From Chiloscyllium plagiosum (taxonomy: Eukaryota), in NCBI RefSeq assembly GCF_004010195.1, contig NC_057755.1, positions 8,905,306 to 8,969,305 on the forward strand: DNA of 64,000 nucleotides. Direction: 5' to 3'. Both the position numbers and the translations under genes were made by a program. The notes under the pieces were generated by a model that was not told the DNA's origin, did no database searches, and worked only from the letters and a program-made list of their open reading frames with translations. Below are positions 1 to 64,000 of this stretch, in pieces. Each line of letters opens with the position of its first letter. Position 1 is the stretch's first letter.

Positions 1-492
1 CTTCCCCTTTCTCTCGGGGATCTGGGGTGGAGGGTGCTGCATGCAGCAGTCCCCTGCAACCGCAGATTGCGGTGGTTCACGGACTCCCAGCCCAACTGCT
101 TGTTCTGTGGCGCTGTGGAGTCCGTGGACCACGTGTATATTGTGTGTTGGCGTTTGCACTCCCTTTTTGATTTTCTTAAAAACCTCCTCCTCTGCTTTTG
201 GTTGCAATTCAGTCCCACACTCCTGATCTTCGGGTACCGGGTACGTTGGAGGGAGGGCAGGTCTGAAGACCTCCTCGTGAGTCTGCTCCTGGACCTGGCC
301 TTTTGTGAAGGGCACTGCTTGTCACTGGCCACTCGTGTGTTTTCCTATCTTCCTGGTGGTGGAAATTGAATAAAGATTCGTACACCTTGTGTCTCTCACT
401 GTGGCTCACACCTGCACACAAACAACATGGGTGCTGGGGGGAAAAATAAGCACTACCACAGTTAGGCGGTAGTGTGGGTGTTAAAAAAAAAA
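1..492 (+). mobile_element. Tx1-clade non-LTR retrotransposon, 3' end (copy 1, runs off the window)
   Basis: Aligns to 5401-6110 of copy 2: ORF2 C-terminal cysteine-rich region (CLFCGAVESVDHVY), 3' UTR with AATAAA and an A-tail. About 225 bp equivalent to ~5698-5922 is deleted. Confidence 0.9.
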
Positions 493-839
493 GAAACAGG
501 AGTGTCCGAGGTTCTGTGCACTCTGAGAGCTTGCTCAGAGGGAGCTGGATCAGTGTGTGTGGAAGGACTCACGTCCTTGAAGGTGTCTGAGAGGAAGGGG
601 ACTGTCTCTGGACAAGCTGCCCCACATCCAGTGTTCTCGAAAGAGGGAGGAAGGAACGAAGAAGAAGAAGAGGAGGAAGAAGAGGGGAAGGAGGGGGATG
701 CAGAAGGAGGTGGGAAATCTAAGTCCTGGGCCTGCTTTTGGAGCTGCAACCTGGGCCTCACCCAGGTGAAGGGAGTGTTGCTGCTGACCTGGGGCCCACT
801 CCCAATGCTGGTCTCTGGAATCGCACCCGGACCTTACTC

Positions 840-1270
840 AGCTGCTACTGTTTGGGGCCTGCCTCACTGCTGCTGCCTGGGCCTCGCCTTGGGCCCCTCC
901 CAGAACCTCCACCGCGGCTGCTAGAGGCCCACCTCCACTGCTGCTGCCTGAGACTCGCTTGGGGCTGCCTAGGACTTGCCTTGGGGACCCCCCTCAACAG
1001 GTCTGCCCCCAACGCTGCGACCAAACGCCTACCTGGGACTCACTCTGGTGCAGCCTGGGACTTGCCTGAAGCCTGCCTTCACCACTGCTGTTGCCTGAGG
1101 CCTGCCTCCACTGCTGCGACCAGGGGCCTACCTGAGAATCACTTTGGTGCTGCCTGGGACTTGCCTGAGGCCTGCCTCCACCGCTACTGTTCACTGAGGC
1201 CTGTCTCCACCACTGCTGTTGCCTGGGGCCCATACTGGACTCTCATCATGCCTGTTTCCACCAGCCGCAG
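840..1270 (+). repeat. Degenerate tandem monomers (GCCTGCCTCCACTGCTGCTGCCTG-like) in the Tx1 5' UTR
   Basis: The motif cctgcctccac(c/t)gctgctg(t/c)(t/c)tgcctg(a/g)g recurs about ten times directly upstream of the ORF1 ATG at 1282. Confidence 0.7.
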
Positions 1271-1281
1271 ACAGCAAAAGC

Positions 1282-2460
1282 ATGGCGAGTCCGAAAATCG
1301 CAGGGCCCAGCCGCACCTCCGCCGGCGTAGCCGCTGACTTAGGCTCGGCTGTCCAACCCCGTCTGCAACCACGACCCCCTTCAGGCACCTGACTAAACGC
1401 CTGGGGGTCAAGGACGATCCCCACCCCAACATGACCATCGAGGTGTGCAGTAAGGCCATGGCGAGAGCGGTCGGCCCACTGGCCATCGTTGCTGCGGCCA
1501 GGATCTAGGGGAAGGCCGTGGTTTTCCTAAAGACCGAGCAGGCGGTCCACCTGGCCGAGAAGAGGGGGCTTACTGTGAGCGGGACACATTTGCCCGTTGA
1601 CTCCTTGGAGGTTATGGACCAGAGGGTCGTCATCTCCAACGTCCGGCACTTCATTGCCAGCGAGCTCCTTCTTCCCCACCTCAACACCTTGGGGGAGATC
1701 CGGTGGAGTGTCCAACTGCTCCAGCTCGATCTCAAGTACCCTGCCAGGTGTTTATTTAACTGATCCAGGAGGAGGTAACCAAGGGCTAGTTTACCCTCCT
1801 CCATGAGGGCGCAGCCTACCGCGTCTTCTGGACAGTGGATGGTGTGCAGTGCAATATTTGCGACGAGGTGGGGCACATAAGAAAAAACTACCCCACCCAG
1901 ATGGCTGCCCTGTCCACACCAACGGCTGATGGTGGTGCGGCCGCACCTACTTCCCCTCCCCCGAAGTCGACACAACAAGCCGGCAGTGGTGGCTAAGCCA
2001 GAGGCTTCCAATGCCTTAGCCCCTGTCAGGGAGGGGTGTGAGTGTCCGGCCGGCCGGAAGGTGCTCAAGAAGACGCAACGTGCCAGGCCCGGCCACGTGG
2101 AGACCACCCTGTCGCCTTCCCCTACACCTAGCCCATGAACTGCTCCGCCCCGGCATGACAGGTCCCCCGCGGCCGTGTCTGTGTCGCCTCGGCGTGGAAA
2201 CCCTGACCTCCAAACCCCCAAACCTGTACCTAACCCCAGCCCTGCTGCACCCATTGGCCACACACCCTACCCCCGCCCCGTCACAGAAACTCCTGGGGCT
2301 TCAACGCCTGCTCCTTGCCCGGGGGCCCCTGAGCCCGATCCCCGCCCGACCCAGCCACACCCTGGTACTAAGCTGTGGGGAACCACCGCTGCCTCACCTC
2401 CTACAGCAACTGTGTCTCTGGGCCCTGGAGGGGGAACTGGGTCCCTGCCTTCCTGCCACT
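1282..2460 (+). pseudogene. Tx1 ORF1 (RRM-like plus zinc knuckle), disrupted
   Basis: Fragments AVGPLAIVAAARI*GKAVVFLKTEQAVHLA...RVVISNVRHFI and a degenerate knuckle QCNICDEVGHIRKNYP (~1846-1895). Contains stops and frameshifts. Confidence 0.8.
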
Positions 2461-2469
2461 GGTTTATCA

Positions 2470-5400
2470 GGTGATGTGGGCGGGGATCGGGCTCAGGGGC
2501 CCCCGGGCCAGGAGCAGGCCTGCACCGGTTGGGCGTCGGGGAGGAGGTTGGGGGACTTGGTCAAGTCCTTCGACCTGGTGGCCATCTGGCTGAAACTCCA
2601 TCCCGACTCCATCGCCTTCACCTTCGTGAGCCTGAGGTCGGTGCTTCCAGAATCGACGCCTCCTGTTTTCCGACGGCCTCCACGCAGCAAGTGTAGTGCA
2701 TGGACCATCACCTGGTGTGGGCAGATCTCCATCCGTTCGGTGCCAGGCCCGGCTCTGCGTACTGGCACTTTAACAACCTGCTGCTGGAGGACCAGCGGTT
2801 CCGGGACTCGTTTCTTCGTTTCTGGGTCGGCTGGAGAAGGAAGCAGGGAAGCTTCCACTCCCTGAGGCTATGGTGAGACGTGGTCAAGGCTCACATCAGC
2901 GTTTTCTGTCAGGAGTACGCGAGGGGATCGACAAAGAGGCGGAAATCCAGGATCAGGAAGTTGGAGAGGGAGATGCTCGACCTGGAGTCACGCATTGGTC
3001 AGCCCGATGCAGACCCGGCCCTGCATGGGGTGTACAAAGATAAGAAGACCGCGGTCCGGGACCTGCAGCTCGTCGGGGCTCGAGGCGCTTACGTGAGGTC
3101 GCGGATCCAGCTCCTCCAGGACCTGGAACACGGATCCCCCTTCTTCTATTAGCTGGAATAAAGGTGTGGCGCCCGTCACCAGCTCCTTGTGCTGCTGGCC
3201 GACGACGGGTCCCTCGTCTCGGATCTGGAGGGTATCAGGGCCCACATCCAAAACTATTATACGGTTCTGTTCTCTCCGGATCCGTCCAGCGAGGATGCTC
3301 ACAGAGTTCTGTGGGAGGACCTGCCGCAGCTCGGCCAGGAAAACGCCGGAAGGCTCGACACTCCCGTCACCTTAGAGGAGCTGACCGGCGCTCTCGAGGG
3401 GCAAATCCCTGGGGCTGGACAGGCTGACTGTGGAGTCCTTCAGGGAGTTCTTAGACGTCCTGGGGAGCGACTACACACAGGTCCTGGGGAGTGTCTAAAT
3501 GCCGGAGAGCTGTCCCTTTCTTGACGCAGAGCGGTCATCTTCCTGCTGGCAAAGAAGGGGGACCTTCATTCTTTAAAGAACTGGCGTCCAGTCTCCCTCC
3601 TCAGCACGGACTACAAAATCTTCACCACAGTGTTGACTTCTTGCCTGACTTCCACGCTGGCCCACATGATTGACCTGTACCAGTCCTACATGGTCCCGGG
3701 CCGGAAGATATATGACAACATCCAACTTGTCCGGGACCTGATCCATTTTTGTCGACGGGCTGGTCTGCCGAGCACCTTCCTGTCTCTTGACCAGGAGAAG
3801 GCATTCGAAAGGGTCAATCACGAGTACCTGCTCGGGACTCTGCGGGCATTCGGTTTCGGGACGCAGTTTGTCGCCCGGATCCGACTTTTGTACGCCACCG
3901 CAGAGTGTTTAGTTAAAGTTAATGGGTCCCTGATGGCGCTGCTTCGCTTCAGGAGAGGAGTGCGTCAAGGCTGCCCCCTGTCCGGCCAGCTGCATTCCCT
4001 ATGCGTGGAGCCTTTCATGCACCTCTTGCAGAGGAGGTTTCCGGGGCTGGTTCTGTGCAGCACGGGCATGGGGGTGTTCCTCTCGGCCTACGCCTTCGAT
4101 GTGCTCCTCACTTTCAATGACCCGTTTGACCTGGGGAGGATGCGCGAGTGCTGGGCCGTGTACTCGGCAGTATCTTCCACCTGGATCAACTGGGCCAAAT
4201 GTTCCGGACTACTGGTCGGTCCATGGCGAGTGGACTGCCTGCTGGAGGAGTTAAAGGTGTTCAGTTGGAGAACCACCCATCTCCTCCAGCTGGGGGTCTA
4301 CCTTAGCCTGGCTGAGAAATCCTAGCTGACAAACTGGCATCCTAGGTGCCAAATACACGGCTGGCCTAGGCCGCTGGACAGGACTGCTCCGAGTGCTATC
4401 TTGCAGGAGTCGAGTGCTGGTCATAAACCAGCTGGTAGCGGCCATGTGTGGAACCAGCTGGTCACTTTGGTCCCTCCTCCTTGTTTTGTCGCTGGCATCC
4501 AGAGAACTTTGATTGACTTCTTCTGGGACATAAAGATGCAGGGGTCGCTGCACAGGTTCTGACTCCCCCTATTGAGGAGGGCGATCAGTCGCTGGTGAGC
4601 GTCCACACCCAGGTCACAATGTTCCACCTTCAGACTAGGCAGCGATACCTTTATGTTGAGCCTCCTCCTAAATGGTGCGCCCTGGTGACGTACTTTTTCC
4701 GCCAGGTGCGTAACCTCAACTATGACACACAGCTCCTGTTCATCGACTGTGACGGTTTGGAGGTGGCCCTCAAGACGCTGCTGTCTTTTACCAGGACCTG
4801 ATCACTGTCTGGAACATGGTCAAATTGTGTCGTACTTACCCTTCGGCAGGAGTAGCGGCTGTGGTCAGGGAGCCATTGCTCAGGAATCCGCACCTCCATA
4901 CTTGCGGTTTGGAGTGGCTTTCGGAGGGGAGGGCCATGGCAGCGAGGGTGACCATGGTCGGGGACGTGCTGGGTGCTGGGGGTCTGGGCTGGACGCTGCC
5001 AAAGGACATAGTACGCAATGCAGCGGTAGACATCCGGTACGTGGCAACCGCCATCCGACAATTTAAAATGGCAGTTATTGGACCCGACATAGTGCACCAG
5101 TTGAAGGATGCTCAGGTGTACGGTGGAATCCCGTCCGCGCTCACCCCAGCCTGGACGGAGTTTCACATTTGCCCCAAGGTCCCATACTTCCAGCGGGAGC
5201 CTGTGCCCCACAACCTGAGCGGTCTCCGGAATTTTAGTTTTGTCCCTTTTAAGGACGTAAAAAGGCGGGCCCTGTATCGACTGCTACTGCACACCATCAA
5301 TCTCTCCTCCCTCATCCACCGACTGGACACACCTTGGCGTGCCCATTTGCCACTGGGCGGTGGGGATCCCCAGTGGAGGGCTCTCTACGCTGGAATCCTC

Positions 5401-5880
5401 CACCTTTCTCTCGGGGATCTAGGGTGGAGGGTGCTGCACGGAGTGGACACCTGCAAATGCAGATTGCAGTGTTTCACGGACTCCCAGCCCAACTGCTTGT
5501 TCTGTGGCGCTGTGGATTCCGTGGACCATGTGTATATTGACTGTGGGCGTTTGCACTCCATTTTCGATTTTCTTAACAACCTCATCCTCTGCTTTTGGTT
5601 GCACTTCAGTCCCACGCTTCTGATCTTCGGGCGGCCGGTATGCAGGAGGGAGGGCAGGTCAGAAGACCACCTCGTGAGTCTGCTCCTGAGCCTGGCCAAA
5701 CTGGCCATAAACAGGTCCAGGCAGCGGGCCGTGGAGGGGGTCGTTAGGGCCGACTGCCTGCCCCTCTTCCGCGGGTACGTTAGTGCCCGGATGTCTGACA
5801 CCCTGGAGTTGTTCAGGGAGAGGTGGGTGCCGCAGGTAGTGGAGTGCATTATTTCCACCTCCAACTCTATCTTGATTTAA
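2470..5880 (+). pseudogene. Tx1 ORF2 (partial APE endonuclease, reverse transcriptase, C-terminal CCHC region), disrupted
   Basis: WHFNNLLL, NWRPVSLLSTDYKI, LSLDQEKAFERV, GVRQGCPLSG, and YAFD in place of YADD. Multiple frameshifts; the endonuclease N-terminus is largely deleted. Confidence 0.9.
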
Positions 5881-6071
5881 TCACTGCCATCCCCTTCACT
5901 GTCTGATCACACAGCATTGCCCTTTGATGTGAAGGGCACTGCTTGTCACTTGCCACTCGGGTGTTTCTTTATTACCTGGTGGTGGAAACTGAATAAAGAT
6001 TCTTGCACCTTGTGTCTTTTACTGTGTCTCACACCTGCACACACACATGGGTGCTGGGGGGGAAAATAAGC

Positions 6072-6312
6072 ACTACCGCCGTTAGGTAGAAATGTGGGGG
6101 TAATAAAAAAAACAAAAAAAGACAGAGCCAACAAAAAAAAAGAAAAATAAATAAACAGGAGCGTCAGAGTCTTCTAATTTAGGGGGCTGACTACTACCGC
6201 AGTTAGGTAGAAATGTGGGGGTAATAAAAAAACAAAAAAAGACAGAGCCAACAAAAAAAAAGAAAAATAAATAAACAGGAGCGTCAGAGTCTTCTAATTT
6301 AGGGGGCTGACT
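6072..6312 (+). repeat. Near-perfect 2 x ~120 bp tandem duplication spanning the Tx1 tail/target junction
   Basis: actaccgc...ataaacaggagcgtcagagtcttctaatttagggggctgact occurs at ~6072-6192 and ~6193-6312. Confidence 0.9.
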
Positions 6313-8536
6313 CTGTGCTGGCTGGGCCATAGTCAGTGTATTACTGTTGCAGTAGGTTTCTGCTTCTTTTTTTTTGTGGGCGAAACCTGATTCCTGAACT
6401 GGCTGAATTATATAGCCACTTTGTTAACTGGCATTCCTTTTTGAGAACTGATATCTAAACTCTTGATGCACACTATCTGTTCTAGGTGTAACTCAGTTCT
6501 CATTAGGGAACCGTTGTTTCACTGGCTGGTTACATCCTGTGTTAGTCTTTTCTCTTTTTACTTTTGAGAAAATGACAATGTTAATTTTGTGGTAGGGCTT
6601 AGCCCTTGGACTCTCGTTTCCTTTGTTTTTTGTAAGTGTCTTCACTTTTTTTGTGTGTTTTGACTGAGCCCTTTTGAAGGGATACAGCTTACCCGCTGAG
6701 CTGTTCCTGATTGGAGGCCTAGCCCTGGGACTGGGCCTCTGAAGATTGAACACCTGTGTGTGTGCTGGGAGGTGAGCACTTGCTGTATCCTGCAGTTTGG
6801 GAGAAGACCTCGCCTTCACGCATGGCCCAAACCCCTGTGAGTTAACTGCACCTTTACAATATGCTGTATTCCTGTGAGCGGGCCTGGTTCTCCAAGGATG
6901 GGCCTGGACTCCATGGAGATTGAATACCTGTGTGCTGTGGGGTGTGCATTTGCTGCCTTCAGGAGTGGACTCTGCCCTCGGTTGTGGACTCTGTTTTTAG
7001 CAACGAACTCTGCAGTTTGGAGTGGACTCCATTTTTGACAATGCACTTTGTATACTGGAGTGGGCTCTGTTCCTGGGAATGGACTATACATTTTGAAGAG
7101 AACTGTCTATGCTAATGGACTATATGTATTAGAAAAGACTCTGTTTTTGGTAATTAGCTATCATGTGGTATGTTTGGGTTACCACCTACACTATCTTGTG
7201 TGGCCCAGGGTCTGGCAGGCCTAACTGTGAGCTGGCGAGGTCATAGGTCGTCCTGAATGCTGTCACCCTGACAACCGGAGCGTGGGTAAGCAATCCTGTG
7301 AACCTGAATGTTGGTAGGCTGTCCCGAAAGCTGGAGGGTGGGTAAGCCACTCTGATGCCAATCTCCCGAGAGCCAGAAGGCGGGTATGGTATTCTGAGTG
7401 CTGTCGTCCCGAGAAGGGGTAATCGGGCCAGGCTGAGCTAGAGGTGGTCGGAAGGTGTGTCAAAACAGCCGAGAGTCACAAGGTGCGTTGGGGGAGGCTC
7501 AGATTAGGAAGGTTTATTAGATTACTTACAGTTTGGAAACAGGCCCCTCGGCCCAATAAGTCCACACTGACCCGCCGAAGCATAACCCACCCAGAACCAT
7601 TCCACGACATTTACCCTCTCACCTAAAACTACGGGCAATTTAGCATGTTCAATTCGCTTAACCTGTACATTTTTTGGATTGTGGGAGGAAACCGGAGCAC
7701 CCGGAGGAAACCCACACAGACACGGGGAGAATGTGCAAACTCCACACAGTTAGTCACCTGAGGCGAGAATTGAATCTGGGTCTCTGGCGCTGTGAGGCAA
7801 CAGTGCTAACCACTGTGCCACCGTGCCGCCCACATGGGATCCTCTGTGTGCTGTCGTCCCTGGGGAAGGGGGCGGGTTGTCCTAGAGGTGCCCGGAATGT
7901 TTGTCAGGGTAGTCCACAAATCTGGTGGCGCATCAGGGTTGGTGAGAGCCCAATGGTATGTAGGGGCAGATCGAGAGACGGAAAGCCGGAAGGCCATCCT
8001 CAGCGCTGTCACCCAGGGCGGGTAACGTGGCGGGCTGTCTGAGAGGTGGTCGAAAAGTGCTGAAGATGGTTAGTGAAGTCAGAAGGTGGGTAGGCCGCCC
8101 TGACCGCTGTCACCCCGGGCGAGTACTGGGGCAGGCGGTCCTAGAGGTGCTCGAAAGGTGTGTCAGGCCGGACCGAGAACTGAAAGGGGCATGGGGTGGA
8201 CCGAGAGCCAGAAAGTGTGTAGGGACTGGCTGCCTTAGAGTGGCCGGAAGATGGGAGGGACGGTGGGCCTTGCTGGGTTTTCTGGGGTACTGTATTGTAT
8301 GCACTGTTTCTTTATGTATTTGAATTGTCTTGTTTGTACAAATGTCTTTGTTCCTGTTTTGTGGTGATTGAAGCTAGGATTTGAGATTTGTCCTCATTTC
8401 CATGAAAACTGGTTGACCGTTAGGGTTTGGGGCCTGGCTTTGCTGCCCCTCTCCCTTGTAAAATTGCTGTTTCTCTGAAAATAGCTGTAAATATTAATTC
8501 TTTTGAAAACTGAGAATTATTTAATAAAATATAAAA
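6272..8536 (+). mobile_element. ORF-less ~1.9 kb poly(A)-terminated element (element A, copy 1), putative non-autonomous Tx1 passenger
   Basis: Begins with LTR-like aaacaggagcgtcagag. Contains TGGACTCT and gctgtcgtcccgagaagg sub-repeats. Ends in a T-rich tract, AATAAA and A-rich sequence. Homologous throughout to 8533-11036. Confidence 0.7.
7516..7833 (-). mobile_element. HE1-type tRNA-derived V-SINE inserted in element A
   Basis: Reverse strand reads ggcggcacggtggcacagtggttagcactg (A box), the central gtggagtttgcacattctccccgtg domain and an aatct tail. Absent from element A copy 2. Confidence 0.9.
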
Positions 8537-11036
8537 ACAGGTGATTCAGAGCCTTCTCAATTTAGGGGACAGACTCTGTGCTGGTTGAGCCACAGTCAGT
8601 GTGGTACTGTTCCTGTTGGTTTCTGCTTCTTTTTTCTGGGGTGGAAACCTGATTCCTGAGCTGGCTGAATTACTTAGCCAGTTTTTTAACTGGTATTCAT
8701 TTAGTGAGGACTGATTTCTAAACTCTTGGTGCACAGAATGTATTTCAGGTGTAACTCAGTTTTCATTAGGGAATTGTTGTTTCACTGGTTTGTTACAGCC
8801 TGTGTATTACTCTTTTCTCTTTCACTTTTCAGAAACTGACAAATGTTGATTTTATGGCCGGGCTTAGCCCTTTGTCTCTAGTTTACTTTGGGTTTTTTTG
8901 TACGTGTCTTCACTGTTTTTTGGTATTTGGACTGAGCCCTTGTGAATAAATACATCTTATCAGATGAACTGTTCCTGTCTGGAGGTCTATCCCTGGGACT
9001 GGGCCTCTGAAAATTGAACACCTGTGTGTGTTCTGGGAGGTGAGTACTTACTGTGTCGTGGAGGTTGGGAGAAGATGTTTCCTTCAGGACTGGACCAACC
9101 CCCTGTGAGTTCATTGCACCTTTACAATATACTATGTTCCTTGGGAGTGGGCCAGGTTCTCCAAATACGTGTCAGGACTCCATGGAGCTTTAATACCTGT
9201 GGGGTGTGCATTTGCTGCCTTCGTGAGTGGACTCTGCCCTCTGTTGTGGACTCTGTTTATAGCAATCGACTTTGCAGTTTGGAGTGGACTCTATTTCGGG
9301 CAATGCACATTGTATACTGGAGTGGAGTTTGTTCCAGTGAGTGGACTCTACATTTTTAAGAGAACTGCTTATGCTAATAGACTCTGTGTACCAGAGTGGA
9401 CTCTGTTTGTTGGTAATTAACTTTGTCAGGTGATATGTTGGGGTTATCACCTGCACTGTCTGGTGTGTCCCTGGGTCTGGCAGGCCTAACTGTGAGCTGG
9501 GGGGGCTCATAGGTCATCCTGAATGCTGTCACCCTGAGAGCCGGAGTGTGGGTAGGCCATCCTGTGAACCTGAATGTTGGTAGGCTGTCCCGAAAGCTGC
9601 AGAATGGGTAAGCCTCCCTGATCCCAGTCCCCCGAGAACCAGAAGATGACAGGCGGTTCTGAGTGCTGTCGACCCGAGAAGGTGTAATCGGGATGGGCTG
9701 AACTAGAGGTGATCGAAAGCCGAGAGTCACAAGGCGCATTGGGGGAGACTACGATCTGGAAGGCTTGTGGGATGCCCTCTGCACTGTCGTCCCTGGGGAA
9801 GGAGACGGGCTGTTCCAGAGGAAGTCGAAAGGTGCATCAGGGTGAACTGAGAGCTGGAAGGTGCGTAGGGGTGCGGTGTCTTCGAGTGGCCAGAAGGTGG
9901 GATGGAGGGGGGATGGAGTGGACCCTACCTTCGAGAGTGGACCGAACACCTGTCAGTTAACTGTACATTTACAATGTACTGTGTTCCTGTGAGCGGGCCT
10001 GGGTCTCTGTAGATGTGCGAAGACTCTATGGAGACTGAACACCTGTGTGCTGTGAGGTGAGTATTTACTGCCTTCAGGAGTGGACTCTGCCCATGGTTGT
10101 GGACTCTGTTTCTAGCAACGGACTCTGCAGTTTTGAGTGGACTCCATTTCCGGCAATGCACTTTGTATACTGGAGTGTACTCTGTTCCTGGGAATGGACT
10201 CCATATTTTGAAGAAAATTGTTTATGGTAATGGACTCTGTGCACCAGATAGGACTCTGTTTGTTGGTAATTGACTGTTTTGTTGTTTGTTGGGTTTATCA
10301 CCTGCACTGTCTTGTGTCCCTGGGTCTCGCAGTCCTTACTGTGTCCTGAAAGCTGTCACACTGAGAGCCGGAGGTTGGTAGGCTGCCCCGAAAGCTGGAG
10401 GGTGGGTAGGCCACCCTGATGTCGATCGCTCCGAGAGCCAGAAAGTGGGTAGGCTGTTCTGACAGCTGTCGTCCCGAGAAGGGGTAATTGTGATAGGCGG
10501 AAGGTATGTCAGTGTAGTCCACGGGCCAGATGGCGCATCGGGGTGGGTGAGAGTCCAATGGAACATAGGGGCAGACCGAGAGCCAGAAGGTGGCTATGCC
10601 ACCCTCAGAGATATCACCCCGGGCAGGTACCGGGGCGGGCTGTCCTTGAGGTGGTCAGAAGGTGTGTCAGGTGGACCGAGAACTGTAAGGGTCATGGGGT
10701 GTACCGAGAGCCGGAAGGTGCGTCGGACCGTGCTGCCTGAGAGTGGTTGGAAGGCGGGAGGGATGGGTTGCTTGCTGGGTTGCTTGGGGTCAGTATTATT
10801 TGTACTCTTTTATGTAATTGGACAGTCTTGTACGTACAAATGTCATTGTTACTGTTTGTAATGATTGAAACTGGGATTTGAAGTTTGTCCTCATTTCCTG
10901 AAAACTGGTTGAACGTTACGGTTTGGAGCCTGGCTTTGCCATTCCTCTCCCTTGTAAAATTGCTGAATCTTTGTATACAACTGTTAATGTTAATTGTTTT
11001 GTAAACTGTGTATTGTTTTATAAAATAATATAAAAA
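8533..11036 (+). mobile_element. Element A copy 2, with an internal duplication of ~0.8 kb
   Basis: Same 5' start and 3' end as copy 1. Segment ~9100-9910 is repeated at ~9945-10760. Confidence 0.7.
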
Positions 11037-12993
11037 GGATGGTCAGGGGATCTGCTCACTCTGATTGCGGGCTCTGTGCAAATCACACCAGTGCCAAGTA
11101 CCATGCATGCATAAATAAGCATGCATAAATAAAGGCGTCTTGGTGACGGCAAATCGACGTCTGTGCAGGTATTTATTTGGCGACGAGATTGCCATCAATG
11201 TAAAAGTGCCTACCAGCTGAAATCCAACTGGACGTCAACCATGCAATTCAAATGGCTTTGTCATTCGAAGATTTGGCAAATGGAGCATATCAGTGGACAA
11301 TCTCACCAGGCCAACTGGTCTTTGGGGACATCACTCGAGTGAATATAATTGCATTGCCTCAGTACATAACCTGAGCAGGTGCACTCCAGGTCGGCTCACA
11401 CCAAAACCCCAAAACTAAGGCAAACCTCGGCCAAGCCATAAATAGTTTCTTCAGGATTGGAGCCAGCAAGACTTGCAGTTCCTGCTGATATGCGTACTTG
11501 TGACAATGAAAGAGTCCCAATAGCCTTAAATGAGTAATAGAGCTGTTAGGCCAGGAGAGTGCACAGCCCGGAAAGCGCACCTATAGCTAACCTGCAACAG
11601 TTAAAGTCTTTGCAACATCCAAATCAGAACGAATAAAAATAAACTTCTGGTTAAATGGTCACCTGTTTCTAATGGAGGTAGATACCGGTACAGCTATATC
11701 AGTGATTGCAGAACCAATCTTTAACAAAGTTCGCTTGGGTTTCTAACACTTAAGTTTGAGTAAGGTTTCGGCTAGAGTGAGAATCTATCCCGGGGAGCCA
11801 TTCAAGATTAAGGGAACAACTTCGCTTCCGATCTCGTCTGAGAAGCAATGGATATTGCGGATGACCATTTAAAGTGGTTAAAGTTCATTCGTCAAACGCT
11901 GTGATGATGATTGTAAGGCTATGAGCATCATCCGCTGAACATGAACTCCCGAAAGTATTGGACACGGACAATGGGATGCCATTTTCCAGCAGGGAGTTTG
12001 GAAATTTTCTGAAGTCAAATAGCATTTGACATGTTCAGACGGCATGTTCAGACAGCTCCATACCGTCCATTGTCCAATGTATTGGCGGAAAGACAGTCCA
12101 AACATTGAAGGCAAGCTTGAAGATGTTGCTTGGCAGCTTCACTGGATACCAAACTACCTCGGGTCTTGTCTGATTATTGTATCACCACTTACACAAAAAC
12201 AGGCATCGCTCCAGCAGAGTTCCCAATGAGGAGAAGAATGTGCACCAGAAGTTTAAACTAGTTATTCTAAGACCGGGGGAGGGGTAGTAGAAATAGCATC
12301 AAGAACACTAACAACAAGGCATGTACCTCCACTGAGGGAGAGAGGATGCTTTCATAAGCGGGCAAACTTTGGTGTCAAAACTACAAAATGTCACTGCATG
12401 GGAACGAGGTGAGGTCAGCCCACATGATTTTCAGATGTCTAGATGAGGTGGACCTGATCAAACATGTAGATCATATGAAAACTGCTCCCTCTAAAACGGG
12501 GCAGAAGCAAAATATACTTGTTCCCCTCAGAAAAGCCAGGATGGCTGTCCGAAACCATGGGTTATCCCTTTTTAAACACATTCGAATGCATGGCAGATTC
12601 TGAATTGGACGCAGCTTCAATAGCGTGATAGCCTCAAGAAGAGGAGGAAACTCTCCCGTGACACTCTGGCGGCAAGAGATGGTTACGGTCCAGTATGTGT
12701 CACCAGTGTCCGAGACAGAGTGGGAGGAACCACACCTGAGGTGACAACGTTGCAGTAGACGTTACAAGAGAAACTGCATGTGTCCATCCCCGGATTTGAT
12801 GGGGGAGTAATGTCATCATTGGAACGAGGGCCAAGTTTGATCGCACTGACTACGAGATCCTTGACTGAGACTGTCAACCTGGGCAAAACAGGGAGCCCTG
12901 GATAACAGAGTTAAACTGGGGATTGTGTCTGCCGAGTACCTGCCCCTCTTCAGCAGTGACGTTGACAATGTTGCCTCTTTTTAACTGGTTCTA

Positions 12994-13043
<50 letters not shown>

Positions 13044-13170
13044 GAAAAAAAAAGGTCTCCTCCCTCTGTGCACTGGCTTTGAACTGGCTGGTTGGAGCCC
13101 ATGTACTGTGCAATTGCAAATAAAGAGTAACTTGGTGTATGGATACTGGTCTCCGTGCATTTTTTTTTCA
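11037..13170 (+). mobile_element. Internally deleted Gypsy LTR retrotransposon (copy 1): 3' half of 5' LTR, PBS, gag/protease/integrase remnants, PPT and 3' LTR (12811-13170)
   Basis: PBS TGGCGACGAG at 11178, protease MEVDTGTAISVI (~11670-11710), integrase HVQTAPYRPLSN (~12045-12080), PPT gggggag before TGT at 12811, LTR ending TTCA at 13170. Confidence 0.85.
12922..13053 (+). mobile_element. Short A-tailed insert with (CT)n(CA)n inside the 3' LTR at the TATA region
   Basis: Absent from the empty LTR at 34422-34657. Ends in agaaaaaaaaa immediately before the LTR R-like region. Confidence 0.55.
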
Positions 13171-14634
13171 GTGTAAAAGGAATACATTCCATTGTTATGA
13201 ATGAGAATTGATTGAAAATCTGAACTGGCATAAAAGAGAACAGGTATTGTGTGCTGGCAGATTGCATCTGCCGGGTGCCTCAATGGAAGAATTGAAAAAC
13301 ACAACTCTTTTTAATCGTTTACAGGAGCACATAATATCAGGTCAGATTCTTTGCGCAATGATGCAGGCATTGTGGTTGGGCCAGGATTGATAGCACGGCC
13401 TTAGTTGTCCCTTCTAGCTGGAGAATTGCTGCTAACTGTTCATAGCTGGAAGCTGATCCACAACAACCTGAGGGAGGTAATTCCAGGAACTTGACCGAGT
13501 GACAGTGAAGGAACAGGAGCATATTTCCTATTCGAGATGGTGAAACATTTGGAGGAGAATGTGTCGAGGACGATGTTCCCATTTATCTCTGTATTTGTCT
13601 GTCTGGAAGTGGTCACGTGTTTGAAGGTTCTGACTAAGGATCTGTGATCAATTTCTGCAATGTATCTTGTAGCTGGTACACACTACTGTCATTGAGAGTG
13701 AGTGATGGAGTGTATAAATGATTGTGGATGTTGATACAATCAAGCGGGTTGCTTTGTCGTCGATAGTGTCAAGAATTTAGTTTATAATTAGTGTCAGTGC
13801 TCAGTATTTCTTTCACAGCGAATATTCGTGCTGACTCTCAGTGTTAGGGGAATTTCTCAGATATTTTCATGTATGTGACCATCCACTGTGTGCCCTGAAA
13901 TAAACAGGAGGAAGTAACAACCAGAATCACAATTGTGGACAGGAACTGAAACCTAAACTGTCATTTTATAACAGCTTACACTAAACAAAATGCAAGGCAC
14001 ACACCCAAAGAAGGAGATTCAGGCATGTTGTCAACGATGGGCAGTCAGAGATAGTATATAACTATGGGAACATCCGAATAAGTTTTGTGTTTTTTTTCAG
14101 GAAGCAAGGCCAGAGACTGAATGTTGTGGAAAAGAGCTTCGCACATTACATATTCTCATCCCAGGTACTAATTTTGACAGGAAAAACAGATTCCAGAATG
14201 ACAGCAATTTGGAAGATTCCAACTTTATTTTTTTGCATTCTGTGATGGTCAGTCACTGCACATGGTCACATGAGGTTGTCACTCACCTTTCAACATAACA
14301 ATGTAAACTTATTGATGACATAATAAAAAGCTTTAAATGCACTAAAACTGGGAAAGATTTTCACATGGTACACAGAAGCAAATATTCAGTGTTTTGAACA
14401 GTAATATCCTTTTAAGATAATCAATCACTGTGACTTATTATTCGAAATACAATTCATTAATTTTTGCGCAACTGATTATTTCCAATTTCCTTGGCCAAGA
14501 ATCATCTTTACAATCCTAAGTACATGACTTCTTTTCAATTAATGCAGCCTGGGAAACTCCACATGTTCCTTCAACCTGTAGATCCTGTCGTAAGACTGGA
14601 AATACAGCTTGAAATAGCAGTCAGTTCTGTATGG

Positions 14635-15539
14635 TTATTTGTACAGTTTAACAATTCGAGCAAAAGGATATTTCACTCCATTGATTAACTCCTCTCTGAA
14701 TTTCGTTTGTGTTAGAGCGTATATGCAAGTGTTTGTGCACGAACTCAGAAGTCGTAGCATGAATCCAATTTCTTGAAAGATAAATATTGGATGGTTCAAT
14801 GTCTTGTCTTTATAATTATAGTTTATTACTTGCCAGTTGAAAGAGTGTACGACATACATCATCCACAACAGTATAAAATTACCAGACAATGCAAAGAGCA
14901 AGATGATGGATTTTCTCCGGTTTACCACCTCTGGATCAGTGTTATTCTGTACATTTCCGTGGATCTGAAGGCGACAGCGGATGCGGTTAGCTGTTATAAT
15001 ATTCCTGACAGTCAGAGCATTGAATACCGATATCAATACAATTGGAAGCAATGGTGTAAGTATACTGTCAATCCATTCATATATTTTCCAAAATAATGAT
15101 GTATAATAGTCTGATTTTGTGATGCAAAACCATGGTACATTGTCAATAACAAAGGAAGGAATAAATGCAAAATACCAAGTGGTTGACTGCAAACAGCTGA
15201 CTATGCTCACAGACACTATAACCATTAATGCAGTTCTCGTATTGCAATATCTTGCTCTTAGCTTTTGGCAACAAATTGCTACAAACCGATCAAATGTGAA
15301 AGCAACTGTGAACCAAACTGAACAGTCCAGGACTGCAAGGAACATGGCAATTCTCAAGGCACACACAGGAGTGATGAATAAGAAATTAACTGGGAAATAA
15401 AGATTGTTAAGTCGGTCCAGTAATATATTAAGGATGACGAGAAGCAGATCTGCTGTAAACATTGCCAACAAATACCGAGTGATGCATTTGGAGAGCCCAC
15501 AGTTGCCTCGATTCAAGATAAAAATTCCCACTAAATTAA
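14635..15539 (-). CDS. GPR139/GPR142-like class A orphan GPCR, gene 1, coding exon 2 (TM1 end to C-terminus)
   Basis: Open frame with seven-TM hydrophobic pattern, LAMFTADLL (TM2), FTFDRFVAIC (TM3) and SSCTNTCIY (TM7). Acceptor ttttctttcag at 15540+, phase 1. Confidence 0.95.
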
Positions 15540-15768
15540 CTGAAAGAAAAATGAAGAAAGGTACACCCCTGCATGACCAGAGTCACAGCAAAAAAAATCA
15601 CCATTATATGTCTGCTAAATCACACCATTTGCCTCTGATTAATATATTCACTCACTTACATAATGCATGGTGAAAAGTTACAATGCAAACAAACCATCAT
15701 GAAAGAAAGACGTATGGTGAACCAATGGACAAACTGAATAAATGAACGAATAAATGAGAAATAAATAG

Positions 15769-16215
15769 TGTTATGAACGAAAAGTTCAGCTTTTCTCTGG
15801 TTTGGTTTGCTTTTAAGAGGCTGTCAGGTGTGAAGCTGCTAAAATCAACGAAGTGAGTCCAGGGTGATCATCCTCTTTATGTGGGTCCATTGCAGTAAGA
15901 CTCTCGGTTTGATTTTATCTTACGTGCCAAGTGGTGTTTATAGAGATTGTGGCACATATTTGGAACAGCACCGTTAAATTTGGGTAATCTGTTGGGTTTT
16001 CAGAATAGGTTGAGTTATTCTCCATTCCATTCCCTTTTACAGTGTTTCAATTTTACATCTTGCAAATTAATTCTATTTTGTATAAAACTCGGTGGTTGGG
16101 CCAACTGCATCAGATCTGAAGTATCCACTCCATACCTGCTTAAAAGAACGAGCAAAGTTAATATCCAGGTTTATTTCTTGAAAGGTTTTGAGAGTTTCTG
16201 TCCTGGTCCATAACA
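15769..16215 (+). mobile_element. Probable solo LTR of a second family, in the gene 1 intron
   Basis: Inverted termini TGTTATG...CATAACA, absent from the paralogous intron, with related sequence around 42600-44080. No clean TSD. Confidence 0.5.
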
Positions 16216-16769
16216 GATTGGTTACTTTGGATTCCCATTCGACGTATTAATTTGTCAAATATAATCCAAAAGCTGCGAGCATCACTCATGCTGTTTGGAC
16301 TCCAGAAAATTTTGGAAACTAGGTTACTGAAAGTATTTGAAGTAGAGATCGATACATTTTTGAAATATCATGGAGTTGTGAGTTATGTGGATCTGGAACG
16401 AAGGAAGAATTTTTACTTGAGGCAGATGAGCCATGATCTTACTGAACGGCCGACAGACTTGAGGATAACTTGCTTCTGCTTCTGTTTTCTAGGTTCTTAT
16501 ATCATACCAGGATTTTTTGAACATAATAGAAGTGTAAAAATTCAAACCTTGGAGATGACTAACATTAGAGGAAGAACTTCAAAAGGAATCAGAAAAATTA
16601 ACTTTATGCACCATGGTCTTTGATCTTTGAACTATTGAAAACTGGTTAAGAACAGAAGAATGCAGAACTACAATAATAAGACATTGAGGACCATGTCCAG
16701 AAATATATCCTTTGATGCAGGGAGGACAAATAGACAAAGGTGTTACCGAAACCAAACAACTGTTTGGGG

Positions 16770-17120
16770 TTTGCATGGTGGCTCATTGGTTAGCACTGCT
16801 GTTTCACAGCGCCACGTACCTGAGGTTAATGCCACCCTCGGGCAACTGTTTGTGGAGTTCTTATATTCTCCTCCTGTCTGCGTGTGTTTCGTCTGAGTGC
16901 TGCAGTTCCCTATCACAGTCCAAAGATGTGAAGATTAGTTGGATTGGCCCTGGCAATTTGTCCCATTGTATCTAATGATGTGCAGGCCAGATAGGTTAGC
17001 TATGGGAAATGCAAAAATTGTGGGAATAGGGTAGGGTGGACCATGGGAATTGATTAGATACTCTGAGGAGGATTCATGTGAACTCAATGCGCCGAGAATT
17101 CCACACGTAAGGATGCTATG
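16770..17120 (+). mobile_element. Old HE1-type SINE (pre-dates the duplication; counterpart at 37505-37875)
   Basis: gcatggtggctcattggttagcactgc head and V-domain, with flanks matching the copy in the gene 2 intron. Confidence 0.8.
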
Positions 17121-18034
17121 AACCGTTCTGTAGAAGGAAATTCAGGGAATATAATAGTTTTGAAATGTTAGAAGTGATGAGAAACAATGATCATTCGCAC
17201 AGAATCTGTTATCCTGCTCGTCCATCTTGACAAGAGAATTTTTATTTGAAAAAGTGATGTTTTATATTACACAAATGAACTTTATCACTACTCCAGAAGA
17301 AATTGAAGACCACATTTAACATAGCCGTGCAAAACAATGTTGGAATAAAAGTCTGAACAAACACTGTAACACGATCAGATATTTAATAGCTTCGATACGT
17401 TTTCCAAACCAACCTGTTCAGAGATGACATGACACGCCTCTGAAGCAAGTGTTACTTGAACCTGTACCTCCCTGCTCCACAGGTCGCGATGAATACTATC
17501 AATACAACAGAGTTGACTGTTTCTGGGAATTTATCTGGGAGCCAATGTAACTCACCGCTTTGAAATTGCAACATCCATATTGAAGACGTACATACAGTGT
17601 AATTACGCTGCGTAACTATGCTGCGTAATTATTTATTCAAGCCCACAATAGACAGACCCAATGGCAGCTATCATTGTACGGAAAGAACCCGGTGCTGCTA
17701 GTCTAATGGTTCGGGATTGAAGTTATTTGGCATTTCTGTGTGTAATAATGCAGGACAATATTTTGCATCTTCTGCCAGTCACTGCTCTTTGAAAAATTGT
17801 CAAAAAAAACACGAAAAAGACCACAGGACAGATCGATGACCAGGAATCACTAAAATATGTTTCTATACGACCACTTGCCAGAAAATTATTGCAAGCATCA
17901 CAAAACAAATGAGCTTAGATCGAACTATGTGGAAAGTGTGACCTCCCAACATTTGTAATTAAAGTCTCATTTAGTCATTACTTTCATGTACTCATTAGTA
18001 GACATTTAACATCTTCCACAGAATGTCGTGAGCA

Positions 18035-18580
18035 GTTTTGGGTTCTGTGTCTAAGAAAGGGTGTGTTGAACTTGAAGGGGTTCAGCGGAGGTTCATAAGA
18101 ATGATCCTGGGAATGAAGGGTTTTTCATATGACGAGTGGTTGTGGACCTTGGGTCTGTACGCAATAGGGTTTAGAAATACGAATGTGAATCTGATTGTAA
18201 CGTGCAGAATATTGAGAGATTTGGATAGAATTGACGTGGAGAAGATGTCGATCCTCCAAGGACACAATCGGGTCTAAGGGCACAGCCTCGGTGTGAAGGG
18301 ATGTCCCTTTAGAAGTGAGATGAGGAGGAATTTCTTCAGCCAGAGGATAGTGAATCTGTGAAAGTCATTGCCCTAGAAAGGCTATGGAGACCAAGTCACT
18401 GAGTGTATTGAGGAAGGAGATAGTTTTGTTTTTCAAGAATTAGGGGATCAAGGGTTACAGGGAGAAGGCAGGAAAATGGGATTAAGAAACACGAACATGT
18501 CAGACACGATTGAATGGTGGAGCAAGTTCGTTGGGCCGAATGGTTTAATTCTGCTCCTATGTCTTATCTCCTTATGTTTT
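18035..18580 (+). mobile_element. CR1/HER1-type LINE 3' fragment
   Basis: LEGVQRRFIRMILGMKGFSYDE...FFSQRIVNL, then a 3' UTR with a short repeat tail. Counterpart starts at ~39700. Confidence 0.85.
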
Positions 18581-19039
18581 TATGGACAAGTAGTGATTGA
18601 TACTTGATCCACACAATTGTGAGGCAACTAACATCTTCAGCAAAAAAGATTCCAACCACCGTCCTTTGATATTCAATGACATTGCTATCATAGAATCTAC
18701 CAGTATTCATACTCTGGGGATTACCATTGACCGAACCAGCCCTGGCTTAGCCGTATAGGTATTGTTACTATAACAGCAGCTCAGAGGTTCAGAATCCTGC
18801 CGTGAAAATCTCACCTTCTGACTCGTCAAACCTGTATCACCATCTCTAAAGTGCAAGTCAGGAGTGTGAGGGTATACAGCCACTTGCCTGGATGGGTGCA
18901 GCTCCAACAACACTCAAGAAACTCAAAACTATTCAGGACCTTCGAAAATTCTGAAGAAAACTCATACCGGACTCAAAAACCTATCTTTATTTTTCTCTCC
19001 ACATAAACTGTCAGATCCGCTGAGTTAATCTAACGTTTC

Positions 19040-20050
19040 TCGAAATGGAGAAAGGTGACCAGTGGCATTGCACAGGAATCAGTGCTGGGGCTATTGTTGT
19101 ATCTGATATGCATAAATGATCTGGAAGAGGGCAAGTTTGCAGATGATAGGAAGATTGGTGGAGTAGCATAAAGCAAAGGGGTTTGCCAAAGAATACAGAA
19201 GATAGACTGGATTTTGGGTTGAAAAGTAGCAGATGGAGTTCAATCCAGGCAAATGTGAGACATTGGGAAGTCTAATTCTAGACGGAATTATCCAGTAAAC
19301 GGAAGAGCCATGAGAATAGTTGATGAGCAGAGAGATCTGGGAGTTCAGATCCTTTGTACCCTGAATGTGGCTGCACAGGTGGATAAAGTGGTCAAGAAGG
19401 CATAGGGTATGCCTGCCTTCATCGGACGGGTTATTGAGTAAAAGAGCTGGCAGGCCATGTTAAAACTGTGCAAGTTTTTGTTTGACCGCATTTAGAACAC
19501 TGTATACAGTTCAGGTCGCCACATTCCCAAAAGGATGTGGCCAGTTTGGAGACGGTGCAGAAAAGATTTATGAGGATGTTGCCTGGTATGGAAGGTGCCA
19601 GCTATGAAGAAAGGTTGAGTAGGCTAGGATTGTTTTCATTAGAAAAAAGGAGCCTGGGGTGGGGGTGGGGGGGGGGGGGGGGACCTAAATGAGGTCTGCA
19701 AAATCATGAAAAGTATAGACAGAGTAGATGGAGAAAATAGCTTTTTCCCAGAGTAAAGGATTCAATGACGAGAGGTCATGCTTTCAAGGTGAGAGGTGAA
19801 AAGTTTGAGGGGGATATACGCGGCAAGTACTTTACACAAAGGATGGTAGGTGCCTGGAACGCGTTACCAGCAGGGGTAGTAGAGGCATGCACGGTAGTTT
19901 CATTTAAGATGCATCTGGACAGATGCATGAGAAGGTGGGGAGCAGAGGGGTATACATGCTTAGGAATTGGGTAACAGCTTTAGACAGTGGGTTTGGATCG
20001 GCTCAGGCTTGGAGGGTCGAATGGCCTGTTCCTGGGCTGTAACTTTACTT
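19040..20050 (+). mobile_element. CR1/HER1-type LINE 3' fragment
   Basis: KFADD motif region and TRGHAFKVRGEKF...FTQRMVGAWNALP. Confidence 0.9.
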
Positions 20051-21044
20051 TATTCATCTCTTTGTTGTTTGTTTACTTTGCTTATTGCAGATATCCGGTA
20101 TCCGCCGTAGCTTGCATTTATTCCATGATGTGTCAGTTTACTTGTTTTTCACCACATCCACAAACCATCAATCTGACGACTACCCACTCCCCCACCCGCC
20201 ACCCCGTCTCCCGGCCAATGCCACTCAGTGAAATCAGGCTATACCATCTAAAAAGACACATTGTAGCACCTCAACAAGGTCCCTGTCATCCTCACAGCCG
20301 CTACTGTCTGGAAGCAGAGGATAACTGCGATTGAAATCACGTGCAAATTTCATTCAAGCCACTCACCTTCCTGGCTTGGAAACACATAATCGTTCCTTGA
20401 GTGTTGCTGGATCAGTTAAGAGACATTTAGACAGCTTCATGGTTCGAAAATGTCAAGTATATGAAAATGGGACCAGTTCAGTTTAGCAATCCTGGTCAGC
20501 GTGAATGAGTTGCAACGAAGAGTCTGTTTCCGTGCTGTATGACTCTATGTACACTTACACCAAATGGTCTGCAGTGGTTTGAGAAGGCACCTTCTGAAGT
20601 GTAACTTGGGATGGGGAATACATGCTGACTCAGCCTGTCCTCTAATCTAATCTAATCTAATCTAAAAATTTATAAATAAACCAACTTCCGCAGACGAATG
20701 CAAACAACAATGAAATTGTTGACCTCCGTTCAGCAATGAACTACTAAAGAAACCACTGGAAACACAAAGGTTAGGAATAGCCAAAGTCAGGGAAATATGC
20801 CAAATTTCAATGAAGAATGAAGGAGTTGAGTCAAACAGGTTGAATGCAAACATAAAAACTAAAAGAATTGTGGATGTGGTAAATCAGAAACAAAAACAGA
20901 AGTTGCCGGGAAATGTTCTGAGGAAGACTAACCAAACCGAAATGTTAACACTGAGTTCTCTTCCCAGAAGCTACCCGACCTGCTGAATTTTCCCAATTGC
21001 TTCTGTTTCTGTTCACACAAACATAACTGCAATTAAGGACTTAC

Positions 21045-21114
21045 CAATAATACCAACACCTGCAAGTATCGGGTAATAAATACTTGCTGTCTGTAAGATT
21101 GCTGAGTATCCCAT
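21045..21114 (-). CDS. GPCR gene 1, coding exon 1 (MGYSAILQTASIYYPILAGVGII)
   Basis: ATG at 21114, 70 nt, donor GTAAGT at 21044. Phase 1 joins exon 2 to give ...GII-V-NLVGIFIL and completes TM1. Total 975 nt = 324 aa plus stop. Confidence 0.9.
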
Positions 21115-22060
21115 TCTGTCCCAATCAGGCCTGTCTGTTGCTGTTTAGTCAATGGACCTGTCTGTCTAAATACAAAGAAAATTGTCAAGACAGCCTAATT
21201 TTATTTGGAAGCTAAATGTCCAGTGAGAAAATAAATCTGGTTGAATCGCTAATTGCACAAGTTGCAGTAATCCGAATAAGAAGTAAATTAACCATTTTCC
21301 TTTGAGGGTTATTACGTAGTGGAATATATTTTGAAAAATAAAAAGACACTAATTTCCTGAGAACTTGAATTAGATTTTATTGTCTTGTGTACTGAAGTGC
21401 AAATGTACATGAGTGCAGTGAAAATTGTACAATGGGAACATTGCGAGGTCCATCTTACGTGCAATGGTATATCCGAACAAAATTTCAGGTACAATTTAGA
21501 AACATAATGTTCAAAGCTAAAACTGGAAAGACGTGATTTGAAATCTTTTCTAAAGACAGAACAATGCACCTAGCAATAAAGCTATTCTGTACTAGACTGA
21601 GATGCACGTTTCCCTTCATTATTGCTTTTTAAAATAAATTGAATACAGGTACAGGTTTTCCAGTGAGGGGAATCTCACACCTATGCCTAATTGGTCCCTT
21701 TCATTTCTGATGATAGAAAAGAGCTCTGCATTTCTAAGAGGAAATCCCATTCAGGGTTATCCGCAGGAATGTGTAACTGTAATTCCATCCTGATCTTTCC
21801 TGGCTAGAATTGTATTACAATGCATAAAGTCAGTGTTATGTGACAGTGCGGTTAGAGTAAGGTGTCAGGTGGGTAATGACAGACAACAGCAGATTAATTG
21901 AGTGCAAGGTGGTGATGGTGCCAAGGTAGCAGGTATGTAGGATGCTGACTGGTAAGGGGTTAGAATACCAAGTGGGATATGGGTAGTGTAGTGATTGAGT
22001 TCCCGGATTGGGGATGCTAACCTGGTCCAATCAGGGAGCCCTTGCTCAAAGTTGCAAATA

Positions 22061-22156
22061 CGATATCTTTGCCTTTTCTTTATTGTTTATTGAGATTCTT
22101 TGTTTTCTGGATTTTCTTTTCGTTTTTGCTTATTTGAAGCAAAAAAGGAAAACAAC
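22061..22156 (+). mobile_element. Short T-rich, A-tailed insert at the TATA position of the 5' LTR
   Basis: Lies between ...gttgcaaata and aaacagcaagtcggggttctgttcac; absent from the empty LTR. Confidence 0.6.
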
Positions 22157-23042
22157 AAACAGCAAGTCGGGGTTCTGTTCACTCTGAGAACTGGCTCTGA
22201 GGAAACCAGACCAGTGTCAGGTACTTGACATGTGTAAAAAAGGGTGACTTGGTAATAGGATACCGACCTCTGTGTAGGTATTTCATTGGCGACGAGCATG
22301 AGATTAATGATGTATCCAGACAAAAACGATTACGAGATGAAATCTAACTTGACCTCAAATGTTGTCATTCGAAATGCATCAAGTGGAGCATGTGAGTTGC
22401 ACGGCATGCCGATGGAAGAGGACACTCTCACCAGGCAAACTGACCTTGGGGGATACCTCTCGAGTGAAAGCAATTGCATCACCTCAGAACATAATCCTGA
22501 GTAGATATACTCCAGGTCAGCTCATACCAATAGCCTCAAAGCAAAACCAAACTTCGGTCAAACTGTGGACATTTCCTTCAGGATCAGAGCCAGCAAACCA
22601 TTGCAGTTGTTGCCAAGATGCGGGCTTGTGATTGTGAAAGAGTCCCACTCGACCTGAAGTGTATAAAAGTACTGACATGCCGGAATCCAGGTGTGTGCAC
22701 TCCCTAAAAAGCCCACAGACAGTTGGCTTGGAACACTTACATTGTTCAGCAGCATCCAAATCAGAACCAATCAAAATAAACATCTGTTAAATGGTCAACT
22801 GGTACTACTGGAGGTAGATAACAGCACAGATGTATCAGTGATTGCAGAACCAATCTTTAAAAAATTTTGCTCGGTACCCCAACTCTTAAGTTTGTGTAAG
22901 AGTTCTATTCCAGGGAATCTTTTCAGATTAAGTGGAGAACTTCAATTCTGTATGAGAAGCAGCTGGTTCAGTTTTCAACTGATACACTTTTATGTGCTCA
23001 AACTTTTCCAATTAGAAAATAGCTGCTTTTGCTTCACTCATT

Positions 23043-23335
23043 GTGGGCGGCACGGTGGCTCAGTGGTGAGCACTGGTGCCTCACAGTGCCAGAGACCCGG
23101 GTTCAATTCCCGCCTCAGGCGACTGTTTGTGTGGAGTTTGCACATTCTCCCATTATCTGCGTGGGTTTCCTCCCACAATCCAAAAATGTACAGTCTAGGT
23201 GAATTGGCAATGCTAAATTGACCATAGTGTTAGTTGAAGGAGTAAATGTAGGGGAATGGGTTTGGGTGGGTTGCGGATCGGTGTGGGTGGTTGGGCCGCA
23301 GGGCCTGTTTCCACACTATAAGTAATCTAATCATT
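23043..23335 (+). mobile_element. HE1-type V-SINE
   Basis: gggcggcacggtggctcagtggtgagcac head, gggttcaattccc B box and taatctaatc tail. Confidence 0.9.
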
Positions 23336-23339
23336 TGCG

Positions 23340-23657
23340 GGATGAGGGTGTCGCTGGATAACCAGTATCCATGCCCATCCCAGAGGGAAGTTAAGAGCCA
23401 ATCACATTGCTCTGGGACTGGAGTCACATGTAGGCCAGACCAGCTAAGGATAACAGTTTCCTTCCCTGAAGGACAAGAGTGAACCAGATGGGTTTCTTCC
23501 AACATTTGTTAATGGATTCCTGGTCATTAAAGACATTTGATTCCAGATTTTTATTGAATTCAAATTCAAAGACTGCATTCGAACCTTGGTCCGATAATGT
23601 TACCTAGGTCTTTTGGGTAACAGTCCATCGATAATACCACTACGTCATTACCTCCCC
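23340..23657 (-). mobile_element. tRNA-derived SINE, probably Deu-domain (SacSINE1-like)
   Basis: Reverse strand has A/B-box-like tgacgtagtggt...ggttcgaatgc and the central cccatctggttcact...tggtctggcctacatgtgactccag. Family name is from memory. Confidence 0.55.
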
Positions 23658-24364
23658 GATAGAGTGAATTCCAGACTTGAGTGAAGACTGAATGAAAGAC
23701 CCAGAGCTTTTCCATAATGTCTAGGGATTCCCAAAGCATCGAAGGCCAACTTTTATGTTGATCAGGAAGCAATTCCACGATTCTGCCAGGCTCACCCAGT
23801 GCAATTTAACCCATAGTGAAAAGCAGTGTCAGAAAATCAAAAGGTTGGAAAGGGAAGGAATCATTAACCCAGTACAGTTTGCAGAATGGGCAGCACCAGG
23901 CACAACGATTGTGAAACCTCATTGGTCAGTTTGCCATTTGGAGACTTTAAACAAACTGTAAACCAAATCTCACAACTGGATCATTACCCAATCCCTCATT
24001 ATAGAGAAGCCAACTGTATTATGGGACGCAAGAGGGATTGTCCTGAGTAAAGATCTCCACCAGCCATTGGCTGAACACCAACGGGATCATCCAGGGATTT
24101 CCATAATAATCATGCTGTGAGACGTTATGCCTGGCGGCCAGGATTGGATACCAACATAGCCACAGTGAAGCAGTGCCCAGAGTGCCATCAAGTACAAAAA
24201 TTCCCACCAACGGCTGCTTTACAAACACATGTGAATGGCTGGGTAAACCATGGACTTGATTATATGTGGACTATACCGGTACATTAATGGGCTCAATGTT
24301 CTTGGTTACTGTGGATGCTCATTGAAAGTGTTTGGACCTGCAGAGAATTCATTCGGCAAACTAG

Positions 24365-27300
24365 TAAGTCGGTGGGGTGGGGTGGGTGTGAGTGGGACCC
24401 AGGGAGATAATGAGGATTGAGATCAATCAGAGACTGATGCAGTTGAGAAAAAGGAGAGTCAAACAGTCGGAGCAGGAAGGGGCAAAGCAGAGAACAAGGT
24501 AGGACTGATAAATTAAATTGCATGTATTTCAAAGCAAGAGGCCTAACAGGGAAGGCAGATGAACTCAGGGCATGTTTAAGTACATGGGACTGGAATATCA
24601 TAGCATTACAGAAACATGGCACAGGGATGGACAGGACTGCCAGCTTAATGTTCAAAGATAAAAATACTCCAGGAAGGACAGAAAGGGAGGCAAGAGAGAG
24701 GGAGGATCCTGTTTTTGATAAAGGATAGTATTACAGCTGCATTGAGCAAGGATATTCCTGGGAATACATCCAGGGACGGTATTGTGGAACTGAGAATAAA
24801 AAAAGCGATGATAACATTATTGGGATTGTACTACGGACCCCTTAATAGACAAAGGGAAATTAAGAAACAAATTTGTAAGAAGATCTCAGTTATCTGTAAG
24901 AATAATAGGGTGTTATGGTAAGGGATTTTAACTTTCCAAACATAGACTGAGACTATCATAGTGTTAAAGGTTGAGATAGATGGGAATTTGTTACGTGTGT
25001 ACAAGGAAATTGTCTGATTGAGTATGTGGACGAGAAGTTGCAAAACTTGACCTACGCTTGGGAAATATGGCAGGCCAGGTGACTGAGGTATCAGTGGGGT
25101 AGCACTTTGTTTTGGGGGCCAACGATTATAACTCTGTTTGTTTTAAAATAGAGATGGGAAAGTATAGACCAAATCCAAAAGCTGAAGTTCTAAATTGGAG
25201 GAAGGCCAACTTTGACATTATTAGGCAAGAACTTTCAAAAGCTGATGGGGGGGCGGGGGGGGGGGGGGGGTGGATCAAATGTTCGGAGGTAAACAACTGG
25301 AAAATGGGAAGCCTTCAGAAATGGGGTAACGAGAGTCCAGAGAAAATATATTCCTGTTAGGGAGAAAGGAAAGCCTGATAGGCAAACGGATTGCTCGATG
25401 ACTGAAGACATTCAGGGAATGGTTAAGAAAAGGAAGAAAGTATATGTCAGGTATAGACGGATAGATTGAGTGAATCCTCTGAAGCGTATAAAGGCAGTAG
25501 GCGCTTAAGAGAGAAATCAAGAGGGCAAAAATGGGACATGCGATTGCTTTGGTCAATAGAGTTAAGGAGAATCCAAAGGGGTTTACAAATATATTAAGGG
25601 CAAAACGGTAAGTAGGGAGATAATACGGCCCCTCAAAGATCAGCAAGACGGCATTTGTGTGGAGCTGCACGAGAAGGTGGAGGTACTTTACAAATACTTT
25701 GCATTAGTAAGTACTGTGGAAAAGGATATGAAAGATGTAGAATTTGGGGAAACAGATGGTGACATCTTGAAAATTGTCCATATTACAGAGGAAGGCGTGT
25801 TCGATGTGTTGAAACTCACAAAAGTAGATAAATCCCCAGGACCTAATCGGGTGTACTCTCGATCACTGTGGGAAGCTAGGGAAGAGATTGCTGGGCCGCT
25901 TACTGAGATATTTTTATTATCAGGTGAGGTGCCAGAAGACTGGAGGTTGGCTAACGTGGTGTCATTGTTTAAGAAAGATGGTGAGGACAAGCCTGGGAAC
26001 GATAGACCAGTGAGCCTGACGTCAGTGGTGCGGAAGTTATTGGAGGGAATACTGAGGGACAGGATGTACATGTATTTAGAAAGAAAAGAATTGATTAAGG
26101 TTGCTCAACACGGCTTTGTGCGTGAGAAGACATGTCTCACAAAATTGACTGATTCTTTTTGAAGTAGTAACAAAGAGGATTGATGAGGGCAGAGCAGTAG
26201 ATGCGATCTATATGCACTTCAGTAAGGAGTTCGATACGTTTCCCCATGGGAGGCTGGTTAGCAAGGTTCGATCTCATGGAATTCAGGGGAAACTCGCCAT
26301 TTGGCTGCAGAACAGGGTCAAAGGTAGAAGGCAGAGGTAGTGGTGGAGGGTTGTTTCTTTCAGACTGGAGGCCTGTGACCAGAGGAGTCCTGCAAGGATC
26401 AGTACTGGGTCCATTACTTTTCATCATTTATATAAATGATTGGGATGTGAGCATAAGAGGTATGGTTAGTAAGTTTGCAGGTGACACCAAAACTGGAGGT
26501 GCAGTGGACAGCGAAGAAGATTGCCTCAATTTACAATGGGATCTTGATCAGCTGAATCATTGGGCTGAGAGGTAGCAGATGGAATTTAACACAGATAAAT
26601 GTGAGGTGCTGCATTTTGGAAAAGCAATCCTTAGCAGGACTTAGACACTTAATGTTAAATTCCTAGGGAGTATTGCTAAACAAAGAGACTTTGGAGTGCA
26701 GGTTCCTAGCTCCTTGAAAGTGGAGTCGCAGGTAGATAGGAGAGTGAAGAAGGCGTTTGGTATGCTTTGCTTTATTGGTCAAAGTATTGAGTACAGGAGT
26801 TGGGAGGTCATGTTGTGGCTGTACAGGACATTGGTTAGGCCACGGTTGGAATGTTGCGTCCAATTCTGGTCTCTTTCCTACCGGAAGGATGTTGTGAAGC
26901 TTGAAAAGGTTCAGAAACGAGTTACAAGTGTTGGAGGATTTGAGCTATCGGTAGAGTTTGAATTGGCAACGTCTGTTTTCCCTGGCGCGTAGGAGGCCAA
27001 GGGGTGACCTTATAGAAGTTTATAAAATCATGAGCGACATGGATAAGTATAAACAAAGTCTTTTCCCTGTTGTAGAGGTCTCTAGAACTAGAGGGCATAG
27101 GTTTAGTGTGAGAAGGAAAAGATATAAAAGATATCTAAGGGGCAATCTTTCCACGCAGAGTGTGGTGTGTGTATGGAATGAGCTGCCAGTGGCAGTTTTG
27201 GAGGCGAGTATCATTGCAACATTTAAAAGACATCTGGATGGGTATATGAATAGGAACGATTTAGAGGGATATATGCCGGGTGCTGGCAGGTGGGATGAGG

Positions 27301-27390
27301 TTGGGTTGGGATAACTAGTCGGCAAGGACAAGTCAGACCGACGGGTCTGCTTCCGTGCTGCATACATCTCAGACTCTATGACTCTATGAT
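24365..27390 (+). mobile_element. CR1/HER1-type LINE, nearly complete degenerate ORF2
   Basis: APE start (YFKARGLTGKADEL), KSPGPNRVY, RPVSLTSVV, GVLQGSVLGPLLF, KFAGDTK, and a (gactctat)n tail. Confidence 0.93.
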
Positions 27391-29571
27391 GATTGCAAAG
27401 CTGTGAGCATCATCCGTGATAAACAGGCTTCTGAAAGTATTGGTCACATACAACGGGACAGTATTTTCAAGCAAAGCTTTCCAGTATTTCCTGACATTGA
27501 ATGGCATTTGGCATGTTCATACAACCCCCTAACATCCACTGTCCAATGGTCTGGTGGAAAAATCAGTCCTAATATTGAAGGCAGGTTTAAAGAAACAGCT
27601 AACAGCTTCAGTCGATACCAGAGATCTCCAAGGTCTTGCTCGATTCTCGGACCATCCCTCACACAACAACAGGCATAACTCGAGCAGAGTTGCAGATGGG
27701 GAGAAGCCTCCGCACAAGGTTCAACTTGATATTCATGGACCTGCTGGGATGATGAACAGCATCATAAACACCAATACCAGCACATGTCTCCTCTAAGAAA
27801 GATAGATAGTTTACCTCAGTGGCGAAGTTTGATGTCGAAACCATATAAATAGCTGTGGATGAGTATGAGGTGAGGTCAATGTAATATCAGATTCTGGGGC
27901 TTAAAGACTTTGGGAAAGTGAGGTGGTCCTGAACAAACGTTTAGTTCATAACGAAGCTGCTACTTTGCATAGAGGACAGGAGCAATACACACTTGTCCCT
28001 CAAAACGGCCAGAAAGGCTGTCAGAAACCATGTGTTCTCCCTCTCTGTCTCGTGTCGAGGAAATTTCCGAGGCTCAGATGGATGCAGCCTCGACACATGC
28101 ACACACAGATAAGGGGGCTGAGTGACGTGGGGGAATATCAGCGGAACTGTTGTCCAGGGATCATGTAGGAGATAAATTAAAGAAAAGAGAAAGTGAAAAA
28201 AGGTAATAAAACCAACTATGTCCTCACTCTCGGCACTGGCTTTGAGCTGCATTGTTTGGAGCTCATGTGCAGTGTGCTTGGAAATAAATAGTGACTTTGC
28301 GAAGCGATACCAGCCTTTGCCCAGAACTTTCAGTGTTAAAAGAAAGCACTACATTATTACGAACGAGAATTTATTGGAAATCTAATTTGGAATGAAAGAA
28401 AACAGTCACTTGTTCCTTGGCAGATTGAGTCTGCCGTGTGCGACAAGGGTGGAAGCTGAACCCACAGTTGCTTTCAATCAGTTACATGAGCACAAATTAC
28501 CACGTCAGATTAATTGCTTTCAGCAATAATGCAGCCATTGTGGCTTTTCAGCGTTCATAGTCTGTCCTTAGATGCTCCTTGTAGGTGGCACAGTGCTGCT
28601 TCTTTTCGACGTGCTGGTAGACTGATCCACAAAGCCGTTAGCGAGGCAATTCCAGCATTTGGAGCAAGTGTCAGTGAAGGAACAGCAATTCATTTCCCAG
28701 TCGAAATGGTGAGTGATTTGGAGGGGAACATGCAGGATGTGGTGTTCCCGTATATATGCTGCCCTTGTCCAGATGAAAGTGGTCTCGTATTGGAATGTGC
28801 TGTCTCAGGAGTTTTCGTGAATTTCTGCAGTGTATCTGGTGCATACTGCTGTCACAGAGTGTCAGTTTTGGAGCGGATGGATGTTTCTGGATGTTGTAAC
28901 AATCAAGCGGGTTGCTTTATCTGATGGTGTCAAAAACGTTGCTTATACTTAGTGTCAGTGCTCAGTATTTTTTTCACAGTGAATCTTGGTGCTGAGTCGC
29001 AACATTCAGGGAACTGCTGAGATACTTTGACGTGCATGACCATCCACGGTATATTGTAATTAATGTGCTCAGGAATAAACAGGATAAAGTAATAACAAGT
29101 CACAGCTACAGACAGGAACTTAAACCTAAATTGGCATTATATGACAGATTGAACAAACAAACTTTAATGCATTACAAAGGACGGAGTTTCTGGAGTGTTG
29201 TCAATGTATTTTACATGCATAGTTTCTCCGATGTATAGTGTAAGTTGGTACACAATAAGGTAACAACTGGGCAAGTTGTTTTTTCTTTGGAAGCAAGGCC
29301 AGAGACTGAATATGAATTGTGGAAAAGATCTTTGTATCTTACATATACTCATCCAAACCGCTAATGATGCCAGTAAAAGTAGATTTCAGAATGACAGAAG
29401 TTTGGAAGATATTCAGTTTAATCTTTGCACTTCGTGGTAGTCAATCACTGAACATGTTCACACGACGTTGTCACTCAGCTTTCAGCATAAGAAGGGGAAC
29501 TGATTGATGACACAAAGCAAAGCATTAAATATATTGTTGTGGTTCTGGTGGCCAAGCTGGAAATTTTTTGT

Positions 29572-29614
29572 TGCAAACGTTTCGTCCCCTGTCTAGGTGA
29601 CATCCTCAGTGCTT
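29572..29614 (-). ncRNA. Minimal hammerhead ribozyme motif in the Penelope left arm
   Basis: Reverse strand reads CTGAGGA-tgtcacctagacaggggac-GAAACGTTTG. Confidence 0.65.
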
Positions 29615-30735
29615 GGGAGCCTCCTCTGAAGCGCTTCTGTGGTGTTTCCTCCGGCATTTATAGTGGCCTGTCCCTGCCGCTTCCGCTTGACAGTTTCAGC
29701 TGTCCGCTGTAGTGGCTGGTATATTGGGTCCAGGTCGATGTGTTTGTTAATGGAGTTTTGGATGAGTGCCATGCCTCTAGAAATTCCCTGGCTGTTCTCT
29801 GTCTGGCTTGCCCTATGATAGTAGTGTTGTCCCAGTCGAATTCATGTTGCTTGTCGTCTGCGTGTGTGGCTGCTAAGGATATCTGATCGGGGCGTTTCGT
29901 GGCTAGTTGATGTTCATGGATCCGGTACGTTAGCTGTCTTCCTGTTTCTCCTATATAGTGTTTTGTGCAGTCCTTGCATGGGATTTTGTACACTACATTA
30001 GTTTTGCTCATGCTGGGTATGGGTCCTTCGTTCTGGTGAGTTGTTGTCTGAGGTTGGCTGTTGGTTTGTGTGCTGTTATAAGTCCTAGTGGTCGCAGTAG
30101 TCTGGCTGTCAGTTCTGAAGTGCTCCTGATGTATGGTAGTGTGGCTAGTCCTCTGGGTTGTGGAACGACAACGGAACGAGGACATGGCGCAACCAAAAGG
30201 ATTAGCCACACTACCATACATCAGGAGCATTTCAGAACTGACAGCCAGACAACTGCGACCACTAGAACTTATAACAGCACACAAACCAACATCCACCCTC
30301 AGATAACAACTCACGAGAACGAAGGACCCCATACCCAGCATGAGCAAAACTAATGTAGTGTACAAAATCCCATGCAAGGACTGCACAAACACTATATAGG
30401 AGAAACAGGAAGACAGCTAATGATCCGGATCCATGAACATCAACTAGCCACGAAACGTCACGACCAGCTATCCTTAGCAGCCACACACGCAGACGACAAA
30501 CAACATGAATTCGATTGGGACAACACTACCATTATAGGGCAACCAAACAAAGAACAGCCAGGGAATTCCTAGAAGCATGGCACTCATCCAAAACTCCATA
30601 AACAAACACATCGAGCTGGACCCAATATACTAGCCACTACAGCGGACAGCTGAAACTGACAACCGGAAGCGGCAGGGACAGGCCACTATAAATGCTGGAG
30701 GAAACACCACAGAAGCGCTTCACAGGAGGCTCCCA

Positions 30736-30778
30736 AGGACTGAGGATGTCACCTAGACAGGGGACGAAACGTTTGCAA
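30736..30778 (+). ncRNA. Minimal hammerhead ribozyme motif in the Penelope right arm
   Basis: CTGAGGA (30740-30746), stem II gtcacct/aggggac, GAAAC with a palindromic stem III. Confidence 0.65.
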
Positions 30779-31152
30779 CAAAAGTTTCCAGCTCGACGAA
30801 CAGAACCACAACAACGAGCACCCGAGCTACAAATCTTCACCCAAACATTAAATACATTAGAATTTCGAAAAGGTCTTCACATGGAACAGAAAAGCAAAGA
30901 CTCAGCCCTTTAAAAAGTAATAGCTATGAGAGATTCCCAATCTCAGTGAAATATTATTCGAAATGCAATTTGTTATTTTTATACAGAAGTGGTTACTTCC
31001 CATTTTCGTGGTCGAGAGACGTTTTTCCAATTCTGAGGACATGGACTTCTTTTCAGTTAATGCAGCCAAGGAAATTCCAAAAGCTCTTTCAAATTGGAGA
31101 TCTTGTTCTAATACTGAAAGTAGATCTCCATATACAGGTCAGACCTGTATAC

Positions 31153-32057
31153 TTATTTGCACAGTTTAATAATTCGAATAAATGGATATTTTACACCATT
31201 GATTAACTCCTCTCTGAATTTAGTTTGTGTTAGAGCGTATATGCAAGTGTTGGTGCACGAATTCATAAGCTGTAGCATGAATCCAATTTCTTGAAGAACA
31301 AAAATTGGATCACTGAACGTCTTGTCTTGATAATTATAGTTTGTTACTTGCCAGTTGAAAGAGTGTATGGCATATGTCATCCACAACAGTATAAAATTAG
31401 CAGACAAGGCAAAGAGCAGGATGATGGATTTTCTCCTGTTTACCACCTCTGGATCACTATTATTCTGTCCATTTCCGTGGATCTGAAGGCGACAGCGGAT
31501 GCGGTTAGCTGTTAAAATATTCCTAACTGTCAAAGCATTGAATACCAAAATCAGCACAATTGGAATCAATGGTGTAATTATACTGTCAACCCATTCATAC
31601 ACATTCCAGAATAATGATGTTTTGTAGTCTGATTTTATGATGCAGAACCATGGTACATTGTCAATAACAACTGAAGGAATAAATATAAAATACCAAGCAA
31701 CTGACCGCAAACAGCTGACCACACTCACAGTTACTATAACAACTAATGCAGTTCTCATATTGCAACATCTTGCTCTTAGCTTTTGGCAAGAAATTGCTAT
31801 AAACCGATCAAATGTGAAAGCAACTGTGAACCAAACTGAACAGTCTATGGCAGCATCGAACATAACAACTTTCAAGGCACACACAGGAGTGATGAATAAG
31901 AAATTAACTGGGAAATAAAGATTGTTAATTCGGTGAAGTAAGACATTAAGGATGACGAGAAGTAGATCTGCTGTCGACATTGCCAACAAATAGCGAGTGA
32001 TGCATTTGGAGAGCCCACAATTGCCTCGATTCAGGATCACAATTCCTACTACATTAA
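31153..32057 (-). CDS. GPR139/GPR142-like GPCR, gene 2, coding exon 2 (exon 1 not in the assembled sequence)
   Basis: Intact 905-nt exon, same length and phase as gene 1, with acceptor ttttcttacag. About 50 differences in ~294 aa against gene 1 by manual count. Confidence 0.92.
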
Positions 32058-33957
32058 CTGTAAGAAAAATAAAGAAATGTTCACGTCTTCACGATTCGAG
32101 ACACCGTATAAACATCACATATCTGCTAAAACATGTATCTGCTAAATTAGACCAATTTCATCAGACTAATATATTAACTCAATTACACGATGCATAGTGA
32201 AAAGTTACAATGGAATTATGTACTCAAGCAAACCAGAATGAAATACAGACATGTTGGAAAGCAATACAGAACAGAGTAAATCAACAAATACTTCAGATTA
32301 AAAATCATAAAGAATGAAATGTTTTAATGCAAGTATGTCATACTAAGAGATTGATTGAAATGTTTAAAAGATTTTTCATACTTATTAACCTATTAATGGA
32401 AGAAAAATCAAAGCAAAATGGTATTAAGCACAAGGTATTTCACATCAGGCACTGAGTACATGAGCACACAACAATATATATTTTATGAAGTGGAACAGGC
32501 ATGGTTGAATATGAGAACTGGGTTGTTGGACTAACCTGTCATTGATCGTGGTCACATGTTTTCTCATGCATGCTAGTCATAAATTTGTAGGGGCTGATAA
32601 TGAGGGGAGCAAGTACTCGTATATGAGCAGGCATAAGACCATATGAGAATCGTTTTGGAACTTGGTGAATATAGTACTCTAGTAAAACAGTAACACAGTA
32701 TTTGGAAGGTGAGATTACAACCCGATTGACTGACAACACATCCACACATATATCCTCCTCCTCCACCAACAACGCTCTGAAGCAACAGTGTGTACTATCT
32801 AGAAAATTCCCTGCAAAAGTTCACCAAAGATTCACAGACTTTACCAGCCACACCCACAAACACTTCCAGCCAGAAGAACAGGGCATCTGATACATGGGAG
32901 CATCGCGCCTTGCAAGTTCGCTCGGAGACACTCACCGTCCTGACTTGTTAATACATCACCGTTCCTTCACTATCACTGAATTACCAACATGAAGTTCCAT
33001 GCCCCAGGGCATTGTCGGTAAACCCACAGCAGTCAGACTGCATTAATGAAAAAAAGTGTCAACATCTTCTCAAGGGGCAACCAGGGACAGGCAATAAATG
33101 TTTGTCTGCCAGCTCACATCCCACACATGATAAAAGGAAGAGTCAAAATTCATAATTCAGGTGAATAGATTAATTTGTCTTCAGATCACTTGTGCCAGTT
33201 AGGTTAATTTTTATGGAGTTATATGAGCAGTAGTGTTTTGGGGCAGAATGATGAAAGCAATCACTGAACACCCGGAGTCCACTTCCAGCATCAAAGAGTT
33301 TATTGATGTTACGCTGGTGGGAGGAAGCCTCTAGGGTTCCAATAGCTTCTTCATTGGCAAAGGAAAGGCATAAACGTTTATACATTCATTTTATCCCACC
33401 ATTACAGACCATTCATATTATCAGTTTCTTATAGCCACGCCAAATCCAATTAGTCATGTAACTGGTCAGTAATGAACAGACTTATAGACAACCCTCTGTC
33501 TTCTCTGATGTCATGATATTTCCCAGATGCCCTTATCACTTTCCTTCAACCTCTCACGGTGCGTGCTGTGTATAACAACATTTCAATACTGCTGACGTTT
33601 GCACCTGAAGTTCACACCTCCCTGCAATAGTGTGGGAGCCCTCCATTCCTGCCCACAGGATTTTTAATGGAATCTCATTCATAGTTATTGAGTATTTTTT
33701 AGTGTTGTGTGCATATTTATACGAACCCTGCATTTCAAAGCATGGCACTATGAACATCTGGAAATCTACTTGTAATATCTCTCAGAATTTAAAGCAGCTG
33801 GTTAAGGAGTTTTTCGATCACTTCCTCAAGAGTGTCCTTCTCCAGCTGTGTATGCATCAACAACTGGGGCAGCATGTCTCTAAAAGACACTTTATGTATT
33901 ATTTTAACCTGCTACCTTGGATGTGATCTGTCGGAAAAACATGGTTTACTATAATAC

Positions 33958-34088
33958 TAAGGAGAAAGTGAGTTCTGCAGATGCTGGAGATCAGAGCTGA
34001 AAATGTGTTGCTGGAACTGCGCAGCAGGTCAGGCAGCATCCAGGGAACAGGAGAATCGACGTTTCGGGCAGAAGCCCTTTCTCAGGAA
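33958..34088 (-). mobile_element. Short Penelope-derived terminal fragment with a degenerate hammerhead
   Basis: Reverse strand reads cctgagaaagggcttctgcccgaaacgtcgattctcctg...tctccagcatctgcag; same family as 58449-58638. Confidence 0.7.
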
Positions 34089-34421
34089 AGGGCTTACTTT
34101 AATACTAAATCAAACAAACCTTGTGAAGTTGAAGGCCTGTCCCTTGAAGAGAGAGGGAATGCTGAACTGTATTGAGAGATTACACACAACTGTGTATATG
34201 ACCTTTTGTTTAATGTTCACTGTCAGAGTTAGAAAATAAATTGATGTAATTCTGTTTAATTTGAGAGTGAAATTTGCGAGTTCTCCATCACTCATATTTT
34301 AACAGATTACGAGGCAAGGCAAGCTTTTCTGTGGTTTTGTATTAATTAACAGAGGAGTTCGATTTCGGTGTCGGAACACATTCTATTTCTAAGTCAACTA
34401 CAAAATATGTGAGGTCATCTT

Positions 34422-34657
34422 TGTGACGACGGGAACATACTCAGCCAGGGAGACCTCACAGAATATGAGTTTCCTGATTGGGGCTGTTAACCTGGTCGAA
34501 TCAGGGAGCCCTGGCTGACATACATAAATTGGAAGATCAGGGGTTCTGTTGGCTGTCAGATCTGGCTCCAAGGAAGATGGACAAGTGCCATGTCCTATGC
34601 ACATGCAAAGAAAGGGTGACTTGGTGATGTGTTTCTGGCCTCTGCACAGTTATTTCA
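34422..34657 (+). mobile_element. Solo Gypsy LTR with an uninterrupted (empty) TATA region
   Basis: TG...TTTCA termini and 5-bp TSD atctt/aactt. Shares cctggtc.aatcagggagccctgg and aaagggtgacttggtga with the other LTRs. Confidence 0.85.
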
Positions 34658-34769
34658 AACTTGTGTTGGTTTCAGCCAAGGGCAGACCGCATTGTGGCAA
34701 AGCAAAAATACAATTGATCGCAACTGAAGAATTATCACTTCTTTCCAAAAGATTAATGAAAGAACCAAT

Positions 34770-35045
34770 TTATTGCAGTGTGGAAACAGGCCCTTCAGCC
34801 CAAAAAGCACAATCTACCCAGACCCATTCCCCTACATTTACCCCTTCACCTAACACTACGGGCAATTTAAAATGGCCAATTCACCCAACCTGCACGTTTT
34901 CAGACTGTGCGAGGAAACCGGAGCACCTGAAGGAAGCCCATGCAGACACGTGGAGAATGTGCAAATTCCACCCAGTCAGTCACCTGCGGCGAGAATTGAA
35001 CGCGGGTCTCTGGGGCTGTGAGGCAGCAGTGCTAACCAATGCGCT
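34770..35045 (-). mobile_element. HE1-type SINE
   Basis: gaggaaaccggagcacc...gtgaggcagcagtgctaacca pattern. Confidence 0.85.
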
Positions 35046-35394
35046 AACTGGGGTTGAGTCAAAAGTAATTTTCAGGCGACAGGTTTGGGAGCGAGCTTAT
35101 GTGGAGCCACACTGAGATTTAGAAGTAAGAAACAAATGCTGCTACGTTCACTTACATAAGATAATTTGTTTCATTTCATTGGGCAAATACTTGACCTCCA
35201 ACTGAAGTCTGAATCGTTTCAAATCAGAGTAAGCTTGCATCAATACAATTAGATTCAAAGAGAAAGTATAGAACATTGGGAATTCATTTTGCCTCTTATT
35301 TATAGAGGGTCGTTTCTGTTTAATAAGATACGTGCTGCTGTTCATAAAACTGTTTCTTGGAGTGAAACATCTTATGCTTTATGTTGCTTTTCAA

Positions 35395-36300
35395 CTAAAG
35401 AGTCATGCAGGGCAAAAACAGAGGTTTTGATCCAACTCGGCCATGCCAACCGGGTTTCCCAAACTGAGGTAGACCCATTTTTCTATGCATGCCTAGTTTC
35501 CTTCTAAACCTTTCATACTCGTGTACCTAACCAAATATCTTTGGAATGTTGTTACTCTACCTGCATCTACCATTTTCTCTGGCAGTTCATTCCAAATATG
35601 AACCATCATTGATTTGAAAAACTGCCCCCTCAGGTCTCTTTTAAATCTTTCCTCATAAAACTATGGTCTCCTGCTTTGAGACACCCCCTCCCCCTCAACC
35701 ACAGCTTGAAGAAAACATTTTTATTATTCCCGTTATCCTTGCCCCCTCATGACTTTTTAACCCTCTATAAAGTTGCCCCTCAGCCTCCAACGCTGCAGAG
35801 AAAATAGCCCCAGAATATTCAGCCTATCTGTATAACACAAACGACCAATCCTGACAACATATTGATAAATGTTAATGGAAACCTCTCCAATCTAATAATA
35901 TCCTTTCGACACGAGGTGGCCAAGACTAACCAGGACAGTATTACAAAACCGAACTCACCAACGTCCCGTACATCCATAACATGATGTTCGAACACTATAA
36001 TCAATGATCTGTGCTATGAAACATGCCAAATGCCATCTTTCCACATGTATACCTGTGACGCAACATCCAAACAACTCTGTACTTGAAACCTGATTTCTCT
36101 CTGTTTGATAGCACTACCGAGATCCCTTCCATTAATTACTTCCCTTGTTCACCTTAACAAAATAGAACACCACACATATATCTAAATTTGGTTCCATCTG
36201 CTAACCCTCAGCCAATTGACCCAATATATCAATATCCCTTTGTAATCTGAGATAAACTTCACAACCTGCTTTGCCACCAATGTTGGTGCCATCTGCAAAA
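35395..36300 (-). mobile_element. Old CR1-type LINE 3' fragment
   Basis: Reverse-strand remnants FADGTNIGG and RKDIIRLERF, plus the 3' UTR. Confidence 0.75.
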
Positions 36301-36485
36301 TTTCTGCTTCAAGAGAATTTCTTCTCTCAGAGGGTAGTGAATATGAGGAATACACCGCCCAGAAAATTTCAGAATTCAAATCACTGAACGTGTTTGAGGC
36401 AGAGGTCGATATTTTGAAATATCAAGGAGTTGAGGGCTATGTGGTGGTGGAAGAGAAGAAGTGTTGAGACTTGGAGTAGATGGAG

Positions 36486-37158
36486 TTGAAAAGTGTGGTG
36501 CTGGAAAAACACAGTAAGCCAGGCAGCATCCGAGGAGCAGGCGAATCGATGCTGAGATAAAAGGTAGGGGGGAGGGAATTTGGGGGAGGGGCGCTGCGAA
36601 TACGATAGATGGAAGGAGATGAGGGTGAGTGTGATAGGCCGGTGAGGGGGTGGGGCAGAGAGGTCTGAAAGGAGATTGCAGGTCAAGCGGGCGGTGCTGC
36701 ATCCGGGGGTTTGGACTGAGATAAGGTGGGGGGAGGGGAAATGAGAAATCTGGAGAAATCTACATTCATCCCGTGTGGTTGGAGGGTTTCTGAGTGGAAG
36801 ATGAGGCTCTCTTCCTCCAGGCTTCTTGTGGCCGGGGTCTGGCGATGGAGGAGGCCAATGATCTGCATGTCCTTGGCGGAGTGGGAGGGGGAGTTAAAGT
36901 GTTCAGCCACGAGACGGTTGGGTTGGTTGGTGCGGGTGTCTCAGAGGTGTTCCATGACATTCTGCAAGTAGGCGCCCTGTCTCCCCAATGTAGAGGAGAC
37001 CACATCGGGTGCAGCGGATACAGTAAATGATGTGTGTGGAGGTGCAGTTGAATTTGCAACTGACACGGAAGAATCCACTGGGGCCATGGTGGTAGGTGAT
37101 GGGGGAGGTGTGGGCTCACGTCTTTCGCTTTTTGTGGTTGCAGGGGATAGGTGCCGGG
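36486..37158 (-). mobile_element. Penelope-like element 3' fragment (second family, GIY-YIG)
   Basis: HIIYCIRCTRCGLLYIGETGR and VAEHFNSPSHS...LIFHSETLQPHGMNVDF, with flanking duplication tggagtagatg/tggggtagatg. Confidence 0.85.
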
Positions 37159-37504
37159 AGTGGGGTAGATGAGCCATGATCTTATCGAACAGATGGCAGG
37201 CAACGTCTGCTCCTGTTTCCTATGTCCTTTTAATACATCAGGATTTTTTAAAGATCATGGAAGTGTGAGAATTCAAGCTTTGGAGAAGATTAACATATCG
37301 GGAGAGATACTTCAAAAGGAATCAACAAAATGAACTTAATGTACTAGCATGTTCGATCTATGAACTGTTTAAAACAATCTGATTAAGAACAACAGAATGC
37401 AGAACTCCAAGAAGAAGGCATGGCAGACCATGTTCATAAATTGGACATTTGATGTCGGGAGGAGAAATAAACAATGTTACACAGAACCTCAACAACTGTT
37501 CAGT

Positions 37505-37875
37505 GCTGCACGGTGGCTCAGTGGTGAACAGTGCTGCCTCACAGCGCCGTAGACCCGGGTTCAATCTGACGCTTGGGCGACTGTCTGTGTGGAAATTGAA
37601 TGCTCTCGTGTGTCTGCATGGGTTTCCTCCGGGGGCTTTGGTTTCTACCAAAAGTTCAAAGATGTGCAGGTTAGGTGCTATCGCAATGCACTGTTGTCCC
37701 ATCGCATCTGGTGATGTGCAGGCCAGCAAGGTTAGCCATAGGAAATGTAAAATTACGGAAATCGGGTCGGAGGAAGGCTGTGGGTCTAGTTTGGCCAGTA
37801 TTAGGAGGATTGGTGTGGACTCGACCGGCCAAATGACCTCCTTCAACACCATTGGCGTTCTATGATTCTATGAAC
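37505..37875 (+). mobile_element. Old HE1-type SINE (counterpart of 16770-17120)
   Basis: gcacggtggctcagtggtgaacagtgctgcc head and (ttctatga)n tail. Confidence 0.85.
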
Positions 37876-38109
37876 TGTTCTGCGGAAGGAATTTCAGGGA
37901 GTGTGTGAATTGGCAGAAGTGTCAAAAACAAAACACATTCTAATGGACACTGCTGTCCTGCTGGTCCACGGAGGCAATAAAATGTCTATATGATAAAATT
38001 ATGATGTTAAATTGCACAAATGAACTTTATTACTCTTCCAGAAGGAAAAAAAGAAAACATTTAACTCAATGCCTTTAAAAGCAATGCTGAAATAAAAATC
38101 GAACCAACC

Positions 38110-38800
38110 TTGAAGGTTGCTGCACAGGTGGATAGAGTGGTCAAGAAGGCATATGGTATGCTTGCCATCATCGGATAGGGCATTGAGTATAAGAGCTGGC
38201 AGGTCATGTTAAAATCGTGCAAGACGTTGGTCCGGCTGCATTTAGAATACTGTATACAGTTTTGGTCGCAACATTACCAAAATGATGTGGACGCTTTGGC
38301 GAAGATGCAGACAAGGTTTACGAGGATGTTGGTTGGTATGGAAGGTGCTAGCTATGAAGAGAAGTTGAGTAGTTTCAGTTTGTTTTCATTAGGAAAAAAG
38401 GAGATTGAGAGGAGACCTGTTTGAGGTTTTCAAAATCATGAACGGTATAGGCGGGGTAGGTAGAGATAAGCTTTTCTTCCCAGGGTGAAGGATTCAGTAA
38501 CGAGAGGTCACGCTTTCAAGGTGAGAGGTTAAATGTTTAAGGGGGATACACGTGGCAAGTAATTTACACAGAGGGTGGTGGGTGTCTGGAACGCGTTGCC
38601 AGCAGAGCTGGTAGAGGCATGCACGGTAGATTCACTTAAGATGTGTCTGAACAGATGCATGAGTATGTGGGGAGCAGAGCGATACAGATGATTAGGAATT
38701 GACGGACAGGTTTAGAGAGCACATTTGGATCAGCTCAGGTTTGGAGGGACGAAGGGCCTGTTCCTGGTCTGTAAATTTTCTTTATTCCTCGTTCTTGTTC
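38110..38800 (+). mobile_element. CR1/HER1-type LINE 3' fragment
   Basis: LVRLHLEYCIQFWS...; same family as 19040-20050 but at a non-equivalent intron position. Confidence 0.9.
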
Positions 38801-39298
38801 TATGTTTTTAAAGTGCTGGAACACCATATATAATCTGACTAACCTCCCTTTATAGACAGAGTCAGATGTTTAAAATCATCGATATGATCTCCGAGCCAAA
38901 TTGTTCAGAGATATCATTTCGCTTCCCTGGAGTTGGTGGCAATTGAACCTGGGACCTCGTAGTGATTCATAACATCGATACAACAGAGTTAGATGTTGCT
39001 GGGAATTTACAGGGAAGCCATTGCAACTCACCTAGTTGATTTTTTTACAGTCAGATTGTAGGTGACCATACTAACTAGCCCCAGGCATCATGCTGTGTCA
39101 TTATTCATTCAAGCTCACAACAGACAGACTCAGTGGCAACAGTTATCACGTGGATAGAACACAACGCTGATGGTTTGGAATTTAACTTATTTTGCATTGT
39201 TGCCTTTGTTAATGTACGATAATAATTTACATCTTGTGCTAATCATTAGCCTTTGAAAAATATTCAAACAACAACAAAAAACACAGGACCACTTGATC

Positions 39299-39605
39299 AT
39301 CAGGCATCAGAAAATGTATCTTCCAGCAGTACAAACACTAGAAAATTACTGCAATCATCCCCAGAAGACAAGCTTATTCTGAACTAAATGGAACATGCAA
39401 CCAATTCCCAGACATAAGAGAAGCGAAAATTGCATGCACTCATTAATTATTATCAGGCATCAGAAAATGTATCTTCCAGCAGTACAAACACTGGAAAATT
39501 ACTGCAATCATCCCAAGAAGACAAGCTTATTCGGAACTAAATGGAACATGCAACCAACTCACATACATACGAAAAGCGAAGTTGCATGCACTCATTAAAT
39601 ATTAT
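39299..39605. repeat. 2 x ~153 bp tandem duplication
   Basis: atcaggcatcagaaaatgtatcttccagc...gcatgcactcattaa is repeated at ~39299 and ~39452. Confidence 0.9.
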
Positions 39606-39870
39606 TTGTACACATGAGTACATGTGCATGTACTCATGTGTTTTAAGTACACAGTAGTCGACATTTAACATCTTGCACAAGAATTCGTGAGCGGTATTTG
39701 GTCCCGTGTCTATGGAAAGATGTGTTCGACTTGAAGGGGGATCAGAGGGCATTCACAGGAATGAAGGCTTTGCCATATGAGGAGCAGTTGAGGACTCTGG
39801 AACTGTACGTGATGGGTTTCAGATATGTGAAGGGGAATCTGATTCAAACTTTCAGTACACTGAGAGACCT

Positions 39871-40370
39871 NNNNNNNNNNNNNNNNNNNNNNNNNNNNNN
39901 NNNNNNNNNNNNNNNNNNNNNNNNNNNNNNNNNNNNNNNNNNNNNNNNNNNNNNNNNNNNNNNNNNNNNNNNNNNNNNNNNNNNNNNNNNNNNNNNNNNN
40001 NNNNNNNNNNNNNNNNNNNNNNNNNNNNNNNNNNNNNNNNNNNNNNNNNNNNNNNNNNNNNNNNNNNNNNNNNNNNNNNNNNNNNNNNNNNNNNNNNNNN
40101 NNNNNNNNNNNNNNNNNNNNNNNNNNNNNNNNNNNNNNNNNNNNNNNNNNNNNNNNNNNNNNNNNNNNNNNNNNNNNNNNNNNNNNNNNNNNNNNNNNNN
40201 NNNNNNNNNNNNNNNNNNNNNNNNNNNNNNNNNNNNNNNNNNNNNNNNNNNNNNNNNNNNNNNNNNNNNNNNNNNNNNNNNNNNNNNNNNNNNNNNNNNN
40301 NNNNNNNNNNNNNNNNNNNNNNNNNNNNNNNNNNNNNNNNNNNNNNNNNNNNNNNNNNNNNNNNNNNNNN
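39871..40370. other. Assembly gap (500 N, true size unknown)
   Basis: Run of N. Confidence 1.
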
Positions 40371-41061
40371 TAGATCCCACATCTGTTTGTGTAATGATTC
40401 AATAACCCATACTGCGAATGCTCCAGTGTGTGGGCACCATTCAAATCACCTTGACATGAAGGTGCACCTCACTAACATAATTTCCTGCTCAACCATTATT
40501 CCTTCAATTATTAATTTGCAGATTGAATCGCCTGTGGTAATCATGTTTATCTGTATTATTCTCCGTCCCATATCAGAAAATCCATCTGAACTGGTACCAG
40601 CCTCACGCACGCATTCACAAAAAATCCCTGGCATCCCAAAGACACCACCACCCCAGAGGGCCATCAGCTCCACCCACATTGATGACTTGGAGATTCACTG
40701 TGCTGCAGACGGGGGCGGGATTGAGACGCAAGGCGTTCTTGGTAATCTCAGCTGGAAAGAGTAATGAATTGATGTGAGATCAGAAGGTCTGGGTTTATTA
40801 GACTAGAATCCTCCTGCTTCATGTCAAGATAATCTGAAAGGTGCCCACACACTGTAACAAATTTCACTTGTTATATTTCATTGATGCGAGTAATTTCCAA
40901 AATATCATTCATGTGAAATAACGTAGAACTTAACAGTTTTTATTCTTTCTTCAAGTATCCTGTTTGCATTAGGAGAACGTAAGATATGTGGGACTTATTT
41001 CTGCACTGCAGAACTTTTGGAGATAGAGGAAGGCAAAAGAGATTCTGACAGTGATCAGTTT

Positions 41062-41977
41062 TTATAGCTTTTTCTTTCGACTGAACAACATCAGAATAAA
41101 GGACAATGGGAATGTCAAAACCTTCTTCAGTTCTTCCCTGAATTTCCTTTGTGTGGCTGTATAAATGCATACGTTAGTGCATGAACTCAAGTACATGAGC
41201 ATGTAGCCGGTTTTTAGTGGCAATGTAGGCAGGAGCTGTATAATCACCTCGATAATGTGTAGTATTTGTTATCCTCGTAGATAAAAAGCTCACAGTGGCT
41301 GTTAGTCAGAGAAGAGTAAAACTTCCCCATATCGTGAAGAGCAAAATAATGGATCTTCGACTTTTCATCTCTGGTTCTCTTTGACTCTTATGAATGCCTC
41401 CCCCAGCCAGCTCTGCGAGATATATTGGCGAGTTCAATACGCCTGATGGTCAAGCAATTGAATGTGAATAGCAAAGAGAAAGGAAGCCAATGAACTAAGA
41501 CACTCTGTAACCAGGTGAATGCTCTACCCCAAGGTGAAGTGAACAATTTCAACTTAGGGCGGTAACCCCATTGTAAATGACCAATTGTTTGTTCAGGTTC
41601 ATACACAAACCAAAAGGGTATGTTTTCCAGGCAAACCAGGGTACTTGTGATCACTATCACTGCAGATGCTGTCCTCACTGTACATTACTTTGTTTTCAGT
41701 CTCACACAACATACCACTACATATTGATCAAATGTGAACAAGACGGTGAACCACACTGACATTAACAGTGTGACTGAACTCACATAGATCAAAAGCTTAC
41801 AAACTCCAGTGTAGGACAAGAATGAATGTGCAAAATGATAACTGAAAATTCGGAATGCAGTTACGTTGAGGATTTGGACCAGTAAAGCTGCTGTTGCCAT
41901 GGCCACTATGTCGGCAGCTGTACAAGTGGAAATGCCACAGTTTCCCCTGGAGAGAATGATCATTGTCACCAGATTCG
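41062..41977 (-). pseudogene. GPR139/GPR142-like GPCR pseudogene (gene 3), exon 2
   Basis: ANLVTMIILSRGNCGIS...SVWFTVLFTFDQY...SSCTNVCIY. Nonsense TAA at 41687-41685, frameshift near 41400, in-frame TGA at the TM6 Trp (~41308), frameshift near 41215. Confidence 0.92.
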
Positions 41978-43103
41978 CTGTAAGACAAATGGCTAAAGTT
42001 TGAAAACAGAATTACTCAGATTACAGTAAATCCTGCAAACTTTGCGGCGAAATACTGAAAAGTTTGTGACTCAGAATTCTGTAGAATGATAATTGTAATT
42101 AAATGGATAGAGGGTCAAAAAGTGCATTGTGGGATAACAAATCTGCGTATGTCAGAATGAAGGGATTGAGTTGGCTTGTTTCCAGTTCCCTGACTTGACA
42201 TAATGAAGGAGCAGCTCTCCAAAATGTTGTAAATTCAAACAAACCTGTTGGACTGGAACTTGCATGATGATGATGCTCCTTTAACAAAGTTAGGTTGCTC
42301 TTGTTTCTTTTCACGTGGTTGGAAAAACAGAGGTTCTGAAAAGGTCGTGCTTTGATGAGTTTTCGGGACAGTTTGATAACAGCAAACAAGTACTGCCTCA
42401 GGGAAATGGTTTTCAAGTATTGAAAACAATTCTTAGGGCAATGAAAGTGAAATGGCTCTTCCTCCCTGCTCATATTTTCTTTGGTATGTTTTGGTCTGGG
42501 TATTCACTGAAATCTGTCAGGCTGTTTGTAAAACCTGCTGGACCCAAACAATCAGGTCCATGCTGTCCCCTTTCTCCCTCTGACATCTCTCCTGTAAGAC
42601 CCTGTGTTTGATTTTACTTTTTATCCTAAGGGGTGTTTATAGGGATTGTTGCAATATTGGTAACAGCCCCATTAAATTGGGATGACGTGTTGGGTTTTCA
42701 GATTGGTTCAGTAACTCAGTATTCTGCTCTCTTTAGATTGCATTGATATACAGCACAGGGATATACAGCACAGAAGCAAACCCTTGGGTCAATGCATTCA
42801 TGCTGATCAAATACCCTAAACAAATCTAATCCCATTTGCCAACATATCCCTTTAAACCTTTCCTTTTCATCTCTCCATTCAGATGCATTTTAAGTGCTGT
42901 AATTGTACCAGCCTCCAATATTACCTCTCCGCAGCTCTGTATTGGAAAAATGTTGTCCCCTTAGTTCTCTTTTTAATTTTTCCACTCTCATCTTAAACCT
43001 ATGCCCTCTTATTTTACTCTATCCATGCCCCTCGTGATTTTATAAACCTCAAAACGTTACCCCCCTCAACGTCTGACTCGCCAGGGATAACAGCCCCAGA
43101 CTA

Positions 43104-43812
43104 AGTTAAAAATCCCACAACACCAGGTTATAGTCCAACAGGTTTAATTGGAAGCACACTAGCTTTCGGAGCGACGCTCCTTCATCAGGTGATTGTGGAG
43201 GGCTCGATCGTAACACAGAATTTATAGCAAAAATTTGCAGTGTGATGTAACTGAAATTATACATTGTGAAATTGATTGTCTGTTAAGCCTTTCATCTGTT
43301 AGAATACAGCGATAGTTTCACTTCTTTCATGTGTAAATCACAAAACCTTTTTTTTAAAAGTTGCATTCTCAGGTTAGCTGTTAACAATGGTGATAGCTAG
43401 ACAATATGTTGAAGGTGTTAGTCCCCTGTGTTCTCTGTCTATGCCATGATGTTTAGATTGATTCGAATCTAAAAAGTGAGATAACAGAGTTTTACATAAA
43501 TTCATGCAGTTTTTGAGCTCAGAGTTCTACATGAATGTATGCAGTTTTTGAGCAAAGTGCAATGTAACTCTGCAAGTACAAAAAAAATTCACCCCACAAA
43601 ATATATGTGGGCATGTGGGTCTTTGTCTGTCTGTGTGTGTGTCTGTCTGGGTTGGGGTTTGTGAGTGTGAGAAAGTGTGTGTGAGTGTGTGTGTAGTGAG
43701 TGCAGAGTGTCTTAAGTCTGTGAGGGGGTGCATGTGTGGGAGTTTGTGTGTCTATAAGGGTGTCTGTGTGCGCGTCTTTGTGTACCTGTCTCCGTGTGTA
43801 TGTGAGAGTGTG
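43104..43812 (-). mobile_element. Penelope-like 3' terminal fragment (third family) with (TG)n tract
   Basis: Duplication agacta (43098-43103 / 43813-43818), a hammerhead core, and an end related to 50350-50525. Confidence 0.75.
43155..43193 (-). ncRNA. Minimal hammerhead ribozyme motif
   Basis: Reverse strand reads cac-CTGATGA-aggagcgtcgctcc-GAAAGCTA-gtg, with stem I cac/gtg, stem II ggagc/gctcc and an intact core. Confidence 0.75.
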
Positions 43813-45044
43813 AGACTATACAGCCTCTACTTATAACTCAAACTGCTAAACATGGAAACAGCTTAGTAAACCTCTTCTGATCCTTCTCGAGCTTCACAAT
43901 ATCCCTGCTACATCAAAAAGTTCAGAAGTCTTATCTAAAAATTCTGTTTTGTTTAAAAACTAAGTGGTTTGACCAGCTGTATCTCTCCGGGAAGATCCAT
44001 ATGACATCTGCATCAAACAGATGGGAAACTTAGGCTAATTTGTAGAATTGTTCTGTGGGGGCTGAACTGATCCTTAATAGGTGTAACCTCTGAGCTTGCC
44101 CCCTTCAAACCAACAGCAGCACCTCCACATCGTGGTAATTACCTCAAAATGGGTTGCAGAAGCTGTTCTGAAAATGGTTCACATTTATTCAGATGCAAAG
44201 ATGGACAGCTAAATCAATTCAGCTTCCCTGTTCTTGCATTTACCACACCGTGAAAATAAGTTGCTCAATGACCCTGAACATAGACCTCAACAGTTTCTGA
44301 TCAGTCTTTTCGAATCACCAGTGTTCGACTTCTTTGAATAATCAGAAAACAGACACCAGGCCTTTTGCTCAAACAGCAGATTAAACAATTTCGAAAACGT
44401 ACATAAACGTAAGCAGACTAAATTTAAGCAGTAAAGCAATGCTGAAATTTAAACCCCAATCTTCTCTGATTATAGCCTGTATTCTGGCTCCAAAACAGCT
44501 AGACAAGGAGGCACATTAAGGAAGAAACAAAAAGGAGGAAAAAAAAAGAGCTTGCTTCAGCTGTTTCCACAATCCACAACATGACTGTCACAAGCGACTG
44601 TACCTCGCTGGTTTTCAGATCACACTGTGTGACGATGCTGTCACTTTCAAAGGCTATTTTCTTCTCGTCTTTTTTGTTTGAGGTTGGGTTGTCGGGCAGT
44701 GCTGCCGGCCTGGCTAAGTGAAGATGATTTGAGAAATCAACTTGTGATGCTTTCGGAGTTTTGTTTTTACATTGGAACAATGTGAGCAGCCTGAATCTGG
44801 GATTGGTCAGCCCTCACAGATCCAGTGATCCGGGTTTTTATTTTAGTAAAATCAGAAACTGTGGTGGGTCTCAGAAGAGTTGGTAGCGAGAGTGAATGAT
44901 TCCAGCTGCTAATATTTTAAAAACTTGTTTTTTTCTTTTTGTTGCTTATTCCTCCTGCGTTGGAGAACTGCATGAAAGAAACTGTGCCTGAGTTTGCCTC
45001 TTCTTTTGCCAACAGGTATGCCTGTGGCACGTCCCAGCATTTAG

Positions 45045-45370
45045 GGTTGCATGGTGGCTCAGTGGTTAGTACTGCTGCCCCCCCCCCCCCCTCGCCAGCA
45101 CCAGGGACCGGGGTTCAGTTCCAGCCACAGGTGACTGCGTGTGTGGAGTTGGCACATTCTCCCTGTGTCCATGTGGATTTCCTCTCGCAGTCCAAAGATC
45201 TGCAGCATAGGTGATTTGACCAAGATAAATTGCCCATTGTGTTCATGGATGTGTCGTTTCGGTGCTTCAGTCAGGGAAATGTCGGGTAATGAGTCTGGGT
45301 TCGATACGCTTCGACGTTGGGTGTGGACTTGTTGGGCTGAAGGGCCTGTTTCCGCACTGTAGGAATTCTA
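45045..45370 (+). mobile_element. HE1-type SINE
   Basis: gcatggtggctcagtggttagtactgctgcc head, V-domain and gggcctgtttcc tail. Confidence 0.85.
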
Positions 45371-46309
45371 ACTCAAAGAAACAACTAAATGGCAGTAGGT
45401 ACTGTATCTATCATTTGGTTTATTTTCCCAATAGTTAAGGCATTCTACATTAATCTTTCTTTTCTTTGTATTAGTTCCCTTGATCTGAGTATCAGCCTAT
45501 TATAGTCAAGGGATGGAAAGGGAACTGACAGGCACAGGGATCCCCTTGTGGCCGTTCCCCTCAATAACAAGTCCGCCATTTTGGATACCGTTGGGGGTGG
45601 ATGGCTTATCAGGGGTAAGCCATGGGGTACAGGTCTCTGGCACGGAGTCTCTCCCCGTTTTGGGAGGAGGGAAAGGGAGGGGATGAGCAGAGCAATGGTC
45701 ATTCGGGACTCCATAGTTGGGGGGACAGATAGGAGGTTCAGTGGAAATAACAGAGAATCGCTGTTGGTGTGTTGCCTCCCAGGTGCCAGGGTTCATGAAA
45801 TCTCAGATCGTGTTTTCAGGGTCCTTGAGGAAGATGGGGTGCATCCCCAAGTTGTGGTCCACATAGGTACGAAAAACATAGGTAGGACAAGGGATGGGGA
45901 TTTAAGACAGAAATTCTGGGAGCGAGGGTGGAAGTTTAGTGCTGGAACAAAGCACATTGTTACCTCTGGTGTGTTGCCCATGCCTTGTGCTCGTGAGGCA
46001 AGGAATAGGAAGGGAGAGGATCAGGTGGCTACAGGGATGGTGCAGGAGGAACGGTTTCTGATACCTTGATAATTGGGGCTCATTCTGGGGTAGATTTAGG
46101 ATACATAGGATGGGGAAGGAAATTGCAGGGAATGGGCAAAATTGAATGGTGGAGCTTATTCAAGGAAGAGCTACTGTGTATCCTTGATAAGTATGTACCT
46201 GTCAGGCAGAAAGCGTCAGAGCGAGTGAGAGGGCCATGGTTTACTAAAGAAGTTGAATCTGTGGTCAAGTGGAAGAAGGAGGCTTATGTTCGGATGAGAT
46301 CATGAAGTT

Positions 46310-48371
46310 GCAGAAGTTGCAGGATCAGTTCATTCCTAAAAGGTAGAAAGATCCCAAGAGGAGGCATGGGCGGCCTTGGCTGACGAGGGAAGTTAAGAAA
46401 CATATAAAGTTAAAAGAGAAAAAGTATAACATAGCAAAGATAAGTAGGAAAACTGAGGACTGGGAAGCTTTTAAAGAGCAACAGAGGATTACTAAGAAGG
46501 AAATACGCAGAGGAAAAATGAGGTAAGAAGGTAAATTGGCCAATAATATAAAGGAGGATAGTAAAAGCTTTTTTAGGTATGTGCAAGGCAAAAAAATGGT
46601 TAGGACTAAAGTTGGGCCCTTGAAGACAGAAACGGGCATATATTACTAGGAACAAAGAAATGGCAGAGGAATTAAATGGGTACTTCAGATCTGTGTTCAC
46701 TGGGGAAGACACAACCAATCTTCCTGAGGTAACAGTGGTTGAAGGACCTGAACTTAAGCGAATTTATATTTGCCAGGACTTGGTGTTAGAGAGACTGTTA
46801 GGTCTGAAGGTTGATAAGTCTCCGGGGCCTGATGGTCTGCATTCCAGGGTACTGAAGGAGGTGGCTCGGGAAATCGTGGATGCGTTGGTGATTATTTTCC
46901 AGAGTTCGATAGATTCGGGGTCGGCTCCTGAGGATTGGGAGGGCTAATGTTATACCACTTTTTAAGAAGGGTGGGAGAGAGAAAGCAGGAAATTATAGAC
47001 CAGTTAGTCTGACCTCAGTGGTGGGAAAGATGCTGGAGTCTATTATAAAGGACGAAATTACGGCACATCTGGATAGTAAAAACAGGATAGGACGGAGTCA
47101 GCATGGATTTATGAAGGGGAAATCATGCTTGACTAATCTTCTTGAATTTTTTGAGGATGTAACTATGAAGTTGGACGAGGGAAATCCAGTAGATGTAGTG
47201 TACCTGGACTTTCAGAAAGCTTTTGATAAAGTCCCACACAGGAGGTTAGTGAGTAAAATTAGAGCGCATGGTATTGGGGGCAAAGTACTAGATTGGATTA
47301 AAAATTGATTGGCTGATAGGAAATAAAGGTAGTGATAAACGGCTCCATTTCGGAATGGCAGGCGGTGACCAGTGGAGTACTGCAGGAATCAGTGCTGGCA
47401 CTGCAGCTTTTTACAATATATGTTAATGATATAGGAGATGGTATCAGCAATAACATTAGCAAATTTGCTGATGATACAAAGCTGGGTGGCAGGGTGAAAT
47501 GTGATGAGGATGTTAGGAGATTACAGGGTGACCTGGACAAGTTAGGTGAGTGGGCAGATGCATGGCAGATGCAGTTTAATGTGGATAAATGTATGGTTAT
47601 CCACTTTGGTGGCAAGTACAGGAAGGCACATTACTACCTAAATGGAATCAGAGAGATCTGGGTGTTCTTGTACACCAGTCAATGAAGGCAAGCGTGCAGG
47701 TATAGCAGGTAGTAAAGAAGGCTAATAGCATGCTGGCCTTCATAACAAGAGGAATTGAGTATAGAAGCTGCTTCTGCAGCTGTACAGGGCCCTGGTGAGA
47801 CCACACCTGGAGTACTGTGTGCAGTTCTGGTCTCCAAATTTGAGGAAAGACATTCTGGCTATTGAGGGAGTGTAACGTAGGTTCATGAGGTCAATTCCTG
47901 GAATGGCGGGATGACCTTACACTGAAAGACTGTAGCGACTGGGCTTGTAAACCCTTGAGTTTAGAAGACTGAGATGGGATCTGATTGAGACGTATAAGAT
48001 TATGAAAGGATTGGACACTCTGGCAGCAGGAAACATGTTTCCACTGATGGGTGAGTGCCGAACCAGAGGACATAGCTTAAAAATACGGGGTAGACCATTT
48101 AGGACAGAGATGAGGAGAAACTTCTTCACCCAGAGAGTGGTGGCTGTGTGGACTGCTCTGCCCTAGAGGGCAGTGGAGGCCCAGTCTCTGGATTCATTTA
48201 AGAAAGAGTTGGATAGAGCTCTCAAAGATAATGGAATCAAGGGTTATGGAGATAAGGCAGGAACAGGATACTGATTAGGAATGATCAGCCATGATTATAT
48301 TAAATGGCGGTGCAGGCTCGAAGGGCTGAATGGCCTACTCCTGCTCTATTGTCTAATGTCTATTGTCTATT
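46310..48371 (+). mobile_element. Younger CR1 LINE (RT domain to 3' end) nested in the older CR1
   Basis: KSPGPDGLH, QHGFMKGKSCLTNL, YLDFQKAFDKVPH, KFADDTKL, a (tattgtc)n tail and short flanking duplication tgagat. Confidence 0.9.
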
Positions 48372-49198
48372 GAGATGCAAAGTCTCAGTTAGGGCGCTTG
48401 TGAGTTACCAAATAACAAGGGAAGACGTAAAGAAAGGGCTAACAAGAGCGAGGTGGGGACATATAAAGTTGTTGGTAGGAAAACCCGATCAAGCAAAACC
48501 CAAAAGCTTTCTCTTGGAGATCAGACATAAGAGAATAGTGAGAGAAATATTAGGACCAATCACAGACAGCAGTGAGAAATTGTCTGAGGAGAAGGGGACA
48601 CACAAAATGAATATATTTGTCAGTATTCACACTGGGAAAGTACAATGTTTCAAGGGGAATACCAAGATATAGGCTACTAGTCTCGACGGGATTGAGGGTC
48701 ACAAGGAGGATCTGGAAAGTGTGAAAATAGATAGGTCCCCTGGACGGGTTGGGATTTATCCTAGGATTATCTGGGAAGCCAGCGAGGAAGTTGCACAGTC
48801 TTTGCCTTTGATCTTTATGTCGTCAATGTCGACAGGAATAGTGCCAGAATACTGGAGGATAGCAAATCTCGCCTTTTTCGAGAGGTAGAGACAATCGTGG
48901 TAATTGTAAACCTTTGAACCTTACTTTATTTATGGGTAAAGTGTTGGAAAAGGTTATAAGCAATAGAATTTGTAATCATTTCGAGAGGAATAAGTTAAAC
49001 CTTATTGAGATCTTTGAAATGGTGACCAAACAGGTGAGAGAAGGTGAAGCGGTTGATGTGCTGTATACAGATTTCAGTAAAGTGTTTGTAAAGGTTCCCC
49101 ATGGTAGGTGATTGCAGAAAATACGGTGGCATGGGATTGAGGGTGATTTAGTGGTTTGGATCAGAGATTCGCTTGCTGAAAGATGGCAGAGGGTAGTA

Positions 49199-49518
49199 GA
49201 TTAGATTAGATTACATTACAGTGTAGAAACAGGCCCTTCGGCCCAACAAGTCCACACCGACCCGCCGAAGCGAAACCCACCCATACCCCTACATTTACCC
49301 TTTACCTAACACTACGGGCAATTTAGCATGGCCAATTCACCTGACCCTGCACATCTTTTGGACTGTGGGAGGAAACCGGAGCACCCGGAGGAAACCCACG
49401 CAGACACGGGGAGAACGTGCAAACTCCACACAGTCAGTCGCCTGAGGCGGGAATTGAACCCGGGTCTACAGGCGCTGTGAGGCAGCAGTGCTAACCACTG
49501 TGCCACCGTGCCGCCCAC
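49199..49518 (-). mobile_element. Young HE1-type SINE
   Basis: Clean head ggcggcacggtggcacagtgg, V-domain and (aatct)n tail on the reverse strand. Confidence 0.93.
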
Positions 49519-50349
49519 AAAGTGTTGATGGGAAATGTTCGTCCTTGGGTTCAGTTACTAGTTGCGTACCACACATTCTGTTTTGGAGCCACTGCTGTTT
49601 GTCAATTTTGTAAATGACCGAGGTAAGGTTTTTGGAGGATGGTTTAGTAAAATTGCGGGTGATACCAGGTTCGGTGGAGTTGTGGATAGTGCTGAGGGAT
49701 GTTGCAGATTATAGAGGGACGTAGATAAACTACAGAGCTGAGCTGAGAGGGGGCAAATGGAGATTAATGCAGAAAGGTGTGAGGTGATTCACTTTGGAAG
49801 GATCAACAGGAGTAAAGAGTACTGGGCTAATGGTAAGATTCTTGGTAGTGTAGATCAGCAGACAGATGTCAGTGTCCATGCACATAGATCCTTGAAAGTT
49901 GCTGCCCACGTTGATTTTGTTGTTAAGAAGGCATACGGTGTGTTGGTTTTTATTGGTGGAGAGATTGCACTTCGGAACCATGAAGTCATGCCATAGCTGT
50001 ACAAATCTCTGGTGCGGCCGCACTTGGAGGATTGCATACAGTTCTGGTCACCGCATTACAGGAAGGATGTGAAAGCTTTGTAAAGGGTCCAGAGGAGATT
50101 TACCAGGATGTTGCTTGGTTATGGACAACACCCATCGCTTTATCCCTGTTGATAACCTCATGTAGCTAGCTCTTGTGCACCTCACATTTATTTATTCCGT
50201 ACAATTCTCAAATCAAAACAGGTGGTGAAGAACGGTCAAAAGGTGAAATGACTGAATGACCACAAAATCGTAAATGATTTAACAATTTGTTGTCAAGGAA
50301 CTCTGTTGAAGCGGGAGCTGGGTGGATGTGACATTGACATTGGCAGGAT

Positions 50350-50525
50350 GATGTTAAAAATCCCACAACACCAGTTTATAGTCCAACAGGTTATTTAGAA
50401 GCACTAGCTATCGGAGCGCTGGTGAAGGAACAGCTCATGCCCCCAATTAAACCTGTTGGACTATAACCTCTTACTAAGGGATTTTTAACTTTGTCCATCA
50501 TAGTCCAACACGGGCGCCTCCAAAT
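50350..50525. mobile_element. Inverted pair of Penelope-like termini with a 12-bp TSD
   Basis: gttaaaaatccc...tatagtccaacagg / cctgttggactata...gggatttttaac, with TSD cattggcaggat at 50338-50349 and 50526-50537. Confidence 0.8.
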
Positions 50526-50726
50526 CATTGGCAGGATAGGTTGAGACAGTGATTTGTAAATCACCACACATCCTCAGTTCATTGCCGGAGGAACAGTGGG
50601 CAATTGCAAATAGATTATGTTCAATGTGTATCAGGCACTACTTTCACCTCACCTGGAATATTGTGTTCAGTTAGAGGTATGTTCAACAGGAGTGAAGCCA
50701 CTGAGGAGGTCAGAAAATAATTAAAT

Positions 50727-50729
50727 GTA

Positions 50730-50772
<43 letters not shown>
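50727..50772. repeat. (TG)n(TA)n microsatellite
   Basis: Read directly from the sequence. Confidence 0.95.
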
Positions 50773-50774
<2 letters not shown>

Positions 50775-51499
50775 CGAAAAGAAGTAGGCCAGTCAGCCCT
50801 TCTGGACAGTTCCACAATTTGAATCACCTCAATTCGCACTTTACTGTCCACTGTCCCTATCCCTTCAACACATGATTCATCAAACGTCTTCCTCCTCTTT
50901 AGCACTACACATTGTCCCAGCACCTACCACACACTGTAGTTATGAATTGCACAGGTTCAGAATTAATTCCTCCGCTTGTCCATTTTACATCTACTCCCCT
51001 ACATTCCAAAACGGTGACCTCTCATTCTAGATTGACCCACACGATGCAACAGCCACTCTGCATCTACTCTGCTGATTCCTTTTCATGTCTGATGTACCTT
51101 TACCAGTTTCCCCCCTCATTCTTCCAAAGTCCGGAGAGTATAGGTCAGTAACAGTGAATCTCTCTCCACTGACAAAACTATCAACTCTGCATTCAGTTGA
51201 GAGAACCACCTTTGATCTATCTTCAAAGCAAGGACATCGCTCCTCAGCAAAAGCGATAGAAACGTTTTTGTTGTGCTCCATATGCAGACTCTCTAATGCC
51301 TTGTATAGTTGCAGAAACACCTCCTTATTTTGTACCCAATTTCTTTTGCAATAAGTGAGCATATTCTGGTTGCTTTATTGAATATCTTCTCTCCCTGCAA
51401 ATAGGAGGTCACTGATTTATGATCAGGAAACTTGGTGAAAGCTCACACTTCTGAATATACTTCCATTTGAAGCTCAGAATCACGTCCTTCTGCCCCCAT

Positions 51500-51725
51500 T
51501 TTTGATTAGAATCCCGACAGTATGGAAGCAGGCTATTTGGCCCAACATGTCCACGCAGCTTAGAAGGTGCTGGAAAAGCACCGCAGGTCAGGCAGCATCC
51601 TCCAATGGCACCACTCTAATCTTGACTCTGATCTCCAGCATCTGCAGTCCTCACTTTCGACATGTCTACACAGGTGACCTGGTGCTGTGAGCCAGCAGTG
51701 CTAACCACTGAGCCACTGTGCCATT
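51500..51725 (-). mobile_element. Deleted HE1 SINE containing a collapsed inverted Penelope-terminus insert (~51559-51659)
   Basis: The insert is flanked by acatgtccacgcag (51545-51558) and acatgtctacacag (51660-51673). Confidence 0.65.
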
Positions 51726-51923
51726 CATAATTTCCATGTTACCATGTGACGTATATACCTCTTCACTGAGCACATTGCCCGAAAGTTATCACTCAAACTG
51801 TTGCAGGGAGTCAGACATCCCTTTCTGATCAATAACAATTTATTCATTGTGTGAAACAGGTGAGAGTGACGCCACAGTATGAGACAAGTGAATGTGTGAA
51901 ATAACAGAACGTTATTGACTTAC

Positions 51924-51993
51924 CAGGAATGCCAAAGGCTGCTAGAATCGGGTAGAAAATTGTCTTCATCTGCACAATTATTGACTGCACCAT
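51924..51993 (-). pseudogene. GPCR gene 3, exon 1 (MVQSIIVQMKTIFYPILAAFGIP)
   Basis: ATG at 51993, 70 nt as in gene 1, donor GTAAGT at 51923. Phase 1 joins 41977 to give GIP-A-NLVT. Confidence 0.88.
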
Positions 51994-52467
51994 TCTCAGA
52001 CTTGTGTCTGGAATTTATCCAGATTGATGGCATCACTTTCAATTTAACTGCCTGCAATCAATTGCCATTATTTATGGGGCAATCTGTCCCTAGTTGAGGG
52101 CAAAATAAACGTGATGCGACATTATCAGAATAACGTTCATTGAAGAGATTTTTTGCCGCTCCATTTCACTCATGTGCCCATGAGGAGATGACACAGCTGA
52201 ATAACTGTTACACCTTTCGCCAAAACGAACCAATGCAACAATATCACAGGAACCAATGTTGGTTGGCACACACCCAGAGTAACAGCAGTAAGTCGTTGTT
52301 CTCTGTCATGATGTTGGCTTCCTTTCAATTCTAGAAAACATGACAAATCTCACAGCACCTTTTGTCTCCTTCATTCAGAGATTAACATGTAGCTTCGATT
52401 TTTCCTAAGCATTCTCCTTGATTAGAGCAATTGATCATTGATTGTGACTGGAATCTTTTGATGTCAG

Positions 52468-53110
52468 TGCGGCACCGGTGGCTCAGTGATTAGATTAGAT
52501 CCCCTACAGTATGGGAACAGGCCATTCGGCCCAACAAGTCCAAACTGACCCTCCGAAGAGTAACTCACCCAGACTCATTCCGCTTATTTACCCCTGACGA
52601 ATGCATCTAACACTATGGACAATTTAGCATGGCCAATTCACTTGACCTGCACATCTATGGACTGTGCGAGGAAACCGGAGCACCCGGAGGAAACCCACGC
52701 AGACACGGGGAGAAGGTGTACGCTCCACACAGACAGTCACCCAAGGGTGGAATTGAATCCGTGTACCTAGCACTGGGAGGCAGCAGTGCTAACCACTGAG
52801 ACACCACGCAGCCCCATTCATCGCTGCCTCACAGCGCCAGGGATCCGGGTTTAATCCGCTCCTCGGGTGACTGTGTGGAGTTTGAATATTCTCCCCGGGT
52901 CTGCGTTGGTTTCCGCCCACTGGACAAAGTGTGCAGGTGAGGGTGGATTGGCTGTGCCAAATTGCTCACTGTGTTCAGGGATGTGTAGGTCAGGTGCATT
53001 AGTCAGAGGTAAATATAGGTTTAGGCGAATGGGTCTGGATGGGATACTCTTCAGAGGGTTGGTGCGGACTTGTTAGATGAAGGACCTGTTTCTACACTGT
53101 TTGGATTCTA
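52468..53110. mobile_element. Plus-strand HE1 SINE split by a minus-strand HE1 SINE (~52487-52815)
   Basis: Head gcggcaccggtggctcagtg is followed by an inverted SINE; the host resumes at cgctgcctcacagcgccagggatccggg. Confidence 0.8.
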
Positions 53111-54477
53111 AGTTCTGAGCAGAGGATGCATGGCTTGGATTTATTGACATAGATTAGTGTCTCCTTTTCACAGAGAGCTGTGGGGGCAGTGTCCCTGCTT
53201 GTATTGAAGGCTGAGACTGAGAGATTCTTGATCAGGAGGGGAGTCACAGGATATGGGGAAAGGGCGGGTAAGTGGACATGATGAGTGTTCAATCAGCTAA
53301 GATCCTATTGAAAGATGGAGCACGCTTGAGAGGCCGAATGCTGTTCCAATTTCTTGTAGCCTTCAGAGATGGAACGCTCTTGAATTGCTGCTGCAACGAA
53401 ATTAAGAAAGACAAAGAGGCCAGTGGGATGAACAAGATTGATGCAGTGTGATCCTTGGCGTGGACAAAGCCATAAATCCTGCATGTGCTTGCTTCGATAT
53501 TCGCCAGAGAGAAGGGATTACTGGAACGTAAGATAAACATGATCTGTACTATTAATCTTTCAGGAGAGATTAACTGATCACGTGCAACAGGGAGGTTGTC
53601 AGCAGAGATATAATTAAATAGCTAGGGGGAGACATAACAATGACGCACTTACAATAATGCTGACCATCACTTCAACTGTATCGACCAAAGTGTTGGCAGT
53701 ATCTGATGTGATTCCAAAGTTTGTATAGGACAACTGGCAAAATTGTAATTCCGATAACCTTACCATGTTCTGCTCAGTTTCGTTATGGAAAGTCATCGCT
53801 TGATTAAAGTTCCTGACTTTCTTGAAAGATGTGACTGCAACCGTTGGAAGGGCTAATGAGGCAAACGTTGCATCTTGTAACATCTAAACGGCCCTGAGCA
53901 AGGTACCCCTTTTGTTGGTTCAGAACGAACATCAGAGCGCGAGGAATCGTTGAACAGCTCACAAAGTCCGGAGCGTTCTGGAGACAAAGATTGAACAGGA
54001 TGAAATGGTTCAAGGCAACTTTTCCCTACATCCACCCTTGTCCCCTCTCCTTTTCTCTCTGACCAGAGATCTCGGTGTAAAGGAAAACCTGCCCGCAAAA
54101 CTGTGGCCATCAATCTTTACAAATGTTTCTGTCGAATGTTGGGGCGGGGGGTGGGGTGGGGGGGGTGGAGGGGGGTAGGTGGGGGTTGGGTGGATAGTGA
54201 AACCACCAAAATTGGCAGGGTACCTTCTACACAACTAAACGGGAAGTAATGTCAAGCTAGCTCTGTTTGAATGGAACGTGATCACTGAACATAGATAGCA
54301 GATCTGCAATAGCCCAGGCCTGCATGAGAGAGAATGTTTGAAAAAAAAAATCACAAAACGTTCTGGTGCAGAGAAAGCGCCGAGAAAATGTGTGGGCAAG
54401 ACATAAGCTTCACTTTTATGAGCTCCCTGCAGTTGGTGACAGAGGCATGATATGTCCCTTCCCCACTACAGCTCGTA

Positions 54478-54730
54478 CTCACACACACATACATACACAC
54501 ACACACTCTCATACACTCTCGCTCTCTCACACGCACATATGCACACACACACTATATCATACACGCTCCCTCTCACACAAATACATACTCTTTATGTCTC
54601 TCACACACATACACACACTCTCTCACCCATACACTGTCTCTCTCTCTCTTACACACACACAAACACACACACACAATTTCTCTGCCTCCCTCTCACACAC
54701 ATGCTCTCTCTCTCTCAATCATACACACTT
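54478..54730. repeat. Degenerate (CA)n/(CT)n low-complexity tract
   Basis: Read directly from the sequence. Confidence 0.9.
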
Positions 54731-55914
54731 CCATTTCCTGTTCAGATACCCATCCTTTCCAGGTTTGAATCTGCAAACGTCATGGTAGATTTCCGTGTTC
54801 TCTATGGGTTAACGTCCGAAAATGGAGATACGTGGTTACACAAGGAGAAACCTACACTTGGGTGAAAAACACTGCGATGCTGCAAGGATTTTCAGTCCAC
54901 CTTTCTCCAAACACACCAGGGCCTTGTTACAATCGGTGGCCCGGAACCATTATTTCCTGAGGCACTTCCACAAAGTAACCTCCAATGAGACTGCAGTGAT
55001 GCCTGCTGCTCCTAACAGAAATAGATGGATATTACTGAGTCATCTTCTTTTGTGTGATTTACACTCTGTGACTTCAGAATGACTTTTCGCCAGTTTAAAA
55101 AAAAACTACATTGTTAAGCATTGATTTTTTGGAATGATTTCCAAAGTTGCCCTGATGTTTTTAAAGAGATCATTAGCAGTTTGCACACACGCCTGTGCCT
55201 TTTTCATGATTGATTTGAAGACACGATATGTAAACTGTGAGTTTCTGAAGGGAAATTGAAGACAGGAATAGTCCCCTACTGTGCTGCCAATCGGCTTCCA
55301 ATGTTATGTGTCAGAAGCATTTTCTGCACTTGCAGGTTAAAGAATACTAGCCTCCCACATCTCTCCAGCACACCGACAGCAGAGCTGTGATGTCTCGTCT
55401 GATGATTGGTAACAGGTTAGCCAGTGCTTTGACGCTGCTTTTGGTTAAAGTGAAGGCTACTTACCTTATCCCCGATTCGAAACATACTTGGAATTGCATA
55501 GAATCTGGCCAGTACCCGTGCAGACAAATCACACAATCCCATACTTGGTTTGGTCTGTGACATAACACATTCTGGGCTCTTGTTGGAATCAAAATCTCTA
55601 ATTCAAATTATCGGACTCACTGGCATCGAGTGATAAATGTTGGGGGCTCTCTTTCTGGGAGTTGAATTTGCTTGGTTTTAACAGGGTGTGCCTTGTATCG
55701 CCAAGACTATTCCAGTCACCAACAGTGTCCTGGGTAGGAGGAGGTCATTTCGGGAGTTTTACACAAAGTGGGAAAGGCAAAGCTTTTGAAATTGGCAGAC
55801 CAGGTGGAACTGGATTCCCCTTTATCCGTGCAAATAGAGCAGAGGTAGTTGCAGCAATAGCTTGACATTTACGATTCCTGGGAATGCTATCGGAATGATC
55901 ATAGAATCATCAGA

Positions 55915-56160
55915 GAGATCTAACAGTGTAGAAACAGGCCCTTTGGCCCAACAAGTCCACACCGACCCTGCCAACAGAAACCCACCCAGACCCATTCATC
56001 TCCCTTATTATTTTACATTTACCCCTGACGAATGCACCTAACCTGCACATCCCTCGGCATTTTGGAGAATTTAGCATGTCAAATTCACCCTAAACCGGAG
56101 CACCCAGAAAAAAAAAACTACCCAGACACAAGGAGAATGTGCCAAGTCCACACAGCCAAT
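55915..56160 (-). mobile_element. HE1-type SINE fragment
   Basis: gaaacaggccctttggcccaacaagtccacaccgacc...aaaccggagcacc. Confidence 0.8.
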
Positions 56161-56814
56161 TGGGTTGGAAATGGCAAAAATTCAATTTCAGAGGAAGTAT
56201 CTGGAGCATGAATTGAAAAACGCTTTTAATTATGGAAAAGAAAAATAAAAACCCAGCAAAGAAAAAGGGAGAAATGAGAGTTTTGGCGTCAGAGCTTGGA
56301 AATGAAAATTCAAAGTCGACTCGAAATGGCGAATACAAAGTCGGAGTAGGGAACAGGACAATTAAAGTGTTCAGTCACATCGTGGCATAAGATCTGGTGG
56401 GGATCAGTCTTAATGTCCAAGCATTGCGAAAGTTTGACAAGAAATATGCAGAAGCCTTTTCATTTCACTTGAGAAAGTGACTGAATAAATCAAATGGCCA
56501 CTGTCCAAGTGGGCATGGTTAATCCAAACCATGTCGCTTGGTAGAGCGAACAATGCATTTGATTCACGACTGGAGGTTGTATCTGGGCAGATGAGGAGGT
56601 GAAAGAAGCCGTGTTAAGTGCATATGAGTTTGCACTTGAATTCGGGAGAAAACAGCTCCGGATTCTAAAAACAGAAGTTGGTCAAATACCCATGAAGTTT
56701 GAAAGGAAGAAACAGAGTGTGTTTGATACGTGGATAAGGGCATTCAAAATAGATCAGACTTCTGTCCCCGTCAGGGCGACGATTAGTTTGGAAGATTTAT
56801 TGGTGAGAGCATTG

Positions 56815-57415
56815 AATACAGGATTTGATAGGTTACACTGCAGCTGTCCAGGTCATTGGTGAGGCCACTTTGGGAATATTGTGTGCAATTCTGTTCTCCC
56901 TGCTATAGGAAGGAGATTGTGAAACTTGAAAGTGTTCAGTAAATATTTACAAGGATGCTGCCAGGGTTGGACGATCTGAGCTATAGAGAGAGGTTGAATA
57001 GGCTGGGATATATTTCCTGTCGTGTTGGAGGCTGAGGGGTGACCGTGTATAGGTTTAAAAAAATCATGAGGGGTGTGGATATGCCTTTCCGTGGAGTAAG
57101 GGAGTCCAGAGCTAGAGGGCATAGGTTTAGGGTGAGAGGGGACAAATATGAAAGAGACGTAAGGGGCAGCTTTTTCACACAGAGTATGAAGCGTTTTATG
57201 GAATGAGCTGCCAGAGGGAGTGGTGGAGGCTGGTATAATTGCAACATATGAAAGACATGTAGATGCTTTTATGAATATAAAGGGTTTAGAGGGATATGGG
57301 CGACGTGCAGGAAAATGGGGCTAGATGATTTCCGGATAACTGATCGGCATGGAGCAGTTGGACCAATGCGTCAATTTCTGTGCTGTACATCTCTGTGCCT
57401 CTGTGACTATGACTC
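56815..57415 (+). mobile_element. CR1-type LINE 3' fragment nested in the Gmr1-like element
   Basis: LVRPLWEYCVQF...RGHRFRVRG, with a (gactatga)-type tail. Confidence 0.85.
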
Positions 57416-58448
57416 TTAGCGTTCAAAAATTCACTTCCTGAAGTAGTGAGAACTCAAGTGGAAGAGCAGAGAATTAAGATTGCAGGTGTACTGGTGGAAA
57501 AGGCAGATGATCTTGAGTTGATTCATAAATCAAATTTTAGCATCCAAAACAACTTAAAGCGACAAGGTAGAGAAATTGAAGGAAGAAGAAATTCTAAGGT
57601 GGTGAGGGAAAATGAGACAGCTTGACACAGGGTAAAAGGGATACTCTTGAAGGGGAAAGAGAACTGATCAAGCTCAGATCTTTTCACTGCAGTAAAGTAG
57701 ACCATATGCAGTCGCAGTGTTGCTGGTTTAAGAAAAGCACTGGGATGACAGATGTCGGAAAACAGGATAAACCAATGGGTTTTATTGAAGTGTTGAAGGA
57801 AAGCACAGTGGAAGCTAAAAAGTTCCAAACCAATCCACAAGGTACTCAGGATTGGTGGAGAAGGAAGATCCACATCACCTTAAACAACTTTTTTGTCGAG
57901 GGCATGGCTCACTCGTATATGCCAGAAGGTTCAGGTAAAGACATGATAATTATAAGAGATATGGGATCAAGTCAATCGTTGGTGGTGACTGATGCAGAGA
58001 TATATAATTCAGAAGGAGTATTGTTGAAACCGTGATAATATGTGTAATTTAGAGTGGGACAAGCAGTGTCCAATGAATTAAAGTGAGGTTGGATTGTTTA
58101 GTGAAAAGTGTTGCAGTGGTGGTCGGTGAAATAGAGAAATTCTCAGTTTCAGAAATAGAGATTATCCTTTATAATAATGTAGCTGGATCACAGCTGATAA
58201 TGCTGCCGACGGTACTTGGGAAACCCGGGGAGAATCAGATAACTGACGTGTTACTGGAAGGAAATCCCCGGATTGTTCCTGACTGAGTGGGAGCAAGGTC
58301 ACAAAGTCATAGGCTGAGACAGGAAGAGAAATCAAAGAACAAAGATACAAATGTTGAAATTCAATTTTCAGAAGCTACATTTGATCACATATCGCAGTTA
58401 TAAAGGATACCGAAGAAGGCATTTTGTGTGCTTTCCTTTATTTTTCAC

Positions 58449-58638
58449 AGCTGAAAATGTTTTGCTGGAAAAGCTTAGACAGGTCAGGCAGCATCCAAGG
58501 AGCAGGAGAATCGACGTTTCGGGCATGAGCATCGAAACGTCGATTCTCCTGTTCCCTGGATGCTGCCTGACCTGCTGTGCTTTTCCAGCAACACATTTTC
58601 AGCTCTGATCCCCAGCATCTGCAGTCCTCACTTTCTCC
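58449..58638. mobile_element. Inverted pair of Penelope-like termini with a ~17-bp TSD
   Basis: Palindrome centred at ~58527; duplication cctttatttttcacagc (58435-58451) / cctttattgttcacagc (58637-58653). Confidence 0.85.
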
Positions 58639-59177
58639 TTTATTGTTCACAGCATCAAGTACAGGAGTTGTGGCTGTCATGTTGTGGCTGGACAGGACGC
58701 TGGTTCGGCCACTTTTGTAATATGGTGTGCAATTCTGGGCTCCATCCCAGTGGAAGGATGTTGTGAATCTTGACAGCGTTCAGGAAAGATTTACAAGGAT
58801 GTAGCCAGGGTTGAAGGATTTGAGCATCAGGGAGAGGCTGAATAGGCTGGGGCTATTTTCCCTGGAGCTTCGGAGGCTGAGGCGTGACCTTATCGAGGTT
58901 TACAAAATCATGAGGGGCATGGGTAGAAAAAATAGACAAAGTCTTTTCCCTGGGGTGGTGTGTGGGGGAGTGGGGTTCAGAACTAGAGGGCAAAGGTTTA
59001 GAGTGAGAGGGGAAAGATACAAAAGGCACCTGAGTGGCTCCCTGTTCATACAGATGTTCGTGCGTATCTGGAATGAGCTGCCAGAGGAAGTGGTGGAGGC
59101 TGGTACAATTACAGCATTTAAAATGCATCTGGATGGGTATATGAATAGGAAGGGTTTGGAGGGATATGGGTCAAGAT

Positions 59178-59395
59178 GACAGTGTTGCTGGAAAAGCACA
59201 ACAAGTCAGGGAGTTTCCGTGGAGCAGGAAAATCGACGTTTCAAGCAAAATCCTTCATCATGAAGCATCCTTTGGAGGATTTTTGCCCGAAACATTGATT
59301 TTCCTGCACATCGGATACTGCCTGACTTGTGCTTTTCCAGCACCACTCTAATCTTGATCCTAATCTCCAGCATCTGCAGTACGCACTTCTGCAGA
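59178..59395. mobile_element. Inverted pair of Penelope-like termini with a ~14-bp TSD
   Basis: Palindrome centred at ~59268; duplication ggatatgggtcaag (59162-59175) / ggatataggccaag (59399-59412). Confidence 0.8.
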
Positions 59396-61654
59396 GATGG
59401 ATATAGGCCAAGTGATGGCAAATGGGACCACGTTAAGTTAGGATATCTGGTCGGCATGGAGGAGTTGGCCTATAGGGTCTGTTTCCGTGCTGTACATCTC
59501 TATGTCTGGTTAACTCTAAATGGTTGAGAACAAAAAATAATAAACTAAGGTGGAAAAAGTGGATGTTTTTAGTTCAGGGAAATTAAATAAATTCTAACAG
59601 AAAGATGAAGAAAATGACGCAACTGTAACAAACAATTTTTCACAGAAGAATCTGAAAATATCCAGGATGTCACTAGGTTAAAATGACATATTACTGAGGA
59701 AGTGGAGACCACCTCATATTCAGACAGCTGAAAAATTGGTGGAAGTTCATGAAGTGGGATTACCGGTGGATTATAGAAAGGAGATGTTGCGGTTGGACCA
59801 TGAAATAATGGTGAGGGATCTTTTGCGAAAAACAAAATCTGAAGCCAAAAAGGCCCCCCATAAATTTGTTGGTCTGAACTACATATGGATGTGGTTGAAT
59901 TTTGAAGGTCATTTCATACATATCAGATAATTGGAAAATTGCAATCATTATTAAACCCAACACTCTTAATATTCATTCGTACATTTCAGGAAACGTTTCA
60001 ACATTTGTAATCACAGAGGATGCACACCTCAAAGAAAACTTGAGAATCTGTATTTGTTGACCCTCATGGATGTGACTACTAGAGTTCCAGAGGCAATTCC
60101 ATTACGTAACACTTCAGTCAAAAGAATTGTGGAAAAGTTACTTGATTGTTTTTCCAGATACCGTCTACATGCAGAGATACAGTAGGATCAAGGATCAAGT
60201 TTTATATCAATGTTATTCAAAGTTGAGGACAGTTTCAGAATAAAATAATACAAATAGACAGCATACCATTCAGAATCTCAGGGGGTAATTGAATAATGGC
60301 AGCAAATATTAAATACCATGTTATGGGCTTCTGGTTAACAATATTGTGAGGATTGTGGTAAAGGAATTTCATTTGTACTTTTTGCGATCAGGGATGCACC
60401 GAATGAATTAACTAAATGCAGTCCATTTGAATTATTTCCTGGGTATGAGTTGAGAAGTCCAGGAAATTAATTAATGCGATTTTGATAAGTCAGAATTCGG
60501 AGGCCACATATTTAGACTGTGTGTCAAATTTTAGGGAAAAATTAATGAGAGCGGGGGAGTTGACTCGACTGCATTTAGACATTAACACACCATGTGATGG
60601 AAGAGCATGTAGACAAGAAATCAATAATTCACAGCTTTACCTGTGGAGGTAAAGGGTTAGTGTTATCTCAGTGGTAGGTGAAACTTTGAAGGCACCTTTA
60701 GGTAAGTGCTTTCAAATCAAAAGGAAAGTGAGTGACCTGAATTAATGTAAGGGATGCCAAATAGAAGTACATCTCAGAGACCAGGCTGTGCAAATCTGCT
60801 CAACTGATATTGTGAATGTGAAGGGAAGCAAAAGGAGAATGTGTTCCTGGATACAACAGGGAATGTGGAAGCAAGTTAAGGAGATTCTGAAATTGGCACT
60901 CCTCAAATTTAATTGGATGATGAGGATATTCTGAAATATTGGAGTGAATTATTGTGTTACGTTGCAGAGGAAAATCGGGACGACCTGAAAGAGTGGTGAT
61001 AATCGCATGGTGAGTTATGTGAGAATCATCTGGCAAAATATTGGCTGATTGCGCATGATGTAGATATATCTTATAAAGACAATATAACCGAAGTAAGTTG
61101 CAGAGAGTGGAGTTCTCTGTGCGGTATCTTATCTGATCGATTCGCCTTCTCATTTTACAAACCTCCAGAATGTCAGCCCTCAGCCTCAGATGCTCCAGGG
61201 AAAATAGTCCCAGCCTATTCAGCGTCTGTCTTTAGTGAAAACTCCTCCAAACCTGGCAACATCCCTGCAAATCTTTTCTGAACCCTTTCAAGTTTCACAA
61301 CGTCCTTCCGATGGGAGGGTGATCTGTAGTGATGTCAGTGTCACATGAACATGGCGAGATGATTGAAACATCCTTGGAGACTTTTTCTCAGAAAATTGAA
61401 TTAATTTTCAGAAGAACCATTCTAAAATTAAGAAGGAGACTTTGAGTTTGTTGTTGGTGTTGCAACGTTTCAACATTTATATTGCCAGTAATACATCTGA
61501 GACGATTGTATATCCTTTTACATTAATTCAGAGATGAATTTCCACATTGTTTCGCTGGTCGTTATCATTTTGGCCATTCAGATAGAAAATTATACACGTG
61601 ACAGGAGGATACAACGCAATTGCTGACATACTGTCCTGACCTTGATGAAGGACT

Positions 61655-62065
61655 TCATCTCTCTCTGTCATCCTCTCTCTCTCTTCCCTTCTCTCACTCT
61701 ATCTGTGTGTGTGAATTCCCCGTTGTATCTTTCTCTCCCTCTCTCTCTGACCTCCTCTCCACCCCCCCCCCCCTCTCTCTCTCACACAGACTTCTTCTGC
61801 TTCTCTCTCTTCCCCTTCTGTCTTGGTCTCGCTCTCTCACTCTTTCTGTCTTCCCCTCTCTCTATGTGTGTGTTTCACTCTGTCTTCCCTCTTCTCTCTC
61901 TGGCTTCCTTCTCTCTGTCTTCCCCCACTCTCTCGCTCTTCCCCTTTGACTCTCTGTCTTCCCCGTTGTCTCTGTCTTCAGTCTCTCTCTCTCTCTGTTT
62001 CTTCCCTTTTCCCACTCTGTCTTCCTCACTGTATGTGTCTCCCTGTCTTCCTCTCTGTGTCTCAC
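61655..62065. repeat. CT-rich low-complexity tract
   Basis: Read directly from the sequence. Confidence 0.9.
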
Positions 62066-64000
62066 CCACTATCCTAACACCATGCCCAGTGAATTGTTCC
62101 TCTCTCCCCATGCAGTGTCCTTTCTGCTTGTGAAACGTCCACCTCTTTGTCTCCTTCCTGTCCTACAGTGACACCCCCCCCCATCAGCAGGGGGAGAATG
62201 AGGTACATGTGCTTGTGGGAACCCCTCCCCCCTCACTAGACAGCAAATACTTCCAGTGTGCCAGTACTCCCTGCGCCCTCCACACGAACATTATTTGCCC
62301 CTCCCCTGATTTTTCTGCCCCTCAACTTGCAGTACCCACTAGTTGGCATCTTGCCATTTGCCCCCACTTCTCACTCCAATGAGCAACTTCCAAATGCCAA
62401 ATGCCAAATATCCCGACCACCCGGTCAGTGTTATAATCCAGGATCAGACCTCAGAATCAATGCGACAGTTTGTTTAGGAATTTCGCTTTATTGCAGACAG
62501 ATTGTCACAGAATTACAATGAAAATAAGCCATATGTTTTTTCAAGTTTATATAAATAAGCTAAAATTTAACCCAGACTTAGAAAGAGAGAACAATCTCAC
62601 GTGCACATATCAGTTTCTCTTTCCATTCAGTTATTTTGAGTTTATTTGGACTGGGAACAGGGACTGCAGTTTCGAAATAACAGAATGTACCACAAAGAAA
62701 TCACAATTTTTTTGTTTTAATTGAACGTCAGTAAACTTTCTGACACAATGTGCTCTCCATCCACTACAGGGCAGACTATTTGAACTTTACGTGGAGCAGT
62801 CAAACAGGTTACTTCATAATGAAAGACTGAGCAGATTTCACTCTGGCAAAGGTCATCGTATCATTGGATTTAATGGCTGCTTTGAAAGAAGAAGTTGTCA
62901 TATTTTGATAAAGACGAAAGTGGCGAGAATATTTAAAGATCTTTAAGATAATAATGTGAAACAAACCAAATTGAATTTCGGTAAAATTAAAGCTTGTGAA
63001 AAGCATATATTCAGCAGACATCAGTTTAACTCAACACATATAACAAAAGATCAAGGAAGACTTCAGTCTTGTGAAGATCGGAATGAAGGATTATGCAAGA
63101 AATGTCGACTCTCATGTTCCTCAGATGCTACCTGACCTGCTGTGCCTTTTCCAGTGCTTCACTTTACTGATGCCATTAATGCGTTCTTTGAAAAGGAGAA
63201 GGGTAACAATTCCCACTATTTTATATCATAACGAATCTCAAGTGATGGGAAGTCACAATGATCACTAAAGTGGAAATCTGAACCAAAATGCAATTTGATA
63301 AAGTTACAGGTTTAGAAAACAATGCCTTTAAGTGGCATTACTTTAATGCAACAATAGTTCTCCATGTGAATGCTGCTTGATTCACTAACAAAAATGGTCA
63401 AGAACATGATTGGAGGTCACATTAAGAGGGAAAAAGGTCTGACCGAAACATGTTAAGACGATGGTAGACCTAAAGCAGAGGAGGATGTTAAAACACAGGA
63501 AGAAATTGTATCGACTCAAGAAATTATAAGGCAGGATGTTGTCGCTGAGTGCTGTGTGCACTTTATCTATTATGAACAGATAGCGAAGGATGTGGTTTGA
63601 TTCACTTTCCCATTCGCTGCAGTGTATACTGTCTACAGCATGCACTGAGGGTTCTTCAGACACCTGGCAAACCCATAACAACCAACATCTAGAAGGACAA
63701 GGGCTGCAGATACATGGGAATGCCAACCTCTGCAAGTTGTCCTCCAAGCTGGTGACGATTCTGACTTGGAAATATACCCCCCGTGGCCTTAGGTTTGTCA
63801 GGGAGTGAATTCCAGGAATTTGACCGAAGGGCATTGTGTGTCGACCAGTTGTACATGGACAACAGCAATTCAAGAAGTCAGCTCGACATCACCTTCTCAG
63901 GGGGACAAGTAGGCACGCTGGGGAACTAAGAGAGGATAAAGTTACTGGGATGCAATTAACACTTACCCTGGTTCAGAAGAAAGAAAGAAATGTGAAATAT

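Follow-up and report, generated by a model that had tools for sequence, protein, structure and literature searches.

A Tx1-clade LINE and non-coding passengers at the TATA-like box of a Gypsy-type LTR in Chiloscyllium plagiosum

Analysis of a 64,000-nucleotide stretch of Chiloscyllium plagiosum contig NC_057755.1 (the window), together with copies elsewhere in the genome, provides good support for a Tx1-clade LINE that has entered a short Gypsy-type LTR at its TATA-like box, at many loci and with a single orientation. We hold with considerable confidence the overall explanation that Tx1 targets the LTR TATA box at a site chosen by its ORF2 protein, that passengers and host RNAs are copied into the same site, and that transcription most likely occurs by read-through.

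Insertion at the LTR TATA-like box

In a sample of 29 Tx1 and 29 passenger C 3' ends outside the window, the LTR target word (at most two mismatches) follows 15 of the Tx1 ends and 16 of the passenger ends, compared to 11 of 884 control A-runs. The corresponding odds ratios are 85 and 98, with Fisher p values of 3e-18 for Tx1 and 8e-20 for the passenger, and the genome-wide, site-specific insertion proposed in the sequence-only reading is thereby borne out. Either the word at up to three mismatches or a piece of the LTR is found at 24/29 Tx1 and 26/29 passenger loci. The LTR piece itself is present at 18/29 and 24/29, respectively, above the >20% of flanks in one repeat used as a criterion in PMC4494074, and at odds with heterogeneous flanks showing no LTR enrichment. 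Neither word nor LTR was detected at 5/29 Tx1 and 3/29 passenger ends, pointing to a leaky specificity, and several of the off-target sites resemble ordinary TAAA/AAAA nicks.

The same result is obtained from the side of the target, where 23 of 69 LTRs selected by a U3 word alone hold an insertion at the TATA box. Junctions between U3 and an inserted element have a single orientation in 61/61 cases, occur in 5' LTRs as well as 3' LTRs, and recur in the same form on many contigs. Target sites that have an A-tail upstream in place of U3 also then carry new inserts.

Target-site duplications are mostly 14-15 bp and begin inside the TATA box, and the target site is therefore rebuilt. Of 40 scored pairs, 22 have a duplication starting at TATA+2 and 20 have one ending between +15 and +17; locus-private variants are present on both sides. 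These features suggest a mechanism that would begin with a bottom-strand nick by the Tx1 endonuclease at a T/A step within TATA, after which reverse transcription would be primed by the poly(A) tail. A further nick some 14 nt downstream would duplicate the site, so that every insertion would leave fresh targets. In many stacks some copies are local tandem repeats that share the same 5' breakpoint, and stack depth thus overstates the number of insertions.

Layout of the array in the window

All four A-tailed junctions described previously in the window (491, 6271, 8531, and 11030) were confirmed, and each aligns with the TATA-like position of an empty solo LTR at 34422-34657, which has TG...CA ends and 5-bp flanks matching at 4/5 positions and served as the reference for the target. 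All features are on the forward strand except where stated. The array begins with the 5'-truncated 3' end and A-tail of Tx1 copy A (1-490), which has an internal deletion near 300 and is 88% and 85% identical to copy B. Following it is a target-site copy spanning TATA to +16 (491-506), with a private variant that also occurs at the U3 junction upstream of the window. Tx1 copy B (507-6150) is near full length but dead, 86.5% identical to other copies, and opens with a head derived from the LTR R region (507-573) that contains a GT-repeat insert and stops before the AATAAA of the LTR. Its ORF1 is broken from 1281, and compared to intact copies it lacks about 1.5 kb, comprising the end of ORF1 and the start of the endonuclease, at 2449-2514; this is followed by a reverse transcriptase at 3525-4250 (Pfam RVT_1, E 7e-28), a 3' UTR, and an A-tail. 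A local 121-bp tandem duplication at 6072-6312 (6072-6192/6193-6312, 98% direct repeat) covers the tail and the second junction, and has produced an extra, fifth junction at 6151.

Passenger C (6286-8530) is a non-coding, poly(A)-tailed retroposon whose head derives from the R region of LTR subfamily 2. It is interrupted on the reverse strand at 7516-7834 by an unrelated SINE, putatively V-SINE/HE1-like, that has many dispersed copies in the window. A target-site copy (8531-8547) separates it from a second copy, C' (8548-11029), which carries an internal partial duplication and is 80-82% identical to C. The last target-site copy continues into LTR R-U5 (11030-11177), which aligns to the other two LTRs of the window, and then into a PBS and a decayed Gypsy-type internal region (11178-11740) with a protease remnant (gag-asp_proteas, E 0.089, a weak match). 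The LTR ends, the PBS, and this weak protease match are consistent with a Gypsy LTR retrotransposon as the target element. A second LTR at 21936-22285, its 5' limit approximate, has a short T-rich, A-tailed insert at the same site (about 22046-22160) that matches pieces at two other loci, L209 and L022. The earlier account of the array is refined not only by the tandem duplication but also by the length of the duplicated target, which is only about 15 bp per junction. The longer LTR-like stretches after 491, 6271, and 8531 are the heads of the next elements, those after 6271 and 8531 resembling the second LTR subfamily.

The absent U3 half was found about 2.4 kb upstream of the window, ahead of a 1,770-base assembly gap (locus L169), and the stack therefore most likely sits inside a single 5' LTR. 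At that locus, a 5'-truncated Tx1 piece directly follows U3 and TATA, upstream of the gap. Against the overall explanation stand the outer junctions of the window, which are unlike one another, and the assembly gap between U3 and the array.

Two explanations other than targeting by the Tx1 enzyme bear on these observations. The 121-bp duplication, and the tandem copies with common breakpoints at other loci, might suggest that a single chance insertion gave rise to the array by tandem duplication in place. As an account of the whole array this is refuted by the divergence of its copies (85-88% identity for A and B, 80-82% for C and C'), by the presence of two unrelated families, and by recurrence of the junction on many contigs; we consider it extremely improbable, and the insertions to be mostly independent, as originally read. 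An insertion hot spot, in which all T/A steps are open to cutting by a relaxed, L1-like endonuclease and copies accumulate at an open or protein-bound, selectively neutral site, would be consistent with the off-target copies at TAAA/AAAA nicks with 11-15 bp duplications and with a short hairpin loop in the Tx1 endonuclease. It does not readily account for the odds ratios over control A-runs, a single position and orientation, the occupation of a third of the sampled LTRs, or the new inserts at sites preceded by an A-tail rather than U3, and we judge it unlikely. The enzyme may alternatively be tethered to TATA-bound proteins.

The enzyme, its cargo, and the source of transcripts

Assignment of the LINE to the Tx1 clade was upheld. 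The top match of its ORF2 is Xenopus Tx1L, with 54% identity over 97% of 701 aa, and in a midpoint-rooted FastTree phylogeny of 48 sequences, in which Keno and Tx1-Mar are not included by name, it forms a clade with Tx1L and a sturgeon protein with support of 1.0. Copies other than B encode an Exo_endo_phos (APE endonuclease) domain followed by RVT_1, both above cut-off, and a C-terminal zinc motif (zf-RVT, E 4e-5) below it. CCHC spacing is visible by eye in ORF1 at locus L135, and a Pfam scan of two ORF1 pieces returned no family. The endonuclease hairpin loop has 8 residues, compared to 11 in Tx1L, and is nearer to that of the relaxed L1 enzyme.

The ORF2 protein is likely to select the LTR TATA site, because U6 and ferritin retrocopies occupy the same site: a ferritin retrocopy was located there, and U6-Tx1 chimeras were found at two loci. 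It is probably the same enzyme that reverse-transcribes non-coding passengers and host RNAs into the site. Since passenger C, U6, and ferritin have no tail in common with Tx1, its RNA recognition would appear to be relaxed, requiring poly(A) only. Passenger C belongs to a non-coding family of 1.6-1.8 kb whose two ends gave 1,343 and 2,043 first-look candidates. It has no conserved ORF and its gap lengths show no excess of multiples of three, so it is not a coding element. Neither is it an internally deleted Tx1, as it shares neither 3' tail nor body with the LINE and showed no similarity to it beyond the head in blastn and tblastn searches. A SINE identity is not supported, in view of its head, which aligns to the LTR R region, and an Rfam scan of 400-11300 of modest sensitivity (it also missed the head of the SINE inserted in passenger C) that gave no notable match and no tRNA, 5S, 7SL, or snRNA head. 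Mobilization of passenger C by Tx1 is proposed from their common insertion sites. A search for an alternative partner LINE found none, and the reverse transcriptase beside one C copy (L285) belongs to an unrelated L1 that had inserted into that copy; passenger C may still have been moved by a different LINE.

Heads of the passengers and of full-length Tx1 copies are copies of LTR R that end short of the LTR's AATAAA, which is absent in 28/28 full-length Tx1 5' ends and present in 35/46 empty LTRs, in a comparison whose division of 5' ends into long and extension classes misassigns L095 and L097. These heads would likely aid 5' end joining through pairing with the duplicated target. A Tx1 subfamily lacking the greater part of the head occurs frequently (70 exact junction matches), and sampled copies of it carry 5' extensions of 21-628 nt in 30/30 cases. 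TART-like re-copying of the extension from the element's own 3' UTR was rejected, that UTR being the best match in only 1/6 testable copies.

Transcription would most likely proceed by read-through from upstream, with a transcript of the Gypsy element, of a preceding member of the stack, or of the host as its source, rather than by initiation 30 nt past the TATA box; we favor this by a modest degree. Read-through is supported by the 5' extensions, by two mid-stack U3 fragments, and by passenger heads, which begin at or before TATA+13 in 10/11 copies behind subfamily-1 U3. As this is upstream of a TATA-directed start, it argues against promoter capture, in which targeting is the same but full-length copies are transcribed from the LTR CCAAT/TATA and start about 30 nt behind TATA, inside the R-derived head. 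Promoter capture is consistent with the canonical CCAAT, TATA, and initiator-like spacing of empty LTRs, which we read as a promoter, with heads that retain R and drop AATAAA, with the placement of four 5' ends (L100, L112, L113, and L271) near +22 to +27, which fits a TATA-directed start, and with the upstream member being the younger in 28 of 43 adjacent stack pairs. Yet the 10/11 full-length passenger copies behind subfamily-1 U3 have C-type letters from +13, two of them with a clear subfamily-1 3' flank, and C-type R occurs in 0/46 empty subfamily-1 LTRs. One Tx1 head begins near +6 (L143), which, with the passenger heads, weakens the idea of one fixed start at +30, where the initiator-like word lies. 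A single RNA run was informative, a same-species single-cell poly(A) data set; its 2,320 reads at 85% likeness are 3'-biased, mass on the 3' UTR, end in poly(A), and show no start pile-up; priming on genomic A-tails accounts for them equally well, and a second run had no matching reads. We regard promoter capture as a minority possibility. Of the original interpretation, the Tx1 clade and the targeting of the LTR TATA box thus stand, while the passenger heads and the frequency of the subfamily lacking most of the head make use of the U3/TATA promoter doubtful. Its further suggestions, that the LTR provides a safe landing site and is disabled by insertion, are conjectural.

Relation to known elements and implications

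Tx1 elements that target other transposons are known in frogs and crocodilians, and the principle, passengers included, is already published; the shark case is a variant of it. In Kojima 2015 (PMC4494074), crocodilian Tx1-Mar and its SINEU passengers target Mariner-N4_AMi, with heads from U1/U2 snRNA. The two systems have in common a Tx1-clade LINE that prefers another transposon, non-autonomous passengers at the same site, and tandem inserts that sandwich the duplication, and transcription from the flanking target is proposed there. In the shark, by contrast, the target is an LTR TATA box, the heads derive from R of the target itself, and the main passenger measures 1.6-1.8 kb. The same paper reports that Tx1-8_Crp and Tx1-4_AMi prefer LTR retrotransposons, and the initial suggestion that LTR targeting by Tx1 is novel was therefore overstated; their position within the LTR element is not given in its main text, and the head of Tx1-4_AMi is U1. 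Tx1L, the closest named ORF2, shares with the shark LINE an APE endonuclease and reverse transcriptase and one site in another transposon (PMC1950540), but its target is the DNA transposon Tx1D rather than a Gypsy LTR, and its endonuclease is stringent, with the longer loop, compared to the shorter loop and off-target copies here. Mammalian L1, as described in PMC3747384, likewise copies U6 and mRNA in a poly(A)-dependent manner, giving U6-L1 chimeras and processed pseudogenes, with a T/A nick and a duplication of about 15 bp; L1 cargo is scattered, whereas the cargo found here is at one LTR site. A literature search that left Repbase, Dfam, and most subscription journals outside its scope yielded no description of LINE insertion targeted to the TATA box of an LTR, and passages of PMC9804982 and PMC4640811 had nothing further on such targeting.

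We have described a base-resolved case of a LINE parasitizing the promoter site of an LTR, in which roughly one in three sampled LTRs has been struck. An APE-type enzyme that combines a defined multicopy target with relaxed cargo is relevant to how Tx1 and L1 endonucleases gain specificity, and is of interest for site-specific RNA-templated insertion tools. The target-derived heads in several families provide a testable case for the origin of new non-autonomous retroposons. As a tentative reading, the elements may form a guild of LTR parasites, with one Tx1 enzyme and at least two non-coding passenger families that have captured R minus the poly(A) signal, read from LTR-driven transcripts, and with new copies arriving mainly next to U3 because the assembled promoter attracts the enzyme. 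If true, the system would amount to a natural, site-specific writer of arbitrary poly(A) RNA and would silence its host LTR family.

Insertion at the LTR TATA box

The array at the start of the window comprises, all on the plus strand, a LINE 3' end (copy A), a near full-length LINE (copy B), a second element, the non-coding poly(A) passenger, present twice (C and C'), and a closing LTR R-U5 followed by the PBS at 11178. The sequence-only reading had placed repeated junctions at the TATA box of a Gypsy-type LTR, and this was borne out: when aligned with the empty solo LTR (34422-34657), junctions 491, 6271, 8531 and 11030 fall on its TATA-like word, and a fifth, 6151, is the product of a local 121-bp duplication. 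The sequence before the window, ahead of a 1,770-base gap, carries a LINE piece lacking its 5' part together with U3, a TATA box and the 15-bp word shared with the junctions; the array most likely splits one 5' LTR, with the assembly gap standing between U3 and array. Elsewhere the window holds a ~1.28-kb self-inverted (palindromic) stretch of 92% identity (29534-30814) and a 500-base assembly gap (39871-40370).

The genome was sampled from both element 3' ends and the LTR side. Searches with the Tx1 3' UTR and the C 3' end gave 1,546 and 2,043 first-look candidates, respectively, of which 40 each were scored and 30 fetched, and the window's own copies were excluded from target-word counts. 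The target word (≤2 mismatches) lies downstream of 15/29 Tx1 ends and 16/29 C ends compared with 11/884 control A-runs (p = 3e-18 and 8e-20), in agreement with the proposed site-specific insertion into the LTR. With the word accepted at three mismatches, or an LTR piece elsewhere in the locus accepted in its place, the counts rise to 24/29 and 26/29; 54/884 controls carry the word at three mismatches. From the LTR side, the exact U3 word has 428 matches, and in the first 70 places, minus one tandem duplicate, the TATA site was scored by eye as occupied in 23 of 69 LTRs, an automatic test differing at two. All 61 U3-element junctions share one orientation, and the LTRs hit include 5' copies at 8 loci and 3' copies under 11 locus ids, among which two pairs overlap. 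Only 1 of 80 U3 copies located with other anchors carries the exact word, which puts the number of LTRs very roughly in the tens of thousands.

Duplication limits could be scored well enough at 40 of 49 paired junctions: 22 duplications begin at TATA+2 and 20 end between +15 and +17, and nine end at +26 or further, most of these being, by eye, tandem repeats of the same insert. Locus-private variants flank both sides of the insert at several loci, as expected for true target duplications. The bottom strand would be nicked at the T/A step, as in L1. At off-target copies the insertion begins at TAAA or AAAA and the duplication measures 11-15 bp, and the endonuclease hairpin loop, whose role is addressed in PMC1950540, has 8 residues versus 11 in Tx1L, which may fit a looser enzyme.

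Within stacks, the upstream member is younger in 28 of 43 adjacent, non-independent pairs (Wilcoxon p = 0.006, sign test p = 0.07) and in 5/6 pairs of complete stacks. Tandem copies at five sampled loci (L100, L013, L040, L229, L236) share identical 5' breakpoints, pointing to local amplification between duplicated sites.

Passengers and host cargo

Passenger C is an abundant family of ~1.5-1.85 kb; an alignment of 17 copies reveals neither a conserved ORF nor any resemblance to the LINE outside the head. A third, short family with an R-like head, T-rich body and A-tail is present at L022 and L209, and the second LTR of the window holds a matching insert (22046-22160). A screen of 81 unannotated gaps also recovered host RNAs. 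The retrocopy at L072 (675-1380) is a ferritin processed pseudogene that retains a 5' UTR and a poly(A) signal, has a frameshift and directly follows U3 and TATA, ahead of a C fragment. In L194 (868-974 and 1219-1325) and L022 (oriented 2070-2174), the target site holds full-length U6 joined to 3' pieces of Tx1, resembling mammalian U6-L1 chimeras, and a stack in L068 contains a tRNA-bearing piece. As these host RNAs share no sequence with the target or the LINE tail, the LINE protein likely selects the site and recognizes only poly(A) in the RNA.

Other unannotated stack inserts (L062, L068, L084, L257, L267), of which some carry poly(A) signals and one a tRNA gene, are likely further host-RNA retrocopies. 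A double-headed C variant (L180, L213, L058) joins subfamily-1 R to part of a subfamily-2 head. Eight loci (L005, L007, L010, L012, L019, L219, L287, L291) carry 25-90 nt R- or head-like pieces running directly into an A-tail, representing either longer duplications plus inserts of poly(A) alone or head RNAs polyadenylated too early.

Heads and transcript starts

Full-length Tx1 copies open with sequence from the LTR R region; of 28 heads scored by eye, 18 are long, eight are short behind an extension and two are cut by deletions. An extra T (7/28 heads versus 0/46 empty LTRs) and the lack of AATAAA (0/28 versus 35/46) indicate that the Tx1 head is element-borne. The C head derives from a second LTR subfamily.

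R-derived heads on both Tx1 and C initially suggested promoter capture, with transcripts starting at the TATA-directed site of the LTR, and four 5' ends do lie at about +22 to +27. However, among 11 full-length C copies that follow a subfamily-1 U3, 10 show C-type letters from +13, two of them with a clear subfamily-1 3' flank, and C-type R occurs in 0/46 empty subfamily-1 LTRs, which places the RNA start upstream of any TATA-directed one. One Tx1 head begins near +6, and two C copies contain U3 fragments in mid-stack. In one Tx1 subfamily (70 exact junction matches), 21-628 nt of Tx1 3' sequence precedes a shortened head. Read-through transcription combined with pairing at the duplicated word is the best fit; element RNA may also come from an internal promoter near +7 or from mixed use of the TATA promoter, and RNA data are compatible with more than one transcript-start reading. 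The shortened-head subfamily (L241-L270; L132, L149, L160-L163, L166, L167, L170), its own 3' region copied at the 5' end without the poly(A) signal, includes some of the youngest copies.

Relation to known Tx1 systems

Copy B retains the RT and lacks ~1.5 kb, including the endonuclease start; other copies encode both domains in a single frame. Among longer proteins, the top match to a 701-aa ORF2 piece is Xenopus Tx1L ORF2 (54% over 97%), with further close proteins in sturgeon, horn shark and skate, and in a 48-sequence tree the LINE family groups with Tx1L and the sturgeon protein at a support of 1.0. By these comparisons the LINE belongs to the Tx1 clade, as originally assigned. ORF2 identity among 28 copies averages 92% (up to 99%) versus 75% for 16 empty LTR R-U5 pieces, indicating that the LINE was active after LTR divergence.

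Kojima 2015 (PMC4494074) describes a transposon target shared by Tx1-Mar families and SINEU passengers, tandem insertion around a duplication, and a preference for LTR retrotransposons in two Tx1 families. The suggestion that LTR-promoter targeting is new therefore holds only in part: TATA-box targeting and R-derived heads were not found in the literature searched, Repbase lying outside that search. The shark LINE and its passengers work like Tx1-Mar/SINEU, but their target is the LTR TATA box, their heads derive from the target itself, and they include a long non-coding passenger and host RNA cargo.

Follow-up and report, generated by a model that had tools for sequence, protein, structure and literature searches.

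Inserts that sit at the same position in several LTRs raise the question of whether several retroposon families share one target or whether one lineage has left its pieces at a single old element. This question is posed by a window of 64,000 nucleotides from Chiloscyllium plagiosum (NC_057755.1:8905306-8969305, assembly GCF_004010195.1), the whole stretch of DNA analysed here. An earlier note, made from this sequence alone, held that independent LTR copies in the window carry different A-tailed inserts from several 5'-truncated families, which would support target specificity independently of a neighbouring tandem array. The observation is partly confirmed and the reading partly supported. The locus probably goes back to one old LTR element beside a receptor gene, both LTRs of which were struck at a TATA-proximal site by A-tailed retroposons, and to a tandem duplication of the block that holds it.

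The Tx1 array and its target word

A Tx1-clade LINE and a second element, A, are arrayed in tandem over window positions 1-11031. The Tx1 copy that serves as reference for the inserts lies on the plus strand at 556-6152, its start being approximate, and was recognised by its reverse transcriptase (RT). Matches by tblastn cover 2703-5856, and the RT reading frame at 3525-4325 is identical in 156 of 264 positions (59%) to P0030, which bears the UniRef name Xenopus laevis transposon TX1 149 kDa protein. These matches begin at amino acids 204-229 of two full-length homologs, and most of the N-terminal APE endonuclease is undetected in the array copy.

A 13-base word follows the elements of the array at five junctions (494, 6153, 6273, 8535 and 11032), the first of them at 494-506 on the plus strand. 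The same word, regarded as the target word, begins exactly 12 bases past a shared U3 motif in the LTRs at 12811, 21987 and 34422, in agreement with the earlier statement that the inserts lie near the TATA position in one orientation. An exact scan for the U3 motif found no locus in either viral_contigs or metagenome_contigs.

The array has some irregular parts. The first Tx1 tail is separated from the Tx1 copy that follows by about 80-90 bp of LTR R-like sequence (window positions 494-585). This far exceeds the 13-base word of the other junctions and could have arisen as a long duplication or belong to a 5' end derived from an LTR. Positions 6072-6192 and 6193-6312 are a 121-bp tandem duplication (98%) of Tx1 tail plus junction, either very recent or an assembly duplicate. 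At window positions 296-300, the first Tx1 copy lacks a stretch matching 5698-5917 of the second; this stretch includes the part matched by the insert of the LTR at 12811-13170.

A duplicated block with one LTR element

Self-BLAST reveals a collinear duplicated block, approximately 11046-18219 against 22169-39867. Its alignments include 11046-11764 against 22169-22900 (69% over 764, E 1.4e-87), 11904-12569 against 27386-28042 (67%, E 1e-50) and 13058-14338 against 28221-29530 (70.5% over 1336, E 1.8e-168). Identities from the global aligner are inflated, with unrelated pairs reaching 61-67%, and the paralogy is therefore based on BLAST. The block is marked by a 7tm_1 receptor reading frame on the minus strand, found at 14635-15582 in unit 1 (Pfam PF00001, E 2.6e-15) and at 31153-32088 in unit 2 (PF00001, E 2e-17); the two frames are identical in 256 of 316 positions.

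Because the block is duplicated, the LTR at 12811-13170, which is preceded by a purine-rich tract, and the R-U5 remnant at 28219-28332 are copies of one 3' LTR, in units 1 and 2, respectively. By the same token, the LTR at 21996-22285 is the unit-2 counterpart of the array-bearing 5' LTR of unit 1, in which R-U5 resumes past the array at 11032-11170. All of these lie on the plus strand, and the pairs of duplicates were identified by self-BLAST. The LTRs with inserts accordingly belong to a duplicated block and are not the independent copies that they had been taken for. Of the four LTRs under study, just the solo LTR at 34422-34657 (plus strand) was inserted separately; its 5-base flanks match in four of five positions. 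It had been described as empty, and so it is: it contains a single target word, at 34526, and reads of the LTR family bridge the same site with 25 letters, against 124 in the filled LTR of unit 2.

In the R region, comparison of 5' with 3' LTR gives scores of 61 and 51, whereas the duplicates score 98 and 104. Since 5' and 3' differ more than the duplicates do, the element may be a chimera or a recombinant of two LTR subfamilies. The differing R types are those at 13053-13170 and 28219-28332 (3') and those at 11032-11170 and 22158-22285 (5'). The host element may be Gypsy-like, to judge by eye from what we take to be protease, RT and integrase motifs. A comparison of its pol pieces with curated profiles gave no confirming match, only a sub-threshold one to Integrase_H2C2 (E 0.022).

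Further features were seen in and around unit 2. A long inverted repeat at 29530-30848, present in this unit only, has arms at 29566-30160 and 30190-30783 that are 93-100% complementary. One arm appears to be a broken GIY-YIG-like stretch, which we take to suggest a Penelope-like element in inverted arrangement. The unit-2 alignment ends at an assembly gap of about 500 N (39871-40370). At about 41090-41990, there is a possible third 7tm_1 frame of a minus-strand, single-exon-like tandem cluster, seen by eye only, more distant and perhaps broken.

Tx1 pieces in the two 3' LTRs

The extra sequence reported for the unit-1 3' LTR is present and extends from about 12918 or 12922 to 13053. Its first part, 12918-12963 on the plus strand, matches the C-terminal coding end of Tx1 ORF2 (5736-5781) in 34 of 46 positions without gaps, a score reached by 0 of 300 shuffles; the piece is in sense orientation and in the reading frame of ORF2. 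Its core (12931-12963) matches ORF2 5749-5781 in 27 of 33 positions, likewise ungapped and on the sense strand, and none of 100 shuffles reached this score when the whole window was the reference, whereas 1 of 1000 did so when it was the Tx1 copy. The target word of this LTR (12913-12925) overlaps the 5' end of the piece. The rest of the insert (12964-13053, plus strand) is made up of a linker of about 30 bp, (CT)16 at 12996-13027, (CA)8 at 13028-13043, a G and A9 at 13045-13053. This part is probably a decayed and expanded Tx1 3' UTR, although the linker has no significant match in the Tx1 UTR (118 of 300 shuffles). A protein profile built from the ORF2 ends of four distant Tx1 elements recovered the array copy and missed the piece in the LTR. 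To read the insert as Tx1, at least two internal deletions have to be assumed.

In the unit-2 3' LTR, the Tx1-type sequence is a 3' tail (28093-28218, plus strand) that is joined directly to the internal region of the host element. It matches 6031-6153 of Tx1 in 84 of 133 positions (0 of 300 shuffles). Its end is A-rich (30 A in 47 bases); when this end is removed, 35 of 50 positions still match, with 1 of 500 shuffles as good when the array was the reference and 0 of 1000 when it was the Tx1 UTR, and the match to the tail of the other Tx1 copy is weaker (6 of 1000). Unit-1 similarity ends at 28091 and LTR similarity starts at about 28219-28221; relative to unit 1, about 300 bp are missing, comprising the end of the internal region and U3. 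The LTR remnant that had been thought to start at 28110 is consequently a Tx1 tail joined to R-U5, with no LTR start at that position.

Controls with real sequence bear on these matches. Against the Tx1 copy, the scores of the inserts were reached by none of 400 window pieces 63 bp long and by none of 300 that were 129 bp long. When the comparison was with the whole array, 13 of 300 pieces and 9 of 200 passed, and their coordinates are those of SINE copies that match the SINE at 7516-7834. Both matches are on the plus strand and fall inside the last 420 bp or so of Tx1, as those of 5'-truncated copies would. They are short and old, with identities of 74-82% in unit 1 and 63% in unit 2. On the strength of these DNA matches, which alone link them to the array copy, both inserts are assigned to the Tx1 lineage of the array. 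The earlier view that the inserts are unrelated to the Tx1 tail fails on the ORF2 match in one LTR and the 3'-tail match in the other. Two parts of the earlier reading are thus refuted: the independence of the LTR copies by the block duplication, and the lack of any Tx1 link in the 3' LTR inserts by these matches.

The two inserts would retain complementary parts of the Tx1 3' end. The sole shared part is an overlap of about 20 bp, in which the CA tract of unit 1 matches the segment of unit 2 in 17 of 20 positions (4 of 300 shuffles). The slightly preferred explanation is a single insertion that preceded the duplication, after which the two units lost different parts. Two separate insertions, the second with a deletion of the target, would explain the arrangement nearly as well. 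On the 3' sides of both inserts, the best target-duplication scores are 8, a chance level reached by 70 of 397 random scans.

The insert of the unit-2 5' LTR

The unit-2 5' LTR (21996-22285) lacks the 5' part of U3; reads of its family join it at 21996 and leave it at 22285. The insert described for it is present, as 89 bp at 22068-22156 on the plus strand, while the similarity to the LTR family starts at 21996 rather than at 21987. The start of this similarity is abrupt, and 21996 is possibly a duplication breakpoint. The insert is T-rich and A-tailed, with 45 T in 68 bases followed by 14 A in 21. It is flanked on the plus strand by two decayed copies of a target duplication. The 5' copy (22056-22067) lies at +12 from the U3 motif and scores 8 at this fixed position, as did 79 of 5000 random positions; the 3' copy (22157-22168) abuts the R region and scores 9 (12 of 5000 random positions). 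Both words sit where a target duplication predicts them.

Reads matching 21900-22400 at 80% likeness were collected from the raw reads and contigs of the window species (species A) and from contigs of two related species (B and C); joints and ends were taken from the best 15 of 82 joints and the best 24 of 657 loose ends. In species A, raw depth is about 2000 over the U3 core and about 1000 over parts of R-U5, 1-20 over the insert and about 1 over the unique flank. Within the insert, it reaches about 20 on the T-rich core and falls to 1-5 toward the 3' end. The best-supported joint among the best 15 of 82 skips 22047-22170 in 72 reads. Family reads exit at 22046 and re-enter at 22171; the intervening sequence is 25 letters long in the reads and 124 in the window, the latter composed of 9 letters of U3, the first 12-base word, the 89-bp insert, the second 12-base word and 2 letters of R. 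The insert therefore lies outside the usual sequence of the LTR family. Among the matches listed, it is covered by one contig of species B (21916-22129) and three of species C (together 21983-22221); among the contigs listed for species A, none spans the whole insert. Some contigs of B and C have a purer A tail (22148, 22153, 22156) and, at 22061 and 22165, agree better with the target word; several such differences come from one contig each.

These data bear on the proposal that low-complexity sequence has expanded locally to give the inserts, or that they are regular components of LTR subfamilies. The CT/CA tract of the unit-1 3' LTR is an expanded microsatellite, the 89-bp insert is T-rich, and more than one type of R region occurs among the family reads, all of which would suit the proposal. 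At the 5' LTR, it is refuted by the family reads that skip the insert, by the target word at both junctions and by the presence of the insert in two other species. The question of whether the 89-bp sequence is a normal part of the LTR family is thus answered in the negative, its depth being 1-20 against about 1000-2000. At the two 3' LTRs, the non-repetitive parts match Tx1, and for unit 1 this match would be the sole argument against a normal LTR-subfamily part. For the inserts as a whole, the proposal is very improbable. The 89-bp sequence is an old, true A-tailed insertion at the site used by the array.

Several comparisons address the source of this insertion. Its best match in the array was equalled by 5 of 300 shuffles, and no significant match was found in the window (31 of 100), in the tails of the A1 (39 of 300) and A2 (175 of 300) copies, in the insert of the unit-1 3' LTR (153 of 300) or in the Tx1 segment of the unit-2 3' LTR (110 of 300). 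Reads on the T-rich core agree on three differences from the window (11 of 14 at 22093, 17 of 21 at 22098 and 11 of 14 at 22111). This agreement suggests a small parent family, although low complexity could give the same pattern. A second copy of the insert could also lie upstream of the window, for instance as a member of the array from before the duplication.

How many families, and why this site

The filled LTRs all trace back to a single element and its pair of LTRs, and two of the inserts are Tx1, perhaps from one event; the case for several families therefore comes down to the 89-bp insert. Repeated TATA-proximal use outside the array stands, whereas two of the three inserts that had been attributed to different families belong to the Tx1 lineage of the array. 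That several unrelated 5'-truncated families chose the site independently, in independent LTRs, is unlikely. The 89-bp insert does match neither Tx1 nor element A at significance, its T-rich-core reads hint at a small parent family, and the two 3' inserts overlap by only some 20 bp and could be two events. Against this, both 3' inserts match the Tx1 of the array, the filled LTRs are duplicates, and the sole LTR inserted separately is empty.

A second alternative dispenses with targeting. The endonuclease of L1-type elements cuts at TT/AAAA-like sites, and the TATA-like run followed by AAA might be no more than the best such site in a very abundant LTR. This generic hot spot would agree with the A/T-rich sequence of the site, the abundance of the LTR family, the use of the same site by the seemingly unrelated 89-bp insert and the empty site in most family reads. 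It is nevertheless improbable, for all events here fall on this site and none on the AATAAA-type signal of the same LTRs, and the word is repeated at five junctions of the array. Moreover, Tx1-clade elements often show target preference, according to the main text of PMC4494074. Two to three events, all at one site, in the same orientation and with none at the AATAAA-type signal, favour a preference. As support for specificity apart from the array, two or three old events at the site hold good, yet they lie in the two LTRs of one element.

The favoured history, one duplicated element struck in both LTRs, would begin with the insertion of an old Gypsy-like LTR retrotransposon beside the receptor gene, and the block would have been duplicated either after or before the strikes. 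The 3' LTR would have taken up a 5'-truncated Tx1, of which the unit-1 copy would retain the ORF2-end piece with an expanded CT/CA tract and the unit-2 copy the 3' tail. In unit 1, the 5' LTR would have gathered the Tx1 array; in unit 2, it would hold the 89-bp 3' end of a different retroposon, with a target duplication of about 12 bp. Target-primed reverse transcription would most likely account for these strikes, its enzyme step being part of established LINE biology. The Tx1 endonuclease would nick the LTR at the TATA-proximal word, where an A-tailed RNA would be primed, and early termination would yield 5'-truncated copies with a duplication of about 12-13 bp or a 5' deletion. The order of these events is a reconstruction, and Tx1 machinery may also have placed the 89-bp insert.

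Relation to known systems and significance

Both a Tx1 preference for LTRs and the sharing of a target by several families are already published for crocodilians, as the main text of PMC4494074 reports. The crocodilian families Tx1-8_Crp and Tx1-4_AMi prefer LTR retrotransposons and resemble the array Tx1 in this respect, but their hosts belong to a different lineage. The main text gives no position inside the LTR for them, and they may or may not use a TATA-proximal site (PMC4494074). A published form of several families sharing a target is found in crocodilian Tx1-Mar and SINEU, in which autonomous and non-autonomous families, several in all, occupy common fixed positions within Mariner, again on the main text of PMC4494074. 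Their target is a Mariner DNA transposon, whereas here it is an LTR and the second family is represented by one headless 89-bp piece. Tx1L of Xenopus laevis inserts into Tx1D, according to the same text (PMC4494074). It resembles the array Tx1 in the RT (the array frame and the X. laevis TX1 ORF2 protein are 59% identical) and in inserting into a mobile element; its target, however, is a non-autonomous piggyBac element instead of an LTR. The criterion for target preference stated there is that more than 20% of the copies of a family are flanked by the target (PMC4494074). The literature searched, the scope of which stopped short of Repbase and most subscription papers, yielded no title on a Tx1 family of sharks that targets LTRs.

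The locus illustrates how independent families can be mimicked by flanks that have been duplicated and by the decayed remains of a single element. The old insertions outside the array at the same LTR site add modest support to the view that local re-insertion is not the whole explanation of the array and that its site is a preferred target. As the 89-bp insert is common to three species, the site has long been in use. It is possible, if still doubtful, that this insert represents the 3' end of a further retroposon family, as yet undescribed, either a sister Tx1 or a non-autonomous partner, which homes to the TATA-proximal 13-base word, and that the site has been shared by several families since before species A, B and C separated. 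If so, the LTR promoter would be the seat of a long-lived multi-family targeting system, parallel to that of Tx1-Mar and SINEU.

Follow-up and report, generated by a model that had tools for sequence, protein, structure and literature searches.

A tandem trio of class A receptor genes in Chiloscyllium plagiosum belongs to a large chondrichthyan GPR139-related family with a putative chemosensory role

Introduction

GPR139 and GPR142 are human orphan receptors of class A that respond to L-Trp and L-Phe. Work on GPR139 has established that its gene has two exons (PMC7318219) and that the residues of its Trp/Phe site are F109, H187, W241 and N271, as set out in PMC5430874. Three further gene sets beside GPR139 and GPR142, named in silico as the orphan "GPR210A/B" sets, were reported from gar, coelacanth and fishes by Rinne et al. 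(2019, PMC6504862). Neither shark nor ray genomes figure in that survey, the word "shark" is absent from it, and it describes no expansion.

Cartilaginous fishes have been characterised as GPCR-poor in PMC8455134. Their olfactory repertoire is given in PMC10869828 as 43.8 genes on average (range 20-62), and they have 2-5 taste receptor genes, yet large olfactory organs. According to PMC10116579, nearly all neurons of the catshark nose are of the microvillous Go/TRPC2 type and V2R expression there is robust, and PMC11979771 describes expression of catshark OR genes outside the nose as well.

No description of the family considered here was found in the titles or abstract beginnings of openly accessible papers on GPR139 or GPR142 with sharks, a literature that did not include the genome paper on the white shark (Marra 2019), which is cited for GPCR paucity. 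Term searches of the main texts of PMC11979771, PMC8455134, PMC10620051 and PMC6368271 gave no mention of it, and "GPR139" was absent from the supplements of PMC8455134 as far as these were searched.

Three paralogues on one strand

The window analysed is a stretch of 64,000 nt from C. plagiosum. A tblastn search finds the family at three loci in it and no others, each of them on the minus strand (Table 1), in agreement with the three same-strand paralogues proposed in the first-pass annotation. All three are class A GPCR paralogues, with Pfam 7tm_1 matches to the cluster receptors at E = 1.7e-15 and 1.8e-17. Both exons and the junctions of genes 1 and 3 were located, so the 70-nt first exon and the phase-1 intron in TM1 predicted for these two genes are also there; both introns split the codon just ahead of N1.50. 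The surroundings of the genes are rich in repeats, and no flanking host gene was recognised among the window ORFs listed. Among eight assembled-contig proteins considered as possible spliced transcripts, none contained exon 1: three enter intron-like sequence before N1.50, and five start after it.

Table 1. Positions of the receptor exons and associated features, counted from the first nucleotide of the window
Feature	Position	Strand	Description
Gene 1 exon 1	21114-21045	minus	70 nt = 23 codons + 1 base; ATG, open frame, donor GTAAGT
Gene 1 intron	15540..21044	minus	5505 nt, phase 1, directly ahead of N1.50; ends GT...polypyrimidine-CAG
Gene 1 exon 2	15539-14635	minus	remainder of 7TM receptor, intact
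Gene 2 exon 2	32057-31153	minus	intact; acceptor identical to that of gene 1
Gene 3 exon 1	51993-51924	minus	70 nt, donor GTAAGT, phase 1
Gene 3 exon 2	41977-41062	minus	pseudogene
Assembly gap	39871-40370		500 N; likely site of gene 2 exon 1
Tandem duplication unit with gene 1	11046..22168		collinear non-coding blocks
Counterpart unit with gene 2	22169 to at least 39867		enlarged by element insertions

Exon 1 of gene 1, which lies downstream of a stop in the same frame, encodes the short N-terminus and the start of TM1, and 18 of its 23 residues agree with those at the N-terminus of the zebra shark protein P0003. The predicted spliced ORF is 975 nt long (324 aa) with a single terminal stop, and its AlphaFold2 model (mean pLDDT 78) shows seven helices together with helix 8 and a hairpin in ECL2.

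Gene 2 is 83% identical to gene 1 in amino acids and 89% in nucleotides. No match to its first exon was found in the window, including the rest of the stretch between genes 2 and 3. Because homology to the gene 1 intron remains collinear as far as 39867, adjoining the run of 500 N, the missing exon probably lies inside the assembly gap; owing to the same gap, the distance between genes 2 and 3 is a scaffold estimate. The non-coding blocks of the two duplication units are 74-80% identical, equivalent to 0.23-0.31 substitutions per site, and dS between the second exons of genes 1 and 2 is close to this at 0.21. With flanks and coding sequence so similar in divergence, and a longest identical run of 57 nt, gene conversion between the two genes need not be invoked.

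Gene 3 belongs to a distant subfamily and is a pseudogene, as had been noted at first reading. Its intron is 9946 nt long and in phase 1, and its second exon is broken by a frameshift near 41403, another near 41213 and two in-frame stops (TAA at 41687, TGA at 41308). It is 37-39% identical to genes 1 and 2, with the motifs DQY (R3.50 replaced by Q) and NVCIY and with D2.50 replaced by A.

A large family in cartilaginous fishes

Among 3243 candidates, database searches gave 2198 clusters (formed at 90% identity) with E<=0.001; all family counts given here are lower bounds, drawn from database proteins. The best 120 of the 2198 clusters comprise 118 that are chondrichthyan by name (21 species) and two without a name. 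In the horn shark Heterodontus francisci, at least 59 family clusters with a median identity of 54% were found among the matches listed, far from the mere handful of copies that would have spoken against an expanded family. They lie on 19 sequences, 13 of which are at least 19 Mb long, and 19 of the clusters are on one sequence. Together with the tandem copies and the pseudogene, these numbers bear out the earlier picture of a lineage-expanded, clustered family under birth-and-death evolution.

For trees and site counts, proteins covering fewer than 250 profile positions were left out, which kept 220 of 305, and eight redundant rows were then removed. About 140 of the 180 family rows are chondrichthyan by name and the others are nested within the clade; ten deep-branching rows without a name were looked up, and all ten proved chondrichthyan. 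Identity falls as low as ~43% among the family rows. Pfam searches with 61 members matched 7tm_1 in every case and 7tm_4 in one (E=0.0013). Judged from these proteins, the family is common to sharks, rays and chimaeras and represents a large chondrichthyan expansion.

Relation to GPR139 and to an amphibian sister gene

Evidence on the origin of the family came from trees rooted on invertebrate-type and amphioxus rows, in which true GPR139 and GPR142 proteins were not among the rows. The family joins a gene of amphibians, sturgeon and bichir with support of 100/100, and the family alone has 94/66; chimaera rows are spread over separate subclades. Three bony-vertebrate lineages occupy a GPR210-like position and may correspond to the GPR210 sets. 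Two of these lineages are distinct from the family, and the third is its sister. This sister gene is represented by one 90% cluster per species, is 66-74% identical across amphibians and had no teleost, coelacanth, lungfish or amniote match among the matches listed; it is apparently a conserved, single-copy gene. Its product, annotated as "probable GPR139" (e.g. XP_069092602.1), resembles the family in its short N-terminus, its ICL1 and ICL3-TM6 motifs and its disulphide. Unlike the family, it has a nearly invariant pocket, in which F3.33, W6.48, N7.39 and a basic residue at 6.51 are as in GPR139, and three of the four Trp/Phe-binding residues are kept in 22 of 22 amphibian rows.

GPR139 is the top solved-structure match for the family profile (67.7 bits, against 51.9 for CCR5, the next receptor), for the sister profile (63 against 41 bits) and for the zebra shark member; exon 2 of gene 1 alone matches it at E=1.3e-4. 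A Foldseek search did not return GPR139 in its top 50, where scores were near-equal and class A peptide receptors were not separated. Shared features are YY-x at the start of TM1, W6.48 and a TM7 NxxxY without proline. Genes 1 and 3 have two exons with the intron in TM1, and GPR139 likewise has two exons, with a junction that we take to lie directly ahead of N1.50.

These likenesses, along with the automatic name "probable GPR139" carried by most database models, would suit conventional orthologues or recent duplicates of GPR139 or GPR142 that sense Trp and Phe. That explanation is effectively refuted by the same comparison. Human GPR139 and zebra shark P0003 share about 71 identities over 267 residues by hand count (~27%), whereas the zebrafish orthologue is given as 70% identical to the human protein (PMC7318219). 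The family is many-copy, and it has a disulphide between C3.25 and ECL2 that GPR139 lacks. F109, H187, N271 and R244 of GPR139 are mostly substituted; genes 1 and 2 retain W6.48 alone of the four Trp/Phe-site residues, and across the 180 family rows seven keep none, 129 one, 39 two, five three and none all four. "GPR139/142-like", the label first given to the cluster, therefore holds as a statement of kinship, GPR139 being the nearest solved relative, and does not extend to orthology. On the tree and these comparisons, the family appears to have grown from a separate vertebrate lineage, not from a multiplied GPR139 or GPR142.

The same comparison bears on the non-canonical motifs. Genes 1 and 2 do have DRF, NTCIY and no P6.50, as first described. 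The human GPR139 TM7 motif, NFFLY, also lacks P7.50, as do 13 of 13 outgroup rows and 22 of 22 amphibian rows, so the missing NPxxY proline is inherited. P6.50 is itself variable, kept in 45 of the 180 family rows and lost in 135. The motifs are therefore uninformative about a sensory role, and their use as a sign of one was rejected.

A conserved G-protein face and a variable outer half

The pocket was defined as 26 positions that line it in class A receptors generally; they do not derive from a structure of the family. On this definition, 169 distinct pockets occur in 180 family rows, compared with eight in 22 amphibian rows. Entropy in the family is 2.37 for the pocket, 1.49 for other TM positions and 0.66 for the G-protein face; the amphibian values are 0.13, 0.54 and 0.30. 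Tree-based site rates give 1.29 (pocket), 0.64 (inner-half TM) and 0.29 (G-protein face) for the family against 0.28, 0.92 and 0.40 for the amphibian gene, whose tree is much shallower (length 2.8 versus 47.9). R3.50 is conserved in 178 of the 180 family rows, and C3.25 and Y7.53 in 176 each. In the shark family the G-protein face is thus fixed, while the outer half and the pocket vary. The diversification proposed at first reading extends to the pocket, but the rest of the outer half varies likewise: the family's pocket rate does not differ significantly from that of other outer-half TM positions (1.29 versus 0.98, p=0.12), and rapid change in the outer half as a whole therefore accounts for the signal as much as a fast pocket does.

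Genes 1 and 2 differ at 9 of 26 pocket sites versus 43 of 274 other sites (p=0.026), with charge changes at 2.61, 3.33 and 4.56. Purifying selection acts on both genes: omega is 0.43 (0.29-0.65) overall, 0.63 in the outer half and 0.30 in the inner half, and no omega >1 was seen. In cross-species nearest pairs the pocket ratio is 0.84 for the family versus 0.1-0.33 for amphibians, so the pocket is not strongly conserved between species. An arms race or relaxed constraint fits this pattern as well as olfaction does.

Possible roles of the family

On the best reading, one gene of the GPR139/142 group (MIP/FMRFamide-receptor-related) gave rise to a large class A GPCR family, with an expansion in the chondrichthyan stem, earlier than the chimaera-elasmobranch split, and with turnover that still continues through local tandem duplication and pseudogene loss. 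All paralogues would signal through one common G-protein route of Gq/Go type, as kinship with Gq-coupled GPR139 suggests, and each may bind a different water-soluble ligand. Peptides or amino-acid derivatives are likely candidates, given an open, charged pocket, an ECL2 hairpin, the C3.25-ECL2 disulphide and relatives that bind aromatic amino acids and peptides. Sparse expression would be expected in chemosensory cells, such as olfactory microvillous neurons, taste cells or the solitary chemosensory cells found in skin, gill or gut. A ligand-diversified sensing repertoire, whatever the tissue, is the probable nature of the family. That it comprises external chemical sensors in chemosensory cells is a claim to which we give slightly less than an even chance.

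A bolder form of this proposal, put forward tentatively, is that the family is the cartilaginous fishes' own, undescribed seventh vertebrate chemoreceptor family, which would derive from an ancestral sensor of aromatic amino acids or peptides within the GPR139 group, outnumber the sum of their OR, TAAR, V1R, V2R and taste receptors, and parallel the expansion of nematode srw receptors from the same stock. If so, the "receptor-poor shark nose" would be a product of searches confined to the six known families. The V2R-rich catshark nose described in PMC10116579 requires no missing receptor family there.

The same genomic signature of clusters, turnover and a variable outer half is predicted if the receptors form an MRGPR- or FPR-like repertoire for immune or irritant sensing, in which granulocytes, mast-like cells or nociceptive neurons would detect microbial, parasite or damage peptides. 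This reading, which we consider rather unlikely, would accommodate the variable pocket of cross-species nearest pairs. Two database models in which a family member is fused to a zinc-finger or RING gene hint at fast-turnover array neighbourhoods; such neighbours do not tell immune from olfactory clusters. MAS1/MRGPR relatives are reported missing in cartilaginous fishes in PMC8455134, which would leave the niche open, whereas the relatives of known function are neural or gut sensors of nutrients and peptides (PMC7318219, PMC8557429). Reception of diversified endogenous peptides or reproductive cues in gonad, gut endocrine tissue or brain seems improbable. The fold search was topped by the peptide receptors NTSR1, SSTR1 and CCK1R with near-equal scores, and PMC8557429 describes a protostome side of the receptor group that expanded with its own neuropeptides and argues for an ancestor that bound aromatic-ended peptides. 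However, receptors for endogenous ligands are usually low-copy with a conserved pocket, as in the amphibian sister, a poor fit to dozens of copies per genome, species-specific bursts and pseudogenes. We know of no peptide expansion that matches the receptor family.

Largely neutral drift in copy number, through unequal crossing-over in repeat-rich shark genomes with dosage effects or slow decay and a relaxed outer half, is consistent with the repeats around the genes, the one dead copy among three, omega below 1 in both halves and the non-significant pocket comparison. It is nonetheless very unlikely, given that genes 1 and 2 are both intact at dS ~0.21 with an inner-half omega of 0.30, that the G-protein face is nearly fixed over 180 rows with identity down to ~43%, and that subfamilies are common to sharks, rays and chimaera.

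Whatever the role, the presence in a single shark of 59 or more distinct members, hidden under one automatic name, contradicts the view of GPCR paucity. A sensory role would make this a new vertebrate chemoreceptor family, and an immune role a shark counterpart of MRGPR/FPR. The question can be put to a direct test with RNA-seq data that already exist and with in situ probes, and the sister gene conserved in amphibians gives practical access to the ancestral ligand.

Comparison with known receptor repertoires

The family has parallels with the vertebrate chemoreceptors (OR, TAAR, V1R/ORA, V2R, T1R and T2R), which likewise form tandem clusters on many chromosomes, undergo birth-and-death evolution with pseudogenes and pair a conserved G-protein face with an outer half that varies. 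By descent it is not a member of the OR, TAAR, V1R or T2R families, with which it has no sequence kinship beyond class A, and unlike the vertebrate chemoreceptor families it has a coding intron in TM1 and a sensory role that is only putative. In the MRGPR and FPR of tetrapods and in nematode srw, class A GPCRs that resemble peptide receptors have independently expanded into sensing repertoires, and the look-alike clusters in our searches include FMRFamide-receptor-like groups with the nematode Srw chemoreceptor Pfam. MRGPR, FPR and srw are lineages distinct from the shark family, and the likeness is one of analogy, not of membership.

Three receptor loci and a tandem duplication

A tblastn search of the window found exactly three class A GPCR loci, all on the minus strand, and no further family fragments. 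The first-pass annotation had proposed three same-strand paralogues, a 70-nt first exon in genes 1 and 3, and a single pseudogene, and all three proposals held. The spliced product of gene 1 is intact (324 aa), and exon 2 of gene 3 carries two stops and two frameshifts, with damage to D2.50 and R3.50. Exon 1 of gene 2 is absent from the window sequence outside a 500-N gap; it is probably hidden in that gap, since homology to the gene 1 intron extends to 39867, beside the gap. Judged from the sequence, genes 1 and 2 arose when a single unit of 11 kb or more was duplicated in tandem. Their collinear non-coding blocks diverge by 0.23–0.31 per site, and dS between their second exons is 0.21. The inverted repeat downstream of gene 2 is missing from the gene 1 copy of the unit; it is presumably a Penelope-type element, as suggested by an internal ORF with a GIY-YIG-like motif.

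Positions of receptor exons and repeats in the window
Feature	Position	Strand	Remarks
Gene 1 exon 1	21114-21045	minus	70 nt
Gene 1 intron		minus	5505 nt, phase 1, just before N1.50
Gene 1 exon 2	15539-14635	minus	
Gene 2 exon 2	32057-31153	minus	intact
Gene 3 exon 1	51993-51924	minus	70 nt, as gene 1
Gene 3 exon 2	41977-41062	minus	damaged
Inverted repeat	29534-30814		1.28 kb, 92%; insertion
153-nt unit x2	39299-39605		92%; gene 2 intron, near assembly gap
LINE remains	1-5900		GC-rich (56-61%); Tx1/L1-like by appearance
Reverse-transcriptase-like ORFs in LINE remains	3525-4322, 4753-5877		

An expanded chondrichthyan family

A query with gene 1 exon 2 matched 2198 clusters (90% identity) from 3243 candidates, a figure that may take in distant non-family rows. 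Among the best 120 of these 2198, 118 carried names, representing 21 species of sharks, rays and chimaeras, and 2 were unnamed; the best matches were from zebra shark (80%) and bamboo shark (77%). Searching the 50% library with a profile yielded 141 representatives at E<=1e-30. Heterodontus francisci, among the matches listed, accounts for at least 59 distinct family clusters. They are distributed over 19 sequences, of which 13 reach 19 Mb or more and one carries 19 clusters. The lineage expansion suspected earlier is thus supported, the contrary outcome of "only a handful of copies" was not seen, and the expansion is real, beyond chance. The published figures for cartilaginous fishes are a mean of 43.8 olfactory receptor genes (20–62) and 2–5 taste receptors (PMC10869828, in part).

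Tandem arrays also occur elsewhere: in Heptranchias, Chiloscyllium and Scyliorhinus, family members with consecutive accession numbers lie on the same contig. Because one 74.9-Mb H. francisci sequence carries both gene-1-type and gene-3-type members, the mixed cluster may be old. Zinc-finger- or RING-named database models from whale shark (P0374) and bamboo shark (P0162, P0322) match the family, which suggests that its clusters adjoin zinc-finger and RING/TRIM arrays.

Public annotations name most family genes "probable G-protein coupled receptor 139", and label others vasopressin-, capa-, GPR15-, GPR142- or sex-peptide-receptor-like. Of the best 120 of 2198 matches, 70 carry the exon-1 motif ahead of N1.50, 37 lack it, and in 13 it was not located. 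Given these 37 models, the short exon 1 has been left out of many annotations, and counts by name or full-length model are therefore too low. Orthogroup OG0000365 (157 proteins, 12 taxa, PF00001; PMC8455134, supplement file 19, in part) could be this family. Searches of openly accessible papers found no account of the expansion, and term searches of the main texts of PMC11979771, PMC8455134, PMC10620051 and PMC6368271 returned no mention of it; the expansion is probably undescribed.

Tree position and kinship with GPR139

Trees from FastTree (216 rows) and IQ-TREE (49 rows), both built without true GPR139/142 sequences, join the family (support 100/100) to a gene of frogs, salamanders, a caecilian, sturgeon and bichir that forms a single cluster in each species; the family alone forms one side of a branch with 94/66 support. 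Outside both lie a coelacanth/silverside lineage, an anchovy/bichir/caecilian lineage, and amphioxus. We infer that the three bony-vertebrate lineages in the tree are probably the three "GPR210" sets that Rinne et al. named near GPR139/142 (PMC6504862, in part). Chimaera rows are spread over separate subclades and the gene 3 clade includes a stingray, which places the onset of the expansion ahead of the holocephalan split.

In the amphibian sister, 22/22 rows retain F3.33, W6.48, N7.39 and a basic residue at 6.51. The ancestor therefore probably possessed a GPR139-like site for aromatic ligands, which was rewritten in the shark copies. The sister is itself an odd, conserved orphan: in its row P0219 and all amphibian relatives, N1.50 is replaced by S and D2.50 by N (the sturgeon gene likewise has N2.50), yet the pocket is nearly invariant.

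The top solved-structure match of the family profile is human GPR139 (67.7 versus 51.9 bits), and the family differs from GPR139, which has no cysteine at 3.25, in its C3.25–ECL2 disulphide (cysteines in 176/180 and 177/180 rows). Loss of the TM7 proline was rejected as a sign of sensory use because GPR139 (NFFLY) and all outgroup rows already lack it. Family identity to human GPR139 is only ~27% by hand count; that of the zebrafish orthologue is 70% (PMC7318219, in part). GPR139 requires F109, H187, W241 and N271 for Trp/Phe and agonist action (PMC5430874, in part). Genes 1 and 2 retain only W6.48, and the four residues occur together in 0/180 family rows. At this identity and with this residue count, plain orthology to GPR139/142, which the first-pass annotation had set against its reading, is extremely improbable.

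Variation of the pocket and the signalling face

Variation was compared at 26 positions that face the pocket in class A receptors generally, numbered from conserved motifs, and at a general G-protein-face set. Family entropy was 2.37 bits in the pocket, 1.49 at other TM sites and 0.66 at the G-protein face; the amphibian orthologues gave 0.13, 0.54 and 0.30. There were 169 distinct pockets in 180 family rows versus 8 in 22 amphibian rows. Tree-based rates ran in the same direction (pocket, outer TM, inner TM and G-protein face: 1.29, 0.98, 0.64 and 0.29 in the family; 0.28, 0.72, 0.92 and 0.40 in amphibians), with no significant difference between the family pocket rate and that of other outer TM sites (p=0.12). 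Pocket differences were 1.56 times as frequent as those at other TM sites in 22 same-species nearest pairs, 0.84 times in 11 cross-species nearest pairs and 0.1–0.33 times in amphibian pairs. Between genes 1 and 2, omega was 0.43 (0.29–0.65; outer half 0.63, inner half 0.30), and differences fell at 9/26 pocket sites versus 43/274 others (p=0.026) and at 1/16 G-face sites.

Proposed function and alternatives

The signalling face is fixed, the outer half is variable, and birth and death are ongoing; the fold predicted by a structure model, which includes helix 8 and a hairpin in ECL2, looks functional. A ligand-diversified sensing repertoire is a likely reading of the family. All paralogues would then share one G-protein pathway, with sparse expression in sensing cells, and would between them recognize many different water-soluble ligands. 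These may be of peptide or amino-acid type, since the group's ancestor has been argued to bind aromatic-ended peptides (PMC8557429, in part). Endogenous peptide signalling is unlikely, and drift rather more so.

Of the sensing readings, assignment to chemosensory cells is preferred, with somewhat less than an even chance overall. An olfactory form is disfavoured by the catshark nose, described as having nearly all Go/TRPC2 microvillous neurons and robust V2R expression (PMC10116579, in part), and by catshark OR genes expressed beyond the nose (PMC11979771, in part). A less probable reading, in which the receptors would sense immune cues or irritants as MRGPR/FPR receptors do, is favoured by the reported lack of MAS1/MRGPR relatives in cartilaginous fishes (PMC8455134, in part). 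A very small part of the likelihood of a sensing repertoire falls to neither assignment. The family is a probably new family-level expansion of a kind already known, the birth-and-death class A GPCR repertoire, for which the MRGPR/FPR and srw expansions serve as analogies.
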